Source of the DNA: a virus
Taxonomy: Duplodnaviria; Heunggongvirae; Uroviricota; Caudoviricetes
IMG/VR virus record: IMGVR_UViG_3300001336_000001
Location: 170,836 to 234,835 of that record
Direction: 5' to 3' (one strand)
Length of the DNA stretch: 64,000 nt
Part shown: piece by piece, positions 1-64,000 of the stretch
Layout: every line of letters begins with the position of its first letter
Numbering within the stretch: the first letter of the stretch is position 1
The notes under the pieces: model-generated
What the model was told of the DNA's origin: nothing
Databases searched by the model: none
Seen by the model: the letters and a program-made list of their open reading frames with translations, nothing else
Translations under genes and position numbers: made by a program

Positions 1-11
1 TATTTCTCATA

Positions 12-191
12 TTAAAAAAGTAATTGTCTACCGTCTTCAGTTATTATTTTCTTGTTAATTCTTTCCACTAAACTTTTATCTGTTTTAATGATACAGCCTT
101 CATCGTTACAATCTTGCTCTTCGATATTTTTTTTATCTAAAAAATCATCAAGATTAGCTTCAAGGGTTTTTTTGTTTTTGTTGTCATTCAT
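12..191 (-). CDS. hypothetical protein, 59 aa (MNDNKNKKTLEANLDDFLDKKNIEEQDCNDEGCIIKTDKSLVERINKKIITEDGRQLLF)
   Basis: Manually translated ATG(191)..TAA(12); TATTTAT motif 33 nt upstream; another ATG follows at 10. Confidence 0.7.
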   Translation of the reverse strand: MNDNKNKKTLEANLDDFLDKKNIEEQDCNDEGCIIKTDKSLVERINKKIITEDGRQLLF

Positions 192-241
192 AATACTTAA
201 GTTTTTAATACTTGTTATTTATTAATAAATATCTGTAAATC

Positions 242-640
242 TTAAAAAATCTTTTTTATATCTGACATTACTAACTTACCACTTTTCATAAGTATTAACT
301 TGTTTTGATACATTGACCAATCTATTTTTATTGATTTATAATTAATATTACCAAGGTCAATATCATGACTATTTTCTATTAGTTTATTCAACCCGTTAAT
401 ACTATATATAGCTGATTTTTTCTTATGTACGATTGTTGCATTAGGGAACTCTTTTTTAAAATCAATACGTCTATCTTCTGATAATAATAATTTAAATGTT
501 ACCAAATATTTGTATTCGTCATCAGTTTCAAATATCTGTATTTGATTTTCCCTAACATCAAAATTTTCGGTTAATATAGTCTTAAACCAATCAACCCTAT
601 CTTTAAATATGAATGATGCTATTAATATGTTTCTCCCCAT
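242..640 (-). CDS. hypothetical protein, 132 aa
   Basis: ORF track; overlaps the end of the upstream gene on the same strand. Confidence 0.7.
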   Translation of the reverse strand: MGRNILIASFIFKDRVDWFKTILTENFDVRENQIQIFETDDEYKYLVTFKLLLSEDRRIDFKKEFPNATIVHKKKSAIYSINGLNKLIENSHDIDLGNINYKSIKIDWSMYQNKLILMKSGKLVMSDIKKIF

Positions 641-1226
641 TACTTAATGAATATAAAAAAGGTATATACTTAACTTGTTCACCCAACATCTCAGTTATAT
701 CCTTATATTCTATAAGTATTTCCTCATTTGTTAAAAAATCTACACAAATTGATTTTATTTTATTTATTTTTTCAATTTTATCATAACCAAGATATTCCAC
801 CAAAGTTAAGTCTAATCCATATATTTTTTTTTCGGAATAAACATAAACCATATCCCTATATTTAAAACCTATCGATTTATTATTCTTTATTGTTTTAAAT
901 ATATTTTTAATCTCTAAATCAGTTAATTGTATTAGGTCTATAAAAACATATTCAATATCTTTAATTAATAATTTTGAACAATATTCAGTAAAATCATATA
1001 AATCATTATTAAATAAATCTCTTTTTTCGGTCTTTTTAAAAGTCCAAAAAATATTGTCTGATAATTTTCTATCAATAAAGTCAGAGTTTGGATTAATAGT
1101 TTTAACAATATCCCAACCAACTATTAATGTTGGTAATTCGGGGATTACATCATCAATGTTACCTACAATATTAAAAAACTTGTCGTAGGTATTTGAATTA
1201 TTCGATACTATGTTTCCAATATACAT
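603..1226 (-). CDS. hypothetical protein, 207 aa
   Basis: ORF track; TATATTTG element 4 nt before the ATG. Confidence 0.75.
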   Translation of the reverse strand: MYIGNIVSNNSNTYDKFFNIVGNIDDVIPELPTLIVGWDIVKTINPNSDFIDRKLSDNIFWTFKKTEKRDLFNNDLYDFTEYCSKLLIKDIEYVFIDLIQLTDLEIKNIFKTIKNNKSIGFKYRDMVYVYSEKKIYGLDLTLVEYLGYDKIEKINKIKSICVDFLTNEEILIEYKDITEMLGEQVKYIPFLYSLSNGEKHINSIIHI

Positions 1227-1230
1227 AGTG

Positions 1231-1238
1231 CAAATATA
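1231..1238 (-). promoter_or_regulatory. Bacteroidota-type -7 element TATATTTG, probably giving a leaderless mRNA
   Basis: Sense strand TATATTTG-CACT-ATG; no TTG at the 20-nt spacing. Confidence 0.5.
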
Positions 1239-1253
1239 CTATTTTTTTTTTAA

Positions 1254-4200
1254 TTATTTGTATGTTGTTAAAGTATTAACCTTCGCTAGTGATGTATTGT
1301 AAAGTTTTTCTTCTTTACTAATTATATCACAATCAGTAAAATCAGGGTTCGTAGTATAATTATCTTTAGTTCTGGCACCATAACCATTCCAATCCCTAAA
1401 CCATCTCCAAGCCCATTCGTTAGCACCCCCTCCAGTGTCAAACATGTTTCTCGCCATTATTGTTGAAATCAGTGGAACTAATCCCGCACTTAAATCAGAA
1501 AAACTATAATATTTTTTAATTTTACTAGTACCACCTTCTGGTATGATAACGTAACCGTTTACATCGTTTTTATTAAACACTTTAAAACCATCTGACTCAA
1601 CACCACTTATATTGTTATTAAACCCTCTAAACCCATCTCCTTTACCTTGTTCTGTTCTACTGATGGTAAATGCTGATACTAATATTAACTTCTTTTGTTC
1701 TGTTGTTGCATTTGGTGCTAATTTATTTATAACTTTTTCGGCAGCGGAAATATATTCTTGAGGTGTGACTAATGTTTCTACTTTGTCAACCTTTGGGTAA
1801 TCTGATTTTTTAACTGATACTGTTGGTTCATTAGTTTGTTTGACAATTACTTGAGCTGGCCCGTTTTTCCATTTAACACTTCTTGGATAAACAGTGTCTA
1901 CATCATTAGGGCTGGCTTTGCCACATTTAACATTTGGTGCCTTAACCCCTGCTTCAAAATAATCACCAGTTCCAATTATTTTCTTACCATCATAATACTT
2001 ATTATCTGTTTTTTTAACATACAATCTATAACTACCCACATCACTCTCGTCAATAAAAAACCCACCTGATAAATTAATTTCACTTGTTTTTACTGTGTCA
2101 CCCAAATTACCACCAACTATTAATGCTTTATTATTTTCGACTTTATATATAACATCGCAGTGTGATGCAGTGTAACCTCCAGTTCTGCTTTGACATAACA
2201 AATCACCTATTTCGGCTTTAATTTTAAGGCCTGATTTAAGTGGAAATAATTCATAACCTTTATTACCATTTATTGCTGCTGTAACATAAGTATAATGCGC
2301 TGTTGATTTTGGAAATTGAGAATCACCACCTATCATAATATATGATATAAATACAGCACTCCAGGGTTGTTCGTTTCTAGAATATTGTGATGCGCTAGGT
2401 CCTGGTGTTGTTGTTGCATATACACTCAATAAATCAACAGCATCTTTTTCATCTAACTGACCATTATTCCATTTACTTATTTCTTCTTCTGCTCGTTTTG
2501 TTATTTCATTTTTGTTAGGCATTGTGCTACCACTAATTATTATATTTTCTGGTATATTTGCTATTAAATCCGAAAAATATTTGTTGACATACGATGATTT
2601 GTTTGAGCGTTTACTTGATACCCTTGAACCACCAGTCGTCCCAATTAAATTCATATATACTGTGGCTTTATCTAAAAGAGGGGTTTTAGGTTTTTTAACC
2701 CTATTACCTTTAAATCTGGTTATCATCGAGTGTGGTTTAATACTATGTGTTACTTTAAATATTAAATACGCACCCCTAAACATTGGTACGTTGTTTAATT
2801 GGAAATACATCATGGGTTGTATCATAGCTGAACCCATCATTTCAACTTCTGCTGAATACGACCTTGTTTTATAAACATTAAATAGGTTATTACCAGCGTA
2901 ACTAGATTTACTTTTATCACCACCTAAACTTATTTGTTCTATTACTTGTAATGATTCCATAGTCTCAGCAAATTCTCTTTGGTCTAATTTTAAAGATTTA
3001 AAATAATTTTGATTTTGTTGACCGTAATTTACTGCAATAACTGGTACATTACTCTCACCAGGTTTGTTTTCACCAACAAAATCTTCAGCACCTTCTGGTA
3101 TTATAGGTGAGCCTGTTTCACTGTCAATATTAAACGATAACCCATCATCTGGGTATACTGAATCAACACCTAAATCTAAATTTTTTGATGTTTGTCCAAC
3201 ATATACACAAACAAATGATGGACCACCGTTTCCATCTATATTAGCAATATCAACGTAAGAGTAAGGTGTAAATGCGGTTTTTAAATCATTAATATTGTTA
3301 AAATTAAAAAACGTAGGTAATGCTATAAAGTTGAAATTATTGTCACTTAAGATTTCATTAACAATATCGAAAAAAGATTTGTTGTAATTACCAGTTATTA
3401 TTTTAGAAATGTAACCTAAATTTAAATAAAATTTATCTCCAATATCCCTAAATGCTCTATCAACAAACCTAAACGTATCTATTATGGATAAACATCCATC
3501 ACTAGATTTGTATTCATTAGATAACTCAACATCAGACTTATTTGTGTTACCACAAAGTGTCATTGGACAACCAGTTGGGTTTCCGTTTATCCACTTATCG
3601 TTTATTGAGGATAATGTTCTGTATATTTGTAATTTAATAGCATCATCATCTGTTGTACCAAAAATACGTTGCTTTTCTTCCGCATTTTCTACTGGTTTTT
3701 CTATTTGAAAATCTTTGTTTACTTCATCGAAGTAATTTTTAAATTCAGTTATAAAGTCCTCGTATTGTTTTTGTTGTACTAATATTTTAGCCCCAGACAA
3801 AATCTGGTTACGGACACTGGTTGTATTGTACCCTTGAGCTCTAAAAGCCATGAACCTATTGGTATCAGAAAACCCTAATTGGCTTTGTTTTGATGAAGCA
3901 TAGTTCCAAGTCTTTGGGTTTACATTTTTTAATATTACTGGTTCTTTAAATAAATTAACTAAAATTGTTTGTACTTCAGTATTTGGTTTTAATATTAAAT
4001 TAACTTGACCTATTTCACCCTTATTTTTACCAATATTTTCAATACTAACAGACAAAAAGTCATAATTTTTAGAAACATTTTCATCTATAAGACCTGAAGA
4101 AAAAGTGTCAAATTCACTAACATTAATAAAACCATCACCCGATGCTTGTTTTACAAAAAAACCCTTTACTTTATCCTCATATTTTTTAGCGTGAGTAGTG

Positions 4201-7200
4201 ATATCACTTATATTTTCTTTATCATATCCATCCCAAATTTCGAGTTCTGATTGAATTTTAGTAAATCCATTAACCTCATCATTAACCCAATCAATAAAAT
4301 AATTAATAAACTTATCTTTAATTTGTTTTGGTAACCCCCTAATTGTTCTGTCTACTGGTAGGTATAAATTATCAGAATTAATTATAGTATTACTACCTTG
4401 TTCATCACCAACAAAAAACATACCCCATGGTACTCTTGCATTAGTACCGTCTTGACCCTCCTCATGGGCATAAAACAAATAGTCATTAACCGATGGTAAA
4501 TTTGTAGTTCTTATTAATGTATTCCATTCATTAGAATTATAAATATCTTTAAATAAAATAGGGTCAGTATTGAGGTTCACAAGGGTAGAATTTTCATTAG
4601 AAAATTTAATTCTCCATAATATTCCACCAATAAATAATACCCAAGATTTAGGTGCGTGAATTAACCCACTAGCCCATTGGAACATACTTCTAATTGAGAG
4701 TATTCTAGTTTTTTTATCATCATTCTCACCTTCACTTGATGCAACCCAATCATATCTTTTGTCGAACATCATAAATTCATTAGCGTCATCTGAAAAATTT
4801 TTAACACCTTGCCATGGTATTGTATGTAAAAATAACAAAGCTTTAACTTCTCTATATTTTTGTTGGTTGTAAAACCAAGAACCAAATAAAGATAAATTAG
4901 CTAAGTTACCATTATAGGTTCCACTAAATCCGACTGTCGTTTCGGGTAACCTATCTGTGTTTTTTGTGCCTCTAAAAAACTTAAAAATTGGGTCAAATTT
5001 ACTACCAAACTCAATATATGGTAAATAAATGTTAGATTCGTCAATGGCTTCTGTAGTTACTCCATGTAATATTTTTTTAGTGTTAGTGTAATTAAAATCT
5101 TCAACTAATGTCTTTCTACTAGATAAGTATGGAAAGGAAGGGGAAGTCATGTATGGTGGTATTATAGTGTCTATAAAGTTAAATAAGTTTATTTTTTCAC
5201 CTTTATCACCATCTTTGTAAATTTTAACTTTAGTCCCTACACCAGTATTTAATATAATATCACCATCCTCTGGTATTAAAGATAAATATGTCCCGCAGGA
5301 TGGGACCGATTGTAATATTTCATTATCTTCACCACCATCATATTGACTATAAAATGATAATAATGAACTAGCAATTTTATTATCACCTAAAAAAAAGTGT
5401 TGTTCACCAGTAAAATTAGAAAATTTATCACTAAATTTAGGTATATAATTTAATAAATTAAAATCGTGAACTGAATATGGGTTATTTTCATCATTACTCC
5501 AAGGGAAAGGTTGTGAGATTGTTATATTTTCACCATCATTTTCAAAATAACCAGATAAAGTAGGTTTTTCAACTATTGATGTATATGCTGTTTCAACATT
5601 TATTAATCCTGTAGTATAATTATTTTTTTTGAATTGCTCTTCAACAATGTTATAACCAAATTCTGGTTTAAAATCATTTGATACATATGTTGCATAATCT
5701 ATAATATCAAATAAATAAGAACCATCATCGTTTCTTTGGTAGAAACCATTAAAAAGGTTAATTGGATTTGATACGAATAGGTGTCCATCATTAGCTAGTG
5801 TTTTTAATTGTGATGAATTTTTAATTTTACCATTACTAAAAAAATTAGCCCCAGAAAACCCACGATTTACTGGTATATAAACCTGACCTTGCTTATCGTT
5901 AGTGATATAATTGTATGAATATTGGGTAACACCCATGCCGCCACTAACTAACTGTTTTGTTTCACTCACAAAAAATGGTTTTTTTTCACCATTAATCTTT
6001 AGTTTATCATGACCATCTTTACCAACATTAATAATGGACTCAACATCCTTATTGTTCAATAAAGATGCTATATCCTTTCCGTTCTTACCCTCTTTACTAT
6101 TTAAACCCCTTAATGCACTTAAAACGTTTTCAACCTCCAACCTAGCGTGTGATTTTAATATAGTTCTAGGTATTTTATTATTATAGTAAGATACACCTAC
6201 TAATAAAAACGCCCTGTAAATTAAAACCCTAATAATCTCATATTCACCATTAGCAGGGTTTTCTTCTAAAGCAACTAAATATGGGTTTTTGTTTATAAAA
6301 TTATTACCAATAGGTGTATCTGCGGTTGATACAGGCCACCATTTATATTCAATAGTATCATTTAATTTATCAATATCTAACCCAGACTCTGCGGCCAATT
6401 CTTGTCTTAATAAATCATCCTCAGATTTTACAACATCTATAAATCCTTTTAATAATTCTTCAGTAAAAACTAATTCATCAATATTTTCTGGGGTAATACT
6501 TTTATTGGACCCCATATAGGTTTCAACATAATCACCATCTTTTTTTTCTCTATATTCTGGCCATGCATAAATTTCTTTATCTTTATTAGTTAAATTAACA
6601 TTAAAATTTATTTGATTATTAAATAATTTACCAATTTCAGGGATTCGTTTATTATTATTTTGGGAGCTAACAGATACGTCTCTTAAAACTTCTAGAAAAA
6701 CTTCAGTGTTTACAGTTAAAACCCTAAATATATTTCTTATATTTGGTTCAAACCCTAATGTTGTGTCTGAAATATCTGATATATTGTCAATTAAATTAGA
6801 AACACTATTATTTTCTTCGGTTTTAAACTCCCCTTCTTTAATTTCTATTTCATCTAATAATAATTTAAAATTATAAACATCTAATTCGGTATCATTAGGT
6901 AACCCTGAATCTAATTTTATTAAATCAGTTATATTATTTACATCATCAATAACACTATTCAACCATGGTGGTGTGAATCTAGAACCACTAGTTTTTAGTG
7001 CAAATGTTGTATTTTCTCTACTAGCCTCCTCTTCTAACTTTAGTTTACTTATACCCTTTGTTAATAAAATATAACTATTTATTTTTTCAGAAAATTTTAA
7101 ATTTTGTGAATTTTCAGATATTTTTTCATTAAGTAATTTTATGTTACTTAAAATAATCTCTTTGACGTCTTTAAACTTTTCACGTACATCTTCGTTTTTA

Positions 7201-8147
7201 CTATTTAATACTAATAACCCATTTTCACTATCTTTAAACGGTGGAGTTTCACCACCATTGGTTTCAATAAAATCAACAATATTAGATTTTATTTTATCTA
7301 TAATTTCATAAATATCATTATATGTCTGTAAGTCAACAGCACTATCTTCACTATCGTTAATTTTGTTTAATGAAAAATTAAATTCTTGTATTTTTTTTAA
7401 CATTTCATCAATCGTTATTATTGATTCTGGTAATTTATGTTGAGCCCTTTTTTCTGATAATTTTTTCTTACCAGTCTCGGTAAAACTAGTTGCTCTAACT
7501 AAACCAATAATCATGTCAGTTAGAAAGGCATAGGTATACCCAATAAAATCAGCTTGTATTTCAAAATTACCAGTTTCTGAATTAAAATTAGCATTCCACC
7601 TTTGTAAGTGTAAACAGTAAGTTACCGCTTTACCATAAAACCCTTTAATTTTTAAACTAAATAACGGGTATGGTAATTCAAAAAACATTTTATATTTAGA
7701 TGAATTCCCTTGTGATAATATAGCATTGCCCCTAACGTCTATAAATTTTATTTTTATAATTGGTGTGTATGCGGTATTAAATTCTATATCTATACTTTCA
7801 ATACCTAAACTCTCATAATCATCTATAGTATTATCTAATTGATTATCACTTGGGTTCATCAAATCTAATGATATAGCATTTGTGTATCTGGTTGTTAAAC
7901 TTCTATTTTCAGAATTTTTATTATTTTTACTACCTTCGATAAATGAAATGCCAGTTGATGAACCTTGTGTATTGTTAATTTCCTCACCCGAAAATATTAA
8001 ACTTCTACCCTTTCTAAATGATTTAAATTCAACATTAATAGTTAAATCCTCTGGATTAACCATTACATTATTCGCTTTATTAGGGTCTAACCATATAAGT
8101 CTACCAGTATCTGGTTGGTTTATTTGGTTGTTATTAATATTATCCAT
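1254..8147 (-). CDS. large baseplate hub/tail-associated protein with C-terminal DUF2272 (CHAP-like) and lysozyme/glucosaminidase-like domains
   Basis: 2297 aa in the baseplate cluster; hub-like segment (YSAEVEMMGSAMIQPMMYFQL..GAYLIFKVTHSI); PWSAVFISY..SHCDVI..GGNLGDTVK; EQG..NNISG. Confidence 0.65.
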   Translation of the reverse strand: MDNINNNQINQPDTGRLIWLDPNKANNVMVNPEDLTINVEFKSFRKGRSLIFSGEEINNTQGSSTGISFIEGSKNNKNSENRSLTTRYTNAISLDLMNPSDNQLDNTIDDYESLGIESIDIEFNTAYTPIIKIKFIDVRGNAILSQGNSSKYKMFFELPYPLFSLKIKGFYGKAVTYCLHLQRWNANFNSETGNFEIQADFIGYTYAFLTDMIIGLVRATSFTETGKKKLSEKRAQHKLPESIITIDEMLKKIQEFNFSLNKINDSEDSAVDLQTYNDIYEIIDKIKSNIVDFIETNGGETPPFKDSENGLLVLNSKNEDVREKFKDVKEIILSNIKLLNEKISENSQNLKFSEKINSYILLTKGISKLKLEEEASRENTTFALKTSGSRFTPPWLNSVIDDVNNITDLIKLDSGLPNDTELDVYNFKLLLDEIEIKEGEFKTEENNSVSNLIDNISDISDTTLGFEPNIRNIFRVLTVNTEVFLEVLRDVSVSSQNNNKRIPEIGKLFNNQINFNVNLTNKDKEIYAWPEYREKKDGDYVETYMGSNKSITPENIDELVFTEELLKGFIDVVKSEDDLLRQELAAESGLDIDKLNDTIEYKWWPVSTADTPIGNNFINKNPYLVALEENPANGEYEIIRVLIYRAFLLVGVSYYNNKIPRTILKSHARLEVENVLSALRGLNSKEGKNGKDIASLLNNKDVESIINVGKDGHDKLKINGEKKPFFVSETKQLVSGGMGVTQYSYNYITNDKQGQVYIPVNRGFSGANFFSNGKIKNSSQLKTLANDGHLFVSNPINLFNGFYQRNDDGSYLFDIIDYATYVSNDFKPEFGYNIVEEQFKKNNYTTGLINVETAYTSIVEKPTLSGYFENDGENITISQPFPWSNDENNPYSVHDFNLLNYIPKFSDKFSNFTGEQHFFLGDNKIASSLLSFYSQYDGGEDNEILQSVPSCGTYLSLIPEDGDIILNTGVGTKVKIYKDGDKGEKINLFNFIDTIIPPYMTSPSFPYLSSRKTLVEDFNYTNTKKILHGVTTEAIDESNIYLPYIEFGSKFDPIFKFFRGTKNTDRLPETTVGFSGTYNGNLANLSLFGSWFYNQQKYREVKALLFLHTIPWQGVKNFSDDANEFMMFDKRYDWVASSEGENDDKKTRILSIRSMFQWASGLIHAPKSWVLFIGGILWRIKFSNENSTLVNLNTDPILFKDIYNSNEWNTLIRTTNLPSVNDYLFYAHEEGQDGTNARVPWGMFFVGDEQGSNTIINSDNLYLPVDRTIRGLPKQIKDKFINYFIDWVNDEVNGFTKIQSELEIWDGYDKENISDITTHAKKYEDKVKGFFVKQASGDGFINVSEFDTFSSGLIDENVSKNYDFLSVSIENIGKNKGEIGQVNLILKPNTEVQTILVNLFKEPVILKNVNPKTWNYASSKQSQLGFSDTNRFMAFRAQGYNTTSVRNQILSGAKILVQQKQYEDFITEFKNYFDEVNKDFQIEKPVENAEEKQRIFGTTDDDAIKLQIYRTLSSINDKWINGNPTGCPMTLCGNTNKSDVELSNEYKSSDGCLSIIDTFRFVDRAFRDIGDKFYLNLGYISKIITGNYNKSFFDIVNEILSDNNFNFIALPTFFNFNNINDLKTAFTPYSYVDIANIDGNGGPSFVCVYVGQTSKNLDLGVDSVYPDDGLSFNIDSETGSPIIPEGAEDFVGENKPGESNVPVIAVNYGQQNQNYFKSLKLDQREFAETMESLQVIEQISLGGDKSKSSYAGNNLFNVYKTRSYSAEVEMMGSAMIQPMMYFQLNNVPMFRGAYLIFKVTHSIKPHSMITRFKGNRVKKPKTPLLDKATVYMNLIGTTGGSRVSSKRSNKSSYVNKYFSDLIANIPENIIISGSTMPNKNEITKRAEEEISKWNNGQLDEKDAVDLLSVYATTTPGPSASQYSRNEQPWSAVFISYIMIGGDSQFPKSTAHYTYVTAAINGNKGYELFPLKSGLKIKAEIGDLLCQSRTGGYTASHCDVIYKVENNKALIVGGNLGDTVKTSEINLSGGFFIDESDVGSYRLYVKKTDNKYYDGKKIIGTGDYFEAGVKAPNVKCGKASPNDVDTVYPRSVKWKNGPAQVIVKQTNEPTVSVKKSDYPKVDKVETLVTPQEYISAAEKVINKLAPNATTEQKKLILVSAFTISRTEQGKGDGFRGFNNNISGVESDGFKVFNKNDVNGYVIIPEGGTSKIKKYYSFSDLSAGLVPLISTIMARNMFDTGGGANEWAWRWFRDWNGYGARTKDNYTTNPDFTDCDIISKEEKLYNTSLAKVNTLTTYK

Positions 8148-8457
8148 ATAATTGTTTATATCTATTAACTTGTTCTATATATCTTTCAATAGCTGATTCA
8201 AAAGGGTATGGTATTCTTATAACATCACCATCTTTAATCCCAAATTCTAAACCACCATATTTAGGGTTTGCTAACATAATTAAATACCCATGATATGGGT
8301 TATTATAATAGTTTTGACTTAATATGTCAAGTCTAGTTTTACCTAATCGATAAATAACAGTTTTATCAGTATTTGATTCTGGTATTTTTATGAAAGGTAA
8401 TGGTGTTATTCTACCATCGGTTCTAAATTTTTCGTATCTATCGTAATATTGACTCAT
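8140..8457 (-). CDS. LysM-like baseplate protein (gp53/tail-X-like)
   Basis: RLDILSQNYYNNPYHGYLIMLANP..IKDGDVIRIP; position between baseplate genes. Confidence 0.7.
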   Translation of the reverse strand: MSQYYDRYEKFRTDGRITPLPFIKIPESNTDKTVIYRLGKTRLDILSQNYYNNPYHGYLIMLANPKYGGLEFGIKDGDVIRIPYPFESAIERYIEQVNRYKQLYG

Positions 8458-8467
8458 AATATAATTT

Positions 8468-11400
8468 TTAACAATTTAAGAAAGTTGGTGGTTGTGTGGT
8501 ACTACCACTAAAGCAGTTTTCACAAACATTTTCGTAAATACTAGACCATAAACTTAATGTTTGTATTGATGATTTATATATAAATTCGTTTGGACAATCG
8601 AATGGTGGTTTTATAAATACATCACTTAACACAATATTAAATTCATTAATTTTAACACCAAACACTATTTCACCAGTGTTCTTATCAATAACAGCGTCAT
8701 TAAATATCGGTTCCCAATTTTTATTATCACTAGTAAAACTACCACCCCCAGGTGCGATAAATTGTCCACCAGGTTGAAAACCATCACTATCTTTACCACC
8801 AACTTTAAAATTAACTAAATCAGTATAACCGTTTTTAGTGTATAATATTACTGTTGCATCGTAATCTTTTGATAAGGATAGGGAATTTTCGTTAGTTAAC
8901 CCAAATGAACCATCAAAAAACCCTAAATCATTTGGTTGTTCGTAGTTATAATTAATATTAATATTAAATAAAAATTTATCTAACGCATCCCTAAAAATTG
9001 CTTCATCATTAATAACACCTTCGGTTGTTGTATCACCAGTAGTTGAACCAGAAAGAGGTTTAATTTCTTGCTCATCACTAGTTTGAGTTGTCTGGTTTTT
9101 ATCTGGTTTAAAAAATGGTCTAGTTGTTGAACCATCTGGATTTATATTTTTCAACCCATCAACAATATAACCAGAACCGTCTCCATTATCGCCAATAGTA
9201 TCAGACCTTCTGTCGTAAATCTCAGTATTAGCATAATAGTTAAACGATACTGCATTTTGTAGTTTACTAATCGGACCGTTAAGGCTAGACCCACCAATAA
9301 AATTAAATGACATATCAACAGTACATATCATTGGTTGAACACCAACGCCCTCTGGGTTTAAATCCCAAACTAAAGGGTCGTAACTAAATGATATAGTATC
9401 AATTATTATTCTAGTGTAATAAAAATCACCCAACCTTAATATACAAACAGGTGGTCTACCAAATGCTAAATTATCTGGTGTACCAGGTATTGGGGTAGTA
9501 TCACCATTATCTCCAACACTAACCGTTGGTCCTTGTCTCATACATTGTTGTAAAAAGTTTAATCTAGAATTAAAACCTTCTGGTGTTGTTGAATGAAATG
9601 ATGGTTGGAAATATTTTATTTTTTGTTTTATTTCACTATAAACAATAGGGTCATCTTGACTTAATTTTTCAAAATAATCACACTCACTATAAAACCTAGA
9701 AAGTGGTATATTTGGCACCCTTAAATCACCCTCTTGACTATCTAATTTTTTTTCGTCTTCAATCTCTGATTTTAATTCAATATCATCAACAAACTCAACA
9801 GACACATACCTGTTTGCCTTACAACCTTCTGTATCATTAAACGAACCTTTAACATCTATCAATTTACCATCACCAGTTACGGCATTTGGGCTGGTTTCAC
9901 ACTCACCAGCTGATGATGTTTGACCTTCACCTTTAGATACAATTTTTAAACGCTTATTAATTTCATCTTCTGATAATTCGTTTAAAACATTTTCCTTTAT
10001 ATAATTTTTGATATATTCAACCCTTCTTTTTGATAATTCAAAATTCCTTTCCTGACCACCAACAGCACTAGCGTAACCTAAAATATTTATTGTTAAAGAT
10101 TTTGACTGATTAACCATTAAATCTCGTAAATCTTTATGGTATTCTGGGTCTTTCCAGTTTTTATACTCTTTATCACCAATTTTAACTGGTTTATTATTTA
10201 AACCAAAGTTTGTTCTATCTGGTTGCTCCCTACCTTCAGAACCACTTGTTACCCTACATCTAGCAGAGGACCATACTTCTTCACCTTTATTGTTTTTATA
10301 TTTAAAACATTCTTCATTGTAAACATCTGGAAATACTGCAATCCCATTACCTTCACCAGTTGGATTATCTTCACTATTGATATTACAATTATTTTCCTCA
10401 ACTTCTAGTTTCCAACAATGTGGTACAAAATGATTTCCATCCACCCCACTAAATATTAAAAATTCTACCCACGGATAATCATTTGGGGGTAGTAATGGTG
10501 GTGCATATAAGTTATTATAGGTATCCAATATTACTTGTTCATTGATATTTAATACATCAGCATAATATGTAAATTCAGATATAAATGGAGCTGTAGTTCC
10601 AGAATTTAATACTTCAAAACCACTAGTTGAGTATGGTATATGAACATTAAAAGGCATTAATGATATATAACCTAAACTAACCATATTATTATATTCGTTG
10701 AATCGATTCAATGTCTCACCACCATCAAACCCTAAATCACAATCATAAAAATTAAATTCATTAAAATCACCAACTTCAAGTTCAGTAAAATAATTAATAC
10801 CAACCGTAAAAGGTAAATCGAAAAAATACCCGTCATCTTTCAGTTGATTATATTTTACTTGTTCAAGTTCATATTCATTTAAATACCATAAATAAGTTCC
10901 TGGTGTATTTAAATATTCTGGGTCACCAGGTGGGTTTAATGTTTCCTTATTTGGTGTACCATCAGCATATAAACCATAATCGATTTCAATAACTCGACTA
11001 TTTGAATCACGTATGAATTTAACTTCATCAACACCCTCACTACACCCTCTAACCTTACCGTCTTCATAACCATCGTACACACCCTCAACTGAAGATGTAT
11101 CATTTGGGAAATAAACATTAAAAGTTGTTGGGGGTGTAATTGGTTCATCAAGCTTTTCTTCCTTTTCTGGTTGATTTTCAATTATTGCCGCATCTAACTC
11201 ACGTTGAGTTAAAAATGGTGCCATTTGTTCTAAGCTCAAACACCCAGCGAAAAAAGATGCAATAAAATCGTTATTAACCCTATTATCATTATTAAATAAG
11301 TTTATATAATTAGGGTGGTCAATAATAATTTTCCACTGCAAGGTGCCAGTTCTTTCAGTATTATTATAAGTATACATTGGTTCACCTCTACCAATAAAGT

Positions 11401-13348
11401 TGTGTTTATCCCAATTAGCATTTGTTGTTTCGGTAAACGATATATCATAAGGTGGGAACCACATAATCCTACCCCTTAAACCACTAACTGGGTCCCCTGG
11501 ACCTATCTCACATGGCAATAAATTATTTAAACTATCAGCCCATGCTAAGTTCTCAATTGAGAACATATAGTTTTTAATATCATTATTACCAACATTACTA
11601 TAGGGCGTTATTTTAACAAAACCATTATCATCTAAAACTGATGAAAAAGTATTTAATCTATCGTAATCATTGTAAACAGTGCTTAATCCACTACTTTTTT
11701 GTAAATCTTTTACCTGGGCGTATCTATCATAAGTTGTCCAAGTCCTACAAAATACGTTTTCAGGTCCATTATTAACATTGTCTATGACGGCAGATGAAGA
11801 CATTACACCGCTACCCTTAGAGGTATAACCACCAATATCAGATACCGCACTATTTATTTGAGAACGTCCTTCAGATGGTATATCACCATGACCAGAAACC
11901 ATAGTTCTCATTAATCCAGTATTAAATAATTGTTGTGTTTTAAACAATAATGTTTTTCTATCAGTTTGTGTTGGATTGGTAAATAAATCACCCAAACCAA
12001 TAGCGTTTGAGTCACCATCAGTATTTGGAATATCATCTTTATTTGCTATGTTTGGCCCCTGCCAACCATATGCATCTTTATACATAATACCCTTTGGGGT
12101 GTTGAAATGTGGTTTATCAATATAATCAGTACTCCACCCATCATCAAAAATTTGTCCACTTCTTTCATAATTACCAGATGATATTGGGTTATTTGTTTCA
12201 CCATTAATGAAGTCAATTAATTTACCATCATTAGTACTTCTTGCATATATTTGTGGGTTTAAACCATCGTTACCACCAGCTCTACTATCATCATAACCTG
12301 GGGCATAACCTTGTCTTAATGCACCACCAGCAATACTTGTATCAATTCTAGTGTTGGCTCTTAAATTATTAAATAATGAATCAACTTGTCCTCTACCAGA
12401 GTTTTTAATCATCTCATTAGCCATTGCGATATTCTCATTGGCTATAAAAGTACCTTTATCATCAAAAGAAAATATACTATCCTGTAATAAACTTAATGGT
12501 GATTGTACACCAAAAACATTTGCAGCAAAGTTTAGTACTTTACCTACTGTGTTTTTTGGGGTTGTGATTTGATAATTTAATGTTACCAATGGAGCACCTT
12601 GCAATAATGTTAATGGATTTAAATTAATATTACCAAGCGTTTCTTGCTGTAGACCAAATGCTGCGTTATAACCAACATGTGTTAATAATTGTTGAGAACC
12701 AATTTTACCTAAATTAGTATCATTGATTATACCAGCCGCTCCAAGTATCCTACCACCTAATGTAGCTCTTATATCGCCATTACTAATAAAACTACCGTCA
12801 GTGACGTTAAACCCCACTCCTTGGCCATTTAAAGCACCACTAAGTATATCTAAAGCTTGTGTACTAGGTCCACCAACATTTAAATTACCGTTTTCGTCAA
12901 GATATGAAGTAAAATTATCAACAGCTGGTATTGATACTGTATTTAAGTTAACTAAGGTTTGTTTGTCTTCATCAATGTATAAATTAAATTTAGTATTTTC
13001 AGGTCTAAATTCATTACTAATATTTGTAATATTTGTTTGTGAAAATGAATATGGACCAGTCTGATTAGTTATTGATGAATTATTATAAATAATATTAACC
13101 TGATTATAATCATTAACACCACCTTGGTATTTATTTAAAATTGTATTATCTTGTTGGAATATTTCACCTGGTCCAGAAACACCTGGGCCTTGTTGAACTG
13201 ATATTGGTTGTGTTTCAACTGGTGCTGAATAACCTACACCATTCAACAATGATGATAATCCATTTTCAACTATAGAATCTGCTACTAAATTTTTTAATAA
13301 TAAAAAATCTCTAAAATCTGGTGATAATGTATTTATACTGTTAGACAT
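8468..13348 (-). CDS. baseplate/tail-tube initiator-like protein with an inserted OmpA-like peptidoglycan-binding domain
   Basis: WDKHNFIGRGEPMYTYNNTERT and RPPVCILRLGDFY tube-initiator-like segments; VYFPND..ILGYASA..NFELSKRR..NRYVSV OmpA-like motifs; follows tape measure. Confidence 0.6.
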   Translation of the reverse strand: MSNSINTLSPDFRDFLLLKNLVADSIVENGLSSLLNGVGYSAPVETQPISVQQGPGVSGPGEIFQQDNTILNKYQGGVNDYNQVNIIYNNSSITNQTGPYSFSQTNITNISNEFRPENTKFNLYIDEDKQTLVNLNTVSIPAVDNFTSYLDENGNLNVGGPSTQALDILSGALNGQGVGFNVTDGSFISNGDIRATLGGRILGAAGIINDTNLGKIGSQQLLTHVGYNAAFGLQQETLGNINLNPLTLLQGAPLVTLNYQITTPKNTVGKVLNFAANVFGVQSPLSLLQDSIFSFDDKGTFIANENIAMANEMIKNSGRGQVDSLFNNLRANTRIDTSIAGGALRQGYAPGYDDSRAGGNDGLNPQIYARSTNDGKLIDFINGETNNPISSGNYERSGQIFDDGWSTDYIDKPHFNTPKGIMYKDAYGWQGPNIANKDDIPNTDGDSNAIGLGDLFTNPTQTDRKTLLFKTQQLFNTGLMRTMVSGHGDIPSEGRSQINSAVSDIGGYTSKGSGVMSSSAVIDNVNNGPENVFCRTWTTYDRYAQVKDLQKSSGLSTVYNDYDRLNTFSSVLDDNGFVKITPYSNVGNNDIKNYMFSIENLAWADSLNNLLPCEIGPGDPVSGLRGRIMWFPPYDISFTETTNANWDKHNFIGRGEPMYTYNNTERTGTLQWKIIIDHPNYINLFNNDNRVNNDFIASFFAGCLSLEQMAPFLTQRELDAAIIENQPEKEEKLDEPITPPTTFNVYFPNDTSSVEGVYDGYEDGKVRGCSEGVDEVKFIRDSNSRVIEIDYGLYADGTPNKETLNPPGDPEYLNTPGTYLWYLNEYELEQVKYNQLKDDGYFFDLPFTVGINYFTELEVGDFNEFNFYDCDLGFDGGETLNRFNEYNNMVSLGYISLMPFNVHIPYSTSGFEVLNSGTTAPFISEFTYYADVLNINEQVILDTYNNLYAPPLLPPNDYPWVEFLIFSGVDGNHFVPHCWKLEVEENNCNINSEDNPTGEGNGIAVFPDVYNEECFKYKNNKGEEVWSSARCRVTSGSEGREQPDRTNFGLNNKPVKIGDKEYKNWKDPEYHKDLRDLMVNQSKSLTINILGYASAVGGQERNFELSKRRVEYIKNYIKENVLNELSEDEINKRLKIVSKGEGQTSSAGECETSPNAVTGDGKLIDVKGSFNDTEGCKANRYVSVEFVDDIELKSEIEDEKKLDSQEGDLRVPNIPLSRFYSECDYFEKLSQDDPIVYSEIKQKIKYFQPSFHSTTPEGFNSRLNFLQQCMRQGPTVSVGDNGDTTPIPGTPDNLAFGRPPVCILRLGDFYYTRIIIDTISFSYDPLVWDLNPEGVGVQPMICTVDMSFNFIGGSSLNGPISKLQNAVSFNYYANTEIYDRRSDTIGDNGDGSGYIVDGLKNINPDGSTTRPFFKPDKNQTTQTSDEQEIKPLSGSTTGDTTTEGVINDEAIFRDALDKFLFNININYNYEQPNDLGFFDGSFGLTNENSLSLSKDYDATVILYTKNGYTDLVNFKVGGKDSDGFQPGGQFIAPGGGSFTSDNKNWEPIFNDAVIDKNTGEIVFGVKINEFNIVLSDVFIKPPFDCPNEFIYKSSIQTLSLWSSIYENVCENCFSGSTTQPPTFLNC

Positions 13349-13424
13349 ATTTATTCTTTATTTTATCTATATATAAATACTATATTACTATTTTTTTTAT
13401 AAAAATAAATAAGAATAATTATAT

Positions 13425-13492
13425 ATATTATTATAGTTATATATTATATTATTATAGTTATATATTATATTATATTATTATAGTTATATATT
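13425..13492. repeat. three copies of 21-bp ATATTATTATAGTTATATATT in an intergenic AT-rich tract
   Basis: Copies at 13425-13445, 13446-13466 and 13472-13492. Confidence 0.85.
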
Positions 13493-13577
13493 ATATATAA
13501 AATCAACTATTTTGGTTAAACCGTCAAGTAAAATCTTTAATTTAACAAAAATTTAACATATTATTTATCATTTATTA

Positions 13578-16169
13578 TTATATTGGTTTTGGGTTAGGAC
13601 TAAGTTTACCACCACCAATTACCATTGTTATTTGCTCACTAATTGCTTCATTAATTCTTCTAATAAACGCTTGGTCTTTAGCTAATTCAGTCCCTAATTC
13701 AGATGTTCCAGGTACAACTATTTCAATTTTAACATTAACATCATCAAACTTATGTGTTACCTGTGAATTACCACCATTCATCTTACCAGATAATGTTTCG
13801 GCTAGTTTAGCATTACCACCAGCTTGTGTACCAGCAATCATGGTCGCATCATTAACCTTCATAAATTTATCTTGCGGGTGAAAAACTATACCATCATTCA
13901 TTAATGTCGTTGAAGGGTCGGTCTTACTAACAGTACCATATTCACCAATTTCCCCCATAAACATATCAGCAATACCACCAATACCTGCACCAATTAGAGT
14001 ACCTACTCCTGGTATAATACTACCTATAGCAGCACCTAAAGCCATACCTTTATTTTGGTCCAATGTTTTCAACAACCCCTCACCGACACCCATACTATCA
14101 TCTGACATATTTGAAAACAAATCAACACCAGCACCTAATAATGCTAATGGTGCAAATCCCTTCCCAGCACCTTTTAATAACCTAGAACCACCCTTAGCAA
14201 AGTTACCCTTCATCATATTCTTACCACCACTTCTCATTAATTGACCTGCTGAAAAATTACCTCTACCACCACCAAGTCCTCTACTCATATTTGAAAAATT
14301 ACTACCAGGCATACCAGCCCCACCAGCCATAGCAACACTATTAAACCCTTTACCAAGCAACATACCATTAGCTAACCATTTACCAACATTAAACAATAAT
14401 TTACCCCCTAATATTGTGGCTAAGGTTCCAGTTGGACCCAGCCAAATAGCTGTTTTAACAATAAATTTACCAATACCACTAATTAACTCAGCTGCACCCT
14501 TAACAAATTCTTTTAGTGTATCAAAAAACCCTTCTTTCTCCCATTGCTTTACTAGTGTTTGTATTGGTTTACCGATATTTTCCTTTAATACTGGTGCGAA
14601 TTGTAATAATTGTTGTTTTAATGTTAATATAAAATCAGTTATTGTTTCATCAAAAGTTCTAGCAGCCTCAGCTCTTTCTTCTAAACTTTGTTGTTCTTCT
14701 CTTAAAGCTTCTAATCTACTTTTATCTAAATTTTTAATATCACCTTTAAATTCTTCACTGTCAATAACCCATTTTTTACTATTTTCATCAAATTTAGCGA
14801 ATTTACTAATTAACATCAAATCATCTTCATTAAAAAATCTACCAGTACTTCTACCAATTTCATCAAGTCTAGCTTGAGCCTCACCCATCTCTTGAAGTTT
14901 CTCAACACTAATACCAGTCATTGTTGATATTTCACGCATTCTATCTAAAGCAAATCCACCCTTAACATTAAACTCACCAGTTTCTTTATTAAACGTCATA
15001 AACTCCTTGGTTGCTTTACCAATATCACTAGCAAAAGCACCCATATCATTTCTAGCTTTAAACATTAATTGCATAGGGTCACCTAGTTTAGCAAATTCAC
15101 CACCCATTGTCGCTAAGTTAGCCGCCATTTCAATAGCACCTTCTGGTCTAAACACTTTCTCAGACATAGCAGCGATACCATCCATATCTAACCTTAACCT
15201 AGTAGCTTTAACTGACATTTCAGACAAACCTTTAACACCACCTTTAAATGTAAACCTTTGTGCTAACTTAAGGTTTTGTTGTAAAGACTTTAATGCTGCT
15301 GCACCGTTAACACCTAATTTAGCGGATAAATTCATATTATCCTCAACAATTTTAGCACTTCTTTCTGCTGATATATTAAACTTATCCATACCAGCAGCCA
15401 TTTGAACTGCAAACTCCTTACCTAACCCAGTACCCTCGGCAAGCCCAGCCATTGCCTTAAAACCATCCTCAGTTAACTCAACAGACCTACCAATAGCTTC
15501 AGTATAACCTTGTTGCATTATTGCTAAATCTTTAATACCAACACCCCACATGGTTGTAGTATCAGAAGCTTTATTTATTGTTGAAAATATTCTATCGTAT
15601 GTTTTTTGACCACCAGCCATGCTTCTAGTTGCATTTCTGATTTCTTTATCCATATCAAATAAACCATAATCTTTTAACTTACCAAAACCTTTTTTAACTA
15701 AACCAGGTGTTTTAGCTAAAGAACCTACCATACTTTTCAACCCAAGACCAAGTTTACTAACACTACTAGCTTGTTGTGATAATTCATTTGTTTGTTTTTC
15801 TAATAAATCTAACTCATGTTCTAATAATGTAACATTTTGACCTCTAGCGATTAATTGTTTTTTAATCTCTTTATTTTGCTTTATCAGTTCTTTAATCTCT
15901 TTAGACGAAGTTGTCAGCCCTGATTTTTTTAATTTAGCAATTTCTAGTTCATTTTTTTTCTTTTCCTTTTCAAAATCACTCTGTTCTTTTTTTAGTTTTG
16001 ATATATTACCCTCGATAAATGAAATATTTTTCTTTAACTCACTAATTTTTTGAACAACTTCAAGATAATCCTTTACGCTGGAGTTCATCTTTTGTTGAAG
16101 TTCAAAAGATTCTTGCTGAGCTTTTTTCCACTCATTATATTTATCCTTATCAAAACTATATTTAGCCAT
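13578..16169 (-). CDS. tail tape measure protein
   Basis: 863 aa; helical Ala/Gly/Met/Lys-rich; GAAIGSIIPGVGTLIGAGIGG segment; lies between chaperone and baseplate genes. Confidence 0.8.
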   Translation of the reverse strand: MAKYSFDKDKYNEWKKAQQESFELQQKMNSSVKDYLEVVQKISELKKNISFIEGNISKLKKEQSDFEKEKKKNELEIAKLKKSGLTTSSKEIKELIKQNKEIKKQLIARGQNVTLLEHELDLLEKQTNELSQQASSVSKLGLGLKSMVGSLAKTPGLVKKGFGKLKDYGLFDMDKEIRNATRSMAGGQKTYDRIFSTINKASDTTTMWGVGIKDLAIMQQGYTEAIGRSVELTEDGFKAMAGLAEGTGLGKEFAVQMAAGMDKFNISAERSAKIVEDNMNLSAKLGVNGAAALKSLQQNLKLAQRFTFKGGVKGLSEMSVKATRLRLDMDGIAAMSEKVFRPEGAIEMAANLATMGGEFAKLGDPMQLMFKARNDMGAFASDIGKATKEFMTFNKETGEFNVKGGFALDRMREISTMTGISVEKLQEMGEAQARLDEIGRSTGRFFNEDDLMLISKFAKFDENSKKWVIDSEEFKGDIKNLDKSRLEALREEQQSLEERAEAARTFDETITDFILTLKQQLLQFAPVLKENIGKPIQTLVKQWEKEGFFDTLKEFVKGAAELISGIGKFIVKTAIWLGPTGTLATILGGKLLFNVGKWLANGMLLGKGFNSVAMAGGAGMPGSNFSNMSRGLGGGRGNFSAGQLMRSGGKNMMKGNFAKGGSRLLKGAGKGFAPLALLGAGVDLFSNMSDDSMGVGEGLLKTLDQNKGMALGAAIGSIIPGVGTLIGAGIGGIADMFMGEIGEYGTVSKTDPSTTLMNDGIVFHPQDKFMKVNDATMIAGTQAGGNAKLAETLSGKMNGGNSQVTHKFDDVNVKIEIVVPGTSELGTELAKDQAFIRRINEAISEQITMVIGGGKLSPNPKPI

Positions 16170-16180
16170 TTTTTAATTAA

Positions 16181-17548
16181 TTAAAATCCTTCTTTTATTT
16201 TAGCAGTTCTATTTTCTGTTTTTTGACTACCATCTTTAGTTTTAGTTATAATGGTAACCCTATATGTATTTCTTGAACCTTCAACAAGTTTATTAACTTT
16301 AAAAGTTACATTTTTACCATTTAATAGTACAATAGGTTCACCACTCATCTTAGTTCTTTTATTAGCTTTAACTCGATAATCTTCATACATAGTTAATGAG
16401 ACATCATCTTTATTAAAATCTTTATCAATTAACTGTATTAAGTATATTTGATTTTGTTTAAATGTGTCAGATAAAGTTTTTTCTTTACCTACTTCAGGCA
16501 AAGAAGTGTCAGCAACATTTCTTAAAATAGCCTTTGCTGCCAATATACCTTTAGGTTTTTTACCTAAAAAAGCATCCCAAAAAGAAGGTTTACTCATAAA
16601 AGCATTTCTGAATGTTGGATTACTTAAAACTAAATCAGTGATATCTTCTGGTGTCATATCATCAATATCCTCAGCTTTAGGTTTTTTCTTTTTAGCTTCT
16701 GGTTTTTTTTCACCTTTCTTTTCAACCGACTCAAAATCTGAAATATGTTTTATAACAATAGGTTTAGACTTAACAGAACCCTTACGAGTCTCACCACCTA
16801 AACTTTTACTAACTCTTATATTAATATAAGAATCAACATTTTCGTCACTGTCCGATGAAATGTGTTGTGAAATATTTTTATCAGAAACATCAAATATAAT
16901 ATCAGAATCTACAAATACTTTTTTATAATTATCACCCTTACCAGATGTACTAACCAAATTTAACAACAAATTATTAGATTCTTTACTAATAACTTTCATT
17001 ATTATTTCACCACCACCAAAAATTTCAAATTTTATAGAATCATCTTCTTTGAATGAATTAAATTCACCAACCAATTCACTAACATCTTCAACTCTTTTAT
17101 AAGACTTTAGTGATTCAGTATCATCATCAGATTTTTCAATATCAACCTCATCACCCCCTATCTTCATTCTCTGAATATTTTTAAAAGTTGATTTTTTCCA
17201 GTCCTTAACTGGTGATGATTTTATAACCCCAGATAACAATTTATTAATATCAGTTTCACTTCTAAGTTCACTAGGGATATTAACTCGTTTAAATGATAAG
17301 TTGTCATTAACTAAATCAGTAACAGTTATAAAAAATATATCATTCTTATAAATGTTATCATCTAAGCTCCTTAAATACAATTGACCATTATCATTAAAAA
17401 TAACATTGAATGATAATGTATTGTTATTTTTATCAAAAATTGTTATTTTTTTATTTTTATCAATATCCTTAACTAAGTTTTGATATTTTTCTTCAAAAAC
17501 CAAAGATTCAATTAAATTGTACTGACTTTCTTTTATAATTAGCTTCAT
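16181..17548 (-). CDS. hypothetical (probable virion) protein, 455 aa
   Basis: ORF track; own TATTTAT motif; MKLIIKESQY N-terminus. Confidence 0.7.
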   Translation of the reverse strand: MKLIIKESQYNLIESLVFEEKYQNLVKDIDKNKKITIFDKNNNTLSFNVIFNDNGQLYLRSLDDNIYKNDIFFITVTDLVNDNLSFKRVNIPSELRSETDINKLLSGVIKSSPVKDWKKSTFKNIQRMKIGGDEVDIEKSDDDTESLKSYKRVEDVSELVGEFNSFKEDDSIKFEIFGGGEIIMKVISKESNNLLLNLVSTSGKGDNYKKVFVDSDIIFDVSDKNISQHISSDSDENVDSYINIRVSKSLGGETRKGSVKSKPIVIKHISDFESVEKKGEKKPEAKKKKPKAEDIDDMTPEDITDLVLSNPTFRNAFMSKPSFWDAFLGKKPKGILAAKAILRNVADTSLPEVGKEKTLSDTFKQNQIYLIQLIDKDFNKDDVSLTMYEDYRVKANKRTKMSGEPIVLLNGKNVTFKVNKLVEGSRNTYRVTIITKTKDGSQKTENRTAKIKEGF

Positions 17549-17582
17549 AATGTGATTATTCTTATTAATAAATATCTAATAT

Positions 17583-17614
17583 AAAAAAAAACACCCAACT
17601 TTTATTGGTTGGGT
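17583..17614 (-). terminator. intrinsic terminator overlapping the stop of the gp51-like ORF
   Basis: ACCCAAC-N8-GTTGGGT stem followed by a U-tract on the minus strand. Confidence 0.55.
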
Positions 17615-17964
17615 ATTTCTCCAGATTTTAACTTAGCTTTTAACTGGTCTCCAGATATTCTACTACTTCTGGTTCCCTTACCCCCAGTTTTCAACTTATC
17701 CATCTCTTCTTCCATTTTTTCTTCTTTTTTGCGCCCCTCATCTAATAGAAGATTTAAGTAGTTACGCCTTTCGTAAACAGTCATAGACATCACATCTTGG
17801 TATGAAAATCCGATATGTTTAACACATAGATATATCTCTTCTTGTAAATTGGTTTTATAATTCAAAGTCAGGCCAAAAAAACTTGAGTGTAAACGGAAGA
17901 AATCGAGACACAGACCCACCTCCAGGGGTCTTGAAGTCAACTTTTGTATCAACTCCACACTCAA
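17602..17964 (-). CDS. gp51-like baseplate hub/tail assembly protein, probably made as a +1 frameshift extension of the upstream ORF
   Basis: NYKTNLQEEIY..FSYQDVMSMTVYERRNYLNLL resembles gp51; no ATG before this core; T7 run at 17875-17881. Confidence 0.65.
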   Translation of the reverse strand: MSVELIQKLTSRPLEVGLCLDFFRLHSSFFGLTLNYKTNLQEEIYLCVKHIGFSYQDVMSMTVYERRNYLNLLLDEGRKKEEKMEEEMDKLKTGGKGTRSSRISGDQLKAKLKSGEIPNQ

Positions 17965-18973
17965 TACTTGATGTATATTCTCTTAATTTTTTACCATCCA
18001 TAAGTCTTAGATTATCAACGAAGTTTTTAATATAATCCCTATCTTTGTTACCATCAACTTCAACAATTTGATTTTCCAAAGTAATTGTTGCGGTCATATT
18101 TATTAAATTATTTTCTTGTTCAATAAATTCAACCATCTTCTCCAACTCACTTTCTTCACCAACAGTTAATAGTTTGAATTTAACAATTGATTTCGTTATC
18201 GGTAATTGATATGAAAACAACCCTTCAGAATCAGGCTCAACATTTAATTTTTTAATTTTTAATTGTGATAAATCTATTTCAGTATCAAATGGTTTATTAT
18301 TTTCATCTAGTATAGTAACAGGGTACATCTCACCATAACCAGTAGACCTTAAGAAAATCATTATAGCATCTCTATCACCAGGCAATAAATCTTTATACCT
18401 AAGACCTAGTTCTAATAATTTTCTATTTATTAATATTTCAAGAAAATCACCACTATTTAATAAGTTTGGTGATGTTAAAATATTTTCATCTGCTGTTGTT
18501 AAAAACGCAACCTTAACTTTACCCTTTTTATTTGGATATAATTTACCTTCACTAGGTAAAGGAATAATATCATAAGGTTGATTCATTTGAGGTTGGCTCA
18601 ATAATTCAATATCCTTTTCGGTAAAATCAGGTTTTTTTATTGTGTTACCCTCATTAATGTAATTTTCTTTATTTTCTACAGTATTAACTTGTTGAATTGG
18701 TTGAGCATATGTGTTATCAGGAACCTGCATCATAGACGACTCAACATTATTAGTTGATTTTTCTTTTTCTAATTCGATTTGTTTTAATCGCTCCTCCCTC
18801 AACCTTAATTGTTCAGCTGTTCTTCTAGCCATTTCAGCCGCAGCATCAGCTTCACCTTCCGATACTTGGCCAGATGTTATTGTTTCTTCTTGTTTTTTAG
18901 CAATTTCATCACCAGTTTGATTAGCCATTGCAATTTGTTCTGGTGTTGGGAATACTTTAGGTTTATTATCCAT
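17855..18973 (-). CDS. gp26-like baseplate hub assembly / tail assembly chaperone
   Basis: LPSEGKLY..LTTADENILTS..GDRDAIMIFLRSTGYG..KFFWP; lies between tube and tape measure genes. Confidence 0.7.
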   Translation of the reverse strand: MDNKPKVFPTPEQIAMANQTGDEIAKKQEETITSGQVSEGEADAAAEMARRTAEQLRLREERLKQIELEKEKSTNNVESSMMQVPDNTYAQPIQQVNTVENKENYINEGNTIKKPDFTEKDIELLSQPQMNQPYDIIPLPSEGKLYPNKKGKVKVAFLTTADENILTSPNLLNSGDFLEILINRKLLELGLRYKDLLPGDRDAIMIFLRSTGYGEMYPVTILDENNKPFDTEIDLSQLKIKKLNVEPDSEGLFSYQLPITKSIVKFKLLTVGEESELEKMVEFIEQENNLINMTATITLENQIVEVDGNKDRDYIKNFVDNLRLMDGKKLREYTSSIECGVDTKVDFKTPGGGSVSRFLPFTLKFFWPDFEL

Positions 18974-19043
18974 ACTTTTTATTTTTTTATTTTTTTATAA
19001 AACATTTAATAATAAATATAGATAATTAATTTTTTTTGTAAAT

Positions 19044-19068
19044 AAAAAAACCACCTATTGGTGGTTTT
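19044..19068 (-). terminator. intrinsic terminator
   Basis: AAAACCACC-TATT-GGTGGTTTT with A7 on the + strand, 12 nt after a stop codon. Confidence 0.7.
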
Positions 19069-19080
19069 ATAAAAATGTTT

Positions 19081-19692
19081 TTATTTATTTTTTCGCTCCC
19101 ATTCTTTTTCAAATTCCTTTTCAGCTGCTTTAATGGTATCTGAGGTTACGTGTTTTTCTTTTTGAAACTTTTTCCAAGCATCTTCTTTTTCATTGTCCTT
19201 ATCTTCATTTAATCCTCTACCGTAAAAATCTCTATCTAAATCTTTTCTACCACCCAATTCAGATTCTAATCTTTGGATATCACTTCTTAATTTTCTAACC
19301 ATCTCTGAATCATCTTCACCTTCATAATGATTTAAAGCATCAGACAATACTTTAATTCTAACAATTAAAGTTGAATCATCATCAACAGACGGGTCAGTAA
19401 AAGTATCACTAATACCACCCGTAGGACCAACGTGACTTTCGTTTTTAATTGGTACACAATCATTCACCATTCGATTACCTTTCTCTTTCATACCCACTTT
19501 CTTATGGGTTTTCCAACAAGGATTATCACTGTTTTCTTTTTCCGATATTGGTTCATGATTTTTATCAACACCAATAGGTGTACCATCTAAATCATGAAAT
19601 GACTCAGATATTAACCCTTTACTAATTAAATAACGTCTTTCAGCTAATATATTAGCCCTATCTATTTTATTTTTCTTGTCAAATCTTCTCAT
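19081..19692 (-). CDS. hypothetical acidic (probable head/virion) protein
   Basis: 203 aa; PCWKTHKKVGMK..VNDCVP mini-motif; TATTTAT motif upstream. Confidence 0.65.
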   Translation of the reverse strand: MRRFDKKNKIDRANILAERRYLISKGLISESFHDLDGTPIGVDKNHEPISEKENSDNPCWKTHKKVGMKEKGNRMVNDCVPIKNESHVGPTGGISDTFTDPSVDDDSTLIVRIKVLSDALNHYEGEDDSEMVRKLRSDIQRLESELGGRKDLDRDFYGRGLNEDKDNEKEDAWKKFQKEKHVTSDTIKAAEKEFEKEWERKNK

Positions 19693-19713
19693 AGTTTCTT
19701 TTACTTATAAATA

Positions 19714-21402
19714 TTAGAGTTTAGTTAAAAACTCATATTTTTTATTACCACAATCATATATTCTATATTTTTTTAATTCTAACATGATTTCTTTTTCAGA
19801 TTTATTAAAATCAAAACCTAAGTCAACCAACCTACTTTTTCTATATTTAAATCGATACTCTCTAATATCACCATTAATATACCAATAATTGGGTTTACTA
19901 TTGTGTGTAAAATTAAAACCCAAAGATTCATACAACTCACCTTGACTCCATCTCCTATCAGCATAACTTATAATTTTATTAGGGGTGTAATTTTTAACAA
20001 AATATTTTAATAATTTAGAAGCACCACCAACTACAGATGTGTCTAACTTATTACAAAATCTAATCAATTCCCACTCATCACTTTTTCCACCCATTATTAA
20101 TCTACCAACACCAAACGTCATTAACGAAACTAACTCCCCATTATAATACAACCCTAATTTAACTTTGGATTTAGAAAAACCTTGAATGTGATTATTTTCT
20201 AAAAATGATTTAGACGTTTTCGAATCAATTTTTCTTATCTCACACTTTCTCGCATATATCTTATTCTCTGTTAAACCTAAAATATTCTTAATCCTTGATT
20301 TAACAATATCTTCTTTATGTAACCATTCATCCTCAAATATATGTATAAGTTTAATTTCTTTAGATTCACATATTTCAGTTTTAGATAAGTGATACTTTTT
20401 ATCTTTAAACAATTCAGAATGCCAATATAAACCATTGTATTCAATAGCTAAATTATGTGATGGTATGTAAATATCTAACTCCTTACCACCTAACACTGAA
20501 GTGTCATTTTCAACAACATTAACACCCAGTGAATTAACAAACTCAAATATTTCTTTCTCAGCTAAACTAATAGATTTAACACCAATAGGGTTGCAATTTG
20601 AACATAATTCATAACCCTCCCTATATCTCTCATTTAATAATATTCTACTTATCTCAAACGACTCATTACATTTATTACATAAACATGTTAAAATATCACC
20701 ATTAACATCCTGTATAAATGGAAACCTATCTTTTAATTTGTTTAGAGATTTAATTTTTATCTTATCCTTAACTGATTTAGATTGGGTCGGATATTCAACA
20801 CCTAAATTTTTAAAATTAGTACTTTTTATTTGATTTTTAATATCTTCATTTTTAAAAACATTACTAACACCATAGTTATCAATAATCGATTTCTTATATT
20901 TGGTTTTAACGATATCACTTTTCATAGGATTATCAACACCAATATTATCAATAATCGATTTCTTATATTTGGTTTTAACGATATCACTTTTCATAGGATT
21001 ATCAACACCATAACGTTCTACATAAGTTTTTATTTTTTTATCCTTAACACTTTGTAATTTGTTGGTACTATCAACACCATACTTATTAATAGTTGATTCT
21101 TTAGCTAATTTGATTAGGTCACCACTATCATTAGCACATTTTAATGAACAATACTTACCATAACCCTTATTAAGGTTTCCTTTAAACTTAACCAAAGCAC
21201 CACAATGACCACAAGTAATTTGTTCATTAATATTATTAATAAAATACCAAACTTTTTCTTTAAAAGGTAAGTCTACATACCATAATGATTGTACATGATT
21301 AATAATTTTATTATATAAATCTGGGTAGTTTTTTAAAATAAAGGACTCTCTAGTTTTAACCCCGCTTTTATTGTCTGATGTAAAAAATTCTTTATAATCC
21401 AT
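19714..21402 (-). CDS. free-standing putative homing endonuclease (Zn finger, YGVDNP repeats, Vsr/DUF559-like nuclease, GNAT-like C-terminal domain)
   Basis: CGHC..YCSLKC; ELDIYIPSHNLAIEYNGLYWHS; IHIFEDEW; ELIRFC..GGASKLL..ISYADRRWS; inserted in the tail module with its own host-type promoter. Confidence 0.75.
   Translation of the reverse strand: MDYKEFFTSDNKSGVKTRESFILKNYPDLYNKIINHVQSLWYVDLPFKEKVWYFINNINEQITCGHCGALVKFKGNLNKGYGKYCSLKCANDSGDLIKLAKESTINKYGVDSTNKLQSVKDKKIKTYVERYGVDNPMKSDIVKTKYKKSIIDNIGVDNPMKSDIVKTKYKKSIIDNYGVSNVFKNEDIKNQIKSTNFKNLGVEYPTQSKSVKDKIKIKSLNKLKDRFPFIQDVNGDILTCLCNKCNESFEISRILLNERYREGYELCSNCNPIGVKSISLAEKEIFEFVNSLGVNVVENDTSVLGGKELDIYIPSHNLAIEYNGLYWHSELFKDKKYHLSKTEICESKEIKLIHIFEDEWLHKEDIVKSRIKNILGLTENKIYARKCEIRKIDSKTSKSFLENNHIQGFSKSKVKLGLYYNGELVSLMTFGVGRLIMGGKSDEWELIRFCNKLDTSVVGGASKLLKYFVKNYTPNKIISYADRRWSQGELYESLGFNFTHNSKPNYWYINGDIREYRFKYRKSRLVDLGFDFNKSEKEIMLELKKYRIYDCGNKKYEFLTKL
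20876..21010. repeat. tandem duplication with 69-bp period (66 bp identical) inside the endonuclease gene
   Basis: 20876-20941 = 20945-21010; encodes GVDNPMKSDIVKTKYKKSIIDN twice. Confidence 0.9.
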
Positions 21403-21406
21403 ATTG

Positions 21407-21437
21407 CAAATATAATTATAAATATTTACGTAGACAA
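21407..21437 (-). promoter_or_regulatory. Bacteroidota-type promoter TTG-N20-TATATTTG
   Basis: Ends 4 nt before the endonuclease ATG. Confidence 0.65.
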
Positions 21438-21456
21438 GGTTAAGCTTATTTTTAAC

Positions 21457-21486
21457 AAAAAAAAGACCTATCAGAATAGGTCTTTT
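21457..21486 (-). terminator. intrinsic terminator after the tail tube gene
   Basis: AAAAGACCTAT-CAGA-ATAGGTCTTTT with a U-tract. Confidence 0.75.
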
Positions 21487-21522
21487 ATTAATTTTATATT
21501 TAAGTAGTTGATAATCAATAAA

Positions 21523-22011
21523 CTAGAATAGTAATATTGCTCTATCAAACCTTAAATCTGCTGTTATGTCTGCAATTCCATCATCATCCATAGATAAATC
21601 ACCAAAGTTAACATTGGTTAACATTGTACCTTGTAATTGCCACTTCTCTATAACTACACCAGTAGGGTCAAGCATCTCTAACTCAATATCTTTTTTATAA
21701 CCAGCAGCATAACCTTGTCTACCTGTTATTGATTCAGATTGTAAACGAACCCATTCCATAATAGCCTGAGCAGCTGATGGTCCAATTGGGTCTCTAAAAG
21801 TAACACTTATAGATTCCCAAGTAAATCTACCGATAACCCAAGTTGATGTATTTAGGAAAGGTATTTCAACCTCATTTTGTGTTATAGAAGGTCTAGCTGC
21901 CGATGCCAACCACCATTCTTGAATACCCAAATCAGCTGGAAATCTTAATAGCCACCTATTTTTCTTTTTGGGTTCATAGGGTTGGGGCATTTTCATTAGT
22001 AAGTCTGCCAT
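21523..22011 (-). CDS. tail tube protein (T4 gp19-like)
   Basis: EPKKKNRW..GRFTWESISVTFRDPI..MEW..YKKDIELEMLDPTG.VIEKWQLQG; directly after the sheath gene. Confidence 0.88.
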   Translation of the reverse strand: MADLLMKMPQPYEPKKKNRWLLRFPADLGIQEWWLASAARPSITQNEVEIPFLNTSTWVIGRFTWESISVTFRDPIGPSAAQAIMEWVRLQSESITGRQGYAAGYKKDIELEMLDPTGVVIEKWQLQGTMLTNVNFGDLSMDDDGIADITADLRFDRAILLF

Positions 22012-22081
22012 GTTTATTTTTTTTTACTTTTAAATTATTATCTTTTATAAATAAATATCTGTTATTTATTTTTTTTTATTA

Positions 22082-24928
22082 TTAAATGTCATCAAAAGAT
22101 GCTCCAGTAGGTACGATATTAAATTCAACACATATAAATTCAAGTGAACGTGTTGGTTTTAAAAATATTCTACCACATAACTCATTTCTATCTATCGATT
22201 CTGGGTCATTATCCAGAACAACTCTAAAGTCTGTTAAACCTCTCTCACTTCTAATGTTATCCAATATTGGGTTAACTAAACTCAAGAACTGATTCCTAAC
22301 AATATCATCGTTTTGTTCGAATAACAATCTTATTGAAACTGCTGATATTAGTTTTCTTGTTTGTAGTAACAATCTTCTAACGTTAATTCTATTAAGTGCG
22401 GTTTCTTTAACTTGCATTGTTTTATTACCCCAAATCTTAATACCTTCAGAAGCAAATGTTGCAATAGGGTTTACCCTATTATCATAAAGAACATCTCTAT
22501 CAGCTAATGTTAGTTTAACTCTAGCTTTTATTGCATCAACATCACCTCTTTGTACACCAGCAACAGCAAACCAAGGGAATGATATATTATCAGTTAATGC
22601 TATGTTTCTAACAACATCCCTTGTTGGTGGTACATAAATAAACACATTGTTTTCAACATCATTTATTTGAATCCAAGGCCAGTAAGTCGCAGTGTAGTTA
22701 CTATCAAATTCAAAATCCAATTGATTAACAACATCCTCTGGCAATAAGACATCCCCAGACGCATCAACATCAGGTGTTGTTACAATATAAATCGAGTCAG
22801 CTCTATCTTGTTCAATCATTTCGATACTTTCCTCAACCAAGTTTGTATTATCAAATGTATCAATACCTGGTGTTGCAAATACGTTAATATTAGTTTCTTC
22901 TGGATTTTTAAACGTCCATATACCTTCAAGATAAGCATAGTAATCCGAGTTTATCCCATTATCACCATTAGGTAACGCTCTGTTTTGGAACACCCCTGAA
23001 TTCAAACCATTTTGCCCACCAATACCACTCAATCTATATCTATCAGTATTGGTTCTTCTAGTCCTATATATGTCCCAACCATCAAATCCACCATATGTGA
23101 CCATTGTGAATTTCCTAGCAAACACTTTTTCATAATCAGTACCTTGTAAATCAAATTCATTTCTAAATTCAGCATTACCTGTTTCAAATTCAAATGTTGG
23201 ACTATATGTGTCACCATTATTGTTAATAACGATTGATACATTATCAATTGTAGCATTATTTGCATCAATATCCATATGAAATCCTTTTGTTAAACCAGTC
23301 CAAATATTTAAAGTTGACGAGTTGGGTACGCCTTTATATTTAAATAAATCCACATCAATACCAAGACTATTAGTTAGTCCTAAATAAGTTTTTCTTTTAT
23401 TTTCAAAAGGACTATATATTTTTTTGTACTCAACTATAGGAGCTTCAACACTATTGTTATTATCTAATTTATAATCTCTAATTGGATATCCAACAAATCC
23501 AGCTGGGAACGCATCTGAAGTATCAGACTCCTCTTCTAATTCAACTAATATATAACTAGACCTAGAGACAAATTCACCATCAATAGTACCAATTCTTTTA
23601 GCTATATAACCATTATCATTCGGGTCCATTGAACATCTACTAAATCTTTCAAGAATAACTGGTCTAGCATCAGTATCATTATAAGCTCTAATTTCTACAT
23701 CAAATTGTCTTGTGTCTGGTAGTATATTTCTTATTGAAACTTTAAATTGTGTATTAGCAGAATCACCATCTGATATTGTCCAAAATCTAAACAATCTCAA
23801 TAAGTTTGTACCACGTAATTCAGAAACAACCCATGGTGTTACCGCTGGTTGATACTCTTTATAATAATTAGTAAATGCTTCAGGGTATTTAACTAAACCA
23901 TTAGTTGTATTAATATTTATACCCAGTATTTTATTATCACTTAAAAAATCATCAAACATTGCATCATAAATTTCTTCAACAAATAAAGATGTGTTACTAT
24001 CTTGTGCAGACCTACCTAAAACTCTAGTTATATAATTTTTCTTAGTTCTATCAAAAGATAAATCATATTCAAAAGGACCAGAAAATACTGAAGTACCAAC
24101 CAACGAAAAGTCTCCTCTTGGGTCATTTTCAGCAGTATTTGGTGTTACACCGAAATTAACATCATTAATATCTACTATATCATATACGAGGTTTTCAGAA
24201 CCATCATATCTACCCCTAGACCTTAATAGTGCCATTAATTTACCTTCAACATCGGCATAACCAGAACCAGAATATTGTATAGTAACACCAGATGTCACAC
24301 CAGTAGTACCATTAGCATCACTAGTTATTGATAACATTTCAAAGTTTGTTACCTCAACACCTTCGAATACCGTCCCAGTTTTCTGTATTGTTAAATTAAT
24401 ATTATTCAATGGACCAAGTGATTGTGTAGCTAAAAAGTCTAACCCAATAACACCATTATTCCACAAATCTTGTAGTAATGAATCAGAAGAAGTTAAACTA
24501 ACTATTTCACCATCAGCGTTAGCTTCAAACTGAATTAATGGTGAATATGGTGTTACTGGTGTTGACACCCCTAACGTGTCAGGGTCTAAAGCAGCATTAA
24601 GAGTTATCCCCCAAGCTTTACCAGCATCGTAACCAGACAACCCCAAAATTCTAGTAACAAACATTTGGTTTGACTTACTCAAATACGATTTAGCGATATA
24701 AGGCAACTCATACTTTGGTGCCCCAGTATCTTTTATTTTACTCGCATTTTGACCACCAAAAAACGATTTAAACTCATCGTAATCTGATACGAATATCGGT
24801 TGGAATGCTGGACCTTGTGTTGTCTCACCAACCAAACCTAGTGTTGTAACACCAACTTGTCGAGTTACAAATGTTAAGTCTCTTTCAGAACTATAGAAAC
24901 CTGGACTAACGAATACTTTACCTGCCAT
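22082..24928 (-). CDS. tail sheath protein (T4 gp18-like)
   Basis: SPG..ERDLT N-terminus; PWFAVAG..RG; VNPIATF..IWGNKT..RINVRRLL..FEQND; KPTRSLEFI. Confidence 0.93.
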   Translation of the reverse strand: MAGKVFVSPGFYSSERDLTFVTRQVGVTTLGLVGETTQGPAFQPIFVSDYDEFKSFFGGQNASKIKDTGAPKYELPYIAKSYLSKSNQMFVTRILGLSGYDAGKAWGITLNAALDPDTLGVSTPVTPYSPLIQFEANADGEIVSLTSSDSLLQDLWNNGVIGLDFLATQSLGPLNNINLTIQKTGTVFEGVEVTNFEMLSITSDANGTTGVTSGVTIQYSGSGYADVEGKLMALLRSRGRYDGSENLVYDIVDINDVNFGVTPNTAENDPRGDFSLVGTSVFSGPFEYDLSFDRTKKNYITRVLGRSAQDSNTSLFVEEIYDAMFDDFLSDNKILGININTTNGLVKYPEAFTNYYKEYQPAVTPWVVSELRGTNLLRLFRFWTISDGDSANTQFKVSIRNILPDTRQFDVEIRAYNDTDARPVILERFSRCSMDPNDNGYIAKRIGTIDGEFVSRSSYILVELEEESDTSDAFPAGFVGYPIRDYKLDNNNSVEAPIVEYKKIYSPFENKRKTYLGLTNSLGIDVDLFKYKGVPNSSTLNIWTGLTKGFHMDIDANNATIDNVSIVINNNGDTYSPTFEFETGNAEFRNEFDLQGTDYEKVFARKFTMVTYGGFDGWDIYRTRRTNTDRYRLSGIGGQNGLNSGVFQNRALPNGDNGINSDYYAYLEGIWTFKNPEETNINVFATPGIDTFDNTNLVEESIEMIEQDRADSIYIVTTPDVDASGDVLLPEDVVNQLDFEFDSNYTATYWPWIQINDVENNVFIYVPPTRDVVRNIALTDNISFPWFAVAGVQRGDVDAIKARVKLTLADRDVLYDNRVNPIATFASEGIKIWGNKTMQVKETALNRINVRRLLLQTRKLISAVSIRLLFEQNDDIVRNQFLSLVNPILDNIRSERGLTDFRVVLDNDPESIDRNELCGRIFLKPTRSLEFICVEFNIVPTGASFDDI

Positions 24929-24972
24929 TATTTACTTATTTAAATTAATTATTATCTTTGGTTATTTTATTA

Positions 24973-24979
24973 ATAAATA
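24973..24979 (-). promoter_or_regulatory. putative late promoter motif TATTTAT (example; sheath gene)
   Basis: Same motif found upstream of 15 gene starts (see findings). Confidence 0.55.
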
Positions 24980-25002
24980 TGTGGTAAAATATCAAAAACA
25001 TT

Positions 25003-25047
25003 TTTTTGTTGTTTAACAACAAAAATTAGTATGACAAATGTCTTACT
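25003..25047. promoter_or_regulatory. two inverted repeats (candidate operators) in the divergent sheath/RHH intergenic region
   Basis: TTTTTGTTGTT-T-AACAACAAAAA (25003-25025) and AGTATGACA-AA-TGTCTTACT (25028-25047, 1 mismatch). Confidence 0.5.
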
Positions 25048-25074
25048 TTTATCATATTTATTATTAAAACTCTT

Positions 25075-25224
25075 ATGAAACGTACAAAAAATTTAAAAAT
25101 AACCCCAAACACACATAAAATACTTAAGGATTATTGTGAACAAAATGGTCTTAAAATGTTTTCATTTGTAGAAAAAATAATTAAAGACACTTGCATAAAA
25201 CCAAAAGATTTATATGGTGAATAA
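25075..25224 (+). CDS. small ribbon-helix-helix-like DNA-binding protein, 49 aa
   Basis: Manual translation MKRTKNLKITPNTHKILKDYCEQNGLKMFSFVEKIIKDTCIKPKDLYGE; TATTTAT 13 nt upstream. Confidence 0.65.
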   Translation: MKRTKNLKITPNTHKILKDYCEQNGLKMFSFVEKIIKDTCIKPKDLYGE

Positions 25225-25225
25225 A

Positions 25226-25256
25226 TTGAAAATCTAAAAATTATATCATATATTTG
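25226..25256 (+). promoter_or_regulatory. Bacteroidota-type promoter TTG-N20-TATATTTG for the glycosyltransferase pair
   Basis: Ends 5 nt before ATG 25262. Confidence 0.65.
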
Positions 25257-25261
25257 TGTAT

Positions 25262-27376
25262 ATGGAAAAATTGTTAATAATAACACCACACCTATCTACA
25301 GGTGGTCAACCCCAATATGTTCTTAAAAAAATAGAGTTACTTAAATATAAGTATGATATATATTGTGTTGAATACAATTATTTATCACCACATTACGTAG
25401 TCCAAAGAAACTTAATTAAAAAAATAATAGGTGATAAATTTTTTTCAATAGGTGAGAATAATTTAGATTTATGTAATACTATAATTAACATAATTCCTGA
25501 TATAATATGGGTTGAGGAAATTGCTGAAACTTTTATTAAAAAGGAAGAGTGTGAGTTTATATATAATAAAGATAGAATTTGGAAAATTTTAGAAACAACA
25601 CATACATCAGAAGATTTAAGTAATAAAAAAAGTTTTTTACCTGATAAATTTATATTTGTATCTAATTGGTCGGAAAAACAATATAAAAAATTTAATGTAG
25701 AAATATCTATATTACAATATCCAGTTGATACGAAAGTAAAAAGAACAGCTTTTTTTAAAGATTTATTAAGTTTTGATAAAAAATATAAACATGTTTTATG
25801 TGTGGGTCTTTTCACTTCAGGTAAAAATCAGTTATACGCTATTGAGTTAGCTAAAAAATTAAAAGATGAAAAAATTATTTTTCATTTTGTTGGTAATACA
25901 GCACCTAATTTTTCAGATTATTGGCAACCATTACTAGATAATCTACCTGATAATTGTGTATTACATGGAGAAAAAGAAAATGTTGACGAATACATACAAG
26001 CTTGTGATTTATTTTTATTCCCATCTAAATTTGAATTAAATCCTTTGGTAGTTAAAGAAGCTTTATGTTACGAGGAATTACCTATACTAATGTCTAATTT
26101 AGATACTTATTGTGGTCAATATGATAATGTTACTAACATCAGATTTTTAACAAACAAAGTTAATGAAGATGTTTTTATAATTAAAAATATTTTTTTAAAT
26201 AAAGAAAAAACATATAAAGATATTGAAGGTTGGTTTTCTTATGAATGGTTATATGATAAATTTGGTAAATTATCTAAGAATGGTGACACCATCGTTGAAA
26301 TAGGTAGTTGGTTTGGTAAATCAACAAAATATCTTTCTGATAAACTAAATGAACATAATAAAAAAGTTGATTTAATTGTTATTGATACTTTTAAAGGAAC
26401 ACAAAATGAAGAACTACATAAAGAAATAGTAGGTGACGAAAGTATTTATCAAGACTTTTATTACAACGTAAATAACCCCAACATAACTATAATTAAAGAA
26501 AGTTCACACGAGGCCTCTAAGTTATTTACTAATGGTTCTATAGATTATTTAATGATTGATGGTGACCATAGCTATGAAGGTACTAAACAAGACATTCAAG
26601 ATTACTTCTATAAAGTAAAACCTGGTGGGATTATATCAGGTGATGATTATAAAGCGTTTCAAGGTGTTAGAATGGCGGTTGATGAGTTTTTTGTTGGGGC
26701 AGACATGAAAACCTCTGACAATTTACATTGGTATTACAAAATTCCTAAAATACAGATTATTCACATGTCAACACTACCCAAACAGAAAAGAGCTCAAGTT
26801 TCTATTGCAAACATTAAAGAACTATCTAGATATAATATAGATATTACATATATCGAAAATGAATTATATGATGGTGAATTAAATTTAGATAACTACAGAA
26901 ATCTAAGTAATACAAATGTAAATAAAGGACATTACGGTTGTTATTTAGCACATAAACAAGCAATATATAGTATGTCTGAAAAATATGATTATACAATTAT
27001 ATTAGAAGAAGATGCTTATATTTTCGAAGATTTAAAAACATTTGTTGATGTGGTTCATAAAGCAATATTTGAGTGTATTAAAAATGATGTTTATTTTGTG
27101 TCATTTGGTTCGTTCCCATTACAATCTGAACTTAAACCTTATAATGATTTGTTTGACGAATGTTGGCACCAATCATTAGCACATTGTTACATGATACCAA
27201 ACAAATACAAAAATTGGTATGTTGATAAATTTGAAAATAACCCGTGGGATTCCGCTGACATATGGTTTAATCATATTTTTTGTCATGATAGAAAAACTAG
27301 ATTGATGACAAAAAAAATGTATAGCAAACAATTAGATGGTTATTCACTAATAGATAAAATAGAAAAAAAATATTAA
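25262..27376 (+). CDS. multidomain GT4 glycosyltransferase / class I SAM methyltransferase / GT25-like glycosyltransferase
   Basis: HLSTGG..VGLFTSGKNQ..FPSKFELNPLVVKEA; VEIGSWFGKS..IDGDHSYE..KPGGIISGDDY; GCYLAH..ILEEDA. Start moved from GTG 25256 to ATG 25262. Confidence 0.8.
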   Translation: MEKLLIITPHLSTGGQPQYVLKKIELLKYKYDIYCVEYNYLSPHYVVQRNLIKKIIGDKFFSIGENNLDLCNTIINIIPDIIWVEEIAETFIKKEECEFIYNKDRIWKILETTHTSEDLSNKKSFLPDKFIFVSNWSEKQYKKFNVEISILQYPVDTKVKRTAFFKDLLSFDKKYKHVLCVGLFTSGKNQLYAIELAKKLKDEKIIFHFVGNTAPNFSDYWQPLLDNLPDNCVLHGEKENVDEYIQACDLFLFPSKFELNPLVVKEALCYEELPILMSNLDTYCGQYDNVTNIRFLTNKVNEDVFIIKNIFLNKEKTYKDIEGWFSYEWLYDKFGKLSKNGDTIVEIGSWFGKSTKYLSDKLNEHNKKVDLIVIDTFKGTQNEELHKEIVGDESIYQDFYYNVNNPNITIIKESSHEASKLFTNGSIDYLMIDGDHSYEGTKQDIQDYFYKVKPGGIISGDDYKAFQGVRMAVDEFFVGADMKTSDNLHWYYKIPKIQIIHMSTLPKQKRAQVSIANIKELSRYNIDITYIENELYDGELNLDNYRNLSNTNVNKGHYGCYLAHKQAIYSMSEKYDYTIILEEDAYIFEDLKTFVDVVHKAIFECIKNDVYFVSFGSFPLQSELKPYNDLFDECWHQSLAHCYMIPNKYKNWYVDKFENNPWDSADIWFNHIFCHDRKTRLMTKKMYSKQLDGYSLIDKIEKKY

Positions 27377-27379
27377 AAT

Positions 27380-28558
27380 ATGAACTCACAAGAATTTAAG
27401 GATACGATTATTTCAGAAATAGAAAAAACTAAAATATCACATAAAGAAGTCACCAAACAAATTAATATTAACCTACATTTTGTTGGTAATCCGTTTTTGG
27501 AGATAACAGGTGATGTTGATGATAATTATGATGTTATATTTTATGATGGTGAAGAAATAATACACCAAACAACTTTAAAAAATAATATGTGGACCAAGGT
27601 TAATAGAAAATACTATACCGATTGGAGAGTTGTTGTTTTTAATAGTGATGGGTTAAAAATTTTTGAAAAGGAACTTAATTTACACAATAAAAGGGTTTAT
27701 ATCAGTTTTGGCTCGAAATCTTTAGGTGATACATTAGCTTGGGTTCCTTATCTTGAGGAATTTAGAAAAAAACACAATTGTGAATTAATTGTTTCGACTT
27801 TCTTAAATGAGTTATTTTCTGAACAATACCCAAACATAGAGTTTGTAAAACCTGGTGAGGTTGTTGATAATTTATATGCTATGTATGAATTAGGGTGGTT
27901 TTATAATGATGATGGTGATATTGATTATTTTAGAACACCGAACAATTTTAGAACACAACCCCTACAAAAAACAGCTACCGATATATTAGGTTTAGATTAT
28001 ATTGAAATTAGACCTAAACTAAAATTAACTGAAGTCGTGGTTAGTCTTAAAAAAGTGGGTATCGCTATTCATGGTACTGCTCAGTCAAAATACTGGAATA
28101 ATGAAAAAGGATGGCAAGAAGTTGTTGATTACCTAAAAAGTCTTGATTATGAGATAATGTTATATTCTGTTGAGGGTGATGGATATATGAGTAATACTCA
28201 CCCGAAAGGTATTCAACAATTCCCGAAAAGTTCACTACAAGATGTTATTTATGATATGCAAACTTGTGAGTTTTTTATTGGTATAGGTTCTGGTTTGTCT
28301 TGGTTGGCATGGTCTGTTGGTCTACCTATTGTTTTAATATCTGGTTTTAGTGAGGAATACACCGAAACTCAAAAAAATACATATAGAGTTATTAACAAAA
28401 ATGTTTGTACTGGTTGTTTTAATTCACATAGATTAGATGCTGGAGACTGGAATTGGTGTCCATTTAATAAAGGGACTGAAAGACAATTTGAATGTACAAA
28501 ATCTATAACATCAAATATGGTTATATCATCTATAAGTAAATTATTAACTAAAAATTAA
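27380..28558 (+). CDS. Aah/TibC-family protein O-heptosyltransferase-like (GT-B)
   Basis: SKSLGDTLAW.PY; KYWNN..GWQEVVDYL; FFIGIGSGLSWLAW..VLISGFS; Cys cluster CTGCFN..WNWCP..FECTKSIT. Confidence 0.78.
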   Translation: MNSQEFKDTIISEIEKTKISHKEVTKQININLHFVGNPFLEITGDVDDNYDVIFYDGEEIIHQTTLKNNMWTKVNRKYYTDWRVVVFNSDGLKIFEKELNLHNKRVYISFGSKSLGDTLAWVPYLEEFRKKHNCELIVSTFLNELFSEQYPNIEFVKPGEVVDNLYAMYELGWFYNDDGDIDYFRTPNNFRTQPLQKTATDILGLDYIEIRPKLKLTEVVVSLKKVGIAIHGTAQSKYWNNEKGWQEVVDYLKSLDYEIMLYSVEGDGYMSNTHPKGIQQFPKSSLQDVIYDMQTCEFFIGIGSGLSWLAWSVGLPIVLISGFSEEYTETQKNTYRVINKNVCTGCFNSHRLDAGDWNWCPFNKGTERQFECTKSITSNMVISSISKLLTKN

Positions 28559-29105
28559 TCACATAAGGACAAAAACAATGTTGGTCATTATGATATTGGT
28601 TTTTCGGTATTTCAGTTGTTATTTTTACTGAATCTAAAATTAATGAATCACCATAACCATATCTATCACCTCCTTTTGGGTCAAAATACGTGAAGACACC
28701 ACTTTCTCTTAAATATCTATCAACTATTAATGTTCTAAATAACATCATATTATAACAATCAGCATCATAAAAAATACCATCAAATGTTTTGTTTAGTTTA
28801 GGTAAAGTTTCAATCCAATCACCTTCTACTATAATAACATTAGGTTTATCTTTAGCCCATTCTTTAGCAATTTCGAGTATCTGAGGGTTAACCTCACAAA
28901 TAGTATGACTTTTAACACCCTTTTCTTGAATATAGTTAGTAGATATACCCATACCAAAACCAATTTCTAATATATCACCATTTGGTAGTAAATCAACGTG
29001 AGCCTTCATTAACTCACGTTCCCAATCCATCATAACAAAAATATTAGGATTATCTTTTACAACAATCCTATCTTCTTGAAAAATTAACTCTTTATCTTTT
29101 GTCAT
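28548..29105 (-). CDS. SAM-dependent methyltransferase, Rmt2/guanidinoacetate methyltransferase-like
   Basis: MMDWERELMKAH..ILEIGFGMGIS..HTICEVNPQI..GDW..FDGIFYD. Confidence 0.75.
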   Translation of the reverse strand: MTKDKELIFQEDRIVVKDNPNIFVMMDWERELMKAHVDLLPNGDILEIGFGMGISTNYIQEKGVKSHTICEVNPQILEIAKEWAKDKPNVIIVEGDWIETLPKLNKTFDGIFYDADCYNMMLFRTLIVDRYLRESGVFTYFDPKGGDRYGYGDSLILDSVKITTEIPKNQYHNDQHCFCPYVINF

Positions 29106-29443
29106 TATCTTCTACACCTATCTATTGTTATAAATGAAACACCATCCCACTCATATATGTCCGTACCATTTGAATAAAACCCAATATTAGCCAATCTATC
29201 ACTACAAGTTGAATATAAGGTACCCATTGACTGATTTGATGATGTGGACTCGTCAAGATAATACACACTCTCATTGGCACTACAAACTCTATCTATAGAT
29301 TGGTCATACCTTAATCTTAAATCAACACATACAATTCTAGGTGGTATTCTAACATCAGAAATAAAACTTAACCTACCTATGTTAACACCACTTATACCAG
29401 TTATTAAACTAAAGTCAACACCACTAATATTTTGTATACCCAT
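29105..29443 (-). CDS. small Cys-containing virion/fibre-associated protein
   Basis: ORF track 29105..29461; more likely start at ATG 29443 (MGIQNISGV); ISGV repeats. Confidence 0.55.
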   Translation of the reverse strand: MGIQNISGVDFSLITGISGVNIGRLSFISDVRIPPRIVCVDLRLRYDQSIDRVCSANESVYYLDESTSSNQSMGTLYSTCSDRLANIGFYSNGTDIYEWDGVSFITIDRCRR

Positions 29444-29453
29444 AATTAATATT

Positions 29454-30857
29454 TTATACAACCACCCATATATTATCAGGGTTAAACCTAATCGTTACCC
29501 AAGTACTCCTACCCTGAACACCACCAGTTATATTATGACCGATAATCCTAACCACTGCGTTACTTGATGGTGCTGATTCAGATACAAACCCATTAGTTGT
29601 CCAAACATATAATGGAGCACCTGGTGTTACATTTGCTAAGTCTGTGTGGAAACCAACTAATGTTATAATACCTTCAATTAATACATCTAGGTCACCCTCT
29701 GCTTCAGCACCATTTAAACTTATACCTAATAAACTTAATGATGAATTTGTGCTTGCGTTAGCAGGCTGCCATTGTCCTGAGGAATCTAAAGAAACCAACA
29801 TACCACGGCCTACACCACTAAGTCCGTTTATTTGATTATTAAGTATGGTTCCACTTACTACCACTGCTGACGTTGAGAATGAGTCTCCTATATTGATGAC
29901 CGAAGACACACCTTCCCACATAGTATATTGGGAATTCTGTAACGGCACATCTCCAGCGTGAAAGTCATTTCTAACAGTAGTTCTACCCCTAGAAACTGTA
30001 TTTACATCAATAAATATTTGGTTTTGGTTCCCAGCTATAATTGATATTTCATCATCATTTGGGAAACTGATGAAAGTATCTGTATCACCTTTATGTATAA
30101 TTTTATCAGTAATAGTAACATCACCATTTACATCTAATTTCGTATCTGGTGATGTTAAACCGATACCAACGTTATAGTCAATTTCATCTTTATCAAATAA
30201 AATAGTCTTACTATCTACATTAACATTAAATACTTCCCCACCATCAGGTACATCATTTAATACAAAAGCATTGTCCAATTCATTTAAATCAAATTTAGCA
30301 TTTTTTAATACGTGTAACTGATAATCACCATAATCAGGATTACTAGTTATACCATTCCCAATTCCTACTCCCCCATCTACTAATAACCCATTACTTGGTG
30401 CGGCGGTATTGATGAAGTTAGAACCTATACTAACAGAACCATTAACACTTAATTTACTAGCAGGGGATGTTGTACCTAAACCAACATTCCCACCATTATT
30501 AAATATATTCGATGAATTTAATACCCAAGTCGAACCATTCCAATAAGTAGTGTTACCAGCTAATGAACCTGAAGATAAAAAACCACTAGTCCCTCCACTA
30601 CCCGATGTTCCTGAAATTCCATTAACCCCAGAAGTTCCACTAGTCCCAGATACTCCCGAAGTACCATTAATACCTGATGTACCACTAGTTCCGTTTGTAC
30701 CATTTACACCAGAAGTCCCAGATGTGCCACCCAAAGATATACTAGACCTTACTTTAACTAAACCATCTGCATCTTTAACTAATATATCTGTTTCAGACAC
30801 ACCAGCAGATACATCCATTATTATTAAACCCTTCCTTGCAACAAATTCACTAGCCAT
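29454..30857 (-). CDS. tail fibre/spike-like protein with a short Gly-X-Y (GTS) tract
   Basis: 16 GXY triplets; NVG(L/I)G.TSP..KL repeats; shares a module with the 2370-aa fibre. Confidence 0.7.
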   Translation of the reverse strand: MASEFVARKGLIIMDVSAGVSETDILVKDADGLVKVRSSISLGGTSGTSGVNGTNGTSGTSGINGTSGVSGTSGTSGVNGISGTSGSGGTSGFLSSGSLAGNTTYWNGSTWVLNSSNIFNNGGNVGLGTTSPASKLSVNGSVSIGSNFINTAAPSNGLLVDGGVGIGNGITSNPDYGDYQLHVLKNAKFDLNELDNAFVLNDVPDGGEVFNVNVDSKTILFDKDEIDYNVGIGLTSPDTKLDVNGDVTITDKIIHKGDTDTFISFPNDDEISIIAGNQNQIFIDVNTVSRGRTTVRNDFHAGDVPLQNSQYTMWEGVSSVINIGDSFSTSAVVVSGTILNNQINGLSGVGRGMLVSLDSSGQWQPANASTNSSLSLLGISLNGAEAEGDLDVLIEGIITLVGFHTDLANVTPGAPLYVWTTNGFVSESAPSSNAVVRIIGHNITGGVQGRSTWVTIRFNPDNIWVVV

Positions 30858-30990
30858 TCTTAGACACTTTTTAAAATATGGACATATAAGTGTCTATTTG
30901 GTGATATTTTACTCACCACAATAATAGATTAATCACTTTTTCACTGTCCAAAGTAATTGTTATATATAAATATGAAGCAAAAAGAAAAAG

Positions 30991-31704
30991 TTATAATCCG
31001 AAACGAGATTTTGTTGCGTTATAATTTTGTAGAACTTCTGCTGAGGAAATGGCTCGGTTATATATTTTAATTATGGCAATGTTTCCATCAAAATAATAAC
31101 TATTAGGATATGTTCTTCCAATTTGAAAAAAACAAGAAGAAATCGTGTCACTTGGTTGGTAAATACCTGTTGTTTTTTCTTCAGATAACTCACCATTTAA
31201 GTAAATTCTATTAAAATCCGTTCCTTGCCAATTAGCGACTATATGGTACCATGTATTAATAGATAAATTTGAAGTTTTTACTCCATCATTTTGTGTGGCA
31301 TTTGTTCCATTTGATGTAGATAACATAATTGAATCAGAGCCACTTAATTCAAATAACACATAATGTAAATTATTCCATGATGCCCCATCACCTTTCATTA
31401 CAATAGTATTATCATATGAACCACCTAAACTATCTAATTTAACCCAAGCTTCAATTGTTCCACCTAAGTTTAATATTAAATCATTACTAATAGGTACACT
31501 TATATGGTCATCTACATTATCAAATGTAATACTACCATAATTACCATTATCAAATGCTGGGCCATTAGTTAATGTGCCACTATTTCCATTTTTACTTAAA
31601 TCTTTCCAACTTGTGCCACTGCCTGGGTAGGATTTTGGATTTGCTGCGTCTAAATGCAACACTAAATCATTAGTCAATGCTATTGGTCCTCCGTAGCTTC
31701 CCAT
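30991..31704 (-). CDS. LamG/concanavalin A-like lectin-domain virion protein
   Basis: LHLDAAN..TIEAWVK..WYHIVA..IYLNG..FDGNIAIIKIYNRAIS..EVLQNYNA. Confidence 0.8.
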   Translation of the reverse strand: MGSYGGPIALTNDLVLHLDAANPKSYPGSGTSWKDLSKNGNSGTLTNGPAFDNGNYGSITFDNVDDHISVPISNDLILNLGGTIEAWVKLDSLGGSYDNTIVMKGDGASWNNLHYVLFELSGSDSIMLSTSNGTNATQNDGVKTSNLSINTWYHIVANWQGTDFNRIYLNGELSEEKTTGIYQPSDTISSCFFQIGRTYPNSYYFDGNIAIIKIYNRAISSAEVLQNYNATKSRFGL

Positions 31705-31705
31705 A

Positions 31706-31960
31706 TTAAATATTGTTTAAATCCTGCTCAGACCACTCACTTGTTTCGAGTATAGTTAATATTTCTTCTGAAGTATATGGGCCTTCTTTTGTTATTAAGC
31801 TATTTATTGAAGTAGGTATTGTGCTTCCAATCCACTTAACTATCGTTTTAGTGTTATCTAAAGATTTTCTTAAAGTTTCTTCTGAATATTCCATTACTTG
31901 TGAAAAATCTATATTGTCAACCTCTGACATATTAAAAATCATATATTTTCTATTATTCAT
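31706..31960 (-). CDS. small hypothetical protein in the lectin cluster, 84 aa
   Basis: ORF track; tight packing with neighbours. Confidence 0.7.
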   Translation of the reverse strand: MNNRKYMIFNMSEVDNIDFSQVMEYSEETLRKSLDNTKTIVKWIGSTIPTSINSLITKEGPYTSEEILTILETSEWSEQDLNNI

Positions 31961-31981
31961 TTTTTATATTTTTATATAAAT

Positions 31982-33349
31982 TTATAAACCAAATCTTGAT
32001 TTTGTTGCGTTATAGTTTTTAAGTATTTCTTCATCAGTCAACGCTGTGTTATAAACTTGGCAGGAAAAAATATCTCCTATAAAAGGATTAGTATATCCGT
32101 CTCCTATTATAATATCTGAAGAGCCATTTGCTGTAGAAACATACCCTCCAGCATTTTGAGTGCTAATTAGCTGTCCATTTTTATACCATTTACATGCATT
32201 TGTAGACTGGTCTCTTGTCACTGATATAAACGCCAACTCATCTATGCCAACTGTAAATGTAGAACCTCTACCCACATATGGTGTACTATTACCTCCATTT
32301 GTCCCAAAATAATAATTTATAGTTCCATTAGTTTCGTGTGTTAAAGTACCACTTCCTCCATAGGCTTGATTATAAGGGTTTCTTCTCAAACTATTTGCTC
32401 CAGTTCCTGGTTTTAACCACATACAGATTGTCTGAGCGCTAGAAAAGTCCATGGAACTTGCATCAAATGGTATTCGAATAGAATCATTTGCACCATCAAA
32501 TTTTAAACTACCTTTATTTTCTAATTCAAAAGTGGGGCCATTTATAAAATTTCCGTTATTTCCATTATTAGACAAATCGAAGGAAATGTCAGTTCTATTA
32601 TTTAATAAATCATCAAGACTAGGTTCACTACCATCTACTATATCTAATCTGGGATATACAGAATGATGTATTACCATATCTGTCACAGTAGCATTAGGTT
32701 GGTAAACAGCTAGAGTTCTACTTCTAGCTGTAGTTGTTTCAGCTCTCCATACATAATCAGCCCTTGAAATATTTGATATTTTACCGCTGTTTATCGTATA
32801 TAATCCACTATCAACATGATTACTTCCAGTGCCACTACCTTCTGGCCATACATGACCTACTACTAAAACCCACTCATTAAGCGGTAGCTGTGAACTAGTT
32901 GGTACAGCACTAGAAAACGTAAAATATGGATTTGTTTCATTATTTCCAGTATCTCTGTTCAAAACTCCATTAGTAGAACCATATCCATTTAACCCAGCAT
33001 AATATCTAGCAAAAGTTGCATCACCATTACTTACTCTACGTTCCCACCAGCTCATTCTGTACATTTTTGTATTATCAATAGATATTGGTGTCATATATAT
33101 ACCTCCACCTTTCGTAGAGCCTGCCACATTATAAGACTCCCATACAACGACCTGATTACCCCAAGGGTCATCTGAAATTAAACGCCTATTTCGGGTGCTA
33201 AAAGCCCCAAATGAGCCTATACCACCAGTTTGACCATTCTCCCATATAGTATAATTATATATTCGGTCTCTAAATTTAATAGATTTTGTATTAGCGGCAT
33301 CAAAATAAAATACTAGCCCATTTTTTATGTTATCTGGTCCTGTTATCAT
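31982..33349 (-). CDS. LamG/concanavalin A-like protein with an extra inserted beta-rich domain
   Basis: FDAAN N-terminus and YNTALTDEEILKNYNATKSRFGL C-terminus; ~230-aa insert. Confidence 0.78.
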   Translation of the reverse strand: MITGPDNIKNGLVFYFDAANTKSIKFRDRIYNYTIWENGQTGGIGSFGAFSTRNRRLISDDPWGNQVVVWESYNVAGSTKGGGIYMTPISIDNTKMYRMSWWERRVSNGDATFARYYAGLNGYGSTNGVLNRDTGNNETNPYFTFSSAVPTSSQLPLNEWVLVVGHVWPEGSGTGSNHVDSGLYTINSGKISNISRADYVWRAETTTARSRTLAVYQPNATVTDMVIHHSVYPRLDIVDGSEPSLDDLLNNRTDISFDLSNNGNNGNFINGPTFELENKGSLKFDGANDSIRIPFDASSMDFSSAQTICMWLKPGTGANSLRRNPYNQAYGGSGTLTHETNGTINYYFGTNGGNSTPYVGRGSTFTVGIDELAFISVTRDQSTNACKWYKNGQLISTQNAGGYVSTANGSSDIIIGDGYTNPFIGDIFSCQVYNTALTDEEILKNYNATKSRFGL

Positions 33350-34041
33350 AATCCAAATCTTGATTTTGTTGTGTTATAATTTTGTAGAACTTCTTCAGCA
33401 GTCAATGCTCTTTCATATATCATTGCATTAGACACTTTGCCATCTAAATACCTAGTACCACCTATTGTAACATTCCCTGTTCTAACACGTATTGGAGATG
33501 AAGCAAAAAGAGTTGTGCTAAATAATACACCATTAATATATAGTGTTAACCTACCACCATCGTATGTTCCTGTAAAATTTGTCCATAAACCATCATATGT
33601 AGCAGCAACAGCAGCGGACACTACTATTTGTCGTCTAACATTAGAATCATTTACGATTTCCAAAAAAATTCTACCTTCATATGTTATACTAATAAAATAA
33701 GAAGCATTTGACCCACCAAAACTAACACCCTTTGTTATTATATCTGAAAATACACCACGATTATAAAGTGGAATATTTACCCATGTCGATAATGTAATAC
33801 CAGCTGTTATATTTAAAGAGTCTGGATTTCCTAAAGTAACATAGTCATCTACACCATCAAACGAAATAACACCTTTTGATTCCGAATCTAAAGTAGGTCC
33901 ATTTGTAAGAACTCCATTATTATTATAGTCTGTTAAATCGAACCACACAGTTCCACTTCCTGGGTAGGATTTTGGATTTGCTGCATCTAAATATAGTGCT
34001 AAATCATCTGTAATTATTTTTGGCCCTCTATAAAATCCCAT
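33346..34041 (-). CDS. LamG/concanavalin A-like lectin-domain virion protein
   Basis: LYLDAANPKSYPGSG..GTYDG..LYINGV..IYERALTAEEVLQNYN. Confidence 0.8.
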   Translation of the reverse strand: MGFYRGPKIITDDLALYLDAANPKSYPGSGTVWFDLTDYNNNGVLTNGPTLDSESKGVISFDGVDDYVTLGNPDSLNITAGITLSTWVNIPLYNRGVFSDIITKGVSFGGSNASYFISITYEGRIFLEIVNDSNVRRQIVVSAAVAATYDGLWTNFTGTYDGGRLTLYINGVLFSTTLFASSPIRVRTGNVTIGGTRYLDGKVSNAMIYERALTAEEVLQNYNTTKSRFGL

Positions 34042-34043
34042 AA

Positions 34044-37000
34044 TTAAATAATTCTAACGCCTGTTTTAATTGTCCAAGTACCTCCACCTGCGACAATATC
34101 TCCTAGTAACCTAACATCACCTGAAGAAATATCAACACTAAATGAAACATTAGATGTAGAACTGCCTAAATCCGCAGTAGAAGTATCTGTGAACTCAACA
34201 TTTGTACCATCCCAAACAGCTATAACAGTACCTGCTCGAAGTGTAGTTCCGCTCATTACATAATAATCAAAATAAGCAGCTTGACCTAACGTAGAATCAA
34301 AAGTGGTACACACATTTGTTCCAGCCACTAACCCAATATTAATTGACGTATTCATCAATAGTGAACCATCAATTTGAACTCTATCATCAGAATTAACTGT
34401 TAAAATAGGGATACCAGATATGTCATTAACTGAGAATATATCTCCTATTAAATTGTCATCAACTGAGAATAATTGACCTGATGAACCAACAACATTAAAC
34501 AAAGTAGCCCCTGATGTTGTACCACTAATTTCTACATCTCCGTGAACATCTAGCTTTGCATCTGGACTTGTTGTCCCAATACCAACATTAGTACCGTTAT
34601 TAAATATATTTGATGAGTTCAAGACCCAAGAAGAACCATTCCAAAATGGTGTATTACCTGCTACTAAACCTGGTGATAAAAAGCCTGAAGTTCCCGATGA
34701 ACCGCTCGTCCCATCAACACCCGATGTTCCAGAAGAACCGCTTGCTCCTGAAGAGCCAGAGGTTCCATCAACACCACTCGTTCCTGAAGAGCCACTTGTT
34801 CCTGAAGAGCCACTTGTTCCATCAACACCCGATGTTCCAGAAGAACCGCTTGCTCCTGAAGAGCCAGAGGTCCCAGAAGAACCACTCGTTCCAGACGTAC
34901 CATTAACACCAGATGTTCCACCTGAACCACCTGTTCCATTTGTACCATCAATACCTGAAGTGCCACCTGTTCCATTTGTACCATTTATACCCGAAGTTCC
35001 ATCAACTCCTGAAGTTCCACCACTACCTGATGTTCCTGATGTTCCACCACTACCAGAAGTTCCTGAAGAGCCTGATGTACCATTAATTCCCGATATTCCT
35101 GATGTACCATTAACACCTGAAGTTCCGTTTATACCACTCGTACCATTAACACCAGAGGTACCACCACTACCAGAAGTACCCGATGTACCATTTATGCCTG
35201 ATGTACCTGAAGTTCCGTTTATACCACTAGTTCCAGAACTACCACTAGTCCCAGAACTACCTGAGGTACCACCACTTCCTGATGTTCCACTAGTTCCACT
35301 TGTACCTCCACTTCCCGAAGTCCCTGAAGAACCTGAAGAGCCTCCTGAACCACTTGTACCTGATGTACCACCACTACCTGATGTACCTGAAGTTCCATTT
35401 ACGCCAGATGTACCTCCACTACCAGATGTACCCCCGCTTCCTGATGAACCACTAGTCCCACTTATACCATCAATACCTGATGTACCTGAAGAACCACCAC
35501 TACCCGAAGAACCTGAAGTTCCCGAAGTACCACCAATTCCATTTGTGCCATCTATTCCTGATGTCCCACCACTACCTGAAGTTCCTGAAGTACCTCCTGA
35601 ACCACTTGTTCCAGATGTTCCACCTGAACCACTAGTACCTGATGTACCAGATGTACCATCTATTCCAGACGTACCTCCGCTACCTGATGTGCCTGAAGTA
35701 CCATTTATACCTGATGTACCGCCAGAACCCCCTGTTCCAGAAGTTCCCCCACTTCCTGAAGTGCCTGATGTCCCATCTATACCTGAAGAACCACCACTGC
35801 CTGAAGTACCCGAAGTACCTGATGTACCACTACTACCCGAACTACCCCCTACACCACTAGTACCACCGCTACCTGAAGTCCCAGACGTACCACCTGTTCC
35901 GTTTGTTCCATCTATACCTGACGTACCACCGCTACCTGAAGTACCATTAACACCCGATGTCCCTCCACTACCTGAAGTACCACTATTTCCTGAAGTTCCT
36001 GAAGTACCGCCAGAACCAGAAGTTCCGTTAACACCAGATGTACCGTTGATTCCAGATGTTCCGCCAGAGCCGCTTGTTCCTCTAGTCCCAGAAGTACCAC
36101 CACTACCCGATGTTCCTGACGTACCATTAACACCAGATGTACCATTAACCCCCGAAGTACCATTAACTCCGCTTGTACCACCAGAGCCACTTGTTCCAGA
36201 TGTTCCAGAAGTTCCGTTAACTCCAGAAGTTCCATTTACACCACTACTACCAGATGTGCCTGATGTACCACCAGAGCCAGATGTTCCTGAAGTACCCCCA
36301 CTTCCTGACGTTCCATTAACACCAGATGTACCTCCAGAGCCAGAAGTACCTGAAGTCCCCCCACTTCCAGAAGTGCCTGATGTACCTCCTGAACCACTTG
36401 TTCCAGACGAACCTCCACTGCCAGAAGTCCCACTTGTACCATTTACCCCTGAAGTTCCACCACTTCCTGATGTACCACTTGAACCACTTGTTCCACTTGT
36501 ACCACCACTACCCGAAGTGCCAGATGAACCTGATGTTCCACTAGAACCTGATGTTCCACTAGAACCTGATGTTCCACCACTACCAGAAGTTCCATCTATT
36601 CCCGAAGTACCATCAACACCTGAAGTGCCCGAAGTTCCATTTACACCAGATGTGCCTCCACTTCCTGATGTTCCTGATGTACCATTAATTCCTGATGTAC
36701 CATTAATTCCTGATGTACCACCACTTCCCGAAGTTCCATCAATACCCGAAGTTCCACTAGTACCCCCGCTACCAGATGTTCCATTTATACCTGATGTACC
36801 ACCAGTTCCGTTTGCGCCATCTATTCCTGATGTACCTGAAGAACCACCACTACCCGAAGAACCTGATGTACCGCCTGTTCCGTTTGTTCCATCAACTCCA
36901 GAAGTTCCAGAAGAACCATCAACACCACTCGTTCCTGAAGAACCGCTTGTTCCTGAAGAACCAGAAGTTCCATCTATACCTGATGTTCCCGAAGAACCTG

Positions 37001-40000
37001 AAGAGCCGTCTGAACCACTTGTACCTGATGTACCACCAGTTCCATTTGTACCATCTATGCCTGATGTACCGCCTGTTCCGTTTGTTCCGTCAATACCTGA
37101 TGTACCGCCTGTTCCATTTGTTCCATCTATTCCTGAAGTACCATTTAACCCATTTGTTCCATCAATTCCTGAACTACCACTTGTACCTGAAGTTCCGTTA
37201 ACACCACTAGTCCCATCTATTCCTGATGTACCGCTACTTCCTGAAGTTCCATCAATACCCGAAGTCCCATCAATACCCGAAGAACCACTACTTCCTGATG
37301 TTCCTGATGTACCACTAGTTCCATTCGTACCGTCTATTGCTGATGTTCCTGATGTACCACTTGCACCACTACTACCAGACGAACCACCTGTTCCATTAGT
37401 TCCATTAACACCTGATGTACCACCACTTCCCGAAGTCCCCGATGTCCCATCAGTCCCGTTTGTTCCATCAATACCCGAACTACCACCAGTTCCGTTGGTA
37501 CCATCTATACCTGAAGTTCCTGAAGAACCCCCCGTTCCATTTGTTCCATCAATACCCGATGAACCACTAGTACCGTCTATACCACTTGTACCATCTATTC
37601 CTGAAGTTCCACTACTACCACCAGTACCATTTGTCCCATTAACACCTGATGTTCCTGAAGAACCACCCGTACCACTAGTTCCATTATTTCCTGAACTACC
37701 ACTTGTACCTGAAGTTCCTGATGTACCACTTGAACCACTTGTACCCGAAGTCCCGTTAACACCACTAGTTCCTGATGAACCTGATGTGCCACCAGTCCCG
37801 TTTGTCCCGTCTATTCCCGATGTACCTCCACTACCTGAAGTACCTGATGTTCCACCAGTACCACTTGTACCATCTATTCCTGATGTACCTGAAGAACCAC
37901 CACTACCCGAAGAACCTGATGTACCGCCTGTTCCGTTTGTTCCATTTATACCTGATGTTCCAGAAGTTCCTGAAGAACCATCAACTCCAGAAGTTCCTGA
38001 AGAACCATCTATACCTGATGTTCCCGAAGACCCACTTGTCCCCGAACTACCTGAAGTTCCATCAACACCACTCGTTCCTGAAGAGCCGCTTGTTCCAGAA
38101 GAACCGCTTGTTCCATCTATACCTGATGTTCCAGAAGAACCACTTGTGCCTGAAGTTCCTCCACTACCTGAAGTACCTGATGTCCCATCTATACCTGATG
38201 TACCACCACTGCCTGAAGTACCCGAACTACCCCCTAAACCACTAGTACCACCGCTACCTGAAGTCCCAGACGTACCACCTGTTCCGTTTGTTCCATTTAT
38301 ACCTGACGTACCACCGCTACCTGATGTGCCTGAAGTACCATTTATACCTGATGCACCATTTATACCTGAAGTACCACTTGTGCCTCCACTTCCAGATGTA
38401 CCATTAACTCCAGAGGTACCGCCTGAACCACTTGTACCTGAAGAACCACCACTACCTGAAGTTCCTGATGTACCATTAACACCACTTGTACCATTAACAC
38501 CACTTGTACCATTAACACCTGACGTACCTGAACTACCACCACTACCCGAAGTGCCAGATGAACCTGATGTTCCACTAGAACCTGAAGAGCCGCCTGAACC
38601 ACTTGTACCTGATGTTCCACCACTACCAGAAGTTCCATTTACACCTGATGTACCACCACTACCAGAAGTTCCATTTACACCTGATGTACCACCACTACCT
38701 GATGTTCCTGATGTACCACTACTACCTGATGTTCCCGAAGTTCCAGAAGAACCACTACTACCTCCAGTGCCACTTGTCCCATCTACACCACTAGTACCAC
38801 CGCTACCCGAAGTCCCAGAAGTCCCCCCAGAACCACTTGTTCCTCCACTACCTGATGTACCACTAGAACCTGAAGAACCTCCTGTACCACTTGTGCCATC
38901 AATACCTGATGTACCTGAAGAGCCAGAAGTTCCACCACTTCCAGATGTGCCAGAAGTACCACTACTACCACTTGTACCATTAACACCTGATGTTCCTGAA
39001 GAACCTCCAGTTCCATCTACACCTGATGTACCCCCTGAACCACTTGTTCCTGAAGTCCCTGAAGAACCACTTGTCCCTGATGAACCGCTAGAGCCAGATG
39101 TCCCACTAGAACCACCACTACCAGAAGCGCCTGATGTGCCTCCACTACCTGATGTACCACCTGAACCACTTGTACCTGATGAACCACTACTCCCTGAAGT
39201 TCCTGATGTACCACCACTACCCGAAGTTCCGCTAGTACCATTAACACCCGATGTACCACCCGAACCACTAGTCCCACTTGAGCCACCACTTCCTGAAGTC
39301 CCTCCAGAGCCAGATGTCCCACTAGAACCTCCTGAACCACTTGTGCCTGAAGTTCCTGATGAACCTGAAGAACCACCGCTACCTGAAGTACCATTAACAC
39401 CAGATGTTCCACCTGAACCGCTTGTTCCAGACGTACCATTAACACCAGATGTACCATTAATACCTGAAGTACCATTAACACCAGATGTTCCACCACTTCC
39501 TGATGTTCCATTAATTCCTGATGTACCACTTGTGCCTCCACTTCCAGATGTACCATTAACACCAGATGTACCATTAATACCTGAAGTACCATTAACACCA
39601 GATGTTCCTGATGTACCATTAACACCACTTGTACCATTAACACCTGACGTACCTGAACTACCACCACTACCCGAAGTGCCAGAAGAACCACTACTACCAC
39701 CAGTTCCATTTGTACCATCTATGCCTGATGTTCCACCACTACCACTTGTTCCATCAATACCAGATGTACCACCTGTTCCGTTTGTTCCTGAAGAACCCGA
39801 TGTTCCAGACGAACCAGATGTACCTCCTGTTCCGTTTGTTCCATCAACACCTGATGTACCTCCACTACCAGAAGTGCCTGATGAACCAGAAGAACCTGAT
39901 GTACCCGAAGTACCACCAGAGCCAGAAGTGCCTGATGTACCTCCACTTCCAGATGTACCTCCAGAACCACTTGTGCCTGAAGTTCCTCCACTACCTGAAG

Positions 40001-41156
40001 TACCACTAGAGCCACCGCTTCCTGAGGTGCCTGATGTTCCTGATGAACCTCCAGAACCAGATGTACCACTAGAACCTCCTGAACCAGAAGTTCCTGAAGT
40101 GCCAGCATCAGTTCTACTCTCAACTTGACCCGTAGTAGTGTTTACAACTAAAACTTGGTTAGATGTACTACCACTCGGTACATCCAATATATGTATAGTA
40201 TTTGTATTAGTATCACCAGTAACAATTAAGTCACCACTTACTGTATAATCACCATTTAAAATCTTTGTGTATTCCCATACACTATTAGTTGAATTAAATG
40301 ATATTAAGTCGCCATTTGTTTCGCCACTGGTTTGTAAATTATGTAAATCATTTAATTTTTTACCTAAATCAGGTCTTACGAATATTGAACCGTTAGCATC
40401 AGCTTTAATAACTAAAGCCATCTCTATTTTAAGATTTGGTTCGATAGGTTCAAATTTAGTTAAACCACCTGCTATTGTTGGTGAAACATATAAAATATCA
40501 CCATCAACCCAAGTTTCACCATATAATGAACCAGTAGTATCTATATTTCTAACTAAACCAAAATTAGTAACATAACCATCATCACCATTATCAATATCTT
40601 GTGTCACAATACCCATTGTAAAATAATAAGGTATTGTATCGTCAGCAATCATGTAGTCAGCTAATATCCTACCAGAATTACCCAAAGTACCAGCCGCTCT
40701 TATTACTTTACCGTTATCTAATTGAGAACCAGTTTGGTTTTTAACTAAAAAATATTGTTCTAATCCTATTTGTTGGGTAACTTCACCATTGTTACCCATA
40801 CCTATTTCTAAAGTACCATCATCAACAGACCAATTAAGTCTACCAATTACATGTTGTGAGTTACCAGAATAATTTGTGTTAAAATCTATATAATCAACAT
40901 CAGAAATTGTATTAACAGTCAACCCACTATTAATAGTCACAGCCCCGTCAACAGTACCACCAGATATTATAGATAATCTATCCCAACCTATTTGTCTAAC
41001 TTCTTGAGGAGCTGTATCACCCGATGTGTATATAGTGTACATCTTAGCGTCAGCTGTATTTAACGCAACCTCGCCTGTTGTTAACCCACTTAATGGTGGT
41101 ATTTTATTAGGTACATTCGACCTCTTTAAAAGGAACGTATTCTTTCTATTTGCCAT
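34044..41156 (-). CDS. giant fibre protein with an ~1807-residue proline-free Gly-X-Y (GTS/GSG) repeat
   Basis: N-terminal fibre-anchor-like motif (LKRS..P..L..GEVALNTAD); repeat core; NVGIGTTSP and beta-rich C-terminus. Confidence 0.85.
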   Translation of the reverse strand: MANRKNTFLLKRSNVPNKIPPLSGLTTGEVALNTADAKMYTIYTSGDTAPQEVRQIGWDRLSIISGGTVDGAVTINSGLTVNTISDVDYIDFNTNYSGNSQHVIGRLNWSVDDGTLEIGMGNNGEVTQQIGLEQYFLVKNQTGSQLDNGKVIRAAGTLGNSGRILADYMIADDTIPYYFTMGIVTQDIDNGDDGYVTNFGLVRNIDTTGSLYGETWVDGDILYVSPTIAGGLTKFEPIEPNLKIEMALVIKADANGSIFVRPDLGKKLNDLHNLQTSGETNGDLISFNSTNSVWEYTKILNGDYTVSGDLIVTGDTNTNTIHILDVPSGSTSNQVLVVNTTTGQVESRTDAGTSGTSGSGGSSGTSGSGGSSGTSGTSGSGGSSGTSGSGGTSGTSGSGGTSGSGGTSGTSGSGGTSGTSGSSGSSGTSGSGGTSGVDGTNGTGGTSGSSGTSGSSGTNGTGGTSGIDGTSGSGGTSGIDGTNGTGGSSGSSGTSGSGGSSGTSGVNGTSGVNGTSGTSGVNGTSGINGTSGVNGTSGSGGTSGTSGINGTSGSGGTSGVNGTSGINGTSGVNGTSGTSGSGGTSGVNGTSGSGGSSGSSGTSGTSGSGGSSGTSGSGGTSGSGGSSGTSGSGGTSGVNGTSGTSGSGGTSGTSGSSGSSGTSGSGGTSGSGGTSGASGSGGSSGTSGSSGSSGTSGSSGTSGTSGSGGTSGVDGTGGSSGTSGVNGTSGSSGTSGTSGSGGTSGSSGTSGIDGTSGTGGSSGSSGTSGSGGTSGSGGTSGTSGSGGTSGVDGTSGTGGSSGSSGTSGTSGSSGTSGTSGSGGTSGVNGTSGSGGTSGVNGTSGSGGTSGTSGSGGSSGSSGTSGSSGTSGSGGSSGTSGVNGTSGVNGTSGVNGTSGTSGSGGSSGTSGSGGTSGVNGTSGSGGTSGTSGINGASGINGTSGTSGSGGTSGINGTNGTGGTSGTSGSGGTSGLGGSSGTSGSGGTSGIDGTSGTSGSGGTSGTSGSSGTSGIDGTSGSSGTSGSSGTSGVDGTSGSSGTSGSSGTSGIDGSSGTSGVDGSSGTSGTSGINGTNGTGGTSGSSGSGGSSGTSGIDGTSGTGGTSGTSGSGGTSGIDGTNGTGGTSGSSGTSGVNGTSGTSGSSGTSGTSGTSGSSGNNGTSGTGGSSGTSGVNGTNGTGGSSGTSGIDGTSGIDGTSGSSGIDGTNGTGGSSGTSGIDGTNGTGGSSGIDGTNGTDGTSGTSGSGGTSGVNGTNGTGGSSGSSGASGTSGTSAIDGTNGTSGTSGTSGSSGSSGIDGTSGIDGTSGSSGTSGIDGTSGVNGTSGTSGSSGIDGTNGLNGTSGIDGTNGTGGTSGIDGTNGTGGTSGIDGTNGTGGTSGTSGSDGSSGSSGTSGIDGTSGSSGTSGSSGTSGVDGSSGTSGVDGTNGTGGTSGSSGSGGSSGTSGIDGANGTGGTSGINGTSGSGGTSGTSGIDGTSGSGGTSGINGTSGINGTSGTSGSGGTSGVNGTSGTSGVDGTSGIDGTSGSGGTSGSSGTSGSSGTSGSSGTSGSGGTSGTSGSSGTSGSGGTSGVNGTSGTSGSGGSSGTSGSGGTSGTSGSGGTSGTSGSGGTSGVNGTSGSGGTSGTSGSGGTSGTSGSSGVNGTSGVNGTSGTSGTSGSGGTSGVNGTSGVNGTSGVNGTSGTSGSGGTSGTRGTSGSGGTSGINGTSGVNGTSGSGGTSGTSGNSGTSGSGGTSGVNGTSGSGGTSGIDGTNGTGGTSGTSGSGGTSGVGGSSGSSGTSGTSGTSGSGGSSGIDGTSGTSGSGGTSGTGGSGGTSGINGTSGTSGSGGTSGIDGTSGTSGTSGSGGTSGTSGSGGTSGTSGSGGTSGIDGTNGIGGTSGTSGSSGSGGSSGTSGIDGISGTSGSSGSGGTSGSGGTSGVNGTSGTSGSGGTSGTSGSGGSSGSSGTSGSGGTSGTSGTSGSGGTSGSSGTSGSSGTSGINGTSGTSGINGTSGTSGSGGTSGVNGTSGINGTSGVNGTSGISGINGTSGSSGTSGSGGTSGTSGSGGTSGVDGTSGINGTNGTGGTSGIDGTNGTGGSGGTSGVNGTSGTSGSSGTSGSSGASGSSGTSGVDGTSGSSGTSGSSGTSGVDGTSGSSGASGSSGTSGVDGTSGSSGTSGFLSPGLVAGNTPFWNGSSWVLNSSNIFNNGTNVGIGTTSPDAKLDVHGDVEISGTTSGATLFNVVGSSGQLFSVDDNLIGDIFSVNDISGIPILTVNSDDRVQIDGSLLMNTSINIGLVAGTNVCTTFDSTLGQAAYFDYYVMSGTTLRAGTVIAVWDGTNVEFTDTSTADLGSSTSNVSFSVDISSGDVRLLGDIVAGGGTWTIKTGVRII
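34683..40103 (-). repeat. Gly-X-Y triplet repeat, ~602 triplets with degenerate codons
   Basis: 5421 nt = 1807 codons from first to last Gly; only one Gly-position substitution (AID) seen. Confidence 0.92.
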
Positions 41157-41307
41157 ATTTATGACTATTAATATTTTAACCTTATTTAAGGTATTTTATG
41201 TGAATTGTAAAGATTATATAACCTACCTAAATAAATATGTTAAGCAAACAAAAAAAGAGGAGTAAATTCCTTTTTTTTATAAGTTATTATTTTAAATTTT
41301 ATTATAA

Positions 41308-41335
41308 TAAAAAAGGATGGGGAAACCCATCCTTT
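41308..41335 (-). terminator. intrinsic terminator
   Basis: AAAGGATGGG-GAAA-CCCATCCTTT with a U-tract on the minus strand; second weaker hairpin at ~41250-41278. Confidence 0.75.
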
Positions 41336-41382
41336 AATAAATATATAGTTTTTTGAAAAAGTAGTAAGTACCACGGACAACA

Positions 41383-43356
41383 TCAATAAATACCTCCATC
41401 TAAAATATCTCCCTCAGCCAAAACCCTTACACCATCAGGGTCACCGAAGTTAACTGGACTACTATTTCTAATAACAATGTCATTTAACTGAGTAACCCAA
41501 CCTCTATTTTCAAATCCAGTAGTTGATGTGTATTCAGATGTGTCACCACTAATACTTGAACCTTGTAACTGACCAATACCAATTTTAACATCTTGACCAG
41601 AAACACCACCACCATCTTGAATTAAAATACCAGAACCAATAGATGTACTACTTGTATCACCAGTTGGGTTATAGTTTAATTCTATTTGAGGGTCTTCAAT
41701 GTATAATTCAGAGGTTGATATTGTTGTAGTATCACCAAATACTGTTAAATCACCATGCACGACCAAATCACCAATACCTGATGCGGATGTTGAACCACCT
41801 GAACCAATAACTAAACCACCCTGACCAATATTAGCAGTTGTTCCAGAAGGGTTATTAACAAATATGTTACCAACAGTTAATAAGTCAGTTACATCATTAT
41901 ATTCAAATCCAGCTTCATCTGTTAATTCACCATTTGTACCTACATAAACAACTCTACCTGGTGTTAAGTTATCAAAGGTTAATCCAGAAACTGAAGTTAT
42001 TGAAGTATTAAACGATGAACCATCATTGTTAAATATTGTAAAGGTATTTGTTGTGTCATCATATGTAAAACCAGTTACAGAAACATCAGTCAACCCAGTT
42101 ATCACTACTGGGGTTTCATTAGCTCTATCTAATGTTAAGGTACCATTATTATCCACATATGATACCGTACCACCACTAACGAATATATCATTATTAGCCG
42201 TATAACCAGTAACGAACGCAACATTAGCAATCTCATCACCATCAGTACCACTAACTGTTTCAGTGTATAATGACAAACAATTTAAGTTTGTATCACCAGT
42301 TACAGTTAAAGGTCCGTTAATTGTTAAACCACTAACTTCGTTAATTGATACCGTTAAATCTGGTTGACCTTCATTCCTAGAGATTATTAAGGTATTATTT
42401 GATGGGTTATATGTAAACCCTGTTGTGAATGTATCATTAACATCTAAAGCACTTAAATCTAACGTGTAAGCTGAAAGTGATTCATTAGTATCAAAATATG
42501 CTGTACTACCCACTAAAGTTGCTCCAGTTGTTTTAACATCAGTAAAACCTGTTATAACAACATCGTTACCATCGTTATCAGTTAGTGTTAATGTACCATT
42601 AAGATTATTAGAATCATAACCTAAAGTACCACCAGTAATAAAAGTATCATTTACATCAATACTAGATAAATTAACAGTAAATTGTGGAAAATTATTAGCC
42701 CCACTAAATGATATTAATGCTGTGTTGTTATCATAAGTACCACCAGTAACGTATTTATCAGTAGTTGACGTATGGGCAGTTAATGATGACCAGTTTACCA
42801 ACTCATCATTATTTGAACCATTAGCAACACCATTATACGTAGCAGTACCAGTTATTATTAAATCATTAACAATCTGCTCCCCCTCAACAAATAAATCACC
42901 ACTAACTGTTAAAGCACTAAATGCGTCAATTGTAACATTTACTGATGGTTTACCTAAATTTAAATCTAAAGTTAGTTGATTTGGTGTCCAAGTAACACCT
43001 GTAACATATGAGTCAGTTGATTGTGCAATATCTGCTATATCAGCAAGAACAAAACCATTAGTTGTACCAGATAAAAATTTACCAACTAAATCTGCACCAG
43101 ATTCTCCCTCATATTGTGTTATTCTATTTCTTAATCTTAAATCGAATAGATTAGAACCAACTTCAAAATATGTTGATTCAGTAGCACCAGTACCTGCTGG
43201 TGTCCATCCAGATGTTGATGTTGTATTACCTGAGTAATAAAGTATACCATCAGCGGTATTAACGATTGCCTCACCCGATAGCAAACCATTACTCGGTAAT
43301 GGTCTATTTACAATATTACTATTTTTAGTAATTAATGTTGTACTTCTAATTGCCAT
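41383..43356 (-). CDS. tail fibre-like protein with VTG(G/F)T repeats
   Basis: Same anchor-like N-terminus (GEAIVNTADG); D..VTG.TY repeats; ends ILDGGIY. Confidence 0.7.
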   Translation of the reverse strand: MAIRSTTLITKNSNIVNRPLPSNGLLSGEAIVNTADGILYYSGNTTSTSGWTPAGTGATESTYFEVGSNLFDLRLRNRITQYEGESGADLVGKFLSGTTNGFVLADIADIAQSTDSYVTGVTWTPNQLTLDLNLGKPSVNVTIDAFSALTVSGDLFVEGEQIVNDLIITGTATYNGVANGSNNDELVNWSSLTAHTSTTDKYVTGGTYDNNTALISFSGANNFPQFTVNLSSIDVNDTFITGGTLGYDSNNLNGTLTLTDNDGNDVVITGFTDVKTTGATLVGSTAYFDTNESLSAYTLDLSALDVNDTFTTGFTYNPSNNTLIISRNEGQPDLTVSINEVSGLTINGPLTVTGDTNLNCLSLYTETVSGTDGDEIANVAFVTGYTANNDIFVSGGTVSYVDNNGTLTLDRANETPVVITGLTDVSVTGFTYDDTTNTFTIFNNDGSSFNTSITSVSGLTFDNLTPGRVVYVGTNGELTDEAGFEYNDVTDLLTVGNIFVNNPSGTTANIGQGGLVIGSGGSTSASGIGDLVVHGDLTVFGDTTTISTSELYIEDPQIELNYNPTGDTSSTSIGSGILIQDGGGVSGQDVKIGIGQLQGSSISGDTSEYTSTTGFENRGWVTQLNDIVIRNSSPVNFGDPDGVRVLAEGDILDGGIY

Positions 43357-43399
43357 TTTTTTGTTTTATTTATAAATATTATCATTATTGTAATTGTTT

Positions 43400-43789
43400 T
43401 TAAAAAATACCACCGTTAAGAATATCATTTTGTATAACAGAACTATCAGCGGTTATATTTCGTTGATTACCATCACTATCTACCCCTAAATTTAAATTTG
43501 GTGTGTTAACAACTTCAGTTGAAGTCCACACACTTGAGGTACCACTAATCGTGTTGACATCCCTAAATCTCCTAATATTAGTACCAAGAGTTAAAACACC
43601 ATCTTCATTAGGTATAATATCCATATATGGAGTTATAGTGTCACCACTAAACGTGAACACTTTATTACCATTACAACTAAATATTAGGTCAGTAGTATAG
43701 GCACTACAAGGTAACACAGGTATTACTGGTTTAGCACCTATTATAAATGTTTTGTTTAAACTGATATTTCCACTTCCACAATCAACCAT
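43400..43789 (-). CDS. small structural protein (collar/fibre adaptor?)
   Basis: 129 aa; IIP..DG..TLG..RRF; ends ILNGGIF; coupled to the upstream gene. Confidence 0.6.
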   Translation of the reverse strand: MVDCGSGNISLNKTFIIGAKPVIPVLPCSAYTTDLIFSCNGNKVFTFSGDTITPYMDIIPNEDGVLTLGTNIRRFRDVNTISGTSSVWTSTEVVNTPNLNLGVDSDGNQRNITADSSVIQNDILNGGIF

Positions 43790-44856
43790 TAAATACTATT
43801 TCCATTTAATGTAAAATAGGAATTACCCGTATTATTTATTCTATAAATTTTTATCTTTATAGTATCATTTTGTTTAAACTCTATATTGTTAGTAAGTTCA
43901 ATACCACTAAATATTAAATTACCATTAACAAACATTTCAATATTTGATATGTTATCTAGGTTATCTATTTTATAGAATTCACTATTATAATATGAATTAA
44001 AAATAAATTCATCGATATTATCAGATGGGGATGGTGCGTGTTTAAATAAAAAATTAAACACTATAGTCTTATCAACTTTACATGTTTTAACTTTAAATTT
44101 AACAGAATCAGCCGAATCAAATAATTCAGTCATAACCATAGCCCTATTAACGGTGGGGATAACCTCATAATCCTCCTCATCCTGTATATATCCATAAACA
44201 ACCATTTCATAAGGTTGCACGTAAAACCTTCTATTTTCGAAATCATCAATATTACTTTCATCACCAATACCCTCTAAATGTACGGGCATAGGGTGACCAT
44301 TAACACCAATATAATATTGTCTAGATTGAAATATTCTTTGAACCAATTGATTTAACTTGTTCAAATCCCTCATTCTGTTACAGAACAATCTAACCTCATA
44401 GTTTAAATCCACTGATGTTGGTTGTGGTATTTTATAAACATCAACTCCCCTTCTACCACCCTCAAACGTTGGTACTTTCATATACGTGTATGTTCGTCTA
44501 CCTGGGATATTAAATAACCCAGCCTGATTTTGACCGACTTGTGGGTTAGGTTGTCTAACAATAGTGATGAAGGGCATTTTTATATCCTTATATTTATCAG
44601 CAAATTGCCAAGATTTACTAAATTCAGACCACCTTTGTAGTGTTAAAAATAATACAGGTACCTTATCACCATCAATAGTTATGGATAAATCTTTCTCAAC
44701 GAAGTTTATAAAAGATGAATCAATATCTTCATAACCAACACCTCTAGGTAAAAAGGTTCCCTTACGACTAATATCGTCTAACAGTCCCTGTCTTCTTTCA
44801 TATCCAACATCAACCCTATTTAATTTAATATCTTTTCTAAATCCTTTCGGTACCAT
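43789..44856 (-). CDS. tail terminator / head-tail joining protein (gp15-like)
   Basis: KVPV..QRW..MPFITIVR..PTSVDLNYEV..LNKL; follows a gp14-like gene. Confidence 0.6.
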   Translation of the reverse strand: MVPKGFRKDIKLNRVDVGYERRQGLLDDISRKGTFLPRGVGYEDIDSSFINFVEKDLSITIDGDKVPVLFLTLQRWSEFSKSWQFADKYKDIKMPFITIVRQPNPQVGQNQAGLFNIPGRRTYTYMKVPTFEGGRRGVDVYKIPQPTSVDLNYEVRLFCNRMRDLNKLNQLVQRIFQSRQYYIGVNGHPMPVHLEGIGDESNIDDFENRRFYVQPYEMVVYGYIQDEEDYEVIPTVNRAMVMTELFDSADSVKFKVKTCKVDKTIVFNFLFKHAPSPSDNIDEFIFNSYYNSEFYKIDNLDNISNIEMFVNGNLIFSGIELTNNIEFKQNDTIKIKIYRINNTGNSYFTLNGNSI

Positions 44857-44859
44857 TTA

Positions 44860-45384
44860 TTAAGTAGCTTTAAATTCATTATAATCTATTGGCGCACAAA
44901 CAACAGTTCTAAACGCACCCTTATACCCCATAATAGTGTGTTGATTATCATAATTTTTTTTACCATCATTAACAACACTAAAATATCTAATTTCAGCTTC
45001 ATTAACAACATAACCAATATAATCCCCATAACCCAATTCAACATCCAATTCAGCTAATTGGGCATCATAAATACCAAAAGTTAATTGACCGTCTTGTAAG
45101 TACCTTAAAGACCCAGAACCACTATTATATGTTTTGTTTTCAGCTTGAGCCAATGTTGGTATGACTTTTAACTCAACTGGTGGTAAAAAACGAATACCAT
45201 CAACACCAGCTTCATTATACACATCATCCGATGAGGTCAAAGTTCTATCAACACGATATAATATAACAGTAAAATTACCATCAACCTCAATAGCTTCCCT
45301 ACCAAATTTTATCTCTAAATCGAAATCTTCACGGGTAAAAAATTTATTATTCCTTGTTATTGGTATAATCCTCTGTCTACTCAT
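44860..45384 (-). CDS. neck/head-closure protein (gp14-like)
   Basis: VILYRVD..DDVYNEA..RFLPPVEL..GDYI; neck-gene context. Confidence 0.6.
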   Translation of the reverse strand: MSRQRIIPITRNNKFFTREDFDLEIKFGREAIEVDGNFTVILYRVDRTLTSSDDVYNEAGVDGIRFLPPVELKVIPTLAQAENKTYNSGSGSLRYLQDGQLTFGIYDAQLAELDVELGYGDYIGYVVNEAEIRYFSVVNDGKKNYDNQHTIMGYKGAFRTVVCAPIDYNEFKAT

Positions 45385-45516
45385 TTATGCTTTTATTGAT
45401 AAATATTAAGAATAAAGTAATTTACCCATTTAATATTTATTTTTATAAAAAAATAATTATATATATAGGTATTTATGATTTAGTGATAATTTTTAAAGTA
45501 AAAAAACAATGTAAAA

Positions 45517-47361
45517 TTGATAAATTTAGAAGAAATAGGTGGGTATTCATCAACATCAAAATTAAAAGAGTATAATGGTAAAAACCCATACATTTTGAAG
45601 TTGAAGAAAAAATTGTTAAGTGATGGTAAAATTTCACTTACTGATAACCAAATTAAGTATATTAGAGATAATTTTGATAATGAACCAGTTTTAGTTAATA
45701 AAATTGTTAGGATAGCCGAATACTTAGGTGAATCATTAGAAAAACAGTACGAACTACCATTTAGACCAGAAAAAATACTAATAGAATACGTGTTAGCTGA
45801 AGACGATAAGACTTATCACGTTTATGGTAAATTAACTAGAAAGCAAGCAAAATCTAAAATGTATTTTATACCCAAAAATCAAGTTCTAGATGACCCATAT
45901 TTTGAAGAAATAGATATCGATGTTGACTTTGAAAAATATGAAAAGATAGACCAATTTGTAAATACCGATGGGACCATTGGTCGAAAAGTATTAGAAAAAC
46001 AAAAAGAGGGTATTAAGTTCTTATTAACTAGAAAAGGTGCTATTTTAGCAGACCAGATGGGGTCGGGAAAAACCATGCAATCAACAATTGCTGCAATTGA
46101 AAGTGGTGCTAAAAAAATATTAATAGTCTGCCCAACATCTGCTAAAATAAATTGGCAAAGAGAATTGAATTATTTACAAGAATTTGATGTTAGTATTATT
46201 AGTGGTAGTAAATATAAAACAGCTAAATTTGTTATAATTAATTATGATATACTTAAAAATTTTCATACTTTAAAGGGTGAAGAAAAAGACGGAATACCAC
46301 CAAATAGACAATTAGTTAATGATAAGTTTGATTTATGTATAATTGATGAAGCACATAACCTTAAAAATCATAAAAGTATTAGAGGTGCTATAATGCGTGA
46401 ATTATGTGTTGATTATCACATAGAAAGGGTTTGGTTACTAAGTGGTACACCTGTAGCAAATAGACCTATGGATTTTTATAATTTATTAACATTAATAAAA
46501 TCACCAATAGTTAAAAATTGGAAACATTATGTTACAAGGTATTGTGATGGTAAACAAATTAGCACCAAAACTAAAAACGGTAAATTTAGAAAAATATGGT
46601 TAACTGATGGTGCCTCAAATCTCGAAGAACTATCTATTAAAACTAGAAATGTTTTATTAAGAAGATTAACACATGAGTTTTCCGATATGCCAGAAAAAAC
46701 AGTCACACCATTATATTATAATATGGACAAGTCTCAAGAAGCTGAATATAATTCGCTTTGGGATGAATATTTGGTAGAAAGAAAAAAACAAAAGAAAAAA
46801 GGTAAAATAGAAAGGGAATTAGTTGAATTATCATTACTTAGAAAGTACATAGCAATGGAAACTATACCAAAAACAATAGAATTAGTTGATGATATGATTT
46901 CACAAGGTAATAAAGTTGTTATTTTTACTTGTTTTACTGAAGAATTATTAACACTATCAGAATATTACGGTAAAAATTGTGTTGTTCATTATGGTGAAAT
47001 GAATAATAAAGATAAACAAGCATCAGTTGACCGATTTCAAAAAGAGGGTGGCCCAATGGTATTTATTGGTAATATAATATCAGCTGGTGTTGCCATAACC
47101 TTAACAAGGTCAAATTATATGGTCTTTAATTCATTTGACTGGGTTCCTGGTAATATTGAACAAGCTGAATTTAGGATTTACAGAATCGGACAAAAAAACA
47201 ATGTTAAAATATATTACAATTTGTTTAATGACACAATTATAACTAGAATGTGGGGAACAATAAAATATAAACAAGAAATAATAAATACAATACTCAATGA
47301 TTATACTAATAACGAATATTCATTAATTGAGGATATAATAGATTATACTTTAGAAAATTAA
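45517..47361 (+). CDS. SNF2-family (HARP/ZRANB3-like) helicase
   Basis: LADQMGSGKT, IIDEAH, LSGTP, AGVAITLT, WVPG..EQAE.R.YRIGQ; TTG start. Confidence 0.9.
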   Translation: MINLEEIGGYSSTSKLKEYNGKNPYILKLKKKLLSDGKISLTDNQIKYIRDNFDNEPVLVNKIVRIAEYLGESLEKQYELPFRPEKILIEYVLAEDDKTYHVYGKLTRKQAKSKMYFIPKNQVLDDPYFEEIDIDVDFEKYEKIDQFVNTDGTIGRKVLEKQKEGIKFLLTRKGAILADQMGSGKTMQSTIAAIESGAKKILIVCPTSAKINWQRELNYLQEFDVSIISGSKYKTAKFVIINYDILKNFHTLKGEEKDGIPPNRQLVNDKFDLCIIDEAHNLKNHKSIRGAIMRELCVDYHIERVWLLSGTPVANRPMDFYNLLTLIKSPIVKNWKHYVTRYCDGKQISTKTKNGKFRKIWLTDGASNLEELSIKTRNVLLRRLTHEFSDMPEKTVTPLYYNMDKSQEAEYNSLWDEYLVERKKQKKKGKIERELVELSLLRKYIAMETIPKTIELVDDMISQGNKVVIFTCFTEELLTLSEYYGKNCVVHYGEMNNKDKQASVDRFQKEGGPMVFIGNIISAGVAITLTRSNYMVFNSFDWVPGNIEQAEFRIYRIGQKNNVKIYYNLFNDTIITRMWGTIKYKQEIINTILNDYTNNEYSLIEDIIDYTLEN

Positions 47362-47365
47362 AAAA

Positions 47366-47623
47366 ATGGTTAGATTATATGGGTTTGAAAAATGCCCTTA
47401 CTGTAAAGAGTTAAGAGGATTACTAGAAAGTAATAATGTTAAATACGACTATGTAGATGTAACATTATCAGACAATGAAAAAGAATCAAATAGAATATTT
47501 GAGATAGCTGGTGAAGAAACAGTTCCGATTGTATTAGTTGATAAAACAGTTTTAGTACCAGATAAATCATTTAAAACAATACAAGAGGCATACGAACTAA
47601 CTAAAAAATTTTTAAACGATTAG
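47366..47623 (+). CDS. glutaredoxin-like protein
   Basis: CPYC motif and TVP cis-Pro motif; 85 aa. Confidence 0.85.
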   Translation: MVRLYGFEKCPYCKELRGLLESNNVKYDYVDVTLSDNEKESNRIFEIAGEETVPIVLVDKTVLVPDKSFKTIQEAYELTKKFLND

Positions 47624-47663
47624 TTAAAGATGTAAAACGGGTTAGAAAATGTAAATTTAACTA

Positions 47664-49112
47664 TTAGTTTGGTAGTTCATAATAGTAAGTTTTATGACCA
47701 CAATCATATATTCTATATAACTTATCATCTAAACATATCTGATGAGCTGTTTTATTTACATCATAACCACGCTCAACTAATTTATGTTTTTGATATTTAA
47801 GTCTATGGTATCTACGGTTTTTTTCCAATATAAACCAATTTGGTTTTGAATTATGTTTAAATTTAAAACCCAAGTTGTGGTATACCCCACCATTCGACCA
47901 TCTTCTATCAGCATAACTTATTATCTCCTTTGGTTTATAATTTTTAATAAAATATTTTAATAATTTAGAAGCGCCACCAACCACAGATGTATCTAACTTA
48001 TTACAAAACCTAATCAATTCGTATTCATAATTATTTAAAAAAGGCCTACCACCAAAACACATCAAACTAACTAACTCATCATTGTAATATAACCCAATAT
48101 TAGTTTTTGTTTTTGTTACCCCTTGGATATGGTTATTTTCTAAAAATAATTTAGATGTTTTAAAATCAATTTCTTTAATTTCACATTTTCTTGCGTAAAT
48201 CTTATTCTCTGTTAAACCTAAAATGTTTTTAATCCTTGATTTAACAATATCTTGTTTATATAACCATTCATCCTCAAAAATATGTATCAATTGAACCCCC
48301 TTTTCTTCACACATTTCAGTTTTATTTAAATGGTAATTATCATCAACAAACAACTCAGAATACCAATATAAACCATTGTATTCAATAGCTAAATTATGTG
48401 ATGGTATGTATATATCTAACTCCTTACCATCTAACAAACTTCTATCATTCTCAATAAAAGTAATACCTAATGAAGATATAAAATCACGTAGGTCTAGTTG
48501 ACCTTTAGATATTTTAGTATTACATTTAACACAATTACCACCATGCAAATGACTTTCAACTAATTGTTCAAATTCACCATGCTCTGGACATATAATAGTT
48601 ACATAAGATTTATATGAATTATATTTAACTTTTGAATAATCATATTTATCACCATGTATCTCTTTAAACTTACATATTACCTCTTCAGTAGTCAACCTGT
48701 TATCCTTACCTCGTTTTTCTAAATAACATTTTTTACACCCCTCACCCTTTAGATGTACATCAGCTCTTTGGTTAAATTCCCCATGTATTGGGCATATTAT
48801 AGTTATATAATCTTTTAATGTTTTATATTCAACTTTTGAATAATCATATTTATCACCATGTGTTTTTTTAACTCTATCAAGGTAAACGTCACTTTCTAAT
48901 CTTATACTATTATATTTATTCACCTTAGAACACTCTGGACAACCCTGACCGTTTATGTGGTCTCTAGCTATCTTATCGAACTCACCATGTTTTGGGCATA
49001 TGATTTTAACCTTTTTACCCACACCATCATAATTGACTAACGAATAATCATATTTAAAATTGTGGATTTCGTTACATTCTTCAATAAACTCCTTATTAGT
49101 TTTTTTCTTCAT
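47664..49112 (-). CDS. putative homing endonuclease (HGDKYDYS/CP.HG.F Zn repeats, Vsr-like nuclease, GNAT-like domain)
   Basis: Three YDYS..IICP.HGEF..H..G..C..C repeats; C-terminal half paralogous to 19714..21402; ATG 49112 preferred to TTG 49130. Confidence 0.75.
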   Translation of the reverse strand: MKKKTNKEFIEECNEIHNFKYDYSLVNYDGVGKKVKIICPKHGEFDKIARDHINGQGCPECSKVNKYNSIRLESDVYLDRVKKTHGDKYDYSKVEYKTLKDYITIICPIHGEFNQRADVHLKGEGCKKCYLEKRGKDNRLTTEEVICKFKEIHGDKYDYSKVKYNSYKSYVTIICPEHGEFEQLVESHLHGGNCVKCNTKISKGQLDLRDFISSLGITFIENDRSLLDGKELDIYIPSHNLAIEYNGLYWYSELFVDDNYHLNKTEMCEEKGVQLIHIFEDEWLYKQDIVKSRIKNILGLTENKIYARKCEIKEIDFKTSKLFLENNHIQGVTKTKTNIGLYYNDELVSLMCFGGRPFLNNYEYELIRFCNKLDTSVVGGASKLLKYFIKNYKPKEIISYADRRWSNGGVYHNLGFKFKHNSKPNWFILEKNRRYHRLKYQKHKLVERGYDVNKTAHQICLDDKLYRIYDCGHKTYYYELPN

Positions 49113-49251
49113 TTTTAATATATTCTTCAATAAACCTCCTTATCAATTTAGATGGTGTCACACAACTAATATCACATTTATCTAAAAATTTAGTTTTAAT
49201 CTCCTCATCAACCCTAATGTGTAAATATTTATCTTTTTTTTGTGTTCTCAT
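49096..49251 (-). CDS. ribbon-helix-helix (CopG-like) protein, 51 aa
   Basis: Manual translation MRTQKKDKYLHIRVDEEIKTKFLDKCDISCVTPSKLIRRFIEEYIKNEEKN; overlaps the endonuclease start. Confidence 0.7.
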   Translation of the reverse strand: MRTQKKDKYLHIRVDEEIKTKFLDKCDISCVTPSKLIRRFIEEYIKNEEKN

Positions 49252-49276
49252 GCGTTTACTTTCTTAGTAAATATTA

Positions 49277-49308
49277 CAAATATAATAAAAGTTTAATAAA
49301 CCAACAAA
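49277..49308 (-). promoter_or_regulatory. Bacteroidota-type promoter TTTG-N20-TATATTTG
   Basis: Upstream of the RHH-endonuclease pair. Confidence 0.65.
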
Positions 49309-49327
49309 TATTTATATTAAAAAGATT

Positions 49328-50494
49328 ATGGCAGTCACTGAAGAAGAAAAAATAAAATTGTTTGAACAATTCAGAGTTTCAATGGGTTGGCCTCATAGAA
49401 GTGTTGAATTAGACGATGACCAATTGTGTGTACTTTTAGAGATAGCAATTGAGGATTATGCACAATATACCCAGGAATGGTTAATAGAACACCAATGGCA
49501 ATCGTTATTGGGTAAAAATATAGACAGTGTTGATATGTCATTCGCTTTAAGTGTTAGGTCTTTGGATTTTACAACACAATATACTTATGCTTATTCAAAA
49601 CAAGTTGGATTACAAGCTAGAGGTCCGTGGGAACTAAAGAAAGATTATATAACTGTTGAACCAGGTAGACAAGTGTATGAAATACCAGCTGGTAGAGAAG
49701 TTAATGAAGTTTTATGGATTACACCACCAACAACAGACCGTGCACTATTTGCAAACTACGGTGGTTTAAATTACGGATTAGGTGGTGGTTTTGCCCAACT
49801 AGGTACAGGTGGTGGTGCAATTGGTGCTGGTATGGGTGGTGCTGGTATGGGTGGCTACTTCATAGCACCAGCCTATGATATCTTATTAACTGCATCAGAC
49901 TTTAACCTTAAAAACAGGTTATTAAGAAGTGAAATGGTTTATAAATTAACAGCTGGACCAAATGGTACCAGATTGTTACACTTACTTAGTACACCTGGTT
50001 CTAAATTCTCATTCGGTGGTGGCGTTGGGAATCCTGGTAACACTGGTATAGGTGGTGGTATAAACCTAACAGGTTGTCAAGTTTGGTACTATTATTACGA
50101 TGTTGACCCACAAGATGTTGATGAATGTAGAAAATTAAACCCAGATATTATTACAGCAGTTAATGATGTACCATTAGCAAAAATGGATTTTACTAGATTT
50201 AACGAACCAACCAAAACGCTGGTACGTCAATTATTTGTCTCTGAGGCTAAAAGAGCATTAGGTAGAACTAGAGGTAAATTTGGGGGTATAGTTGGTCCAC
50301 CAGAAGCTGAAAGAACCATGGATTACGATTCTTTATTAGCTGAGGGTAATGAAGAACGAACTAAAGTACTAGAAAGATTAGATGCTAGATTATTGAGGTT
50401 ATCTAGCACCGCTCAACTAGAACGAGCAGCAAATGAAGCTGAATACCTAAATAGAGCATTAAAGTTAAGACCACTAGGGTTCTACATGAGATAA
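49328..50494 (+). CDS. neck protein (T4 gp13-like head-tail adaptor)
   Basis: MG.P..SVELDDDQL..AIEDY; AKRALGRTRGKF..PP...MDYDSL..EG..E..L. Confidence 0.75.
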   Translation: MAVTEEEKIKLFEQFRVSMGWPHRSVELDDDQLCVLLEIAIEDYAQYTQEWLIEHQWQSLLGKNIDSVDMSFALSVRSLDFTTQYTYAYSKQVGLQARGPWELKKDYITVEPGRQVYEIPAGREVNEVLWITPPTTDRALFANYGGLNYGLGGGFAQLGTGGGAIGAGMGGAGMGGYFIAPAYDILLTASDFNLKNRLLRSEMVYKLTAGPNGTRLLHLLSTPGSKFSFGGGVGNPGNTGIGGGINLTGCQVWYYYYDVDPQDVDECRKLNPDIITAVNDVPLAKMDFTRFNEPTKTLVRQLFVSEAKRALGRTRGKFGGIVGPPEAERTMDYDSLLAEGNEERTKVLERLDARLLRLSSTAQLERAANEAEYLNRALKLRPLGFYMR

Positions 50495-50495
50495 C

Positions 50496-50526
50496 AAAAA
50501 AAAAGGGAAGCATTACCTCCCTTTTT
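50496..50526. terminator. bidirectional terminator between convergent neck and polymerase genes
   Basis: A9-GGGA..TCCC-T5. Confidence 0.65.
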
Positions 50527-50529
50527 GTT

Positions 50530-53500
50530 TTAAAAACCCCAATCATCATCATCTTCATCGTTATGTAAATCAACTTCTTTATCCACATTATTTATGATAG
50601 CTAACCCATTTAAACTTGTATGAGTATTTTCATCATTTTCTACTTCCTCATAGTTTGTAGAATCCCCACTCAACACTTTTCTTTCAGCTATGTAATTTAA
50701 CCACATATCATACATATCATCAATATTATCATTGTTTTCTATTGTTGAATACCAAGCAGCTCGATTAATAGCTTCCTGTTCATAGTCAAATATTATATTA
50801 AATGGATAAAGGTTCACTCCCCACTTAATTGATGTAAGATAAAACACACCATCAACATCATTAATATCAATAACCCCTTTTAATGTGTCTGGCAATTTAT
50901 TATATAGTTTTAATTTTTTAAAATCAACAACCTCCATCCTTTTTATTGCATCTAAAACACGTTCTAGTTCGTCAGCAATACCTTTCTCACGCTGAACACG
51001 CATTCGTTCAATATAATCATTCTGTAAATCAATCCACTCCTCATTAGTCATGAAGTTAGGTGTTTTATTTACCGACATCCAGAATTTAATCTCCCTATCT
51101 TCCATTTTCATTAAATCCTCATAATAATCATCTTGGTCTTCGGGTGATAGTGGTTTACCGAAAACTAATTGACATTCTGATTCAGCAAAAACGCTCCTAT
51201 CTTTTAATTTAAATTCTTTAGTCTTTCTATCTTTTATAACATCGATAATTATTTTATCTCTAACATTTTCATCAAAACAAACCAATAATGGTTTTATTCG
51301 ACTATTTAGTGCTGAAATATATTTCGCAACATTATAATTATCGGTCATAAAATCAGGGTTATTTTCTATAAAATCCTGTGGTATTAACTCACAGTAAAAT
51401 TGTATTTCGGTTGTCCCTTTTTCTTTATCTTTAATAGCCTTTATATCACTATGTGATTTTGCTGTACCAGTATTTATATAAAATATTTCATCCCCAACAT
51501 CAACTTTAAGGTTGTGTTTTAAAACCAATTCCATATGAGCTTGTCTTGATTTAAAATTACCCACTTTATTCTTTTGTTTACAGTAAACATTTTTATAGGT
51601 ATCTAAAGTGGTCTTAACCTTAGACTTTGATGCTATTTTTAATACTGGTATTTTGTAATTGTAAATCTTATTAACTGTATCATAATATAATTCAATAAAA
51701 TCATATCCGTTACCATCCAATAATAAACCAACCCCTTCATTTATAAATTCTTCAATATAAACAGGCATAGCTTTTGACTTAATACTATTACCAACCAGTT
51801 TAACCTTACCATCTAATTTGTTTGCATAATTTTTTCTCTTAAAGTTAATTGCTGATTCATAAACATCATCAACATCTAACCCCATTCTACCCTCCATATA
51901 AAGTTCATTAAACTCAGAAACCGCAGCCTCCAACCCAGTCAAAATGGTACCCGATTCATACTTTTTAGTTTTCCAATGAGAAGCTTTAACCGTATACTTA
52001 ATGTCATCTATAGTATCTGGAATGATAAAGTTACAACCATCAGTATCTAATACTAAAGGTTCAAATTTATACTTATCCTTAAAGAATCTAATCATAAAGC
52101 GTAATGACTGTCTACCACGACAAGTTGTTTCTTCAGCACAATTTGTGTCACCCCAAGGGAATAAATACGGTGCACCATAAGAACCAAACCAAGAGTTAGC
52201 TAATATTTTAAGTGGTAACTGTTTTTTATCATAATCTGATGATTTTTTAAACTCAACCTCAATCATCGTATTAGCATTTTCAATTCTACTCTCGTTAAGT
52301 TTATCAATATTAGCTTTTAATAAATCTTGTAACTCTTTACCCTTATCTTTATGTTCTGATGTTAAAAACTTAAACTCATCACGCTTATCAACAACATATG
52401 TCAACAAACCATCCATAACTCCAGATATATCTAAATCTGGGAATATTGACCAAGTTAATTGTGTTTTAGGGTATAGTGCAGCAAAGTCAAATTTAACAAT
52501 ACCTTTACCCTTAGCGTACCCAACCTTAAGTAACCTAGATAGACCACCAGTAAAATCCCTTTTAGGTTGTAATTCTGGTATACCAAGATTATTTTCGTAA
52601 GACCAAGCACACATAATCAACTTCCACTGACCAGCTGTACCCATAGTCGAACTTCGCATGTATGAAGTTGGTAGAATTTTAGCTAATAAAAACGATGCTT
52701 GATTATAAATCGTGTCAACCTGCTCTGTCTCCCAAAGGTCATCTAATAAATATCGCTGAACTATATAATCACCTTTAACAATAGTTAATGACGGTGGTAA
52801 ATCATTAGAATATTCAGAACCATCAAGCAACCCCCACTCACCATTCTCATCATTAAACCAATAATCACGCTTATCAGACCAAATGGTTTTTAGTTTATTA
52901 CCTGGTACATAAACCCTATTTTTCTTAGCTACTTTTGAAAATTTAGTGATATATTTTAATGACCATTTTTTAATATCTGAATTGATAGCCTGAGCTCGTC
53001 TAACAGCATGTGATATATCAAGTACATTGTAACCCCACATATAAGTTTGGTCATATTTAATTGATTCTTGACCCAACTTAAGTGTTGAGTCTTTTCTATA
53101 AACCTTAGAATTTGGATTTAAGGTTTTAACTATTGATTTAAAATCCACACTTAAACGTTCACACCTACGTTCAAAGAAGGGCCAGTCAAAATTTTCTGAG
53201 TTATAAGCAGTTATAACATCTGGTTTAAGCTCGTCTACCCTCTTAAAAAATTCAATAATATTATTCTTTTCAGATTCACGTCTTTCCTTAGGTGTATCAC
53301 CGATGGTTTCTAAAATAACTTCATAACCAAGATTATCACGTATACCTATTTGAAAAATAGCATCTTTACTAGGGTCCAAACCATCAGTTTCTAAGTCAAA
53401 TTGTAATCTATAAACATCGTTATAATCCTCAAAACCTTTAAATAGGCGTTTACTACTTTGTATTAGAAATTGCTCAACTGGTGATAAAGCTAAAAATAAG

Positions 53501-53907
53501 TGTCTATATTTCTCATCCCATATATCAACCCCACCTTCCCTAAAATAAGCTATTAAACTGGAGTACCCATTAGTAGTGTGAGCTATTTTTTTATAACCAT
53601 TAAACATTCTTTCAGGCATAAAACCTTCAGAATCTGAAATTATTAAGTCCTTTACCTTGATACCGAATCTATTCTTAGCAGCGATTTGTCTACTAACACT
53701 ACCACCATACAATATTTTTAAGACATCCTCTTTAAACCAAATAAATGGTTTATATTTATGCCTCTCGATATATTTACCAGTTTCTGGATTGTTAATAACT
53801 AAATCAACGAAATTATCACCATATGTAGTCTCAATGGCTACAATATATTTTTGTGGGTCACGCCCCTCTAAGAATTTTTCGATTACATCAAAACTAACCT
53901 TACTCAT
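50530..53907 (-). CDS. polB: family B DNA polymerase with 3'-5' exonuclease
   Basis: FDLETDG, YNSENFD, YLLDD; DFAALYP, KQLPLKILANS.FG, DTDG. Confidence 0.93.
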   Translation of the reverse strand: MSKVSFDVIEKFLEGRDPQKYIVAIETTYGDNFVDLVINNPETGKYIERHKYKPFIWFKEDVLKILYGGSVSRQIAAKNRFGIKVKDLIISDSEGFMPERMFNGYKKIAHTTNGYSSLIAYFREGGVDIWDEKYRHLFLALSPVEQFLIQSSKRLFKGFEDYNDVYRLQFDLETDGLDPSKDAIFQIGIRDNLGYEVILETIGDTPKERRESEKNNIIEFFKRVDELKPDVITAYNSENFDWPFFERRCERLSVDFKSIVKTLNPNSKVYRKDSTLKLGQESIKYDQTYMWGYNVLDISHAVRRAQAINSDIKKWSLKYITKFSKVAKKNRVYVPGNKLKTIWSDKRDYWFNDENGEWGLLDGSEYSNDLPPSLTIVKGDYIVQRYLLDDLWETEQVDTIYNQASFLLAKILPTSYMRSSTMGTAGQWKLIMCAWSYENNLGIPELQPKRDFTGGLSRLLKVGYAKGKGIVKFDFAALYPKTQLTWSIFPDLDISGVMDGLLTYVVDKRDEFKFLTSEHKDKGKELQDLLKANIDKLNESRIENANTMIEVEFKKSSDYDKKQLPLKILANSWFGSYGAPYLFPWGDTNCAEETTCRGRQSLRFMIRFFKDKYKFEPLVLDTDGCNFIIPDTIDDIKYTVKASHWKTKKYESGTILTGLEAAVSEFNELYMEGRMGLDVDDVYESAINFKRKNYANKLDGKVKLVGNSIKSKAMPVYIEEFINEGVGLLLDGNGYDFIELYYDTVNKIYNYKIPVLKIASKSKVKTTLDTYKNVYCKQKNKVGNFKSRQAHMELVLKHNLKVDVGDEIFYINTGTAKSHSDIKAIKDKEKGTTEIQFYCELIPQDFIENNPDFMTDNYNVAKYISALNSRIKPLLVCFDENVRDKIIIDVIKDRKTKEFKLKDRSVFAESECQLVFGKPLSPEDQDDYYEDLMKMEDREIKFWMSVNKTPNFMTNEEWIDLQNDYIERMRVQREKGIADELERVLDAIKRMEVVDFKKLKLYNKLPDTLKGVIDINDVDGVFYLTSIKWGVNLYPFNIIFDYEQEAINRAAWYSTIENNDNIDDMYDMWLNYIAERKVLSGDSTNYEEVENDENTHTSLNGLAIINNVDKEVDLHNDEDDDDWGF

Positions 53908-53923
53908 AATCTAATGTTTTAGA

Positions 53924-53954
53924 CAAAGATATTAAATAAGTGATAAGGTTTCAA
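53924..53954 (-). promoter_or_regulatory. Bacteroidota-type promoter TTG-N20-TATCTTTG (polymerase, proximal)
   Basis: 16 nt upstream of the ATG. Confidence 0.65.
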
Positions 53955-53999
53955 GAAATAAGATTAATTTATTTTTTTAACCGTTTAACAAACGGTTAA

Positions 54000-54030
54000 C
54001 AAAGTTACTAAAATTATTTTAATTAATCAA
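54000..54030 (-). promoter_or_regulatory. Bacteroidota-type promoter TTG-N20-TAACTTTG (polymerase, distal)
   Basis: Immediately followed by a perfect 10-bp inverted repeat at 53977-53999. Confidence 0.55.
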
Positions 54031-54039
54031 CCAAACTGG

Positions 54040-54408
54040 TTATTTTTTTATACTACCATCTAATACGTGAATATACAACTCTTCTTTAATAGGGGCTATT
54101 AGCGTACCATAACCATCTAAAAACTCAATGGTAAATTGACCAACATACACACCTGGTTTAGAAGTTTCTTTATTTGTGAATTTATAACCTATATAATATT
54201 CATCATAACCACATTCGGAATACTTAGGTATAATTAACCCTGGTTTACGACCAATTATTTTAGCACCACTCTTCAAATCATTCATACTAAAATATATGTT
54301 TGAATTTTGTATTTTTTCATAAAAATTTTTAACATCATTTCTTCCATCTTGAATTAAGTCCAATTTCATTATTGGTAGTGTTGAATTATTATTTATAAAG
54401 AAGTCCAT
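54040..54408 (-). CDS. BppU-N-like Ig-fold structural protein
   Basis: STLP.MKLDL..FSM..GVYVGQFTIEF..LIAPI..LYIHV. Confidence 0.5.
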   Translation of the reverse strand: MDFFINNNSTLPIMKLDLIQDGRNDVKNFYEKIQNSNIYFSMNDLKSGAKIIGRKPGLIIPKYSECGYDEYYIGYKFTNKETSKPGVYVGQFTIEFLDGYGTLIAPIKEELYIHVLDGSIKK

Positions 54409-54437
54409 TTTTTATTTTTTATTTTTTTTGTTATTTA

Positions 54438-56135
54438 TTAGCAAATTACTGGGCATTTTTGTGATATATCAAAATAATTTAAATCACATATGTAGAATTT
54501 AAATTCACTTATTTCCCCAACAAATGAACCCGCATAATTTTTTTCAATGTTCAAACCTAAATCACTGATATCTTGACCGTCAAAAGTCATGTGCTCTAAT
54601 AACCCTTGACTACCACCACCAATACTAATATTATATGGCACTCCAACCTGTTTCATATAGTGGTCATCTAATCTTCTAGCAACAAACTCATCAACACCAT
54701 TAAACACAGCTTTTAATTTACAATCAACATAAATCATAAATTTACCCTTCCTTGCTGGCAAACATTTCAATTCATCTTCATTATATGTTCTATCTGATAC
54801 ATATCTTATTGTAACTCTAGTCCACTCATCTTCATTAATTAAACCTGGTTCAGAATATTGTTCTTCAACAGTAACACCAGTAATGTAAACATCATCAACA
54901 CAATAACCAGTAAATTTTAATGCTCTATATCCTATACCACCATCATCTTTAATCCTAAACCCTAAAGCGTTATCGATAATATCTAAATCTTTATCTAGTT
55001 CTAATATTAACTCACTATCACCACTATAACTACAAACAGTTTCTTTACCGTAAGATGGGTCATCTTTTAAATCACCACATCTCGAATTACCACTTTTACT
55101 GGCCCTACCATATATCAAAAATTGATTTCGTGTATCCGTCTTTTTACGCCTATATTCAGAAACAAAAATACTTGAACCAGTAAAACTACAAACACGTTCT
55201 TTACCATACGCAGCATTATCCCTTAAATCACCACATCTTGAATTCCCATCCTTACTAGCCCTACCATATATTAAAAATTGGTTTGTGATTTCTCTAATAT
55301 CTAATAGTGGTGGGTTTAAAAAGAAACTAAAACCAGTCTCTGGGTCAACTAATTCAATATCACTTTCCTTCAATTCAGTACAGAAATTAGTGATAATATC
55401 ACCACAACCTTCTGGTTGTTCACAACTAATGGTACAACCAGTGTTATTACCCTCAAAAATGTTCCAAAATTTATTTTCAGCCCTAGTACCCAAATAAAAG
55501 AAAAACCCTTTATTATCTGGGTATACATCATTCAGTGTTGTACCTGTTTCACCAGAACAAACTAAACCTTTTTTAAGATAAAAATCAGAAACCCAACCCC
55601 TAGGTGTTCTATTTGGTAAAACCTCGTAAGTATAACCATCTAGTTTATAATAACCTTGATAAAACCCACCACATAATTTAGCAACATTAACATCAAGGGT
55701 ATTACTTTGAGAGATTTCTAAAGGGTATATATATTGACCAGTTGACCCACTAACTTTATGCAAAAACAATGATGTTTCATTAGGTGGTATTGTCAAAGTC
55801 ACCCCTGTTAAAATATTAACAAGATTTTCATTTTTAACATCTAACGGGTCTTTATTGTATAATAACTGCCCATTATCCAATCCAACCAACCCAAAGGTTT
55901 CAAAGTTGTAACCAGTATTTACAGCTTTGTTCCAACTAACTAATGATTTTATTGTCTTATCACTACCCTCTTCGAAGAATATATTATCATCATTGAAATC
56001 ATACCAAACAACAAAACAATCCCCACTTAATCTATTATTAAGACCAAACCCTAAATCATCATAATTTAAGTATAAATCATAATACTCACTATTTGATAAT
56101 TTTAAATCGAATTGTCTATTATTTTTATTGAACAT
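54438..56135 (-). CDS. putative structural protein with a 52-aa internal Cys repeat and a lectin-like C-terminus
   Basis: NQFLIYGRASK.GNSRCGDL.D...YGKE.VCS twice; WTRVTIRY..IYVD..FVGEISEFKFY. Confidence 0.6.
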   Translation of the reverse strand: MFNKNNRQFDLKLSNSEYYDLYLNYDDLGFGLNNRLSGDCFVVWYDFNDDNIFFEEGSDKTIKSLVSWNKAVNTGYNFETFGLVGLDNGQLLYNKDPLDVKNENLVNILTGVTLTIPPNETSLFLHKVSGSTGQYIYPLEISQSNTLDVNVAKLCGGFYQGYYKLDGYTYEVLPNRTPRGWVSDFYLKKGLVCSGETGTTLNDVYPDNKGFFFYLGTRAENKFWNIFEGNNTGCTISCEQPEGCGDIITNFCTELKESDIELVDPETGFSFFLNPPLLDIREITNQFLIYGRASKDGNSRCGDLRDNAAYGKERVCSFTGSSIFVSEYRRKKTDTRNQFLIYGRASKSGNSRCGDLKDDPSYGKETVCSYSGDSELILELDKDLDIIDNALGFRIKDDGGIGYRALKFTGYCVDDVYITGVTVEEQYSEPGLINEDEWTRVTIRYVSDRTYNEDELKCLPARKGKFMIYVDCKLKAVFNGVDEFVARRLDDHYMKQVGVPYNISIGGGSQGLLEHMTFDGQDISDLGLNIEKNYAGSFVGEISEFKFYICDLNYFDISQKCPVIC

Positions 56136-56141
56136 ATTTTA

Positions 56142-57710
56142 TTATTTTAAATTTCCTATTATATATACCTTTAACCCAGCAGCACCTGTACCAGCCGAAT
56201 TGATATCCACAGTTATCTTATCATCCTCATCAATACCAAAACTCAACCCTGTCTGTGTTGCAACAGTGTTTGCTGAGGTTATATTTATTGGTGATGTTAA
56301 TATGCTTGTACCATTTGCATTAACATCGATTATAGTTGTTGTTGAACCACTTTGTGTCAATGATACTTTAACACTTGACACAACAATATCTCTTGGTGAT
56401 ACTAAGGTAACTTTAGATACGCCAGTTGTGATTTGTGTGGTCTCATCAGATACGACAATTAATAAATCGTATGGTATATTATTGGTGATACCAGTTATTT
56501 CAATTGTACCACTTCCAGATTCCAATGTGATTGTTCCACCACTTGCATTTGATAATGAGGCACCAGTTATTACATTGTTATCAACATATGCTTTATCTAC
56601 CAAACTTCTATCAACAAAGTTTGCTGAATAATCAGCATTGTATTGTACGCCATTGAATCCAACAGCATCAGATTGTGCTATTATAGCACCATTAGTAACT
56701 CTAAACGCAGTCCTATCACCACTCACCACACCATCGTAGTAGTTTAATGATATATCATTACTATTTGCTAATAAAACATTGCTAAATTCATTTGAAACGG
56801 TTCTAATATAACCAAGTAATGTTTGAGGTTGTGTGTATTGTGTGAATGTTATTGAACTATCACTTATAACACCATTTGTTATATTTGAAGTTGAATCTCC
56901 AGTTATATTTAAAGTGGAGTTAACCAATGACACATCTCTAATTGTCCCAGTTATTGAACCATTTGAATTATATATATTATCACCAGATAAAACTCCACTT
57001 AAATCAACACTATATGCATTTGTAATATCATTCCTATCAAACTCTATTGTATTACCATTTAATGTAGCTCCAGTTGTGAATGTATCACCACTAGTTGAAC
57101 CAGAATTTGGCACCCAACCACACATACCCTCAGAATTTATCGCACCTAAAACATAACCAACTTGAGCACCTCTACTAACAATTAACCTATCAGTTCTTAA
57201 TATTTCAGTATTATCAACCCAAATAGTTCTACCAGTAAAATCTAATGTATCTGCACTAAAAATGTAAAAATCTGATGACACTTGACCAGTATAATTACCT
57301 GGTGTTGTTTCAATCATAGAAACAACATATAAATTATCAACTTCAACACCACTATAGGACAAATTAACTAAATTACCATCTATTAGTGTTGAACTACTAG
57401 AATCAAAAACAATATTAGTTGATTGTGTTAAACCACTATTCGATGGTATTATTGGTGTTATACTTGAATCAATAATAGAAACATCAACTGGTGTTGTCCA
57501 GTTAAACTCAGTAGACACACTATTCCCACTAAAATCCGATATAACCCCGATATATTGTGATATCTGCTGTGCAGACGATAAATCAGGCCCATAAGTTAGT
57601 ACACTAAATGGTAAACCAAAAGTCGTACCACCAGACAAAGTGGTGTTAGTTTTTTCATTTTGTTTAATCTGTCTGTTATCAGAATAGTCTAATTTAGTTC
57701 TAAAAGCCAT
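56142..57710 (-). CDS. Ser/Thr/Gly-rich fibre-like structural protein
   Basis: Likely start ATG 57710 (MAFRTKLDYSDNRQ) with TATTTAT 18 nt upstream; DTFTTGATL repeat as in 41383..43356. Confidence 0.65.
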   Translation of the reverse strand: MAFRTKLDYSDNRQIKQNEKTNTTLSGGTTFGLPFSVLTYGPDLSSAQQISQYIGVISDFSGNSVSTEFNWTTPVDVSIIDSSITPIIPSNSGLTQSTNIVFDSSSSTLIDGNLVNLSYSGVEVDNLYVVSMIETTPGNYTGQVSSDFYIFSADTLDFTGRTIWVDNTEILRTDRLIVSRGAQVGYVLGAINSEGMCGWVPNSGSTSGDTFTTGATLNGNTIEFDRNDITNAYSVDLSGVLSGDNIYNSNGSITGTIRDVSLVNSTLNITGDSTSNITNGVISDSSITFTQYTQPQTLLGYIRTVSNEFSNVLLANSNDISLNYYDGVVSGDRTAFRVTNGAIIAQSDAVGFNGVQYNADYSANFVDRSLVDKAYVDNNVITGASLSNASGGTITLESGSGTIEITGITNNIPYDLLIVVSDETTQITTGVSKVTLVSPRDIVVSSVKVSLTQSGSTTTIIDVNANGTSILTSPINITSANTVATQTGLSFGIDEDDKITVDINSAGTGAAGLKVYIIGNLK

Positions 57711-57728
57711 ATTAAATATATTTTTATT

Positions 57729-57758
57729 ATAAATATTAATACATTTCAATATATTTAT
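57729..57758. promoter_or_regulatory. back-to-back divergent TATTTAT motifs
   Basis: ATAAATA at 57729-57735 and TATTTAT at 57752-57758 between divergent ATGs 57710 and 57774. Confidence 0.6.
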
Positions 57759-57773
57759 AATAAAAATATATTT

Positions 57774-58265
57774 ATGAAGTTTAAAAAGGAATTTTTCGAA
57801 AAACATAAACCAATATCCAACCAAGAAACAAACTTGGATGAATTGGTTGATGTTAATGGTGGTGAAATTTCTGGGGACTATAAGCCAGGTTATAAACAAA
57901 TACAAACTGGTCCAGTACCCAAATCTTTTGATGATACATCTGATTATGAAAAGGGTATATCAACAACCACTGATGATTGGGCACAATACGCAAACCCAAG
58001 GAGTTGGTGGTCGCTTTATTATGGTTATGGTGGAACACCATATAGTCACGGTAAAAGACCAATATCTGAAACTAAAGATAAAATAAAGGATATGCTTGAA
58101 AACATTGTTGATAAACAAAATTTAGAAGATATAGTTGAAAAAACTGATGATACCGATATGGCAATACTAAAAAGGATTGAGGATTTGGTTAAAAAAACTA
58201 AAGAATTATCAAAAAGTGAAAAAAGTAAAATAATAAACATAATAAACGACTCAAACGAAAACTAA
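57774..58265 (+). CDS. hypothetical protein, 163 aa
   Basis: ORF track; stop/start coupled to the next gene. Confidence 0.7.
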   Translation: MKFKKEFFEKHKPISNQETNLDELVDVNGGEISGDYKPGYKQIQTGPVPKSFDDTSDYEKGISTTTDDWAQYANPRSWWSLYYGYGGTPYSHGKRPISETKDKIKDMLENIVDKQNLEDIVEKTDDTDMAILKRIEDLVKKTKELSKSEKSKIINIINDSNEN

Positions 58266-58678
58266 TGCCTAATTTAGATTTGAATAATAAAGGTAAGGAG
58301 TTTATTGTTGATGATAAATACAAAAACTTTTTTAAAACAGAAAGAGTTTCATACTCAACATTAACCAGTAGAAAGAGTAGTTTAGAAAATAAAAATAATT
58401 TAACCAATGAAGAATGGGGGTTATTAGATTGGATTAATAAAAAATTAAAAACTGAGATACAAAAAAATGAAGGCCCTAAACGAGCTAGGTTGAATATAGG
58501 CGCCGAAGGTACTAAACGAGGTGTAAATGGTGGAAATAATTTTAAAAACAGAACACCTAACGATACTGATAACAACAATGTTGGGTCAGTTGGTGAAATT
58601 GTTAAAATTAACGAGGAAATAAATTCTATTAAATATTTAATAGAGTATATGGATAATAATAAAACAAAAAATTTATAA
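58265..58678 (+). CDS. hypothetical protein, 137 aa
   Basis: ORF track. Confidence 0.7.
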   Translation: MPNLDLNNKGKEFIVDDKYKNFFKTERVSYSTLTSRKSSLENKNNLTNEEWGLLDWINKKLKTEIQKNEGPKRARLNIGAEGTKRGVNGGNNFKNRTPNDTDNNNVGSVGEIVKINEEINSIKYLIEYMDNNKTKNL

Positions 58679-58680
58679 TT

Positions 58681-59016
58681 ATGTCAAATAAATTAGAAGA
58701 AGCAGCTGTCAATACGAGGTCAACTTTGATAGCGATTAATAACTACAATAGTGCTGATGATGCAAATAATTATGGTGCAACACACACTAGGGCTCTTAGT
58801 GATGAAACAACACCTGTTTATGGTAAAGGTACTGGGGTATTCTTAGATACATACAATGGTGGTGGTAGCTTAGATGTATTCGGTGTACCATCACAAGGTG
58901 GTTCTGGTAGATTAGCGGCTATAGCCAACAACGGCTCAACATGGGGTTACACACCAAATTCATATTACACAACACCAGACACATCAGGTAATGTTGGTCA
59001 AGTAACATTTGGATAA
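58681..59016 (+). CDS. hypothetical Gly/Thr-rich (possible virion) protein, 111 aa
   Basis: ORF track; HTRALSD..GKGTG..GG..D motif. Confidence 0.7.
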   Translation: MSNKLEEAAVNTRSTLIAINNYNSADDANNYGATHTRALSDETTPVYGKGTGVFLDTYNGGGSLDVFGVPSQGGSGRLAAIANNGSTWGYTPNSYYTTPDTSGNVGQVTFG

Positions 59017-59027
59017 AAAATTTTTAT

Positions 59028-59453
59028 ATGAAACTTTACAATATTTTTCAAGAGATTATATTAGAAGAACAAAAACACCTCCTAGTCGAGGGTGTCTTGG
59101 AAGATATTAAAAAAGCTATGGAGGGTAGTTATGATATTTGGTTAAAATACAAAACACCAAATGGTACCGTGACAGACCGATACATAGAACTAGATAAGAT
59201 GGGAACATCATTAGCTGGTAATTCAGTAGTTAGACTCTACCAAAAAGGTGGTCAAACAACTGGTAAAAATAATTATGGTTGGAAAATGTTTAGGTTGGAT
59301 AGGATAGTTCCAGGCTCAATAAGACCAACAAATAAAACAAATTATAGGTCGGTTGGTGAAATACCTTCATACACTGGACCTAAATATAATAAAACGGGTG
59401 ATAAACTAATGAAGGGTGTTATCACTAAAGCAAATTATAAATATAAAGAATAA
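59028..59453 (+). CDS. WYL-like domain protein
   Basis: Y......R.IE...G..VRLYQ..GWKMFRLDRI. Confidence 0.6.
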   Translation: MKLYNIFQEIILEEQKHLLVEGVLEDIKKAMEGSYDIWLKYKTPNGTVTDRYIELDKMGTSLAGNSVVRLYQKGGQTTGKNNYGWKMFRLDRIVPGSIRPTNKTNYRSVGEIPSYTGPKYNKTGDKLMKGVITKANYKYKE

Positions 59454-59456
59454 ATT

Positions 59457-60005
59457 ATGGATACACCAAAACCGATAGATGTTAATATGCTTAAGGGTAT
59501 ATTGGGTAACGCAAAAAAAATAATGAACAAAGTTGACACTGGTGACTACACTACTGGTAATGTAGACGGTAGAGCACTAAGTGAAGACGGGGTTAAACAA
59601 TTACAAGCCGAAGGTGTTAAAAGACCAACGAAACAAACGGGTTATAATGAAAATAGAGTTAAACAATCAAGGTTACCTGAATCAGTTAAAAAAATGATGA
59701 TTGAAAATCCAATACCACAACCATCAGGACTTAATCACACATTCAATTTAGAAGATGTTTATGATGAGCATGATGAAAAACCATTACCAATACCACAACC
59801 TAGAACAAGAGCGGTTAATGAACAATACCAACAACAACAACAATTTGGTGGGTATAGTGAAAATGTTCTAAGAGCTATGATGAAAGATGTTTTAATTGAA
59901 TATCTAACTAATGATTACTCTAAAAATTTAACTGAAAATGTTATAAAACAAACTATAAATACTTTAATTAAAGAAGGTAAAATAACAACAAAGAAAAGAG
60001 TTTAA
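59457..60005 (+). CDS. hypothetical protein, 182 aa
   Basis: ORF track; SRLPESVKKMMIENPI motif. Confidence 0.7.
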   Translation: MDTPKPIDVNMLKGILGNAKKIMNKVDTGDYTTGNVDGRALSEDGVKQLQAEGVKRPTKQTGYNENRVKQSRLPESVKKMMIENPIPQPSGLNHTFNLEDVYDEHDEKPLPIPQPRTRAVNEQYQQQQQFGGYSENVLRAMMKDVLIEYLTNDYSKNLTENVIKQTINTLIKEGKITTKKRV

Positions 60006-60054
60006 AAAAAAATGATTTTATGAACTATTAGTACATAAAACCCAATTAAAATAA

Positions 60055-60094
60055 AAAAAAAGGAATATTATATTAATATAATATTCCTTTTTTT
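60055..60094. terminator. perfect 40-bp palindrome, probable bidirectional terminator
   Basis: A7-GGAATATTATATT|AATATAATATTCC-T7. Confidence 0.65.
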
Positions 60095-60148
60095 ATTTAC
60101 TATCAATTGTGTTATGATTATTATTATACCTAATAAATAATTTATAAC

Positions 60149-61399
60149 ATGAGTTCAAATAGAAAAATCAAAGTTTTAGTAGTACCTTCAGACGGTACTG
60201 GTGTAGGGGCTTACAGGTCAATAAATCCACATATAGGTCTTGAAAAATATTATCAAGATGAATTTCATATAGACATCAATAATGACCCAAATTTAAATGA
60301 TGATGAATATATTAAAAAATACGATATAATTCACTATCACCGAACACTAGGTCCATACGAATCACATGACAAAATAGTTGACAAAATAGAAAAACTTGGT
60401 GTAGTACCAATTATGGATATTGATGATTATTGGTCACCAGGTAAACACCATCCAGCTTATTTGATGATTAAAAACGCCAAGATGGATGAAAAAATTTTGA
60501 ATAATGTTAAAGGTGCCAAATACATAACAACCACAACCGAATTATTTGCTGACGAAATTAGAAAATTTAATAAAAATGTTTTTGTGTTACCAAATGCGAT
60601 AAATACAGAAGACCAACAATTTATACCAAAACCAGAAAAATCAGACAGAGTTAGAATTGGTTGGCTTGGAGGGAGCTCACATCTTGAAGATTTAAAACTA
60701 TTAAGTGGTTTGGTTAGTAAATTAAAATCTGATAAACTTTTAGATAGAGTACAATTTGTATTATGTGGTTTCGACTTAAGAGGTACTATGACAATGATTG
60801 ACCCAAAAACTGGACAAAAAACTCAAAGACCAATAAAACCAAAAGAAAGTGTTTGGTACAAATATGAACAAATATTTACTGATGACTACAAATCAGTTAG
60901 TGAAGACTATAAAAAATTCTTGTTAGATTTTAAAAAGGAAGAGTACCCAAATGTTATGGATGAACCATATCGCAGAGTGTGGACCAAACCAGTTAGTACA
61001 TACGCAACTAATTATAATTTATTTGACATTTCATTGGCACCATTGGTTAATAATAAGTTTAATTTGATGAAATCACAATTAAAGGTAATTGAATCTGGTT
61101 TCCATAAAAAAGCTTTAATTACCCAAGACTTTGGACCATACCGAATTGATTTAGTTAACGCAAATATTAGACCAAGTAAAGGTGAATCAACCATACCCTT
61201 TAATACTGAAGCCAATGCTTATATGGTATCTAATGACAATAAACAATGGTACCAATTTATTAAACGATTGATTAATAACCCAGAACAAATAAACATATTG
61301 GGTGAAAATCTTTATAATACAGTTAAAGATACCTATAGTATTGAAGCGGTTTCAAAACATAGGAGAGGTTTGTATCTATCATTATTAAATAAACAATAA
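60149..61399 (+). CDS. GT-B (GT4-like) glycosyltransferase
   Basis: GVGAYRS..MDIDDYW..LPNAI..RIGWLGGSSHLEDL..DISLAPL..FN.MKSQLKVIE. Confidence 0.8.
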   Translation: MSSNRKIKVLVVPSDGTGVGAYRSINPHIGLEKYYQDEFHIDINNDPNLNDDEYIKKYDIIHYHRTLGPYESHDKIVDKIEKLGVVPIMDIDDYWSPGKHHPAYLMIKNAKMDEKILNNVKGAKYITTTTELFADEIRKFNKNVFVLPNAINTEDQQFIPKPEKSDRVRIGWLGGSSHLEDLKLLSGLVSKLKSDKLLDRVQFVLCGFDLRGTMTMIDPKTGQKTQRPIKPKESVWYKYEQIFTDDYKSVSEDYKKFLLDFKKEEYPNVMDEPYRRVWTKPVSTYATNYNLFDISLAPLVNNKFNLMKSQLKVIESGFHKKALITQDFGPYRIDLVNANIRPSKGESTIPFNTEANAYMVSNDNKQWYQFIKRLINNPEQINILGENLYNTVKDTYSIEAVSKHRRGLYLSLLNKQ

Positions 61400-61406
61400 A
61401 AAAATT

Positions 61407-61997
61407 ATGGCTAAAAAAACTAACATTAAAAACGATGCTTTGGACGCTTTAATAGGTAAAAGTGTTGCTAATAATAAAAATTACGAAAAAGAGGTTGGTA
61501 AAAAAGTTAAAAAATTAAGTAAACAAATGAAAAAAGATAAGGATAAAATGTTGCTCTTAATGGGTGTTAAACCAAAGTGTGAAGAAAAATTAAGTTTCTT
61601 TACAAGAATAAAAATATGGTTTTCAACACTCTTGTTTAAAGTTAAAAATAGAAAAAAACTTAAACGTGCGTCAACTTTGATTAACTATGACCCAAACCAA
61701 GGTAGGAATAACATACCAGTAGAGTTATTAATTAAAATGAGGGAGTCTTTTAATGTAAACGTGGGTGAGTTTAACCATAGTACAGATATTGAAATGGTTG
61801 ACGTTATAGGTGTAAAACCCGCAACGTTAAATAATGACTTTTTTGAAGAATTATTAGACACCGATAATTCAGATTTAACTTGTGTGGATGAATATGAAAA
61901 TAAAGAACGAATTAAAATTTTGAAGATAAAAGAAACAGCAAAGGCTTCAAAATCATTAAAAAATATTGAAAATAAAATTAATAATGGTAGTATTTAG
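61407..61997 (+). CDS. hypothetical protein, 196 aa
   Basis: ORF track. Confidence 0.65.
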   Translation: MAKKTNIKNDALDALIGKSVANNKNYEKEVGKKVKKLSKQMKKDKDKMLLLMGVKPKCEEKLSFFTRIKIWFSTLLFKVKNRKKLKRASTLINYDPNQGRNNIPVELLIKMRESFNVNVGEFNHSTDIEMVDVIGVKPATLNNDFFEELLDTDNSDLTCVDEYENKERIKILKIKETAKASKSLKNIENKINNGSI

Positions 61998-62103
61998 TGG
62001 GTTATTCGGAGCATTCCAATATACAATAAATGAAAAAGGGTTATTCGGTGTTTGTTTTTTTGACAAAATAATGATAACAAAAGATGGGTTTGGAGTATTA
62101 TGA
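61984..62103 (+). CDS. small hydrophobic peptide, 39 aa (MVVFSGLFGAFQYTINEKGLFGVCFFDKIMITKDGFGVL)
   Basis: Fills the gap exactly; overlaps the upstream stop and ends in an ATGA overlap with ugd. Confidence 0.45.
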   Translation: MVVFSGLFGAFQYTINEKGLFGVCFFDKIMITKDGFGVL

Positions 62104-62903
62104 ACGAAATTGGTATAATTGGTTATGGTTTTGTGGGTAAAGCAACTGCCGAATTAAAATCGGTGGTTAATATTAATGTGTATGACCCAATCTACTCAGA
62201 TTTTAACAAGAAAGAATCACTAAAAAAAGCATACACCTCAGACATCGTAATCTGTTGTGTACCCACACCACAAGATGATGATGGGTTAATAGACTTATCA
62301 ATTCTTGATGAATCTATAAAAACATGGGTTGATTTTGGTATGGTTGGTGTTTTCACTATTAAGTCAACAATCCCATGTGGTACAGTTGATTATTATAATG
62401 GAAAATACAATACAAACAAAATTATACACAACCCAGAGTTTTTAACTGAAAGAACACACATAGAAGATTTCTTAAACCCAACTGACGTTGTTATAGGTGG
62501 TGACCCGATACATTGTAATGGTCTGTACAAGGTATATAAATTATTCTATTCTGATTTGGATATTGATATTAATATTTGTACAGCAAAAGAAGCTGAGTTA
62601 TTAAAAACTGTTAGAAATAGTTTTTATGCAACAAAAGTTATATTCATGAATGAAATTTATACATTATGTTCCGAACTAGGTGTTAATTATGAAGAATATC
62701 AAAAAATATTAACAAATAATGGTAAACACCCATGGTGGGGTCCACAACATACAGAGGTTCCTGGTCACGATGGTAAGTTTGGTTATGGTGGTAAATGCTT
62801 TCCAAAGGATGTTTCTGGATTATATAACTTAGCACTACAACATGGTGTTGAATTGAGTGTCTTAAAAGCAGCTAAAGATAAAAATAGCATTATTAGGGAA
62901 TAA
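62100..62903 (+). CDS. ugd: UDP-glucose/GDP-mannose dehydrogenase family protein (short form)
   Basis: GYGFVG; CVPTP; KSTIP.GT; NPEFL; GYGGKCFPKD. Confidence 0.88.
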   Translation: MNEIGIIGYGFVGKATAELKSVVNINVYDPIYSDFNKKESLKKAYTSDIVICCVPTPQDDDGLIDLSILDESIKTWVDFGMVGVFTIKSTIPCGTVDYYNGKYNTNKIIHNPEFLTERTHIEDFLNPTDVVIGGDPIHCNGLYKVYKLFYSDLDIDINICTAKEAELLKTVRNSFYATKVIFMNEIYTLCSELGVNYEEYQKILTNNGKHPWWGPQHTEVPGHDGKFGYGGKCFPKDVSGLYNLALQHGVELSVLKAAKDKNSIIRE

Positions 62904-62916
62904 TAAAAATAATATC

Positions 62917-62947
62917 TTGAAATGTTTTAAATTTATTAGTATATTTG
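62917..62947 (+). promoter_or_regulatory. Bacteroidota-type promoter TTG-N20-TATATTTG
   Basis: 33 nt upstream of ATG 62981. Confidence 0.65.
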
Positions 62948-62980
62948 CCACATAACATAATAAATTTAAAATCAAAAAAA

Positions 62981-63532
62981 ATGTCACTAACTAAAGAAAA
63001 AATCTTAAAAAACGCTAAAAAATTTCACGAAACAGGTGTTAAACTTGGGTTTGTTAATGATGAACTAATGGGATTATTAGGTGAAGAGTTTATTAGTGCA
63101 CCAGCAACAACAAACTCATTTAATGCGTTTGATGGTGGGCTAATCCTGCACATTTTAAACACAACCAAATACGCCATATCATTTAATGATATGTTACCCG
63201 AAGATAAAAAGGTAAATCAAGATTCCTTAATTAAGGTTTGCTTTTTACACCAATTAGGTAAAGCAAAAATGTTTACACCACAGACTGATGAGTGGAGAAG
63301 AACTAAATTGGGTGAATTATACACATTTACTGAAAATACCTTAAGTATGAAAGTCGCTGAACGCTCAATCTATTTTGCAATGAAAGGTAAAATAGATTTA
63401 ACCGAAGATGAAGTGTTTGCAATTTTTAATTACAACGAAGATTTCTCGACAAGACCAATAGTAAATGAAGGTGAAAAATTGGCTGGTATATTAAGAATCG
63501 CCAATCAGATGGCAATGTTTATTGAAAAATAA
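62981..63532 (+). CDS. HD-domain-like protein with a degenerate motif (HQ)
   Basis: APA..AFDGGLILH..CFLHQLGK; start moved to ATG 62981. Confidence 0.6.
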   Translation: MSLTKEKILKNAKKFHETGVKLGFVNDELMGLLGEEFISAPATTNSFNAFDGGLILHILNTTKYAISFNDMLPEDKKVNQDSLIKVCFLHQLGKAKMFTPQTDEWRRTKLGELYTFTENTLSMKVAERSIYFAMKGKIDLTEDEVFAIFNYNEDFSTRPIVNEGEKLAGILRIANQMAMFIEK

Positions 63533-63538
63533 TTAAAT

Positions 63539-64000
63539 ATGAGTGAAGAAATTGACAAACTAAAAGAAAAGTTGTTTGAGGCAATTGACTCAAACACATC
63601 ATATTCTTATGATGATTTTATTACGGATTATAGTAATAACCAAACATCAACATTATCATTCGATTTAGATGCATTTAAACAAAAAATTAACTTTGTTAAC
63701 ACAAGTGATAATCCAGACCCAGAGTACGCAACAGAAGGTTCCGCTGGGTTTGATATTCGTTCATCTGTTGACGAAATATTGGAACCTAGTGAATTTAAGA
63801 CAATACCAACTGGTTTATACTTTGAAACACCTAATAATTTTGAATTACAAGTTAGGCCCAGAAGCGGTTTAGCGTCTAGGAATGGTGTAACAGTATTAAA
63901 TGCACCTGGGACTATAGATTCTGACTATCGTGGTGAAATTAAAGTAATTTTAATAAATCATGGTAAGAAGCCTTTTGTAATCGAAAAAGGTGATAGAATA
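63539..64000 (+). CDS. dut: trimeric dUTPase (runs off the window end)
   Basis: Manual translation: [28 protein letters not shown]; acidic N-terminal extension. Confidence 0.92.

Follow-up and report, generated by a model that had tools for sequence, protein, structure and literature searches.

An uncultured phage with a 288-kb genome probably sugar-coats its own fibres. In the 64,000-nucleotide stretch of that genome analysed here (the window), a gene pair (25262-28558) and a fibre cluster lie together inside the tail module, and the reading that we favour, with reasonable though far from complete confidence, is that the pair is a phage-encoded cassette for cytoplasmic protein O-glycosylation whose acceptors would be the (Gly-Thr/Ser-Ser)n arrays of the phage's own 2370-aa and 467-aa fibres. 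The favoured reading draws on the family assignments of the two genes, on conserved catalytic residues, on the pairing and fusion of GT4 and TibC-like domains, and on a co-occurrence with Gly-X-Y proteins rich in Gly, Ser and Thr that runs in both directions and is seen in phages as well as in bacteria. From these observations we infer that the fibre is the acceptor, in what order the steps run, which sugar is used and what purpose the modification serves. That the fibres are components of the virion is suggested by their position and by PHROG matches.

Results

The gene pair

The features of the region are collected in Table 1. The initial annotation had described a fusion of GT4, methyltransferase and GT25 domains next to an Aah/TibC-like gene with a cysteine cluster, and both genes are present as described. 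Judged by its sequence, ORF 27380-28558 is a true relative of TibC, the adhesin-glycosylating enzyme. Searched against the Aah/TibC model TIGR04414, a check that had been proposed with the annotation, the ORF scored 292.1 bits (cut-off 200) over profile positions 37-373 of 374, and it matched TibC in the PDB (4rap) over residues 51-386 with an E-value of 3.9e-61; models of LPS heptosyltransferases scored at most 23 bits, and the N-terminal features of TibC are retained. D117, T233, K237 and W308 of the phage enzyme align to TibC Asp110, Thr226, Lys230 and Trp305, which act as catalytic base (Asp110), as ligands of the beta-phosphate (Thr226/Lys230) and as contact to heptose O4 (Trp305) (PMC4358343), and their equivalents are invariant in 54/54 viral rows. 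The four-Cys iron finger (C343, C346, C360 and C372, equivalent to TibC C339, C342, C358 and C370) is likewise kept in 54/54 viral rows. The position of TibC Arg286 is Val289 in the phage enzyme. Arg286 touches adenine N1 and confers specificity for ADP-sugars; it has been described as highly conserved across the family, and TibC loses all or most of its activity when this residue is mutated (PMC4358343). Arginine occupies this position in 18/18 rows of the classical clade, in 10/35 bacterial rows of clade B and in 3/54 viral rows. In the underlying tree, made with a quick method and rooted at the midpoint, the phage enzyme falls in clade B (89 rows, SH-aLRT 100) and not with the characterised enterobacterial enzymes, clade A being made up of 18 rows (Enterobacterales, Burkholderia, Oxalobacter and others).

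The partner ORF begins at 25256 or 25262, the ATG at 25262 being the likely start. Its GT4 domain (PF00534, 46.6 bits, cut-off 26.4, E 3.7e-12, aa 172-283) is followed by methyltransferase matches spanning aa 346-479, which include Methyltransf_24 (69.4 bits, cut-off 26.3, E 5.7e-19) and TylF (PF05711, 33.5 bits, cut-off 23, E 3.3e-8); there is also a weak match to NovP in the PDB (E 0.89). The GT25 part is the weakest element of the fusion: the C-terminal domain (nt 26723-27373) scores 21.8 bits against PF01755, under the cut-off of 24, neither the whole fusion nor this domain found more than weak matches when its sequence was searched against the PDB, and the resemblance came from a fold search, in which an AF2 model (pLDDT 82) found COLGALT1 (9evk, E 2.4e-8, TM 0.68) as its best PDB match, followed by Mimivirus R655. 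As 5/11 homologous segments also match GT25 (best E 7e-8), these segments and the modelled fold together support calling the domain GT25-like, although its own sequence does so weakly. A GT4 homologue is present in 82/88 viral TibC loci, directly upstream in 60, as compared to 7/80 bacterial-genome loci, and a single protein combines GT4 and TibC-like domains both in Microcystis phage Mel-JY01 (1226 aa) and in one further viral locus (L010, 1634 aa).

Table 1. Features of the tail module in and around the gene pair, in window coordinates.
Feature	Position	Strand	Basis and remarks
Tail sheath	22082..24928	-	Phage_sheath_1 and 1C domains; context marker, the cassette sits within the tail module
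Three-domain enzyme: GT4 (~aa 1-320), TylF/NovP-type methyltransferase (~aa 340-490), GT25-like GT-A (~aa 490-706)	25262..27376	+	Pfam and fold
Predicted TibC/Aah-family (BAHT) protein O-glycosyltransferase, viral subclade	27380..28558	+	TIGR04414, PDB 4rap, conserved residues, clade B
Class I SAM methyltransferase, 185 aa	28548..29105	-	Methyltransf_25 E 6.5e-8; accessory
118-aa ORF	29105..29461	-	No Pfam, PHROG or NCBIfam match; no homologue in related loci
Short fibre, 467 aa	29454..30857	-	17 Gly-X-Y triplets (GTS/GVN/GIN, aa 43-93); PHROG tail-fibre matches
LamG (Laminin_G_3) protein, 237 aa	30991..31704	-	PF13385 E 3.4e-24; PHROG 8510 'virion structural protein'
Conserved 84-aa fibre-cluster protein	31706..31960	-	56% identical homologue in L215, between LamG genes
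455-aa protein, C-terminal LamG	31982..33349	-	PF13385 E 4e-14, aa 285-442
LamG protein, 231 aa	33346..34041	-	PF13385 E 2.8e-21
Giant fibre, 2370 aa	34044..41156	-	N-terminal domain aa 1-351, Gly-X-Y array aa 352-2160, C-terminal domain aa 2161-2370
Proline-free Gly-X-Y array, 602 triplets; proposed acceptor, ~870 Ser/Thr	34677..40103	-	Triplet statistics

The fibre cluster

We confirmed that the two plus-strand genes converge on a minus-strand cluster that encodes two fibres with GTS repeats, three LamG proteins and a methyltransferase; the TibC-like gene and the methyltransferase gene meet at their 3' ends, which overlap by 11 nt. Several neighbours that had been enlisted in the glycosylation system do not belong to it. 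Because a homologue of the 185-aa methyltransferase occurs in just 1/88 viral TibC loci, this enzyme is not a conserved partner, and the LamG genes belong to the fibre cluster and not to glycosylation, since relatives without the enzymes and the repeat have them (the 237-aa LamG protein has homologues in L171 and in L215, the latter without TibC or the repeat). In the presumed second glycosyltransferase (60149-61399) no GT signature reached significance (E 0.17), and the presumed ugd (62100-62903) is truncated, spanning residues ~85-308 of UDP-glucose dehydrogenases; both lie 32 kb away, and neither is a conserved partner.

The N- and C-terminal non-repeat domains of the giant fibre have homologues in related phages, and its residues 2159-2210 share 73% identity with the junction that follows the repeat in the 467-aa fibre. 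The array itself is composed of GTS (278), GSS (89), GSG (80), GVN (33), GID (30) and other triplets, and it stays in register throughout, its sole interruption being one G-to-A. It has no proline in 1809 residues, 46 of which are charged; the X position is mostly T (54%), S (28%) and I/V (16%), and the Y position mostly S (62%, or 375 Ser), G (18%), N (12%) and D (7%). The initial picture of a repeat made mostly of Gly, Ser and Thr with many SGG tripeptides and sequons was thus accurate, the giant fibre having 81 SGG and 82 N-x-S/T. We considered whether the repeat ORF could be an antisense artefact or an assembly error and ruled this out: the terminal domains are conserved elsewhere, the genes on either side share its strand, and at the DNA level the repeats are degenerate (66-90% matches, periods in multiples of 9). 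Trimeric collagen helices are usually aided by Pro/Hyp or by charged pairs. Pfam Collagen (PF01391) matches the last triplets of the array (35.6 bits, cut-off 27.2), and the fold is presumably a collagen-like helix, with a polyglycine-II-type or other fold as a possible alternative. Megablast of the region against GenBank phages returned no match, and a scan for promoters and terminators gave signal no better than shuffled sequence.

Distribution in phages and bacteria

The co-occurrence of the transferases with GTS-repeat genes, chosen in advance as a test that could refute the reading, held both ways. Gly-X-Y ORFs rich in G, S and T were found in 30/53 dereplicated TibC-centred phage loci as compared to 0/78 control loci, which came from related phages, were centred on the sheath gene and together spanned 870 kb (Fisher p = 1.8e-15). 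These ORFs reach 3094 aa and are usually convergent with the TibC gene and just downstream of it; where the TibC locus was flanked on each side by 5 kb or more, they were present in 21/31, about one third of such loci having none. All five whole records read (G000-G003 and Mel-JY01) have GTS/GSS fibres, the nearest lying within ~3 kb of the TibC gene in G000, G001, G002 and Mel-JY01 and at ~16 kb in G003. Sampled in the reverse direction, by the repeat pattern alone ((GGN WSN WSN)x8 on DNA), 12/44 phage records carried TibC-like genes, as did 6/11 of those that were at least 60% complete; one record that is 84% complete (G032) has GTS repeats and no TibC. Four loci with orthologous fibre ends or the LamG cluster (L215, L189, L201 and L249) have either no GXY run or one of at most 12 aa, and they carry neither TibC nor GT4. 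Overall, a TibC relative is present in at least 572 of 2.9 million IMG/VR contigs. Tailoring genes at other TibC loci are variable and include O-FucT-like, GT2, GT8 and sulfotransferase genes as well as a prolyl-hydroxylase-type 2OG oxygenase adjoining a collagen-like gene, a set that points to the modification of repeat proteins.

The association extends to bacteria. In Methylococcales, Arenicellales and Burkholderiales, genes of clade-B enzymes lie 77-200 nt from genes of small (GTS)n/(GSS)n proteins with signal peptides, and 0/18 members of the classical clade A have small neighbours of the (GTS)n type.

Sugar donor

BAHT enzymes transfer heptose from ADP-heptose. Synthesis of the donor sugar by the source phage is rejected, as its 288-kb genome has no SIS_2 (GmhA-type isomerase), CTP_transf_like (the cytidylyltransferase fold, which HldE has in its adenylyltransferase domain), NTP_transferase or Epimerase genes; among 39 TibC-bearing phage records, GmhA-like genes occur in three, all of one lineage. 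Because the adenine-reading Arg286 is replaced by Val, use of ADP-heptose by the phage enzyme appears doubtful, and the loss of this arginine also means that a subfamily of the clade-B type may use another donor. The claim that the enzymes act on the neighbouring Ser/Thr fibre by adding heptose divides into two parts: comparative evidence for action on the fibre is strong, whereas heptose as the sugar is not supported, given the Val substitution and the missing pathway genes. An AIDA-type substrate is rejected as well, as the strand-loop-strand autotransporter repeat TIGR04415 had no match at E <= 1 in the 288-kb genome.

Discussion

If the gene pair acts as we propose, the TibC-like enzyme would move a monosaccharide, heptose or another sugar, from a host-made nucleotide sugar onto Ser, possibly Thr, of the repeat, the fused GT4 and GT25-like domains would lengthen the glycan, and the TylF-type domain would O-methylate it; that the steps run from priming through extension to methyl-capping is something we can only infer. 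The product would be a densely glycosylated fibre of ~0.5 micrometre (1809 residues x 0.286 nm, which assumes a collagen helix), and the glycan could plausibly stand in for Pro/Hyp by stabilising the helix, hydrating it and shielding it. A wider proposal, which we put forward tentatively as a possibility that may well prove wrong, is that phages and environmental bacteria share an undescribed class of glycoproteins, in which proline-free (Gly-Thr/Ser-Ser)n proteins would be hyper-O-glycosylated in the cytoplasm by a dedicated TibC/Aah subfamily without the adenine-reading Arg, and in which the phage glycan, made through GT4, GT25-like and TylF activities, would replace hydroxyproline and yield half-micrometre glyco-fibres on the virion. 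In the literature on phage TibC, on BAHT enzymes with collagen-like proteins, and on Mel-JY01, we found no description of such a system.

The cassette might instead glycosylate other proteins, whether Ser-rich loops elsewhere on the virion (other fibres or capsid decoration) or proteins of the host, in which case it would lie close to the fibre because both occupy a hypervariable accessory part of the tail module. Such an arrangement would account for one viral subclade (L076, L083 and L086) in which the GT4-TibC pair follows a non-repeat protein of >2300 aa and there is no Gly-X-Y ORF, and for loci whose repeats are not Gly-X-Y, namely those with Ig-repeat proteins bearing poly-Thr/Ser or Thr-Pro tails (L007 and L009) and one with an 18-aa SGG-repeat protein (L002). 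However, the link persists outside tail modules, where the bacterial enzyme adjoins small (GTS)n proteins, and in G002 the enzyme is next to two giant GSS fibres, with a third such fibre 48 kb away. Sharing a tail module does not suffice either, as none of the control tail-module loci has a GXY ORF, and relatives with the same fibre and no array also have no enzymes; we thus regard this explanation as unlikely, if deserving of attention. It seems more improbable that the enzymes alter the envelope of the infected host (its LPS core, capsule, S-layer or adhesins) and so block superinfection or aid release. Phage glycosyltransferases that alter host serotype are established, the GT9, GT4 and GT25 families consist mostly of LPS and polysaccharide enzymes, and both genes run opposite to the structural genes in a moron-like manner, but the best match of the TibC-like protein is to a protein-specific equivalog, by a wide distance from the LPS heptosyltransferases, its iron finger and N-terminal features are those of TibC, and envelope remodelling would leave both the two-way Gly-X-Y link and the bacterial neighbours unexplained.

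That every viral row keeps the Asp base, the Thr/Lys phosphate ligands and the sugar-contacting Trp bears on another suggestion, marginally less probable still, that the TibC-like protein is mainly a ring-shaped platform for the folding or assembly of long fibres, a chaperone in which sugar transfer is minor or lost. TibC does assemble into a dodecameric ring, to which six substrates are bound (PMC4358343), the phage protein has lost the arginine whose mutation cripples TibC, and the phage has no donor-synthesis genes. The constant pairing and fusion with other glycosyl- and methyltransferases nevertheless argues, as do the invariant residues, for a real glycan pathway and against a chaperone. 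Least credible of all, and very improbable in our estimation, is modification of phage DNA by base glycosylation or methylation as a defence against restriction: some phages are known to encode GT-B enzymes that glucosylate DNA, the methyltransferase domain matches a PHROG with the label 'DNA methyltransferase', and a protein with a Mom-like domain is encoded nearby (19714-21402), but the same methyltransferase domain scores above the cut-off for the sugar O-methyltransferase family TylF, the TibC family works on proteins, and the Gly-X-Y link in phages and bacteria would again go unexplained.

To our knowledge, glycosylation of phage-particle proteins has been proven only for a few mycobacteriophages, and the BAHT enzymes known so far all modify virulence autotransporters of Proteobacteria. 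Glycosylation of the fibres, as we propose it, most resembles the TibC-TibA and Aah-AIDA-I pairs of E. coli (PDB 4RAP/4RB4): the enzymes are homologous and share the Asp, Thr/Lys, Trp and iron finger, and in each case the gene of a cytoplasmic enzyme adjoins that of a long, repetitive, Ser/Gly-rich protein thought to be hyperglycosylated. The phage enzyme differs in being phage-encoded, in belonging to a separate clade with Val for Arg286, and in being paired or fused with GT4, often along with methyltransferase or GT25 domains; its candidate acceptor differs in being a proline-free Gly-X-Y array and not a beta-helix passenger with TIGR04415. The BAHT acceptors known so far consist of strand-loop-strand repeats that form a beta-helix, and Gly-X-Y repeats are not among them. 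TibC and Aah modify Ser within NSGG and TSA sequences, and they accept peptides (PMC4358343).

Mycobacteriophage glycosyltransferases, as described in two articles that cite the original work, modify the phage's own structural proteins in the host cytoplasm (Freeman et al. 2023, Cell Host Microbe; cited in PMC12619734 and PMC12801897). Here too the enzymes are phage-encoded and the target is presumably the phage's own virion, but the mycobacteriophage enzymes are unrelated glycosyltransferases that act on the C-termini of capsid and tail-tube proteins, as proven by mass spectrometry, whereas the present enzyme is of the BAHT type and has a giant collagen-like fibre as its presumed target. Glycosylated collagen-like proteins have precedents in BclA of the Bacillus anthracis exosporium and in a Mimivirus collagen modified by L230 (PMC8968730). 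The fibre would resemble these as a Gly-X-Y protein with many O-linked sugars thought to hydrate or stabilise the helix, and a further parallel is that the closest solved fold to the modelled C-terminal domain of the fusion, COLGALT1, is the human GT25 collagen galactosyltransferase. BclA differs, however, in its GPT repeats and in its rhamnose-based glycans, which other enzymes make, and animal and Mimivirus collagens carry their sugars on hydroxylysine; because the phage repeat has no Pro and no Lys, any linkage in it must be to Ser or Thr.

Taken together, the data suggest a BAHT subfamily with a different acceptor, the Ser/Thr arrays of Gly-X-Y proteins, distributed over the IMG/VR contigs counted above and diverse environmental bacteria. 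This reading is directly testable, because a cultured carrier (Microcystis phage Mel-JY01) exists and the parts can be co-expressed. If it is true, a cytoplasmic enzyme and its tag would become available as a pair for the glyco-engineering of repeat proteins, and the stability of very long proline-free collagen-like helices would be explained. Fibre glycosylation would then be common among large aquatic phages, with a bearing on adsorption, on particle stability, and on recognition by grazers and immune systems.

Results

The window covers bases 170836-234835 of an IMG/VR virus record that is 287,855 bp long and carries direct terminal repeats; G+C is about 30%. The cassette and fibre region lies within a contractile-tail module, and DNA-level comparison of the record with GenBank phages gave no close match. 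The arrangement described in the initial annotation, in which a glycosyltransferase fusion and an Aah/TibC-like gene converge on a cluster of fibre, LamG and methyltransferase genes, was recovered with every element in place: seven minus-strand ORFs converge on the enzyme pair, the overlap with the TibC-like gene being 11 nt, and the 84-aa ORF is situated among the three Laminin_G_3 genes. In the 2370-aa fibre, 602 in-register Gly-X-Y triplets span residues 352-2160 with one interruption and no proline; X is Thr or Ser in 82% and Y is Ser in 62%, and the protein contains 81 SGG and 82 N-x-S/T. The 467-aa fibre carries 17 triplets of this kind, and the two proteins share a 52-residue post-repeat junction (73% identity). 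The giant array is real coding sequence: its repeats are degenerate at the DNA level, and homologues of both terminal domains occur elsewhere. A protein with a Mom-like domain is encoded between the tail tube and baseplate genes, an odd site for a domain of the DNA-modification type.

Features of the window and of related loci (L and G handles denote fetched loci and whole records)
Feature	Location	Strand	Observation
Baseplate-like ORF	17855-18973		tail module
Mom-like-domain protein	19714-21402	-	562 aa; DUF7487 (E 1.4e-19); Mom-like (E 1e-5, just below cut-off)
Tube-like ORF	21523-22011		tail module
Tail sheath	22082-24928		tail module
Fusion ORF	25256/25262-27376	+	GT4 (PF00534, E 3.7e-12); Methyltransf_24/TylF (E 5.7e-19 and 3.3e-8)
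TibC-like ORF	27380-28558	+	TIGR04414 Aah/TibC equivalog, 292 bits (cut-off 200)
Cluster members		-	class I methyltransferase; 118-aa ORF; 467-aa fibre; three Laminin_G_3 proteins; 84-aa ORF; 2370-aa fibre
"ugd"-like ORF	62100-62903	+	267 aa; matches only residues ~85-308 of UDP-glucose dehydrogenases
Repeat protein, 385-kb phage contig	L002:18226-21093	-	>955 aa; ~18-residue STISGGxxNTISGxxSxx repeats; no Pfam match
Collagen-like island, small phage contig	L003:4661-11890		triplets GYT/GDT, then GEQ/GAQ, then GPD/GGP
Ig-like-repeat proteins	L007:1113-3329; L009:3516-5681		mucin-like tails: poly-Thr/Pro-Ser/poly-Ser or Thr-Pro/Glu-Pro
Mel-JY01 (PP395634.1) frame	L011:2-3049	+	open from record start, at least 1016 aa; GSS/GTS Gly-X-Y repeats
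Mel-JY01 further GTS-rich frames	L011:9143-9983	+	after the GT4-TibC fusion gene
Tandem paralogous ORFs	L215:6865-9692	+	three of ~310 aa, each ending GG(K/R)GGDGLVIIT(V/A)(S/W)
Array proteins, Arenicellales and Methylococcales chromosomes	L124:8516-12601; L116:11190-12083; L117:8844-9806		(GTS)n/(GSS)n/(GTT)n; adjoin TibC-like genes
GmhA-like isomerase	G050:C1:118722-119126		SIS_2, E 3e-22

The Aah/TibC assignment held in the HMM search, and the TibC crystal structure matched the ORF with E 4e-61. In TibC, Asp110 is the catalytic base, Thr226 and Lys230 bind the beta-phosphate, Trp305 contacts the heptose and Arg286 contacts adenine N1, all five being termed highly conserved in the family (PMC4358343). 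The Asp, Thr, Lys and Trp, together with the four iron-finger Cys, are retained in the window protein and in 54/54 dereplicated viral relatives, so that its catalytic apparatus looks intact. The Arg286 position is Val in the window protein; Arg occupies it in 18/18 classical-clade, 10/35 environmental bacterial and 3/54 viral rows. With Arg286 replaced, it is uncertain which nucleotide the donor carries and therefore which sugar is transferred. The phage genome encodes no SIS_2 (GmhA-type isomerase), NTP_transferase or epimerase, nor any enzyme of the cytidylyltransferase fold, that of HldE's adenylyltransferase domain, and the heptose originally proposed is not upheld. The sole hint of heptose among 39 TibC-bearing phage records is a GmhA-like sedoheptulose-7-phosphate isomerase gene in a single lineage of three near-identical records (G049, G050 and G051, the records of L018, L022 and L024), 218-373-kb phages with a GT4-TibC pair ~100 kb away. 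The proposal that ugd could supply sugars is likewise not supported: the ORF lacks the beginning of the NAD-binding domain as well as all of the C-terminal UDP-sugar-binding domain, and may be inactive.

The ATG at 25262 gives the fusion an N-terminus resembling those of its homologues. Its C-terminal 217 residues scored 21.8 bits against GT25, just under the cut-off of 24, and 5/11 homologous segments from other phages matched GT25 (best E 7e-8). When the domain was modelled with AlphaFold from the homologous-segment alignment (pLDDT 82), the solved structures closest in fold were human collagen galactosyltransferase COLGALT1 (E 2.4e-8, TM 0.68) and Mimivirus R655.

A profile-based scan found at least 572 viral contigs with TibC relatives. 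The first nine related IMG/VR loci have the GT4-part homologue next to the TibC-like gene, on its upstream side; over the loci fetched in two scans, it was present in 82/88 and directly upstream in 60/88; it occurred in just 7/80 bacterial-genome TibC loci. In the cultured Microcystis phage Mel-JY01 the two domains are fused in a 1226-aa protein, and L010 encodes a 1634-aa protein in which GT9/TibC-like, FkbM methyltransferase, GT4 and TibC-like domains are combined; database TibC relatives are frequently fused to FkbM, GT4, GT25 or Methyltransf_24 domains. The remaining tailoring genes differ between loci (GT2, GT8, an O-FucT-like gene, 2OG-Fe(II) oxygenases, sulfotransferase). In L003, what looks like a complete collagen-modification island runs from a collagen-like protein through a 2OG-Fe(II) oxygenase of prolyl-hydroxylase type, GT2 and GT4 to a TibC-like gene with a 240-aa extension. 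The SGG-bearing repeat protein of L002, which recalls autotransporter passenger repeats, is separated from the TibC-like gene by 7 kb; genes for a sulfotransferase and for a pectinesterase-like protein of 1305 aa stand in this interval. The Ig-like-repeat genes of L007 and L009 stand directly upstream of glycosyltransferase strings terminating in GT4 and TibC-like.

An ORF was counted as G/S/T Gly-X-Y when some stretch of 60 residues comprised 80% or more Gly+Ser+Thr and Gly-X-Y continued in register for 30 residues or longer. The expected co-occurrence with GTS-repeat genes was borne out: such ORFs were present in 30/53 TibC-centred viral loci (dereplicated at 90%), and in 21/31 of those having at least 5 kb on each side, usually convergent and just downstream of the TibC gene and up to 3094 aa long. 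As control we took 80 loci centred on homologues of the window tail sheath (61-74% identity), setting aside 2 with a GT4-TibC pair; the other 78 (870 kb in total) contained none (Fisher p = 1.8e-15). GTS/GSS fibres were present in all five records read whole (G000-G003 and Mel-JY01), ~3 kb or less from the TibC gene in G001, G002 and Mel-JY01 and at nearest ~16 kb in G003; in the window's own genome (G000) the only two G/S/T Gly-X-Y ORFs are both no more than 13 kb from the enzyme. In the reverse direction, viral contigs picked solely by the DNA pattern (GGN WSN WSN)x8 yielded a TibC-like gene in 12 of 44 searchable records, and in 6/11 of those at least 60% complete; across the whole collection of 2.9 million contigs, the profile-based scan placed a TibC relative in no fewer than 572. 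The link is not absolute: record G032, 84% complete, has seven pattern matches and lacks TibC, and one viral subclade carries the enzyme pair beside a non-repeat protein of >2300 aa. The long Mel-JY01 frame is opposite in strand to the annotated "hypothetical" CDSs 1-651 and 739-2298; the deposited annotation has probably taken antisense shadow ORFs for genes and overlooked the fibre.

Four relatives whose sheaths are 64-70% identical to that of the window phage retain one end of the orthologous fibre: the N-terminus in L189, L201 and L249, and in L215 the C-terminus together with the LamG/84-aa cluster. No Gly-X-Y run in their fibres exceeds 12 residues, and they contain no GT4 or TibC gene between fibre cluster and sheath; array and enzyme pair therefore appear jointly within a single lineage. 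As L215 shows, the LamG proteins are part of the fibre cluster with or without the enzymes, rather than of a glycosylation system. Where the window phage has its GT4-TibC pair, L215 has a paralogue trio between LamG cluster and sheath.

Scanning prokaryotes, with each species represented by one genome, yielded 80 bacterial loci, and a tree of 107 dereplicated sequences (quick method, midpoint root) separated two clades. Clade A (18 rows, SH-aLRT 100), from Enterobacterales, Burkholderia/Caballeronia, Oxalobacter, Acetobacter and Elusimicrobia, has a Gly-X-Y neighbour in 0/18 rows; clade B (89 rows, support 100) holds all Gly-X-Y cases and most viral rows, the window's included, nested among environmental bacteria. 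Among Methylococcales, Arenicellales (one complete chromosome included) and Burkholderiales, small ORFs are found 77-200 nt from the clade-B gene; they open with a leader resembling a signal peptide or that of a lipoprotein and continue as (GTS)n, (GSS)n or (GTT)n. Some of the array proteins of L124, L116 and L117, which are small and secreted or lipoprotein-like, terminate in poly-Asp, and proteins of this type may constitute an unrecognised bacterial glycoprotein family.

Discussion

Of the virion glycosylation system first proposed, comparative evidence gives good support to the fibre as target; heptose and several accessory parts are not so supported. The bacterial association of enzyme and repeat is independent of phage tail modules and provides the strongest argument for the repeat itself as acceptor. 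We consider it moderately probable that the cassette glycosylates Gly-X-Y fibres. Phage particles are assembled in the cytoplasm, so that cytoplasmic enzyme action suits a phage. Bacterial autotransporter heptosyltransferases of the Aah/TibC type are cytoplasmic; their substrates are proteins and peptides, in which they modify Ser within NSGG and TSA contexts (PMC4358343). Virion glycosylation is established in mycobacteriophages, but with other enzymes and other targets, according to passages of PMC12619734 and PMC12801897 that cite that work, and collagen-like proteins that carry glycans are known in Bacillus spores and in Mimivirus (PMC8968730). Our full-text literature search turned up no publication describing phage TibC-like enzymes, Mel-JY01, or heptosyltransferases of this type with collagen-like acceptors.

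In the mechanism that we propose, the order of steps, the sugar and the biological role are all inferred. The TibC-like enzyme would prime Ser, perhaps Thr, in the array; the GT4 and GT25-like domains would extend the glycan; and the TylF-type domain would methylate a sugar hydroxyl. If the array forms a collagen helix, the product would be a bottle-brush fibre ~0.5 micrometre long (1809 residues x 0.286 nm). If glycosylated BclA (PMC8968730) is a guide, the glycan may keep this proline-free helix hydrated and stable.

Follow-up and report, generated by a model that had tools for sequence, protein, structure and literature searches.

The 64,000-nucleotide stretch of DNA analysed here (the window; positions 170,836 to 234,835 of IMG/VR record IMGVR_UViG_3300001336_000001) carries a giant tail-fibre gene whose product contains 603 in-register Gly-X-Y triplets without a single proline, and, 6 kb from it, a gene for a protein O-glycosyltransferase of the TibC/Aah family. 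We observed strong purifying selection on glycine at every third residue of the repeat, and co-occurrence of TibC-like genes with triplet repeats of this type in many other phages. On balance we think it probable that the product is a trimeric tail fibre with a continuous collagen-type triple helix, O-glycosylated on serine by the TibC-like enzyme.

The fibre gene and its surroundings

The host record of the fibre gene is a complete virus of 287,855 bp with terminal repeats. The features of the gene and its neighbours are listed below (positions in the window).

34044..41156, minus strand: giant tail-fibre gene P0001, 2370 aa (ORF; Pfam Collagen PF01391, 433.8 bits, E 3.7e-133)
40104..41156, minus strand: N-terminal domain, 351 aa, presumed attachment end (PHROG and tblastn matches)
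41037..41156, minus strand: first 40 residues of the fibre, a motif common to the upstream 657-aa protein (45% identity over 40 aa, E 2e-7)
34677..40103, minus strand: Gly-X-Y repeat, 603 in-register triplets, Pro-free, 48% Ser+Thr (ORF translation)
37332..37340, minus strand: lone Gly-to-Ala interruption, AID (codon GCA), triplet 308 of 603, near mid-shaft (translation)
34527..34682, minus strand: conserved post-repeat junction, FLSxGxxAGNTxxWNGSxWVLNSSNIFNNGxNVGxGTTSP... (73% identical to the junction in the paralogue P0002)
34047..34382, minus strand: C-terminal beta-sandwich knob, ~112 aa (AF2 pLDDT ~80-90)
41383..43356, minus strand: upstream 657-aa protein with the N-terminal motif of the fibre, probably another fibre component
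30991..34041, minus strand: three concanavalin-A/LamG-like proteins (237, 455 and 231 aa), directly downstream of the fibre (PF13385, E 1e-14 to 1e-24)
29454..30857, minus strand: short paralogue P0002, 467 aa, with 17 like triplets and a like junction (sequence comparison)
34960..40128, plus strand: 1722-aa antisense open frame, contained entirely within the repeat, opposite to the fibre gene

The repeat covers residues 352-2160 of the 2370-aa fibre, i.e. 1809 residues in uninterrupted register, and 602 of its 603 triplets have glycine first. The preliminary description had reported about 602 proline-free triplets at 34683-40103 with one AID substitution; both observations stand, with the repeat at 34677-40103 and the substitution at triplet 308. 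The 1809 residues are 39% Gly and include 45 Asp, one Arg, no Lys and no Pro. Both usual stabilisers of a triple helix (Pro and charge pairs) are thus missing, in keeping with that description, which had noted no Pro and almost no basic residues. The X position is occupied mostly by Thr (325) and Ser (170), followed by Ile (51) and Val (46), and the Y position by Ser (375), Gly (107), Asn (74) and Asp (45), with no Thr at all; the commonest triplets are GTS (278), GSS (89), GSG (80), GVN (33) and GID (30). The fibre scores far above the curated cut-off of PF01391 (433.8 versus 27.2 bits) and has neither the stabilising imino acids nor the X/Y charge pairs that are usual in PF01391 helices. Special triplets (G-Ile/Val-Asn/Asp and G-x-Gly) are scattered and aperiodic (autocorrelation at most ~0.1) and are nearly always flanked by GTS, and the shaft is uniform, without any turn or domain pattern. 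Local G+C is 44-49% across the repeat, as compared with 30.5% genome-wide. The plus-strand frame at 34960..40128 was rejected as a gene and is a mirror artefact of the repeat.

Judged by the homology of its N-terminal domain, its location in a tail module and the predicted fold of its C-terminus, the gene product is a phage tail fibre. The tail module includes genes for the tube (21523-22011), the sheath (22082-24928) and a baseplate wedge (8140-8457), and lysin-like genes are found there too. The N-terminal domain matches phrog_19966 ('long tail fiber protein distal subunit', E 2.7e-6) and phrog_9942, and in tblastn it shares 30-40% identity with annotated tail or tail-fibre proteins of Nitrincola phage 1M3-16, Pseudomonas phage Rollin and Roseobacter phage CRP-6. 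Its AF2 model is poor (pLDDT 36.5), and searching PDB sequences with its profile gave no match (best E 0.93). At the other end, the predicted knob has structural matches to 6e1r (Z 10.5, rmsd 2.5 over 102 aa), 9f4a (Z 10.3) and 7xy1 (Z 8.9); the model thus resembles the C-terminal domains of trimeric phage tailspikes and fibres, a likeness that speaks for a common fold and is not proof of a common function. The knob is also 63% identical to the C-terminal end of a Gly-Ser/Thr fibre in a related contig (L008). The junction between repeat and knob contains an NVGIGTTxP module that is common in large fibre proteins, and a search with the C-terminal region returned mostly non-collagen fibre proteins with this module and did not trace the repeat family. 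The three downstream ConA/LamG-like proteins are possible tip adhesins (homologues are found in 19 of the best 80 among at least 562 TibC loci, see below). Megablast of the flanks of the fibre gene against GenBank phages gave no match.

Repeat length and selection on glycine

Repeats are prone to mis-assembly, several related contigs terminate inside such repeats (L008 and G003), and the exact sequence of the fibre protein was not found in a collection of 15 billion proteins; all three could suggest an artefact of assembly or annotation, affecting either the length of the repeat or the gene as such, as the preliminary description had considered for the length. We give this explanation almost no credence. 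No exact DNA repeat within the shaft is longer than 76 nt and each 77-mer occurs just once, Tandem Repeats Finder reports only short arrays with 60-90% matches, and the paralogous units have diverged, all of which speaks against a collapsed or expanded assembly. The frame moreover stays open over 7.1 kb in a 30% GC genome, and many independent assemblies contain complete ORFs with repeats as long or longer (e.g. 566, 904 and 1168 uninterrupted triplets in L032, L227 and L231, respectively).

Divergence among the units shows what has been kept. Glycine is encoded in the repeat by all four codons (332 GGT, 177 GGA, 55 GGC and 38 GGG). We compared 198 best-matching pairs of 72-nt windows within the repeat, which have a mean identity of 84%; out of the 2248 differences between these paralogous windows, none falls at positions 1 and 2 of the Gly codons and 511 fall at position 3, as compared with ~250 expected per position if the differences were uniform. 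Glycine at every third residue is under strong purifying selection. Since not one of the 2248 differences is at Gly positions 1-2, the period reflects a strong structural need and not recent 9-nt slippage.

Similar fibres are found in many other phages. A search with part of the repeat collected 118 protein clusters (1300-4150 aa, each with at least 30 triplets), of which 95 have less than 1% Pro. We also assembled a triplet-selected sample of 80 viral loci with at least 20 triplets, chosen without regard to TibC: 52 of these are of the Pro type, 15 are Ser/Thr-rich and Pro-free, and 13 are of other types. Among the complete ORFs, one of 3394 aa on a 274-kb contig (L227) has 904 unbroken triplets, the one in L032 has 566 uninterrupted triplets, and the one in L062 has 666 triplets in total; a 4772-aa ORF in L231 has 1431 triplets, 1168 of them unbroken, and its longest exact DNA repeat is 92 nt. 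Because related contigs carry 904 and 1168 unbroken triplets, the fibre studied here, with 603, is a large but not an extreme member of its kind, and the earlier impression of a singular fibre has to be given up. A cultured phage, Microcystis phage Mel-JY01 (PP395634), belongs here as well: a TibC-like domain lies within a 1226-aa protein, and ~5 kb from it is a Ser/Thr-rich triplet repeat (mostly GTS/GSS, with Pro in a few of its first triplets), the frame of which runs off the start of the record.

The TibC-type cassette and its co-occurrence with the repeat

Three genes in the window encode enzymes that may act in glycosylation.

27380..28558, plus strand: TibC/Aah-family protein O-glycosyltransferase, 392 aa, candidate fibre modifier (TIGR04414, PDB 4rap)
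25256..27376, plus strand: GT1 glycosyltransferase-TylF-like methyltransferase fusion, 706 aa (Pfam PF00534, PF13578, PF05711)
28548..29105, minus strand: small SAM methyltransferase, 185 aa (Pfam Methyltransf_25)

The TibC-like protein matches TibC itself (PDB 4rap) with an E-value of 3.9e-61 and scores 292.1 bits against the NCBIfam equivalog TIGR04414 (cut-off 200). Its residues D117 and C343/C346/C360/C372, which are invariant among nine phage homologues, align with the catalytic Asp of TibC (D110) and with its iron-finger cysteines (C339/C342/C358/C370). TibC glycosylates Ser, not Thr, in repeats rich in Ser, Gly, Asn and Thr (PMC4358343). The gene for the GT1-methyltransferase fusion is directly upstream of the TibC-like gene, and such a partner accompanies the TibC-like gene in 76 of the best 80 viral TibC loci; the small SAM methyltransferase is found in only two of the 80, and its tie to the glycosylation system is uncertain. 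The phage genome yielded neither gmhA nor a CTP_transf_like domain (as in HldE), and we do not claim heptose as the sugar because no heptose-pathway genes were found there.

In a profile scan, TibC-like genes were detected at 562 or more viral loci, of which we examined the best 80. Within 10 kb of the TibC-like gene, 43 of these have at least 10 triplets, and 40 of the 80 have triplet fibres that are Ser/Thr-rich with less than 3% Pro (median distance 2.5 kb). Among the remaining 37 loci, such repeats are found elsewhere in the record in eight, among them the two records with a completeness of at least 90%. In the reverse direction, using the triplet-selected sample, a TibC-like gene is present in three out of 14 records of the Ser/Thr type and in none of 57 others (Fisher p ~0.006). 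The end domains of our fibre are rare across the 80 TibC loci (one has the N-terminal and three have the C-terminal domain); given this variation of the ends from locus to locus, it is the repeat, rather than a single lineage of fibres, that the TibC-like gene accompanies. The TibC loci include many near-duplicates, most of the records are fragmentary and control for shared ancestry is incomplete. The pairing could in part reflect such ancestry, or common residence in a host-recognition gene cluster. The suggestion made at the outset, that such a fibre might need glycosylation to fold, has thus gained comparative support from a TibC-family cassette 6 kb away that co-occurs with this repeat type across phages. 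Our literature search found no paper that ties TibC-family enzymes to collagen-like phage fibres.

Structure of the shaft and relation to known systems

We propose that P0001 is a tail-fibre protein in the virion of a jumbo myophage and that three of its chains are probably joined via their terminal domains. The 1809-residue stretch would form one continuous collagen-type triple helix of ~0.5 micrometre, and the lectin-like beta-sandwich knob, possibly with the downstream ConA-like proteins, would sit at its far end and serve host capture. The TibC-family transferase would act on the shaft in the cytoplasm, its GT1-methyltransferase partner would extend and methylate the glycan, and dense O-glycosylation of the shaft serines, mostly at the Y position, would both stabilise and shield the shaft. 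It is the absence of Pro and the near absence of charge pairs that make stabilisation by O-glycosylation probable. At 0.286 nm per residue, 1809 residues would measure ~517-520 nm, a figure that holds only for a triple helix. Collagen I has 338 triplets; as a triple helix the shaft would be ~1.7 times as long, in keeping with the earlier statement that it would exceed collagen I.

Host-guest peptide scales rank Thr in X, and Ser, Asn, Gly or Asp in Y, with the residues least able to form a triple helix, and a chain of this composition, lacking Pro and abundant charge pairs, would by itself form a helix poorly. In the AF2 model, which is of the monomer only, the triplets have a pLDDT of 30-45. 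The acceptors known for TibC are autotransporters with a beta-helix rather than collagen, and we know of no structure or biochemistry for any Pro-free, charge-poor Gly-Ser/Thr-Ser helix.

The main rival is a mucin-like tether, that is, an extended and heavily glycosylated linker without a triple helix (disordered, or a single-chain PPII helix) that would hold the knob far from the virion. The composition (48% Ser+Thr and 39% Gly, with neither Pro nor charge pairs) would suit such a linker, and so would the nearby O-glycosyltransferase cassette and the low confidence of the triplets in the monomer model. However, a disordered or bottle-brush linker needs no exact Gly period, and a tether leaves unexplained the absolute constraint on glycine (0 of 2248 differences at Gly positions 1-2); it also fits poorly with relatives that keep 904 and 1168 triplets without a break. 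We consider the tether rather unlikely. Far less probable, in our view, is a polyglycine-II/PPII bundle of the snow-flea antifreeze type, in which flat faces of Thr and Ser would bind to ice or to surfaces; the preliminary description had offered this as an alternative. Such bundles are present in phage adhesins and in antifreeze proteins, and a Gly-rich triplet repeat with small hydroxyl residues is reminiscent of them, but a bundle needs short helices joined by regular turns, and no periodic interruption is seen over 603 triplets (the autocorrelation given above being at most ~0.1). It also needs inward-facing Gly beyond one residue in three: here only one in three is constrained to Gly, Gly occupies Y in only 107 of the 603 triplets, and X is nearly always a beta-branched or hydroxyl residue. 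Nor does anything in the gene context point to ice.

Two other folds were rejected. A left-handed beta-helix would accommodate the GVNGTS runs, which fit the hexapeptide pattern, but most of the shaft has no aliphatic residue; a silk-like beta-sheet has a period of 2 and not 3.

Collagen-like phage fibres are already known, including ones that contain Ser and Thr, and are said to have been described by Smith et al. in 1998 under the heading 'Bacteriophage collagen'. The glycosylated triple helix that we favour for the present fibre shares with known collagen-like tail fibres (PF01391 in the side-tail fibres of phages and prophages, e.g. EPclA of E. coli O157; also orf028 of cyanophage P-SSM2) a Gly-X-Y shaft between the globular N- and C-terminal domains of a trimeric fibre. 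For EPclA, a trimer with a triple helix has been demonstrated (PMC3368898), and in P-SSM2 orf028 Gly-X-Y makes up 49%, Pro, Ser and Thr being frequent at both X and Y (PMC1079782). In a typical viral collagen domain, ~22% of the X residues are Pro and ~35% are Asp/Glu, and ~38% of the Y residues are Arg/Lys (PMC3368898, Table 4), whereas the fibre studied here has 0% Pro and 2.5% charged residues. Its shaft of 603 triplets, linked to a TibC-type enzyme, also differs from those of characterised collagen-like phage fibres, which have tens to ~100 triplets.

Hydroxyl-rich collagen triplets that carry sugars are found in Bacillus anthracis BclA (GPT repeats with O-glycosylated Thr) and in Riftia cuticle collagen (galactosylated Thr in Y), where the O-glycans replace hydroxyproline as a stabiliser or form the outer surface. 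The comparison with vent-worm cuticle collagen, drawn earlier, is apt as regards hydroxyl-rich triplets and inexact as regards their layout: BclA and Riftia have Thr in Y and Pro in X, whereas the present fibre has no Pro, Thr only in X (325 in X, none in Y) and mostly Ser in Y (375).

On the enzyme side, the nearest systems are TibC-TibA and Aah-AIDA-I (the bacterial autotransporter heptosyltransferases or BAHT family, TIGR04414, with ADP-heptose as donor; PDB 4RAP/4RB4), to which the neighbouring gene belongs on the evidence of its HMM score, its catalytic Asp and its Cys4 iron finger. BAHT enzymes carry out cytoplasmic hyper-glycosylation of Ser in long repeats rich in Ser, Gly, Thr and Asn (PMC4358343). 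Unlike in those systems, the presumed acceptor here is a viral collagen-like fibre and not the beta-helical passenger of an autotransporter, and the phage enzyme is paired with a GT1-methyltransferase (fused in other phages). In pelagimyophages, a host-recognition cluster between baseplate and neck genes has 'triple collagen repeats' and ConA fibre genes mixed with glycosyltransferases and sugar-nucleotide genes, and the glycosyltransferases have been assigned to the modification of host O-antigen (PMC7029224); the pairing data presented here point instead to the fibre itself as acceptor. Virion glycosylation is documented for mycobacteriophages, according to work cited in PMC12619734.

To our knowledge, no triple helix is known that lacks both imino acids and charge pairs. 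The repeat described here lacks Pro and is under clear selection, and repeats of its type are found in hundreds of phage contigs, the longest having 1168 unbroken triplets (~1 micrometre if helical). Its tight genetic tie to a TibC-family enzyme suggests that glycosylation of virion proteins is common in large aquatic phages, and it offers a concrete acceptor for glycosyltransferases that were earlier assigned to modification of the host surface. More tentatively, these phages may have arrived at a second answer to the problem of collagen stability: a Pro-free and charge-free Gly-(Thr/Ser)-(Ser/Asn) helix that is made foldable and stable by dense TibC-type O-glycosylation of Ser in Y, giving 'glyco-collagen' fibres of 0.5-1 micrometre that would widen the capture radius of large aquatic phages. 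The system is testable because Microcystis phage Mel-JY01 is a cultured carrier. If this is confirmed, recombinant collagens could be designed by a new rule, and the capture of hosts at very long range would have a mechanism.

TibC-like genes: domain fusions and fibre types

The TibC-like domain (a predicted protein O-glycosyltransferase) is found within open frames of 719-794 aa in four other phage loci (L019, L020, G040 and G050), and within one of 1226 aa in the cultured Microcystis phage Mel-JY01 (PP395634.1, L229). In all five the domain is fused to partner enzymes, whereas in the window the same partners are encoded by separate genes. A distinct fibre type is encoded at 4652-6643 of three further phage loci (L011-L013), with 171 triplets (GYT, GAT, GDT) and 42-45 Pro residues. 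As a TibC-like gene lies 5 kb from this Pro-containing triplet fibre, the pairing of TibC-like genes with fibres may also take in Thr-in-Y repeats.

The Gly-Ser/Thr triplet repeat of Mel-JY01 is located inside a plus-strand frame (2..3052) that is open from base 1. In the GenBank annotation of this region (1-3052), two minus-strand 'hypothetical proteins' (1-651 and 739-2298) lie across the repeat frame, and the plus-strand call comprises only its final 177 codons. The minus-strand calls look like antisense mis-calls covering a collagen-like repeat. The repeat gene probably spans both ends of the record (i.e. it wraps).

Other genes in the window

Further genes of the window are as follows.

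1254-8147: giant ORF, 2297 aa, adjoining baseplate genes
8468-13348: giant ORF, 1626 aa, adjoining baseplate genes
19714-21402: large HNH/homing-endonuclease-like gene in the structural region (phrog_3339/559)
47664-49130: large HNH/homing-endonuclease-like gene in the structural region (phrog_3339/559)
62100-62903: UDP-glucose/GDP-mannose dehydrogenase-family gene (Pfam PF00984, PF03721)

The two HNH/homing-endonuclease-like genes, which are insertions among the structural genes, match phrog_3339/559 with E-values down to 1e-138. Neither giant ORF has a PHROG match; both may encode VrlC-like structural proteins. The dehydrogenase-family gene could be a source of sugar for fibre glycans.

Sequons, interruption and length of the shafts

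N-G-T/S sequons arise where a Y-position Asn precedes Gly-Thr/Ser, both in the window repeat (34677-40103; 74 Y-position Asn) and in that of the related 274-kb phage contig L227 (9723-19907; 429 GTN triplets). Cytoplasmic N-glycosylation at the sequons of these two shafts would be conceivable.

The sole Gly-to-Ala break of the window shaft (AID, codon GCA, 37332-37340) falls at triplet 308 of 603, nearly the exact midpoint. Possible readings of this break are a hinge, a polymorphism and a base error.

The longest shaft among the fibres found in this analysis belongs to another phage locus, L231 (G111:C1:167500-185500), whose ORF (1268-15583) encodes 4772 aa with 1431 proline-free triplets, including an unbroken run of 1168 in which GSS and GTS predominate. 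If triple-helical, this shaft would be ∼1 micrometre long.
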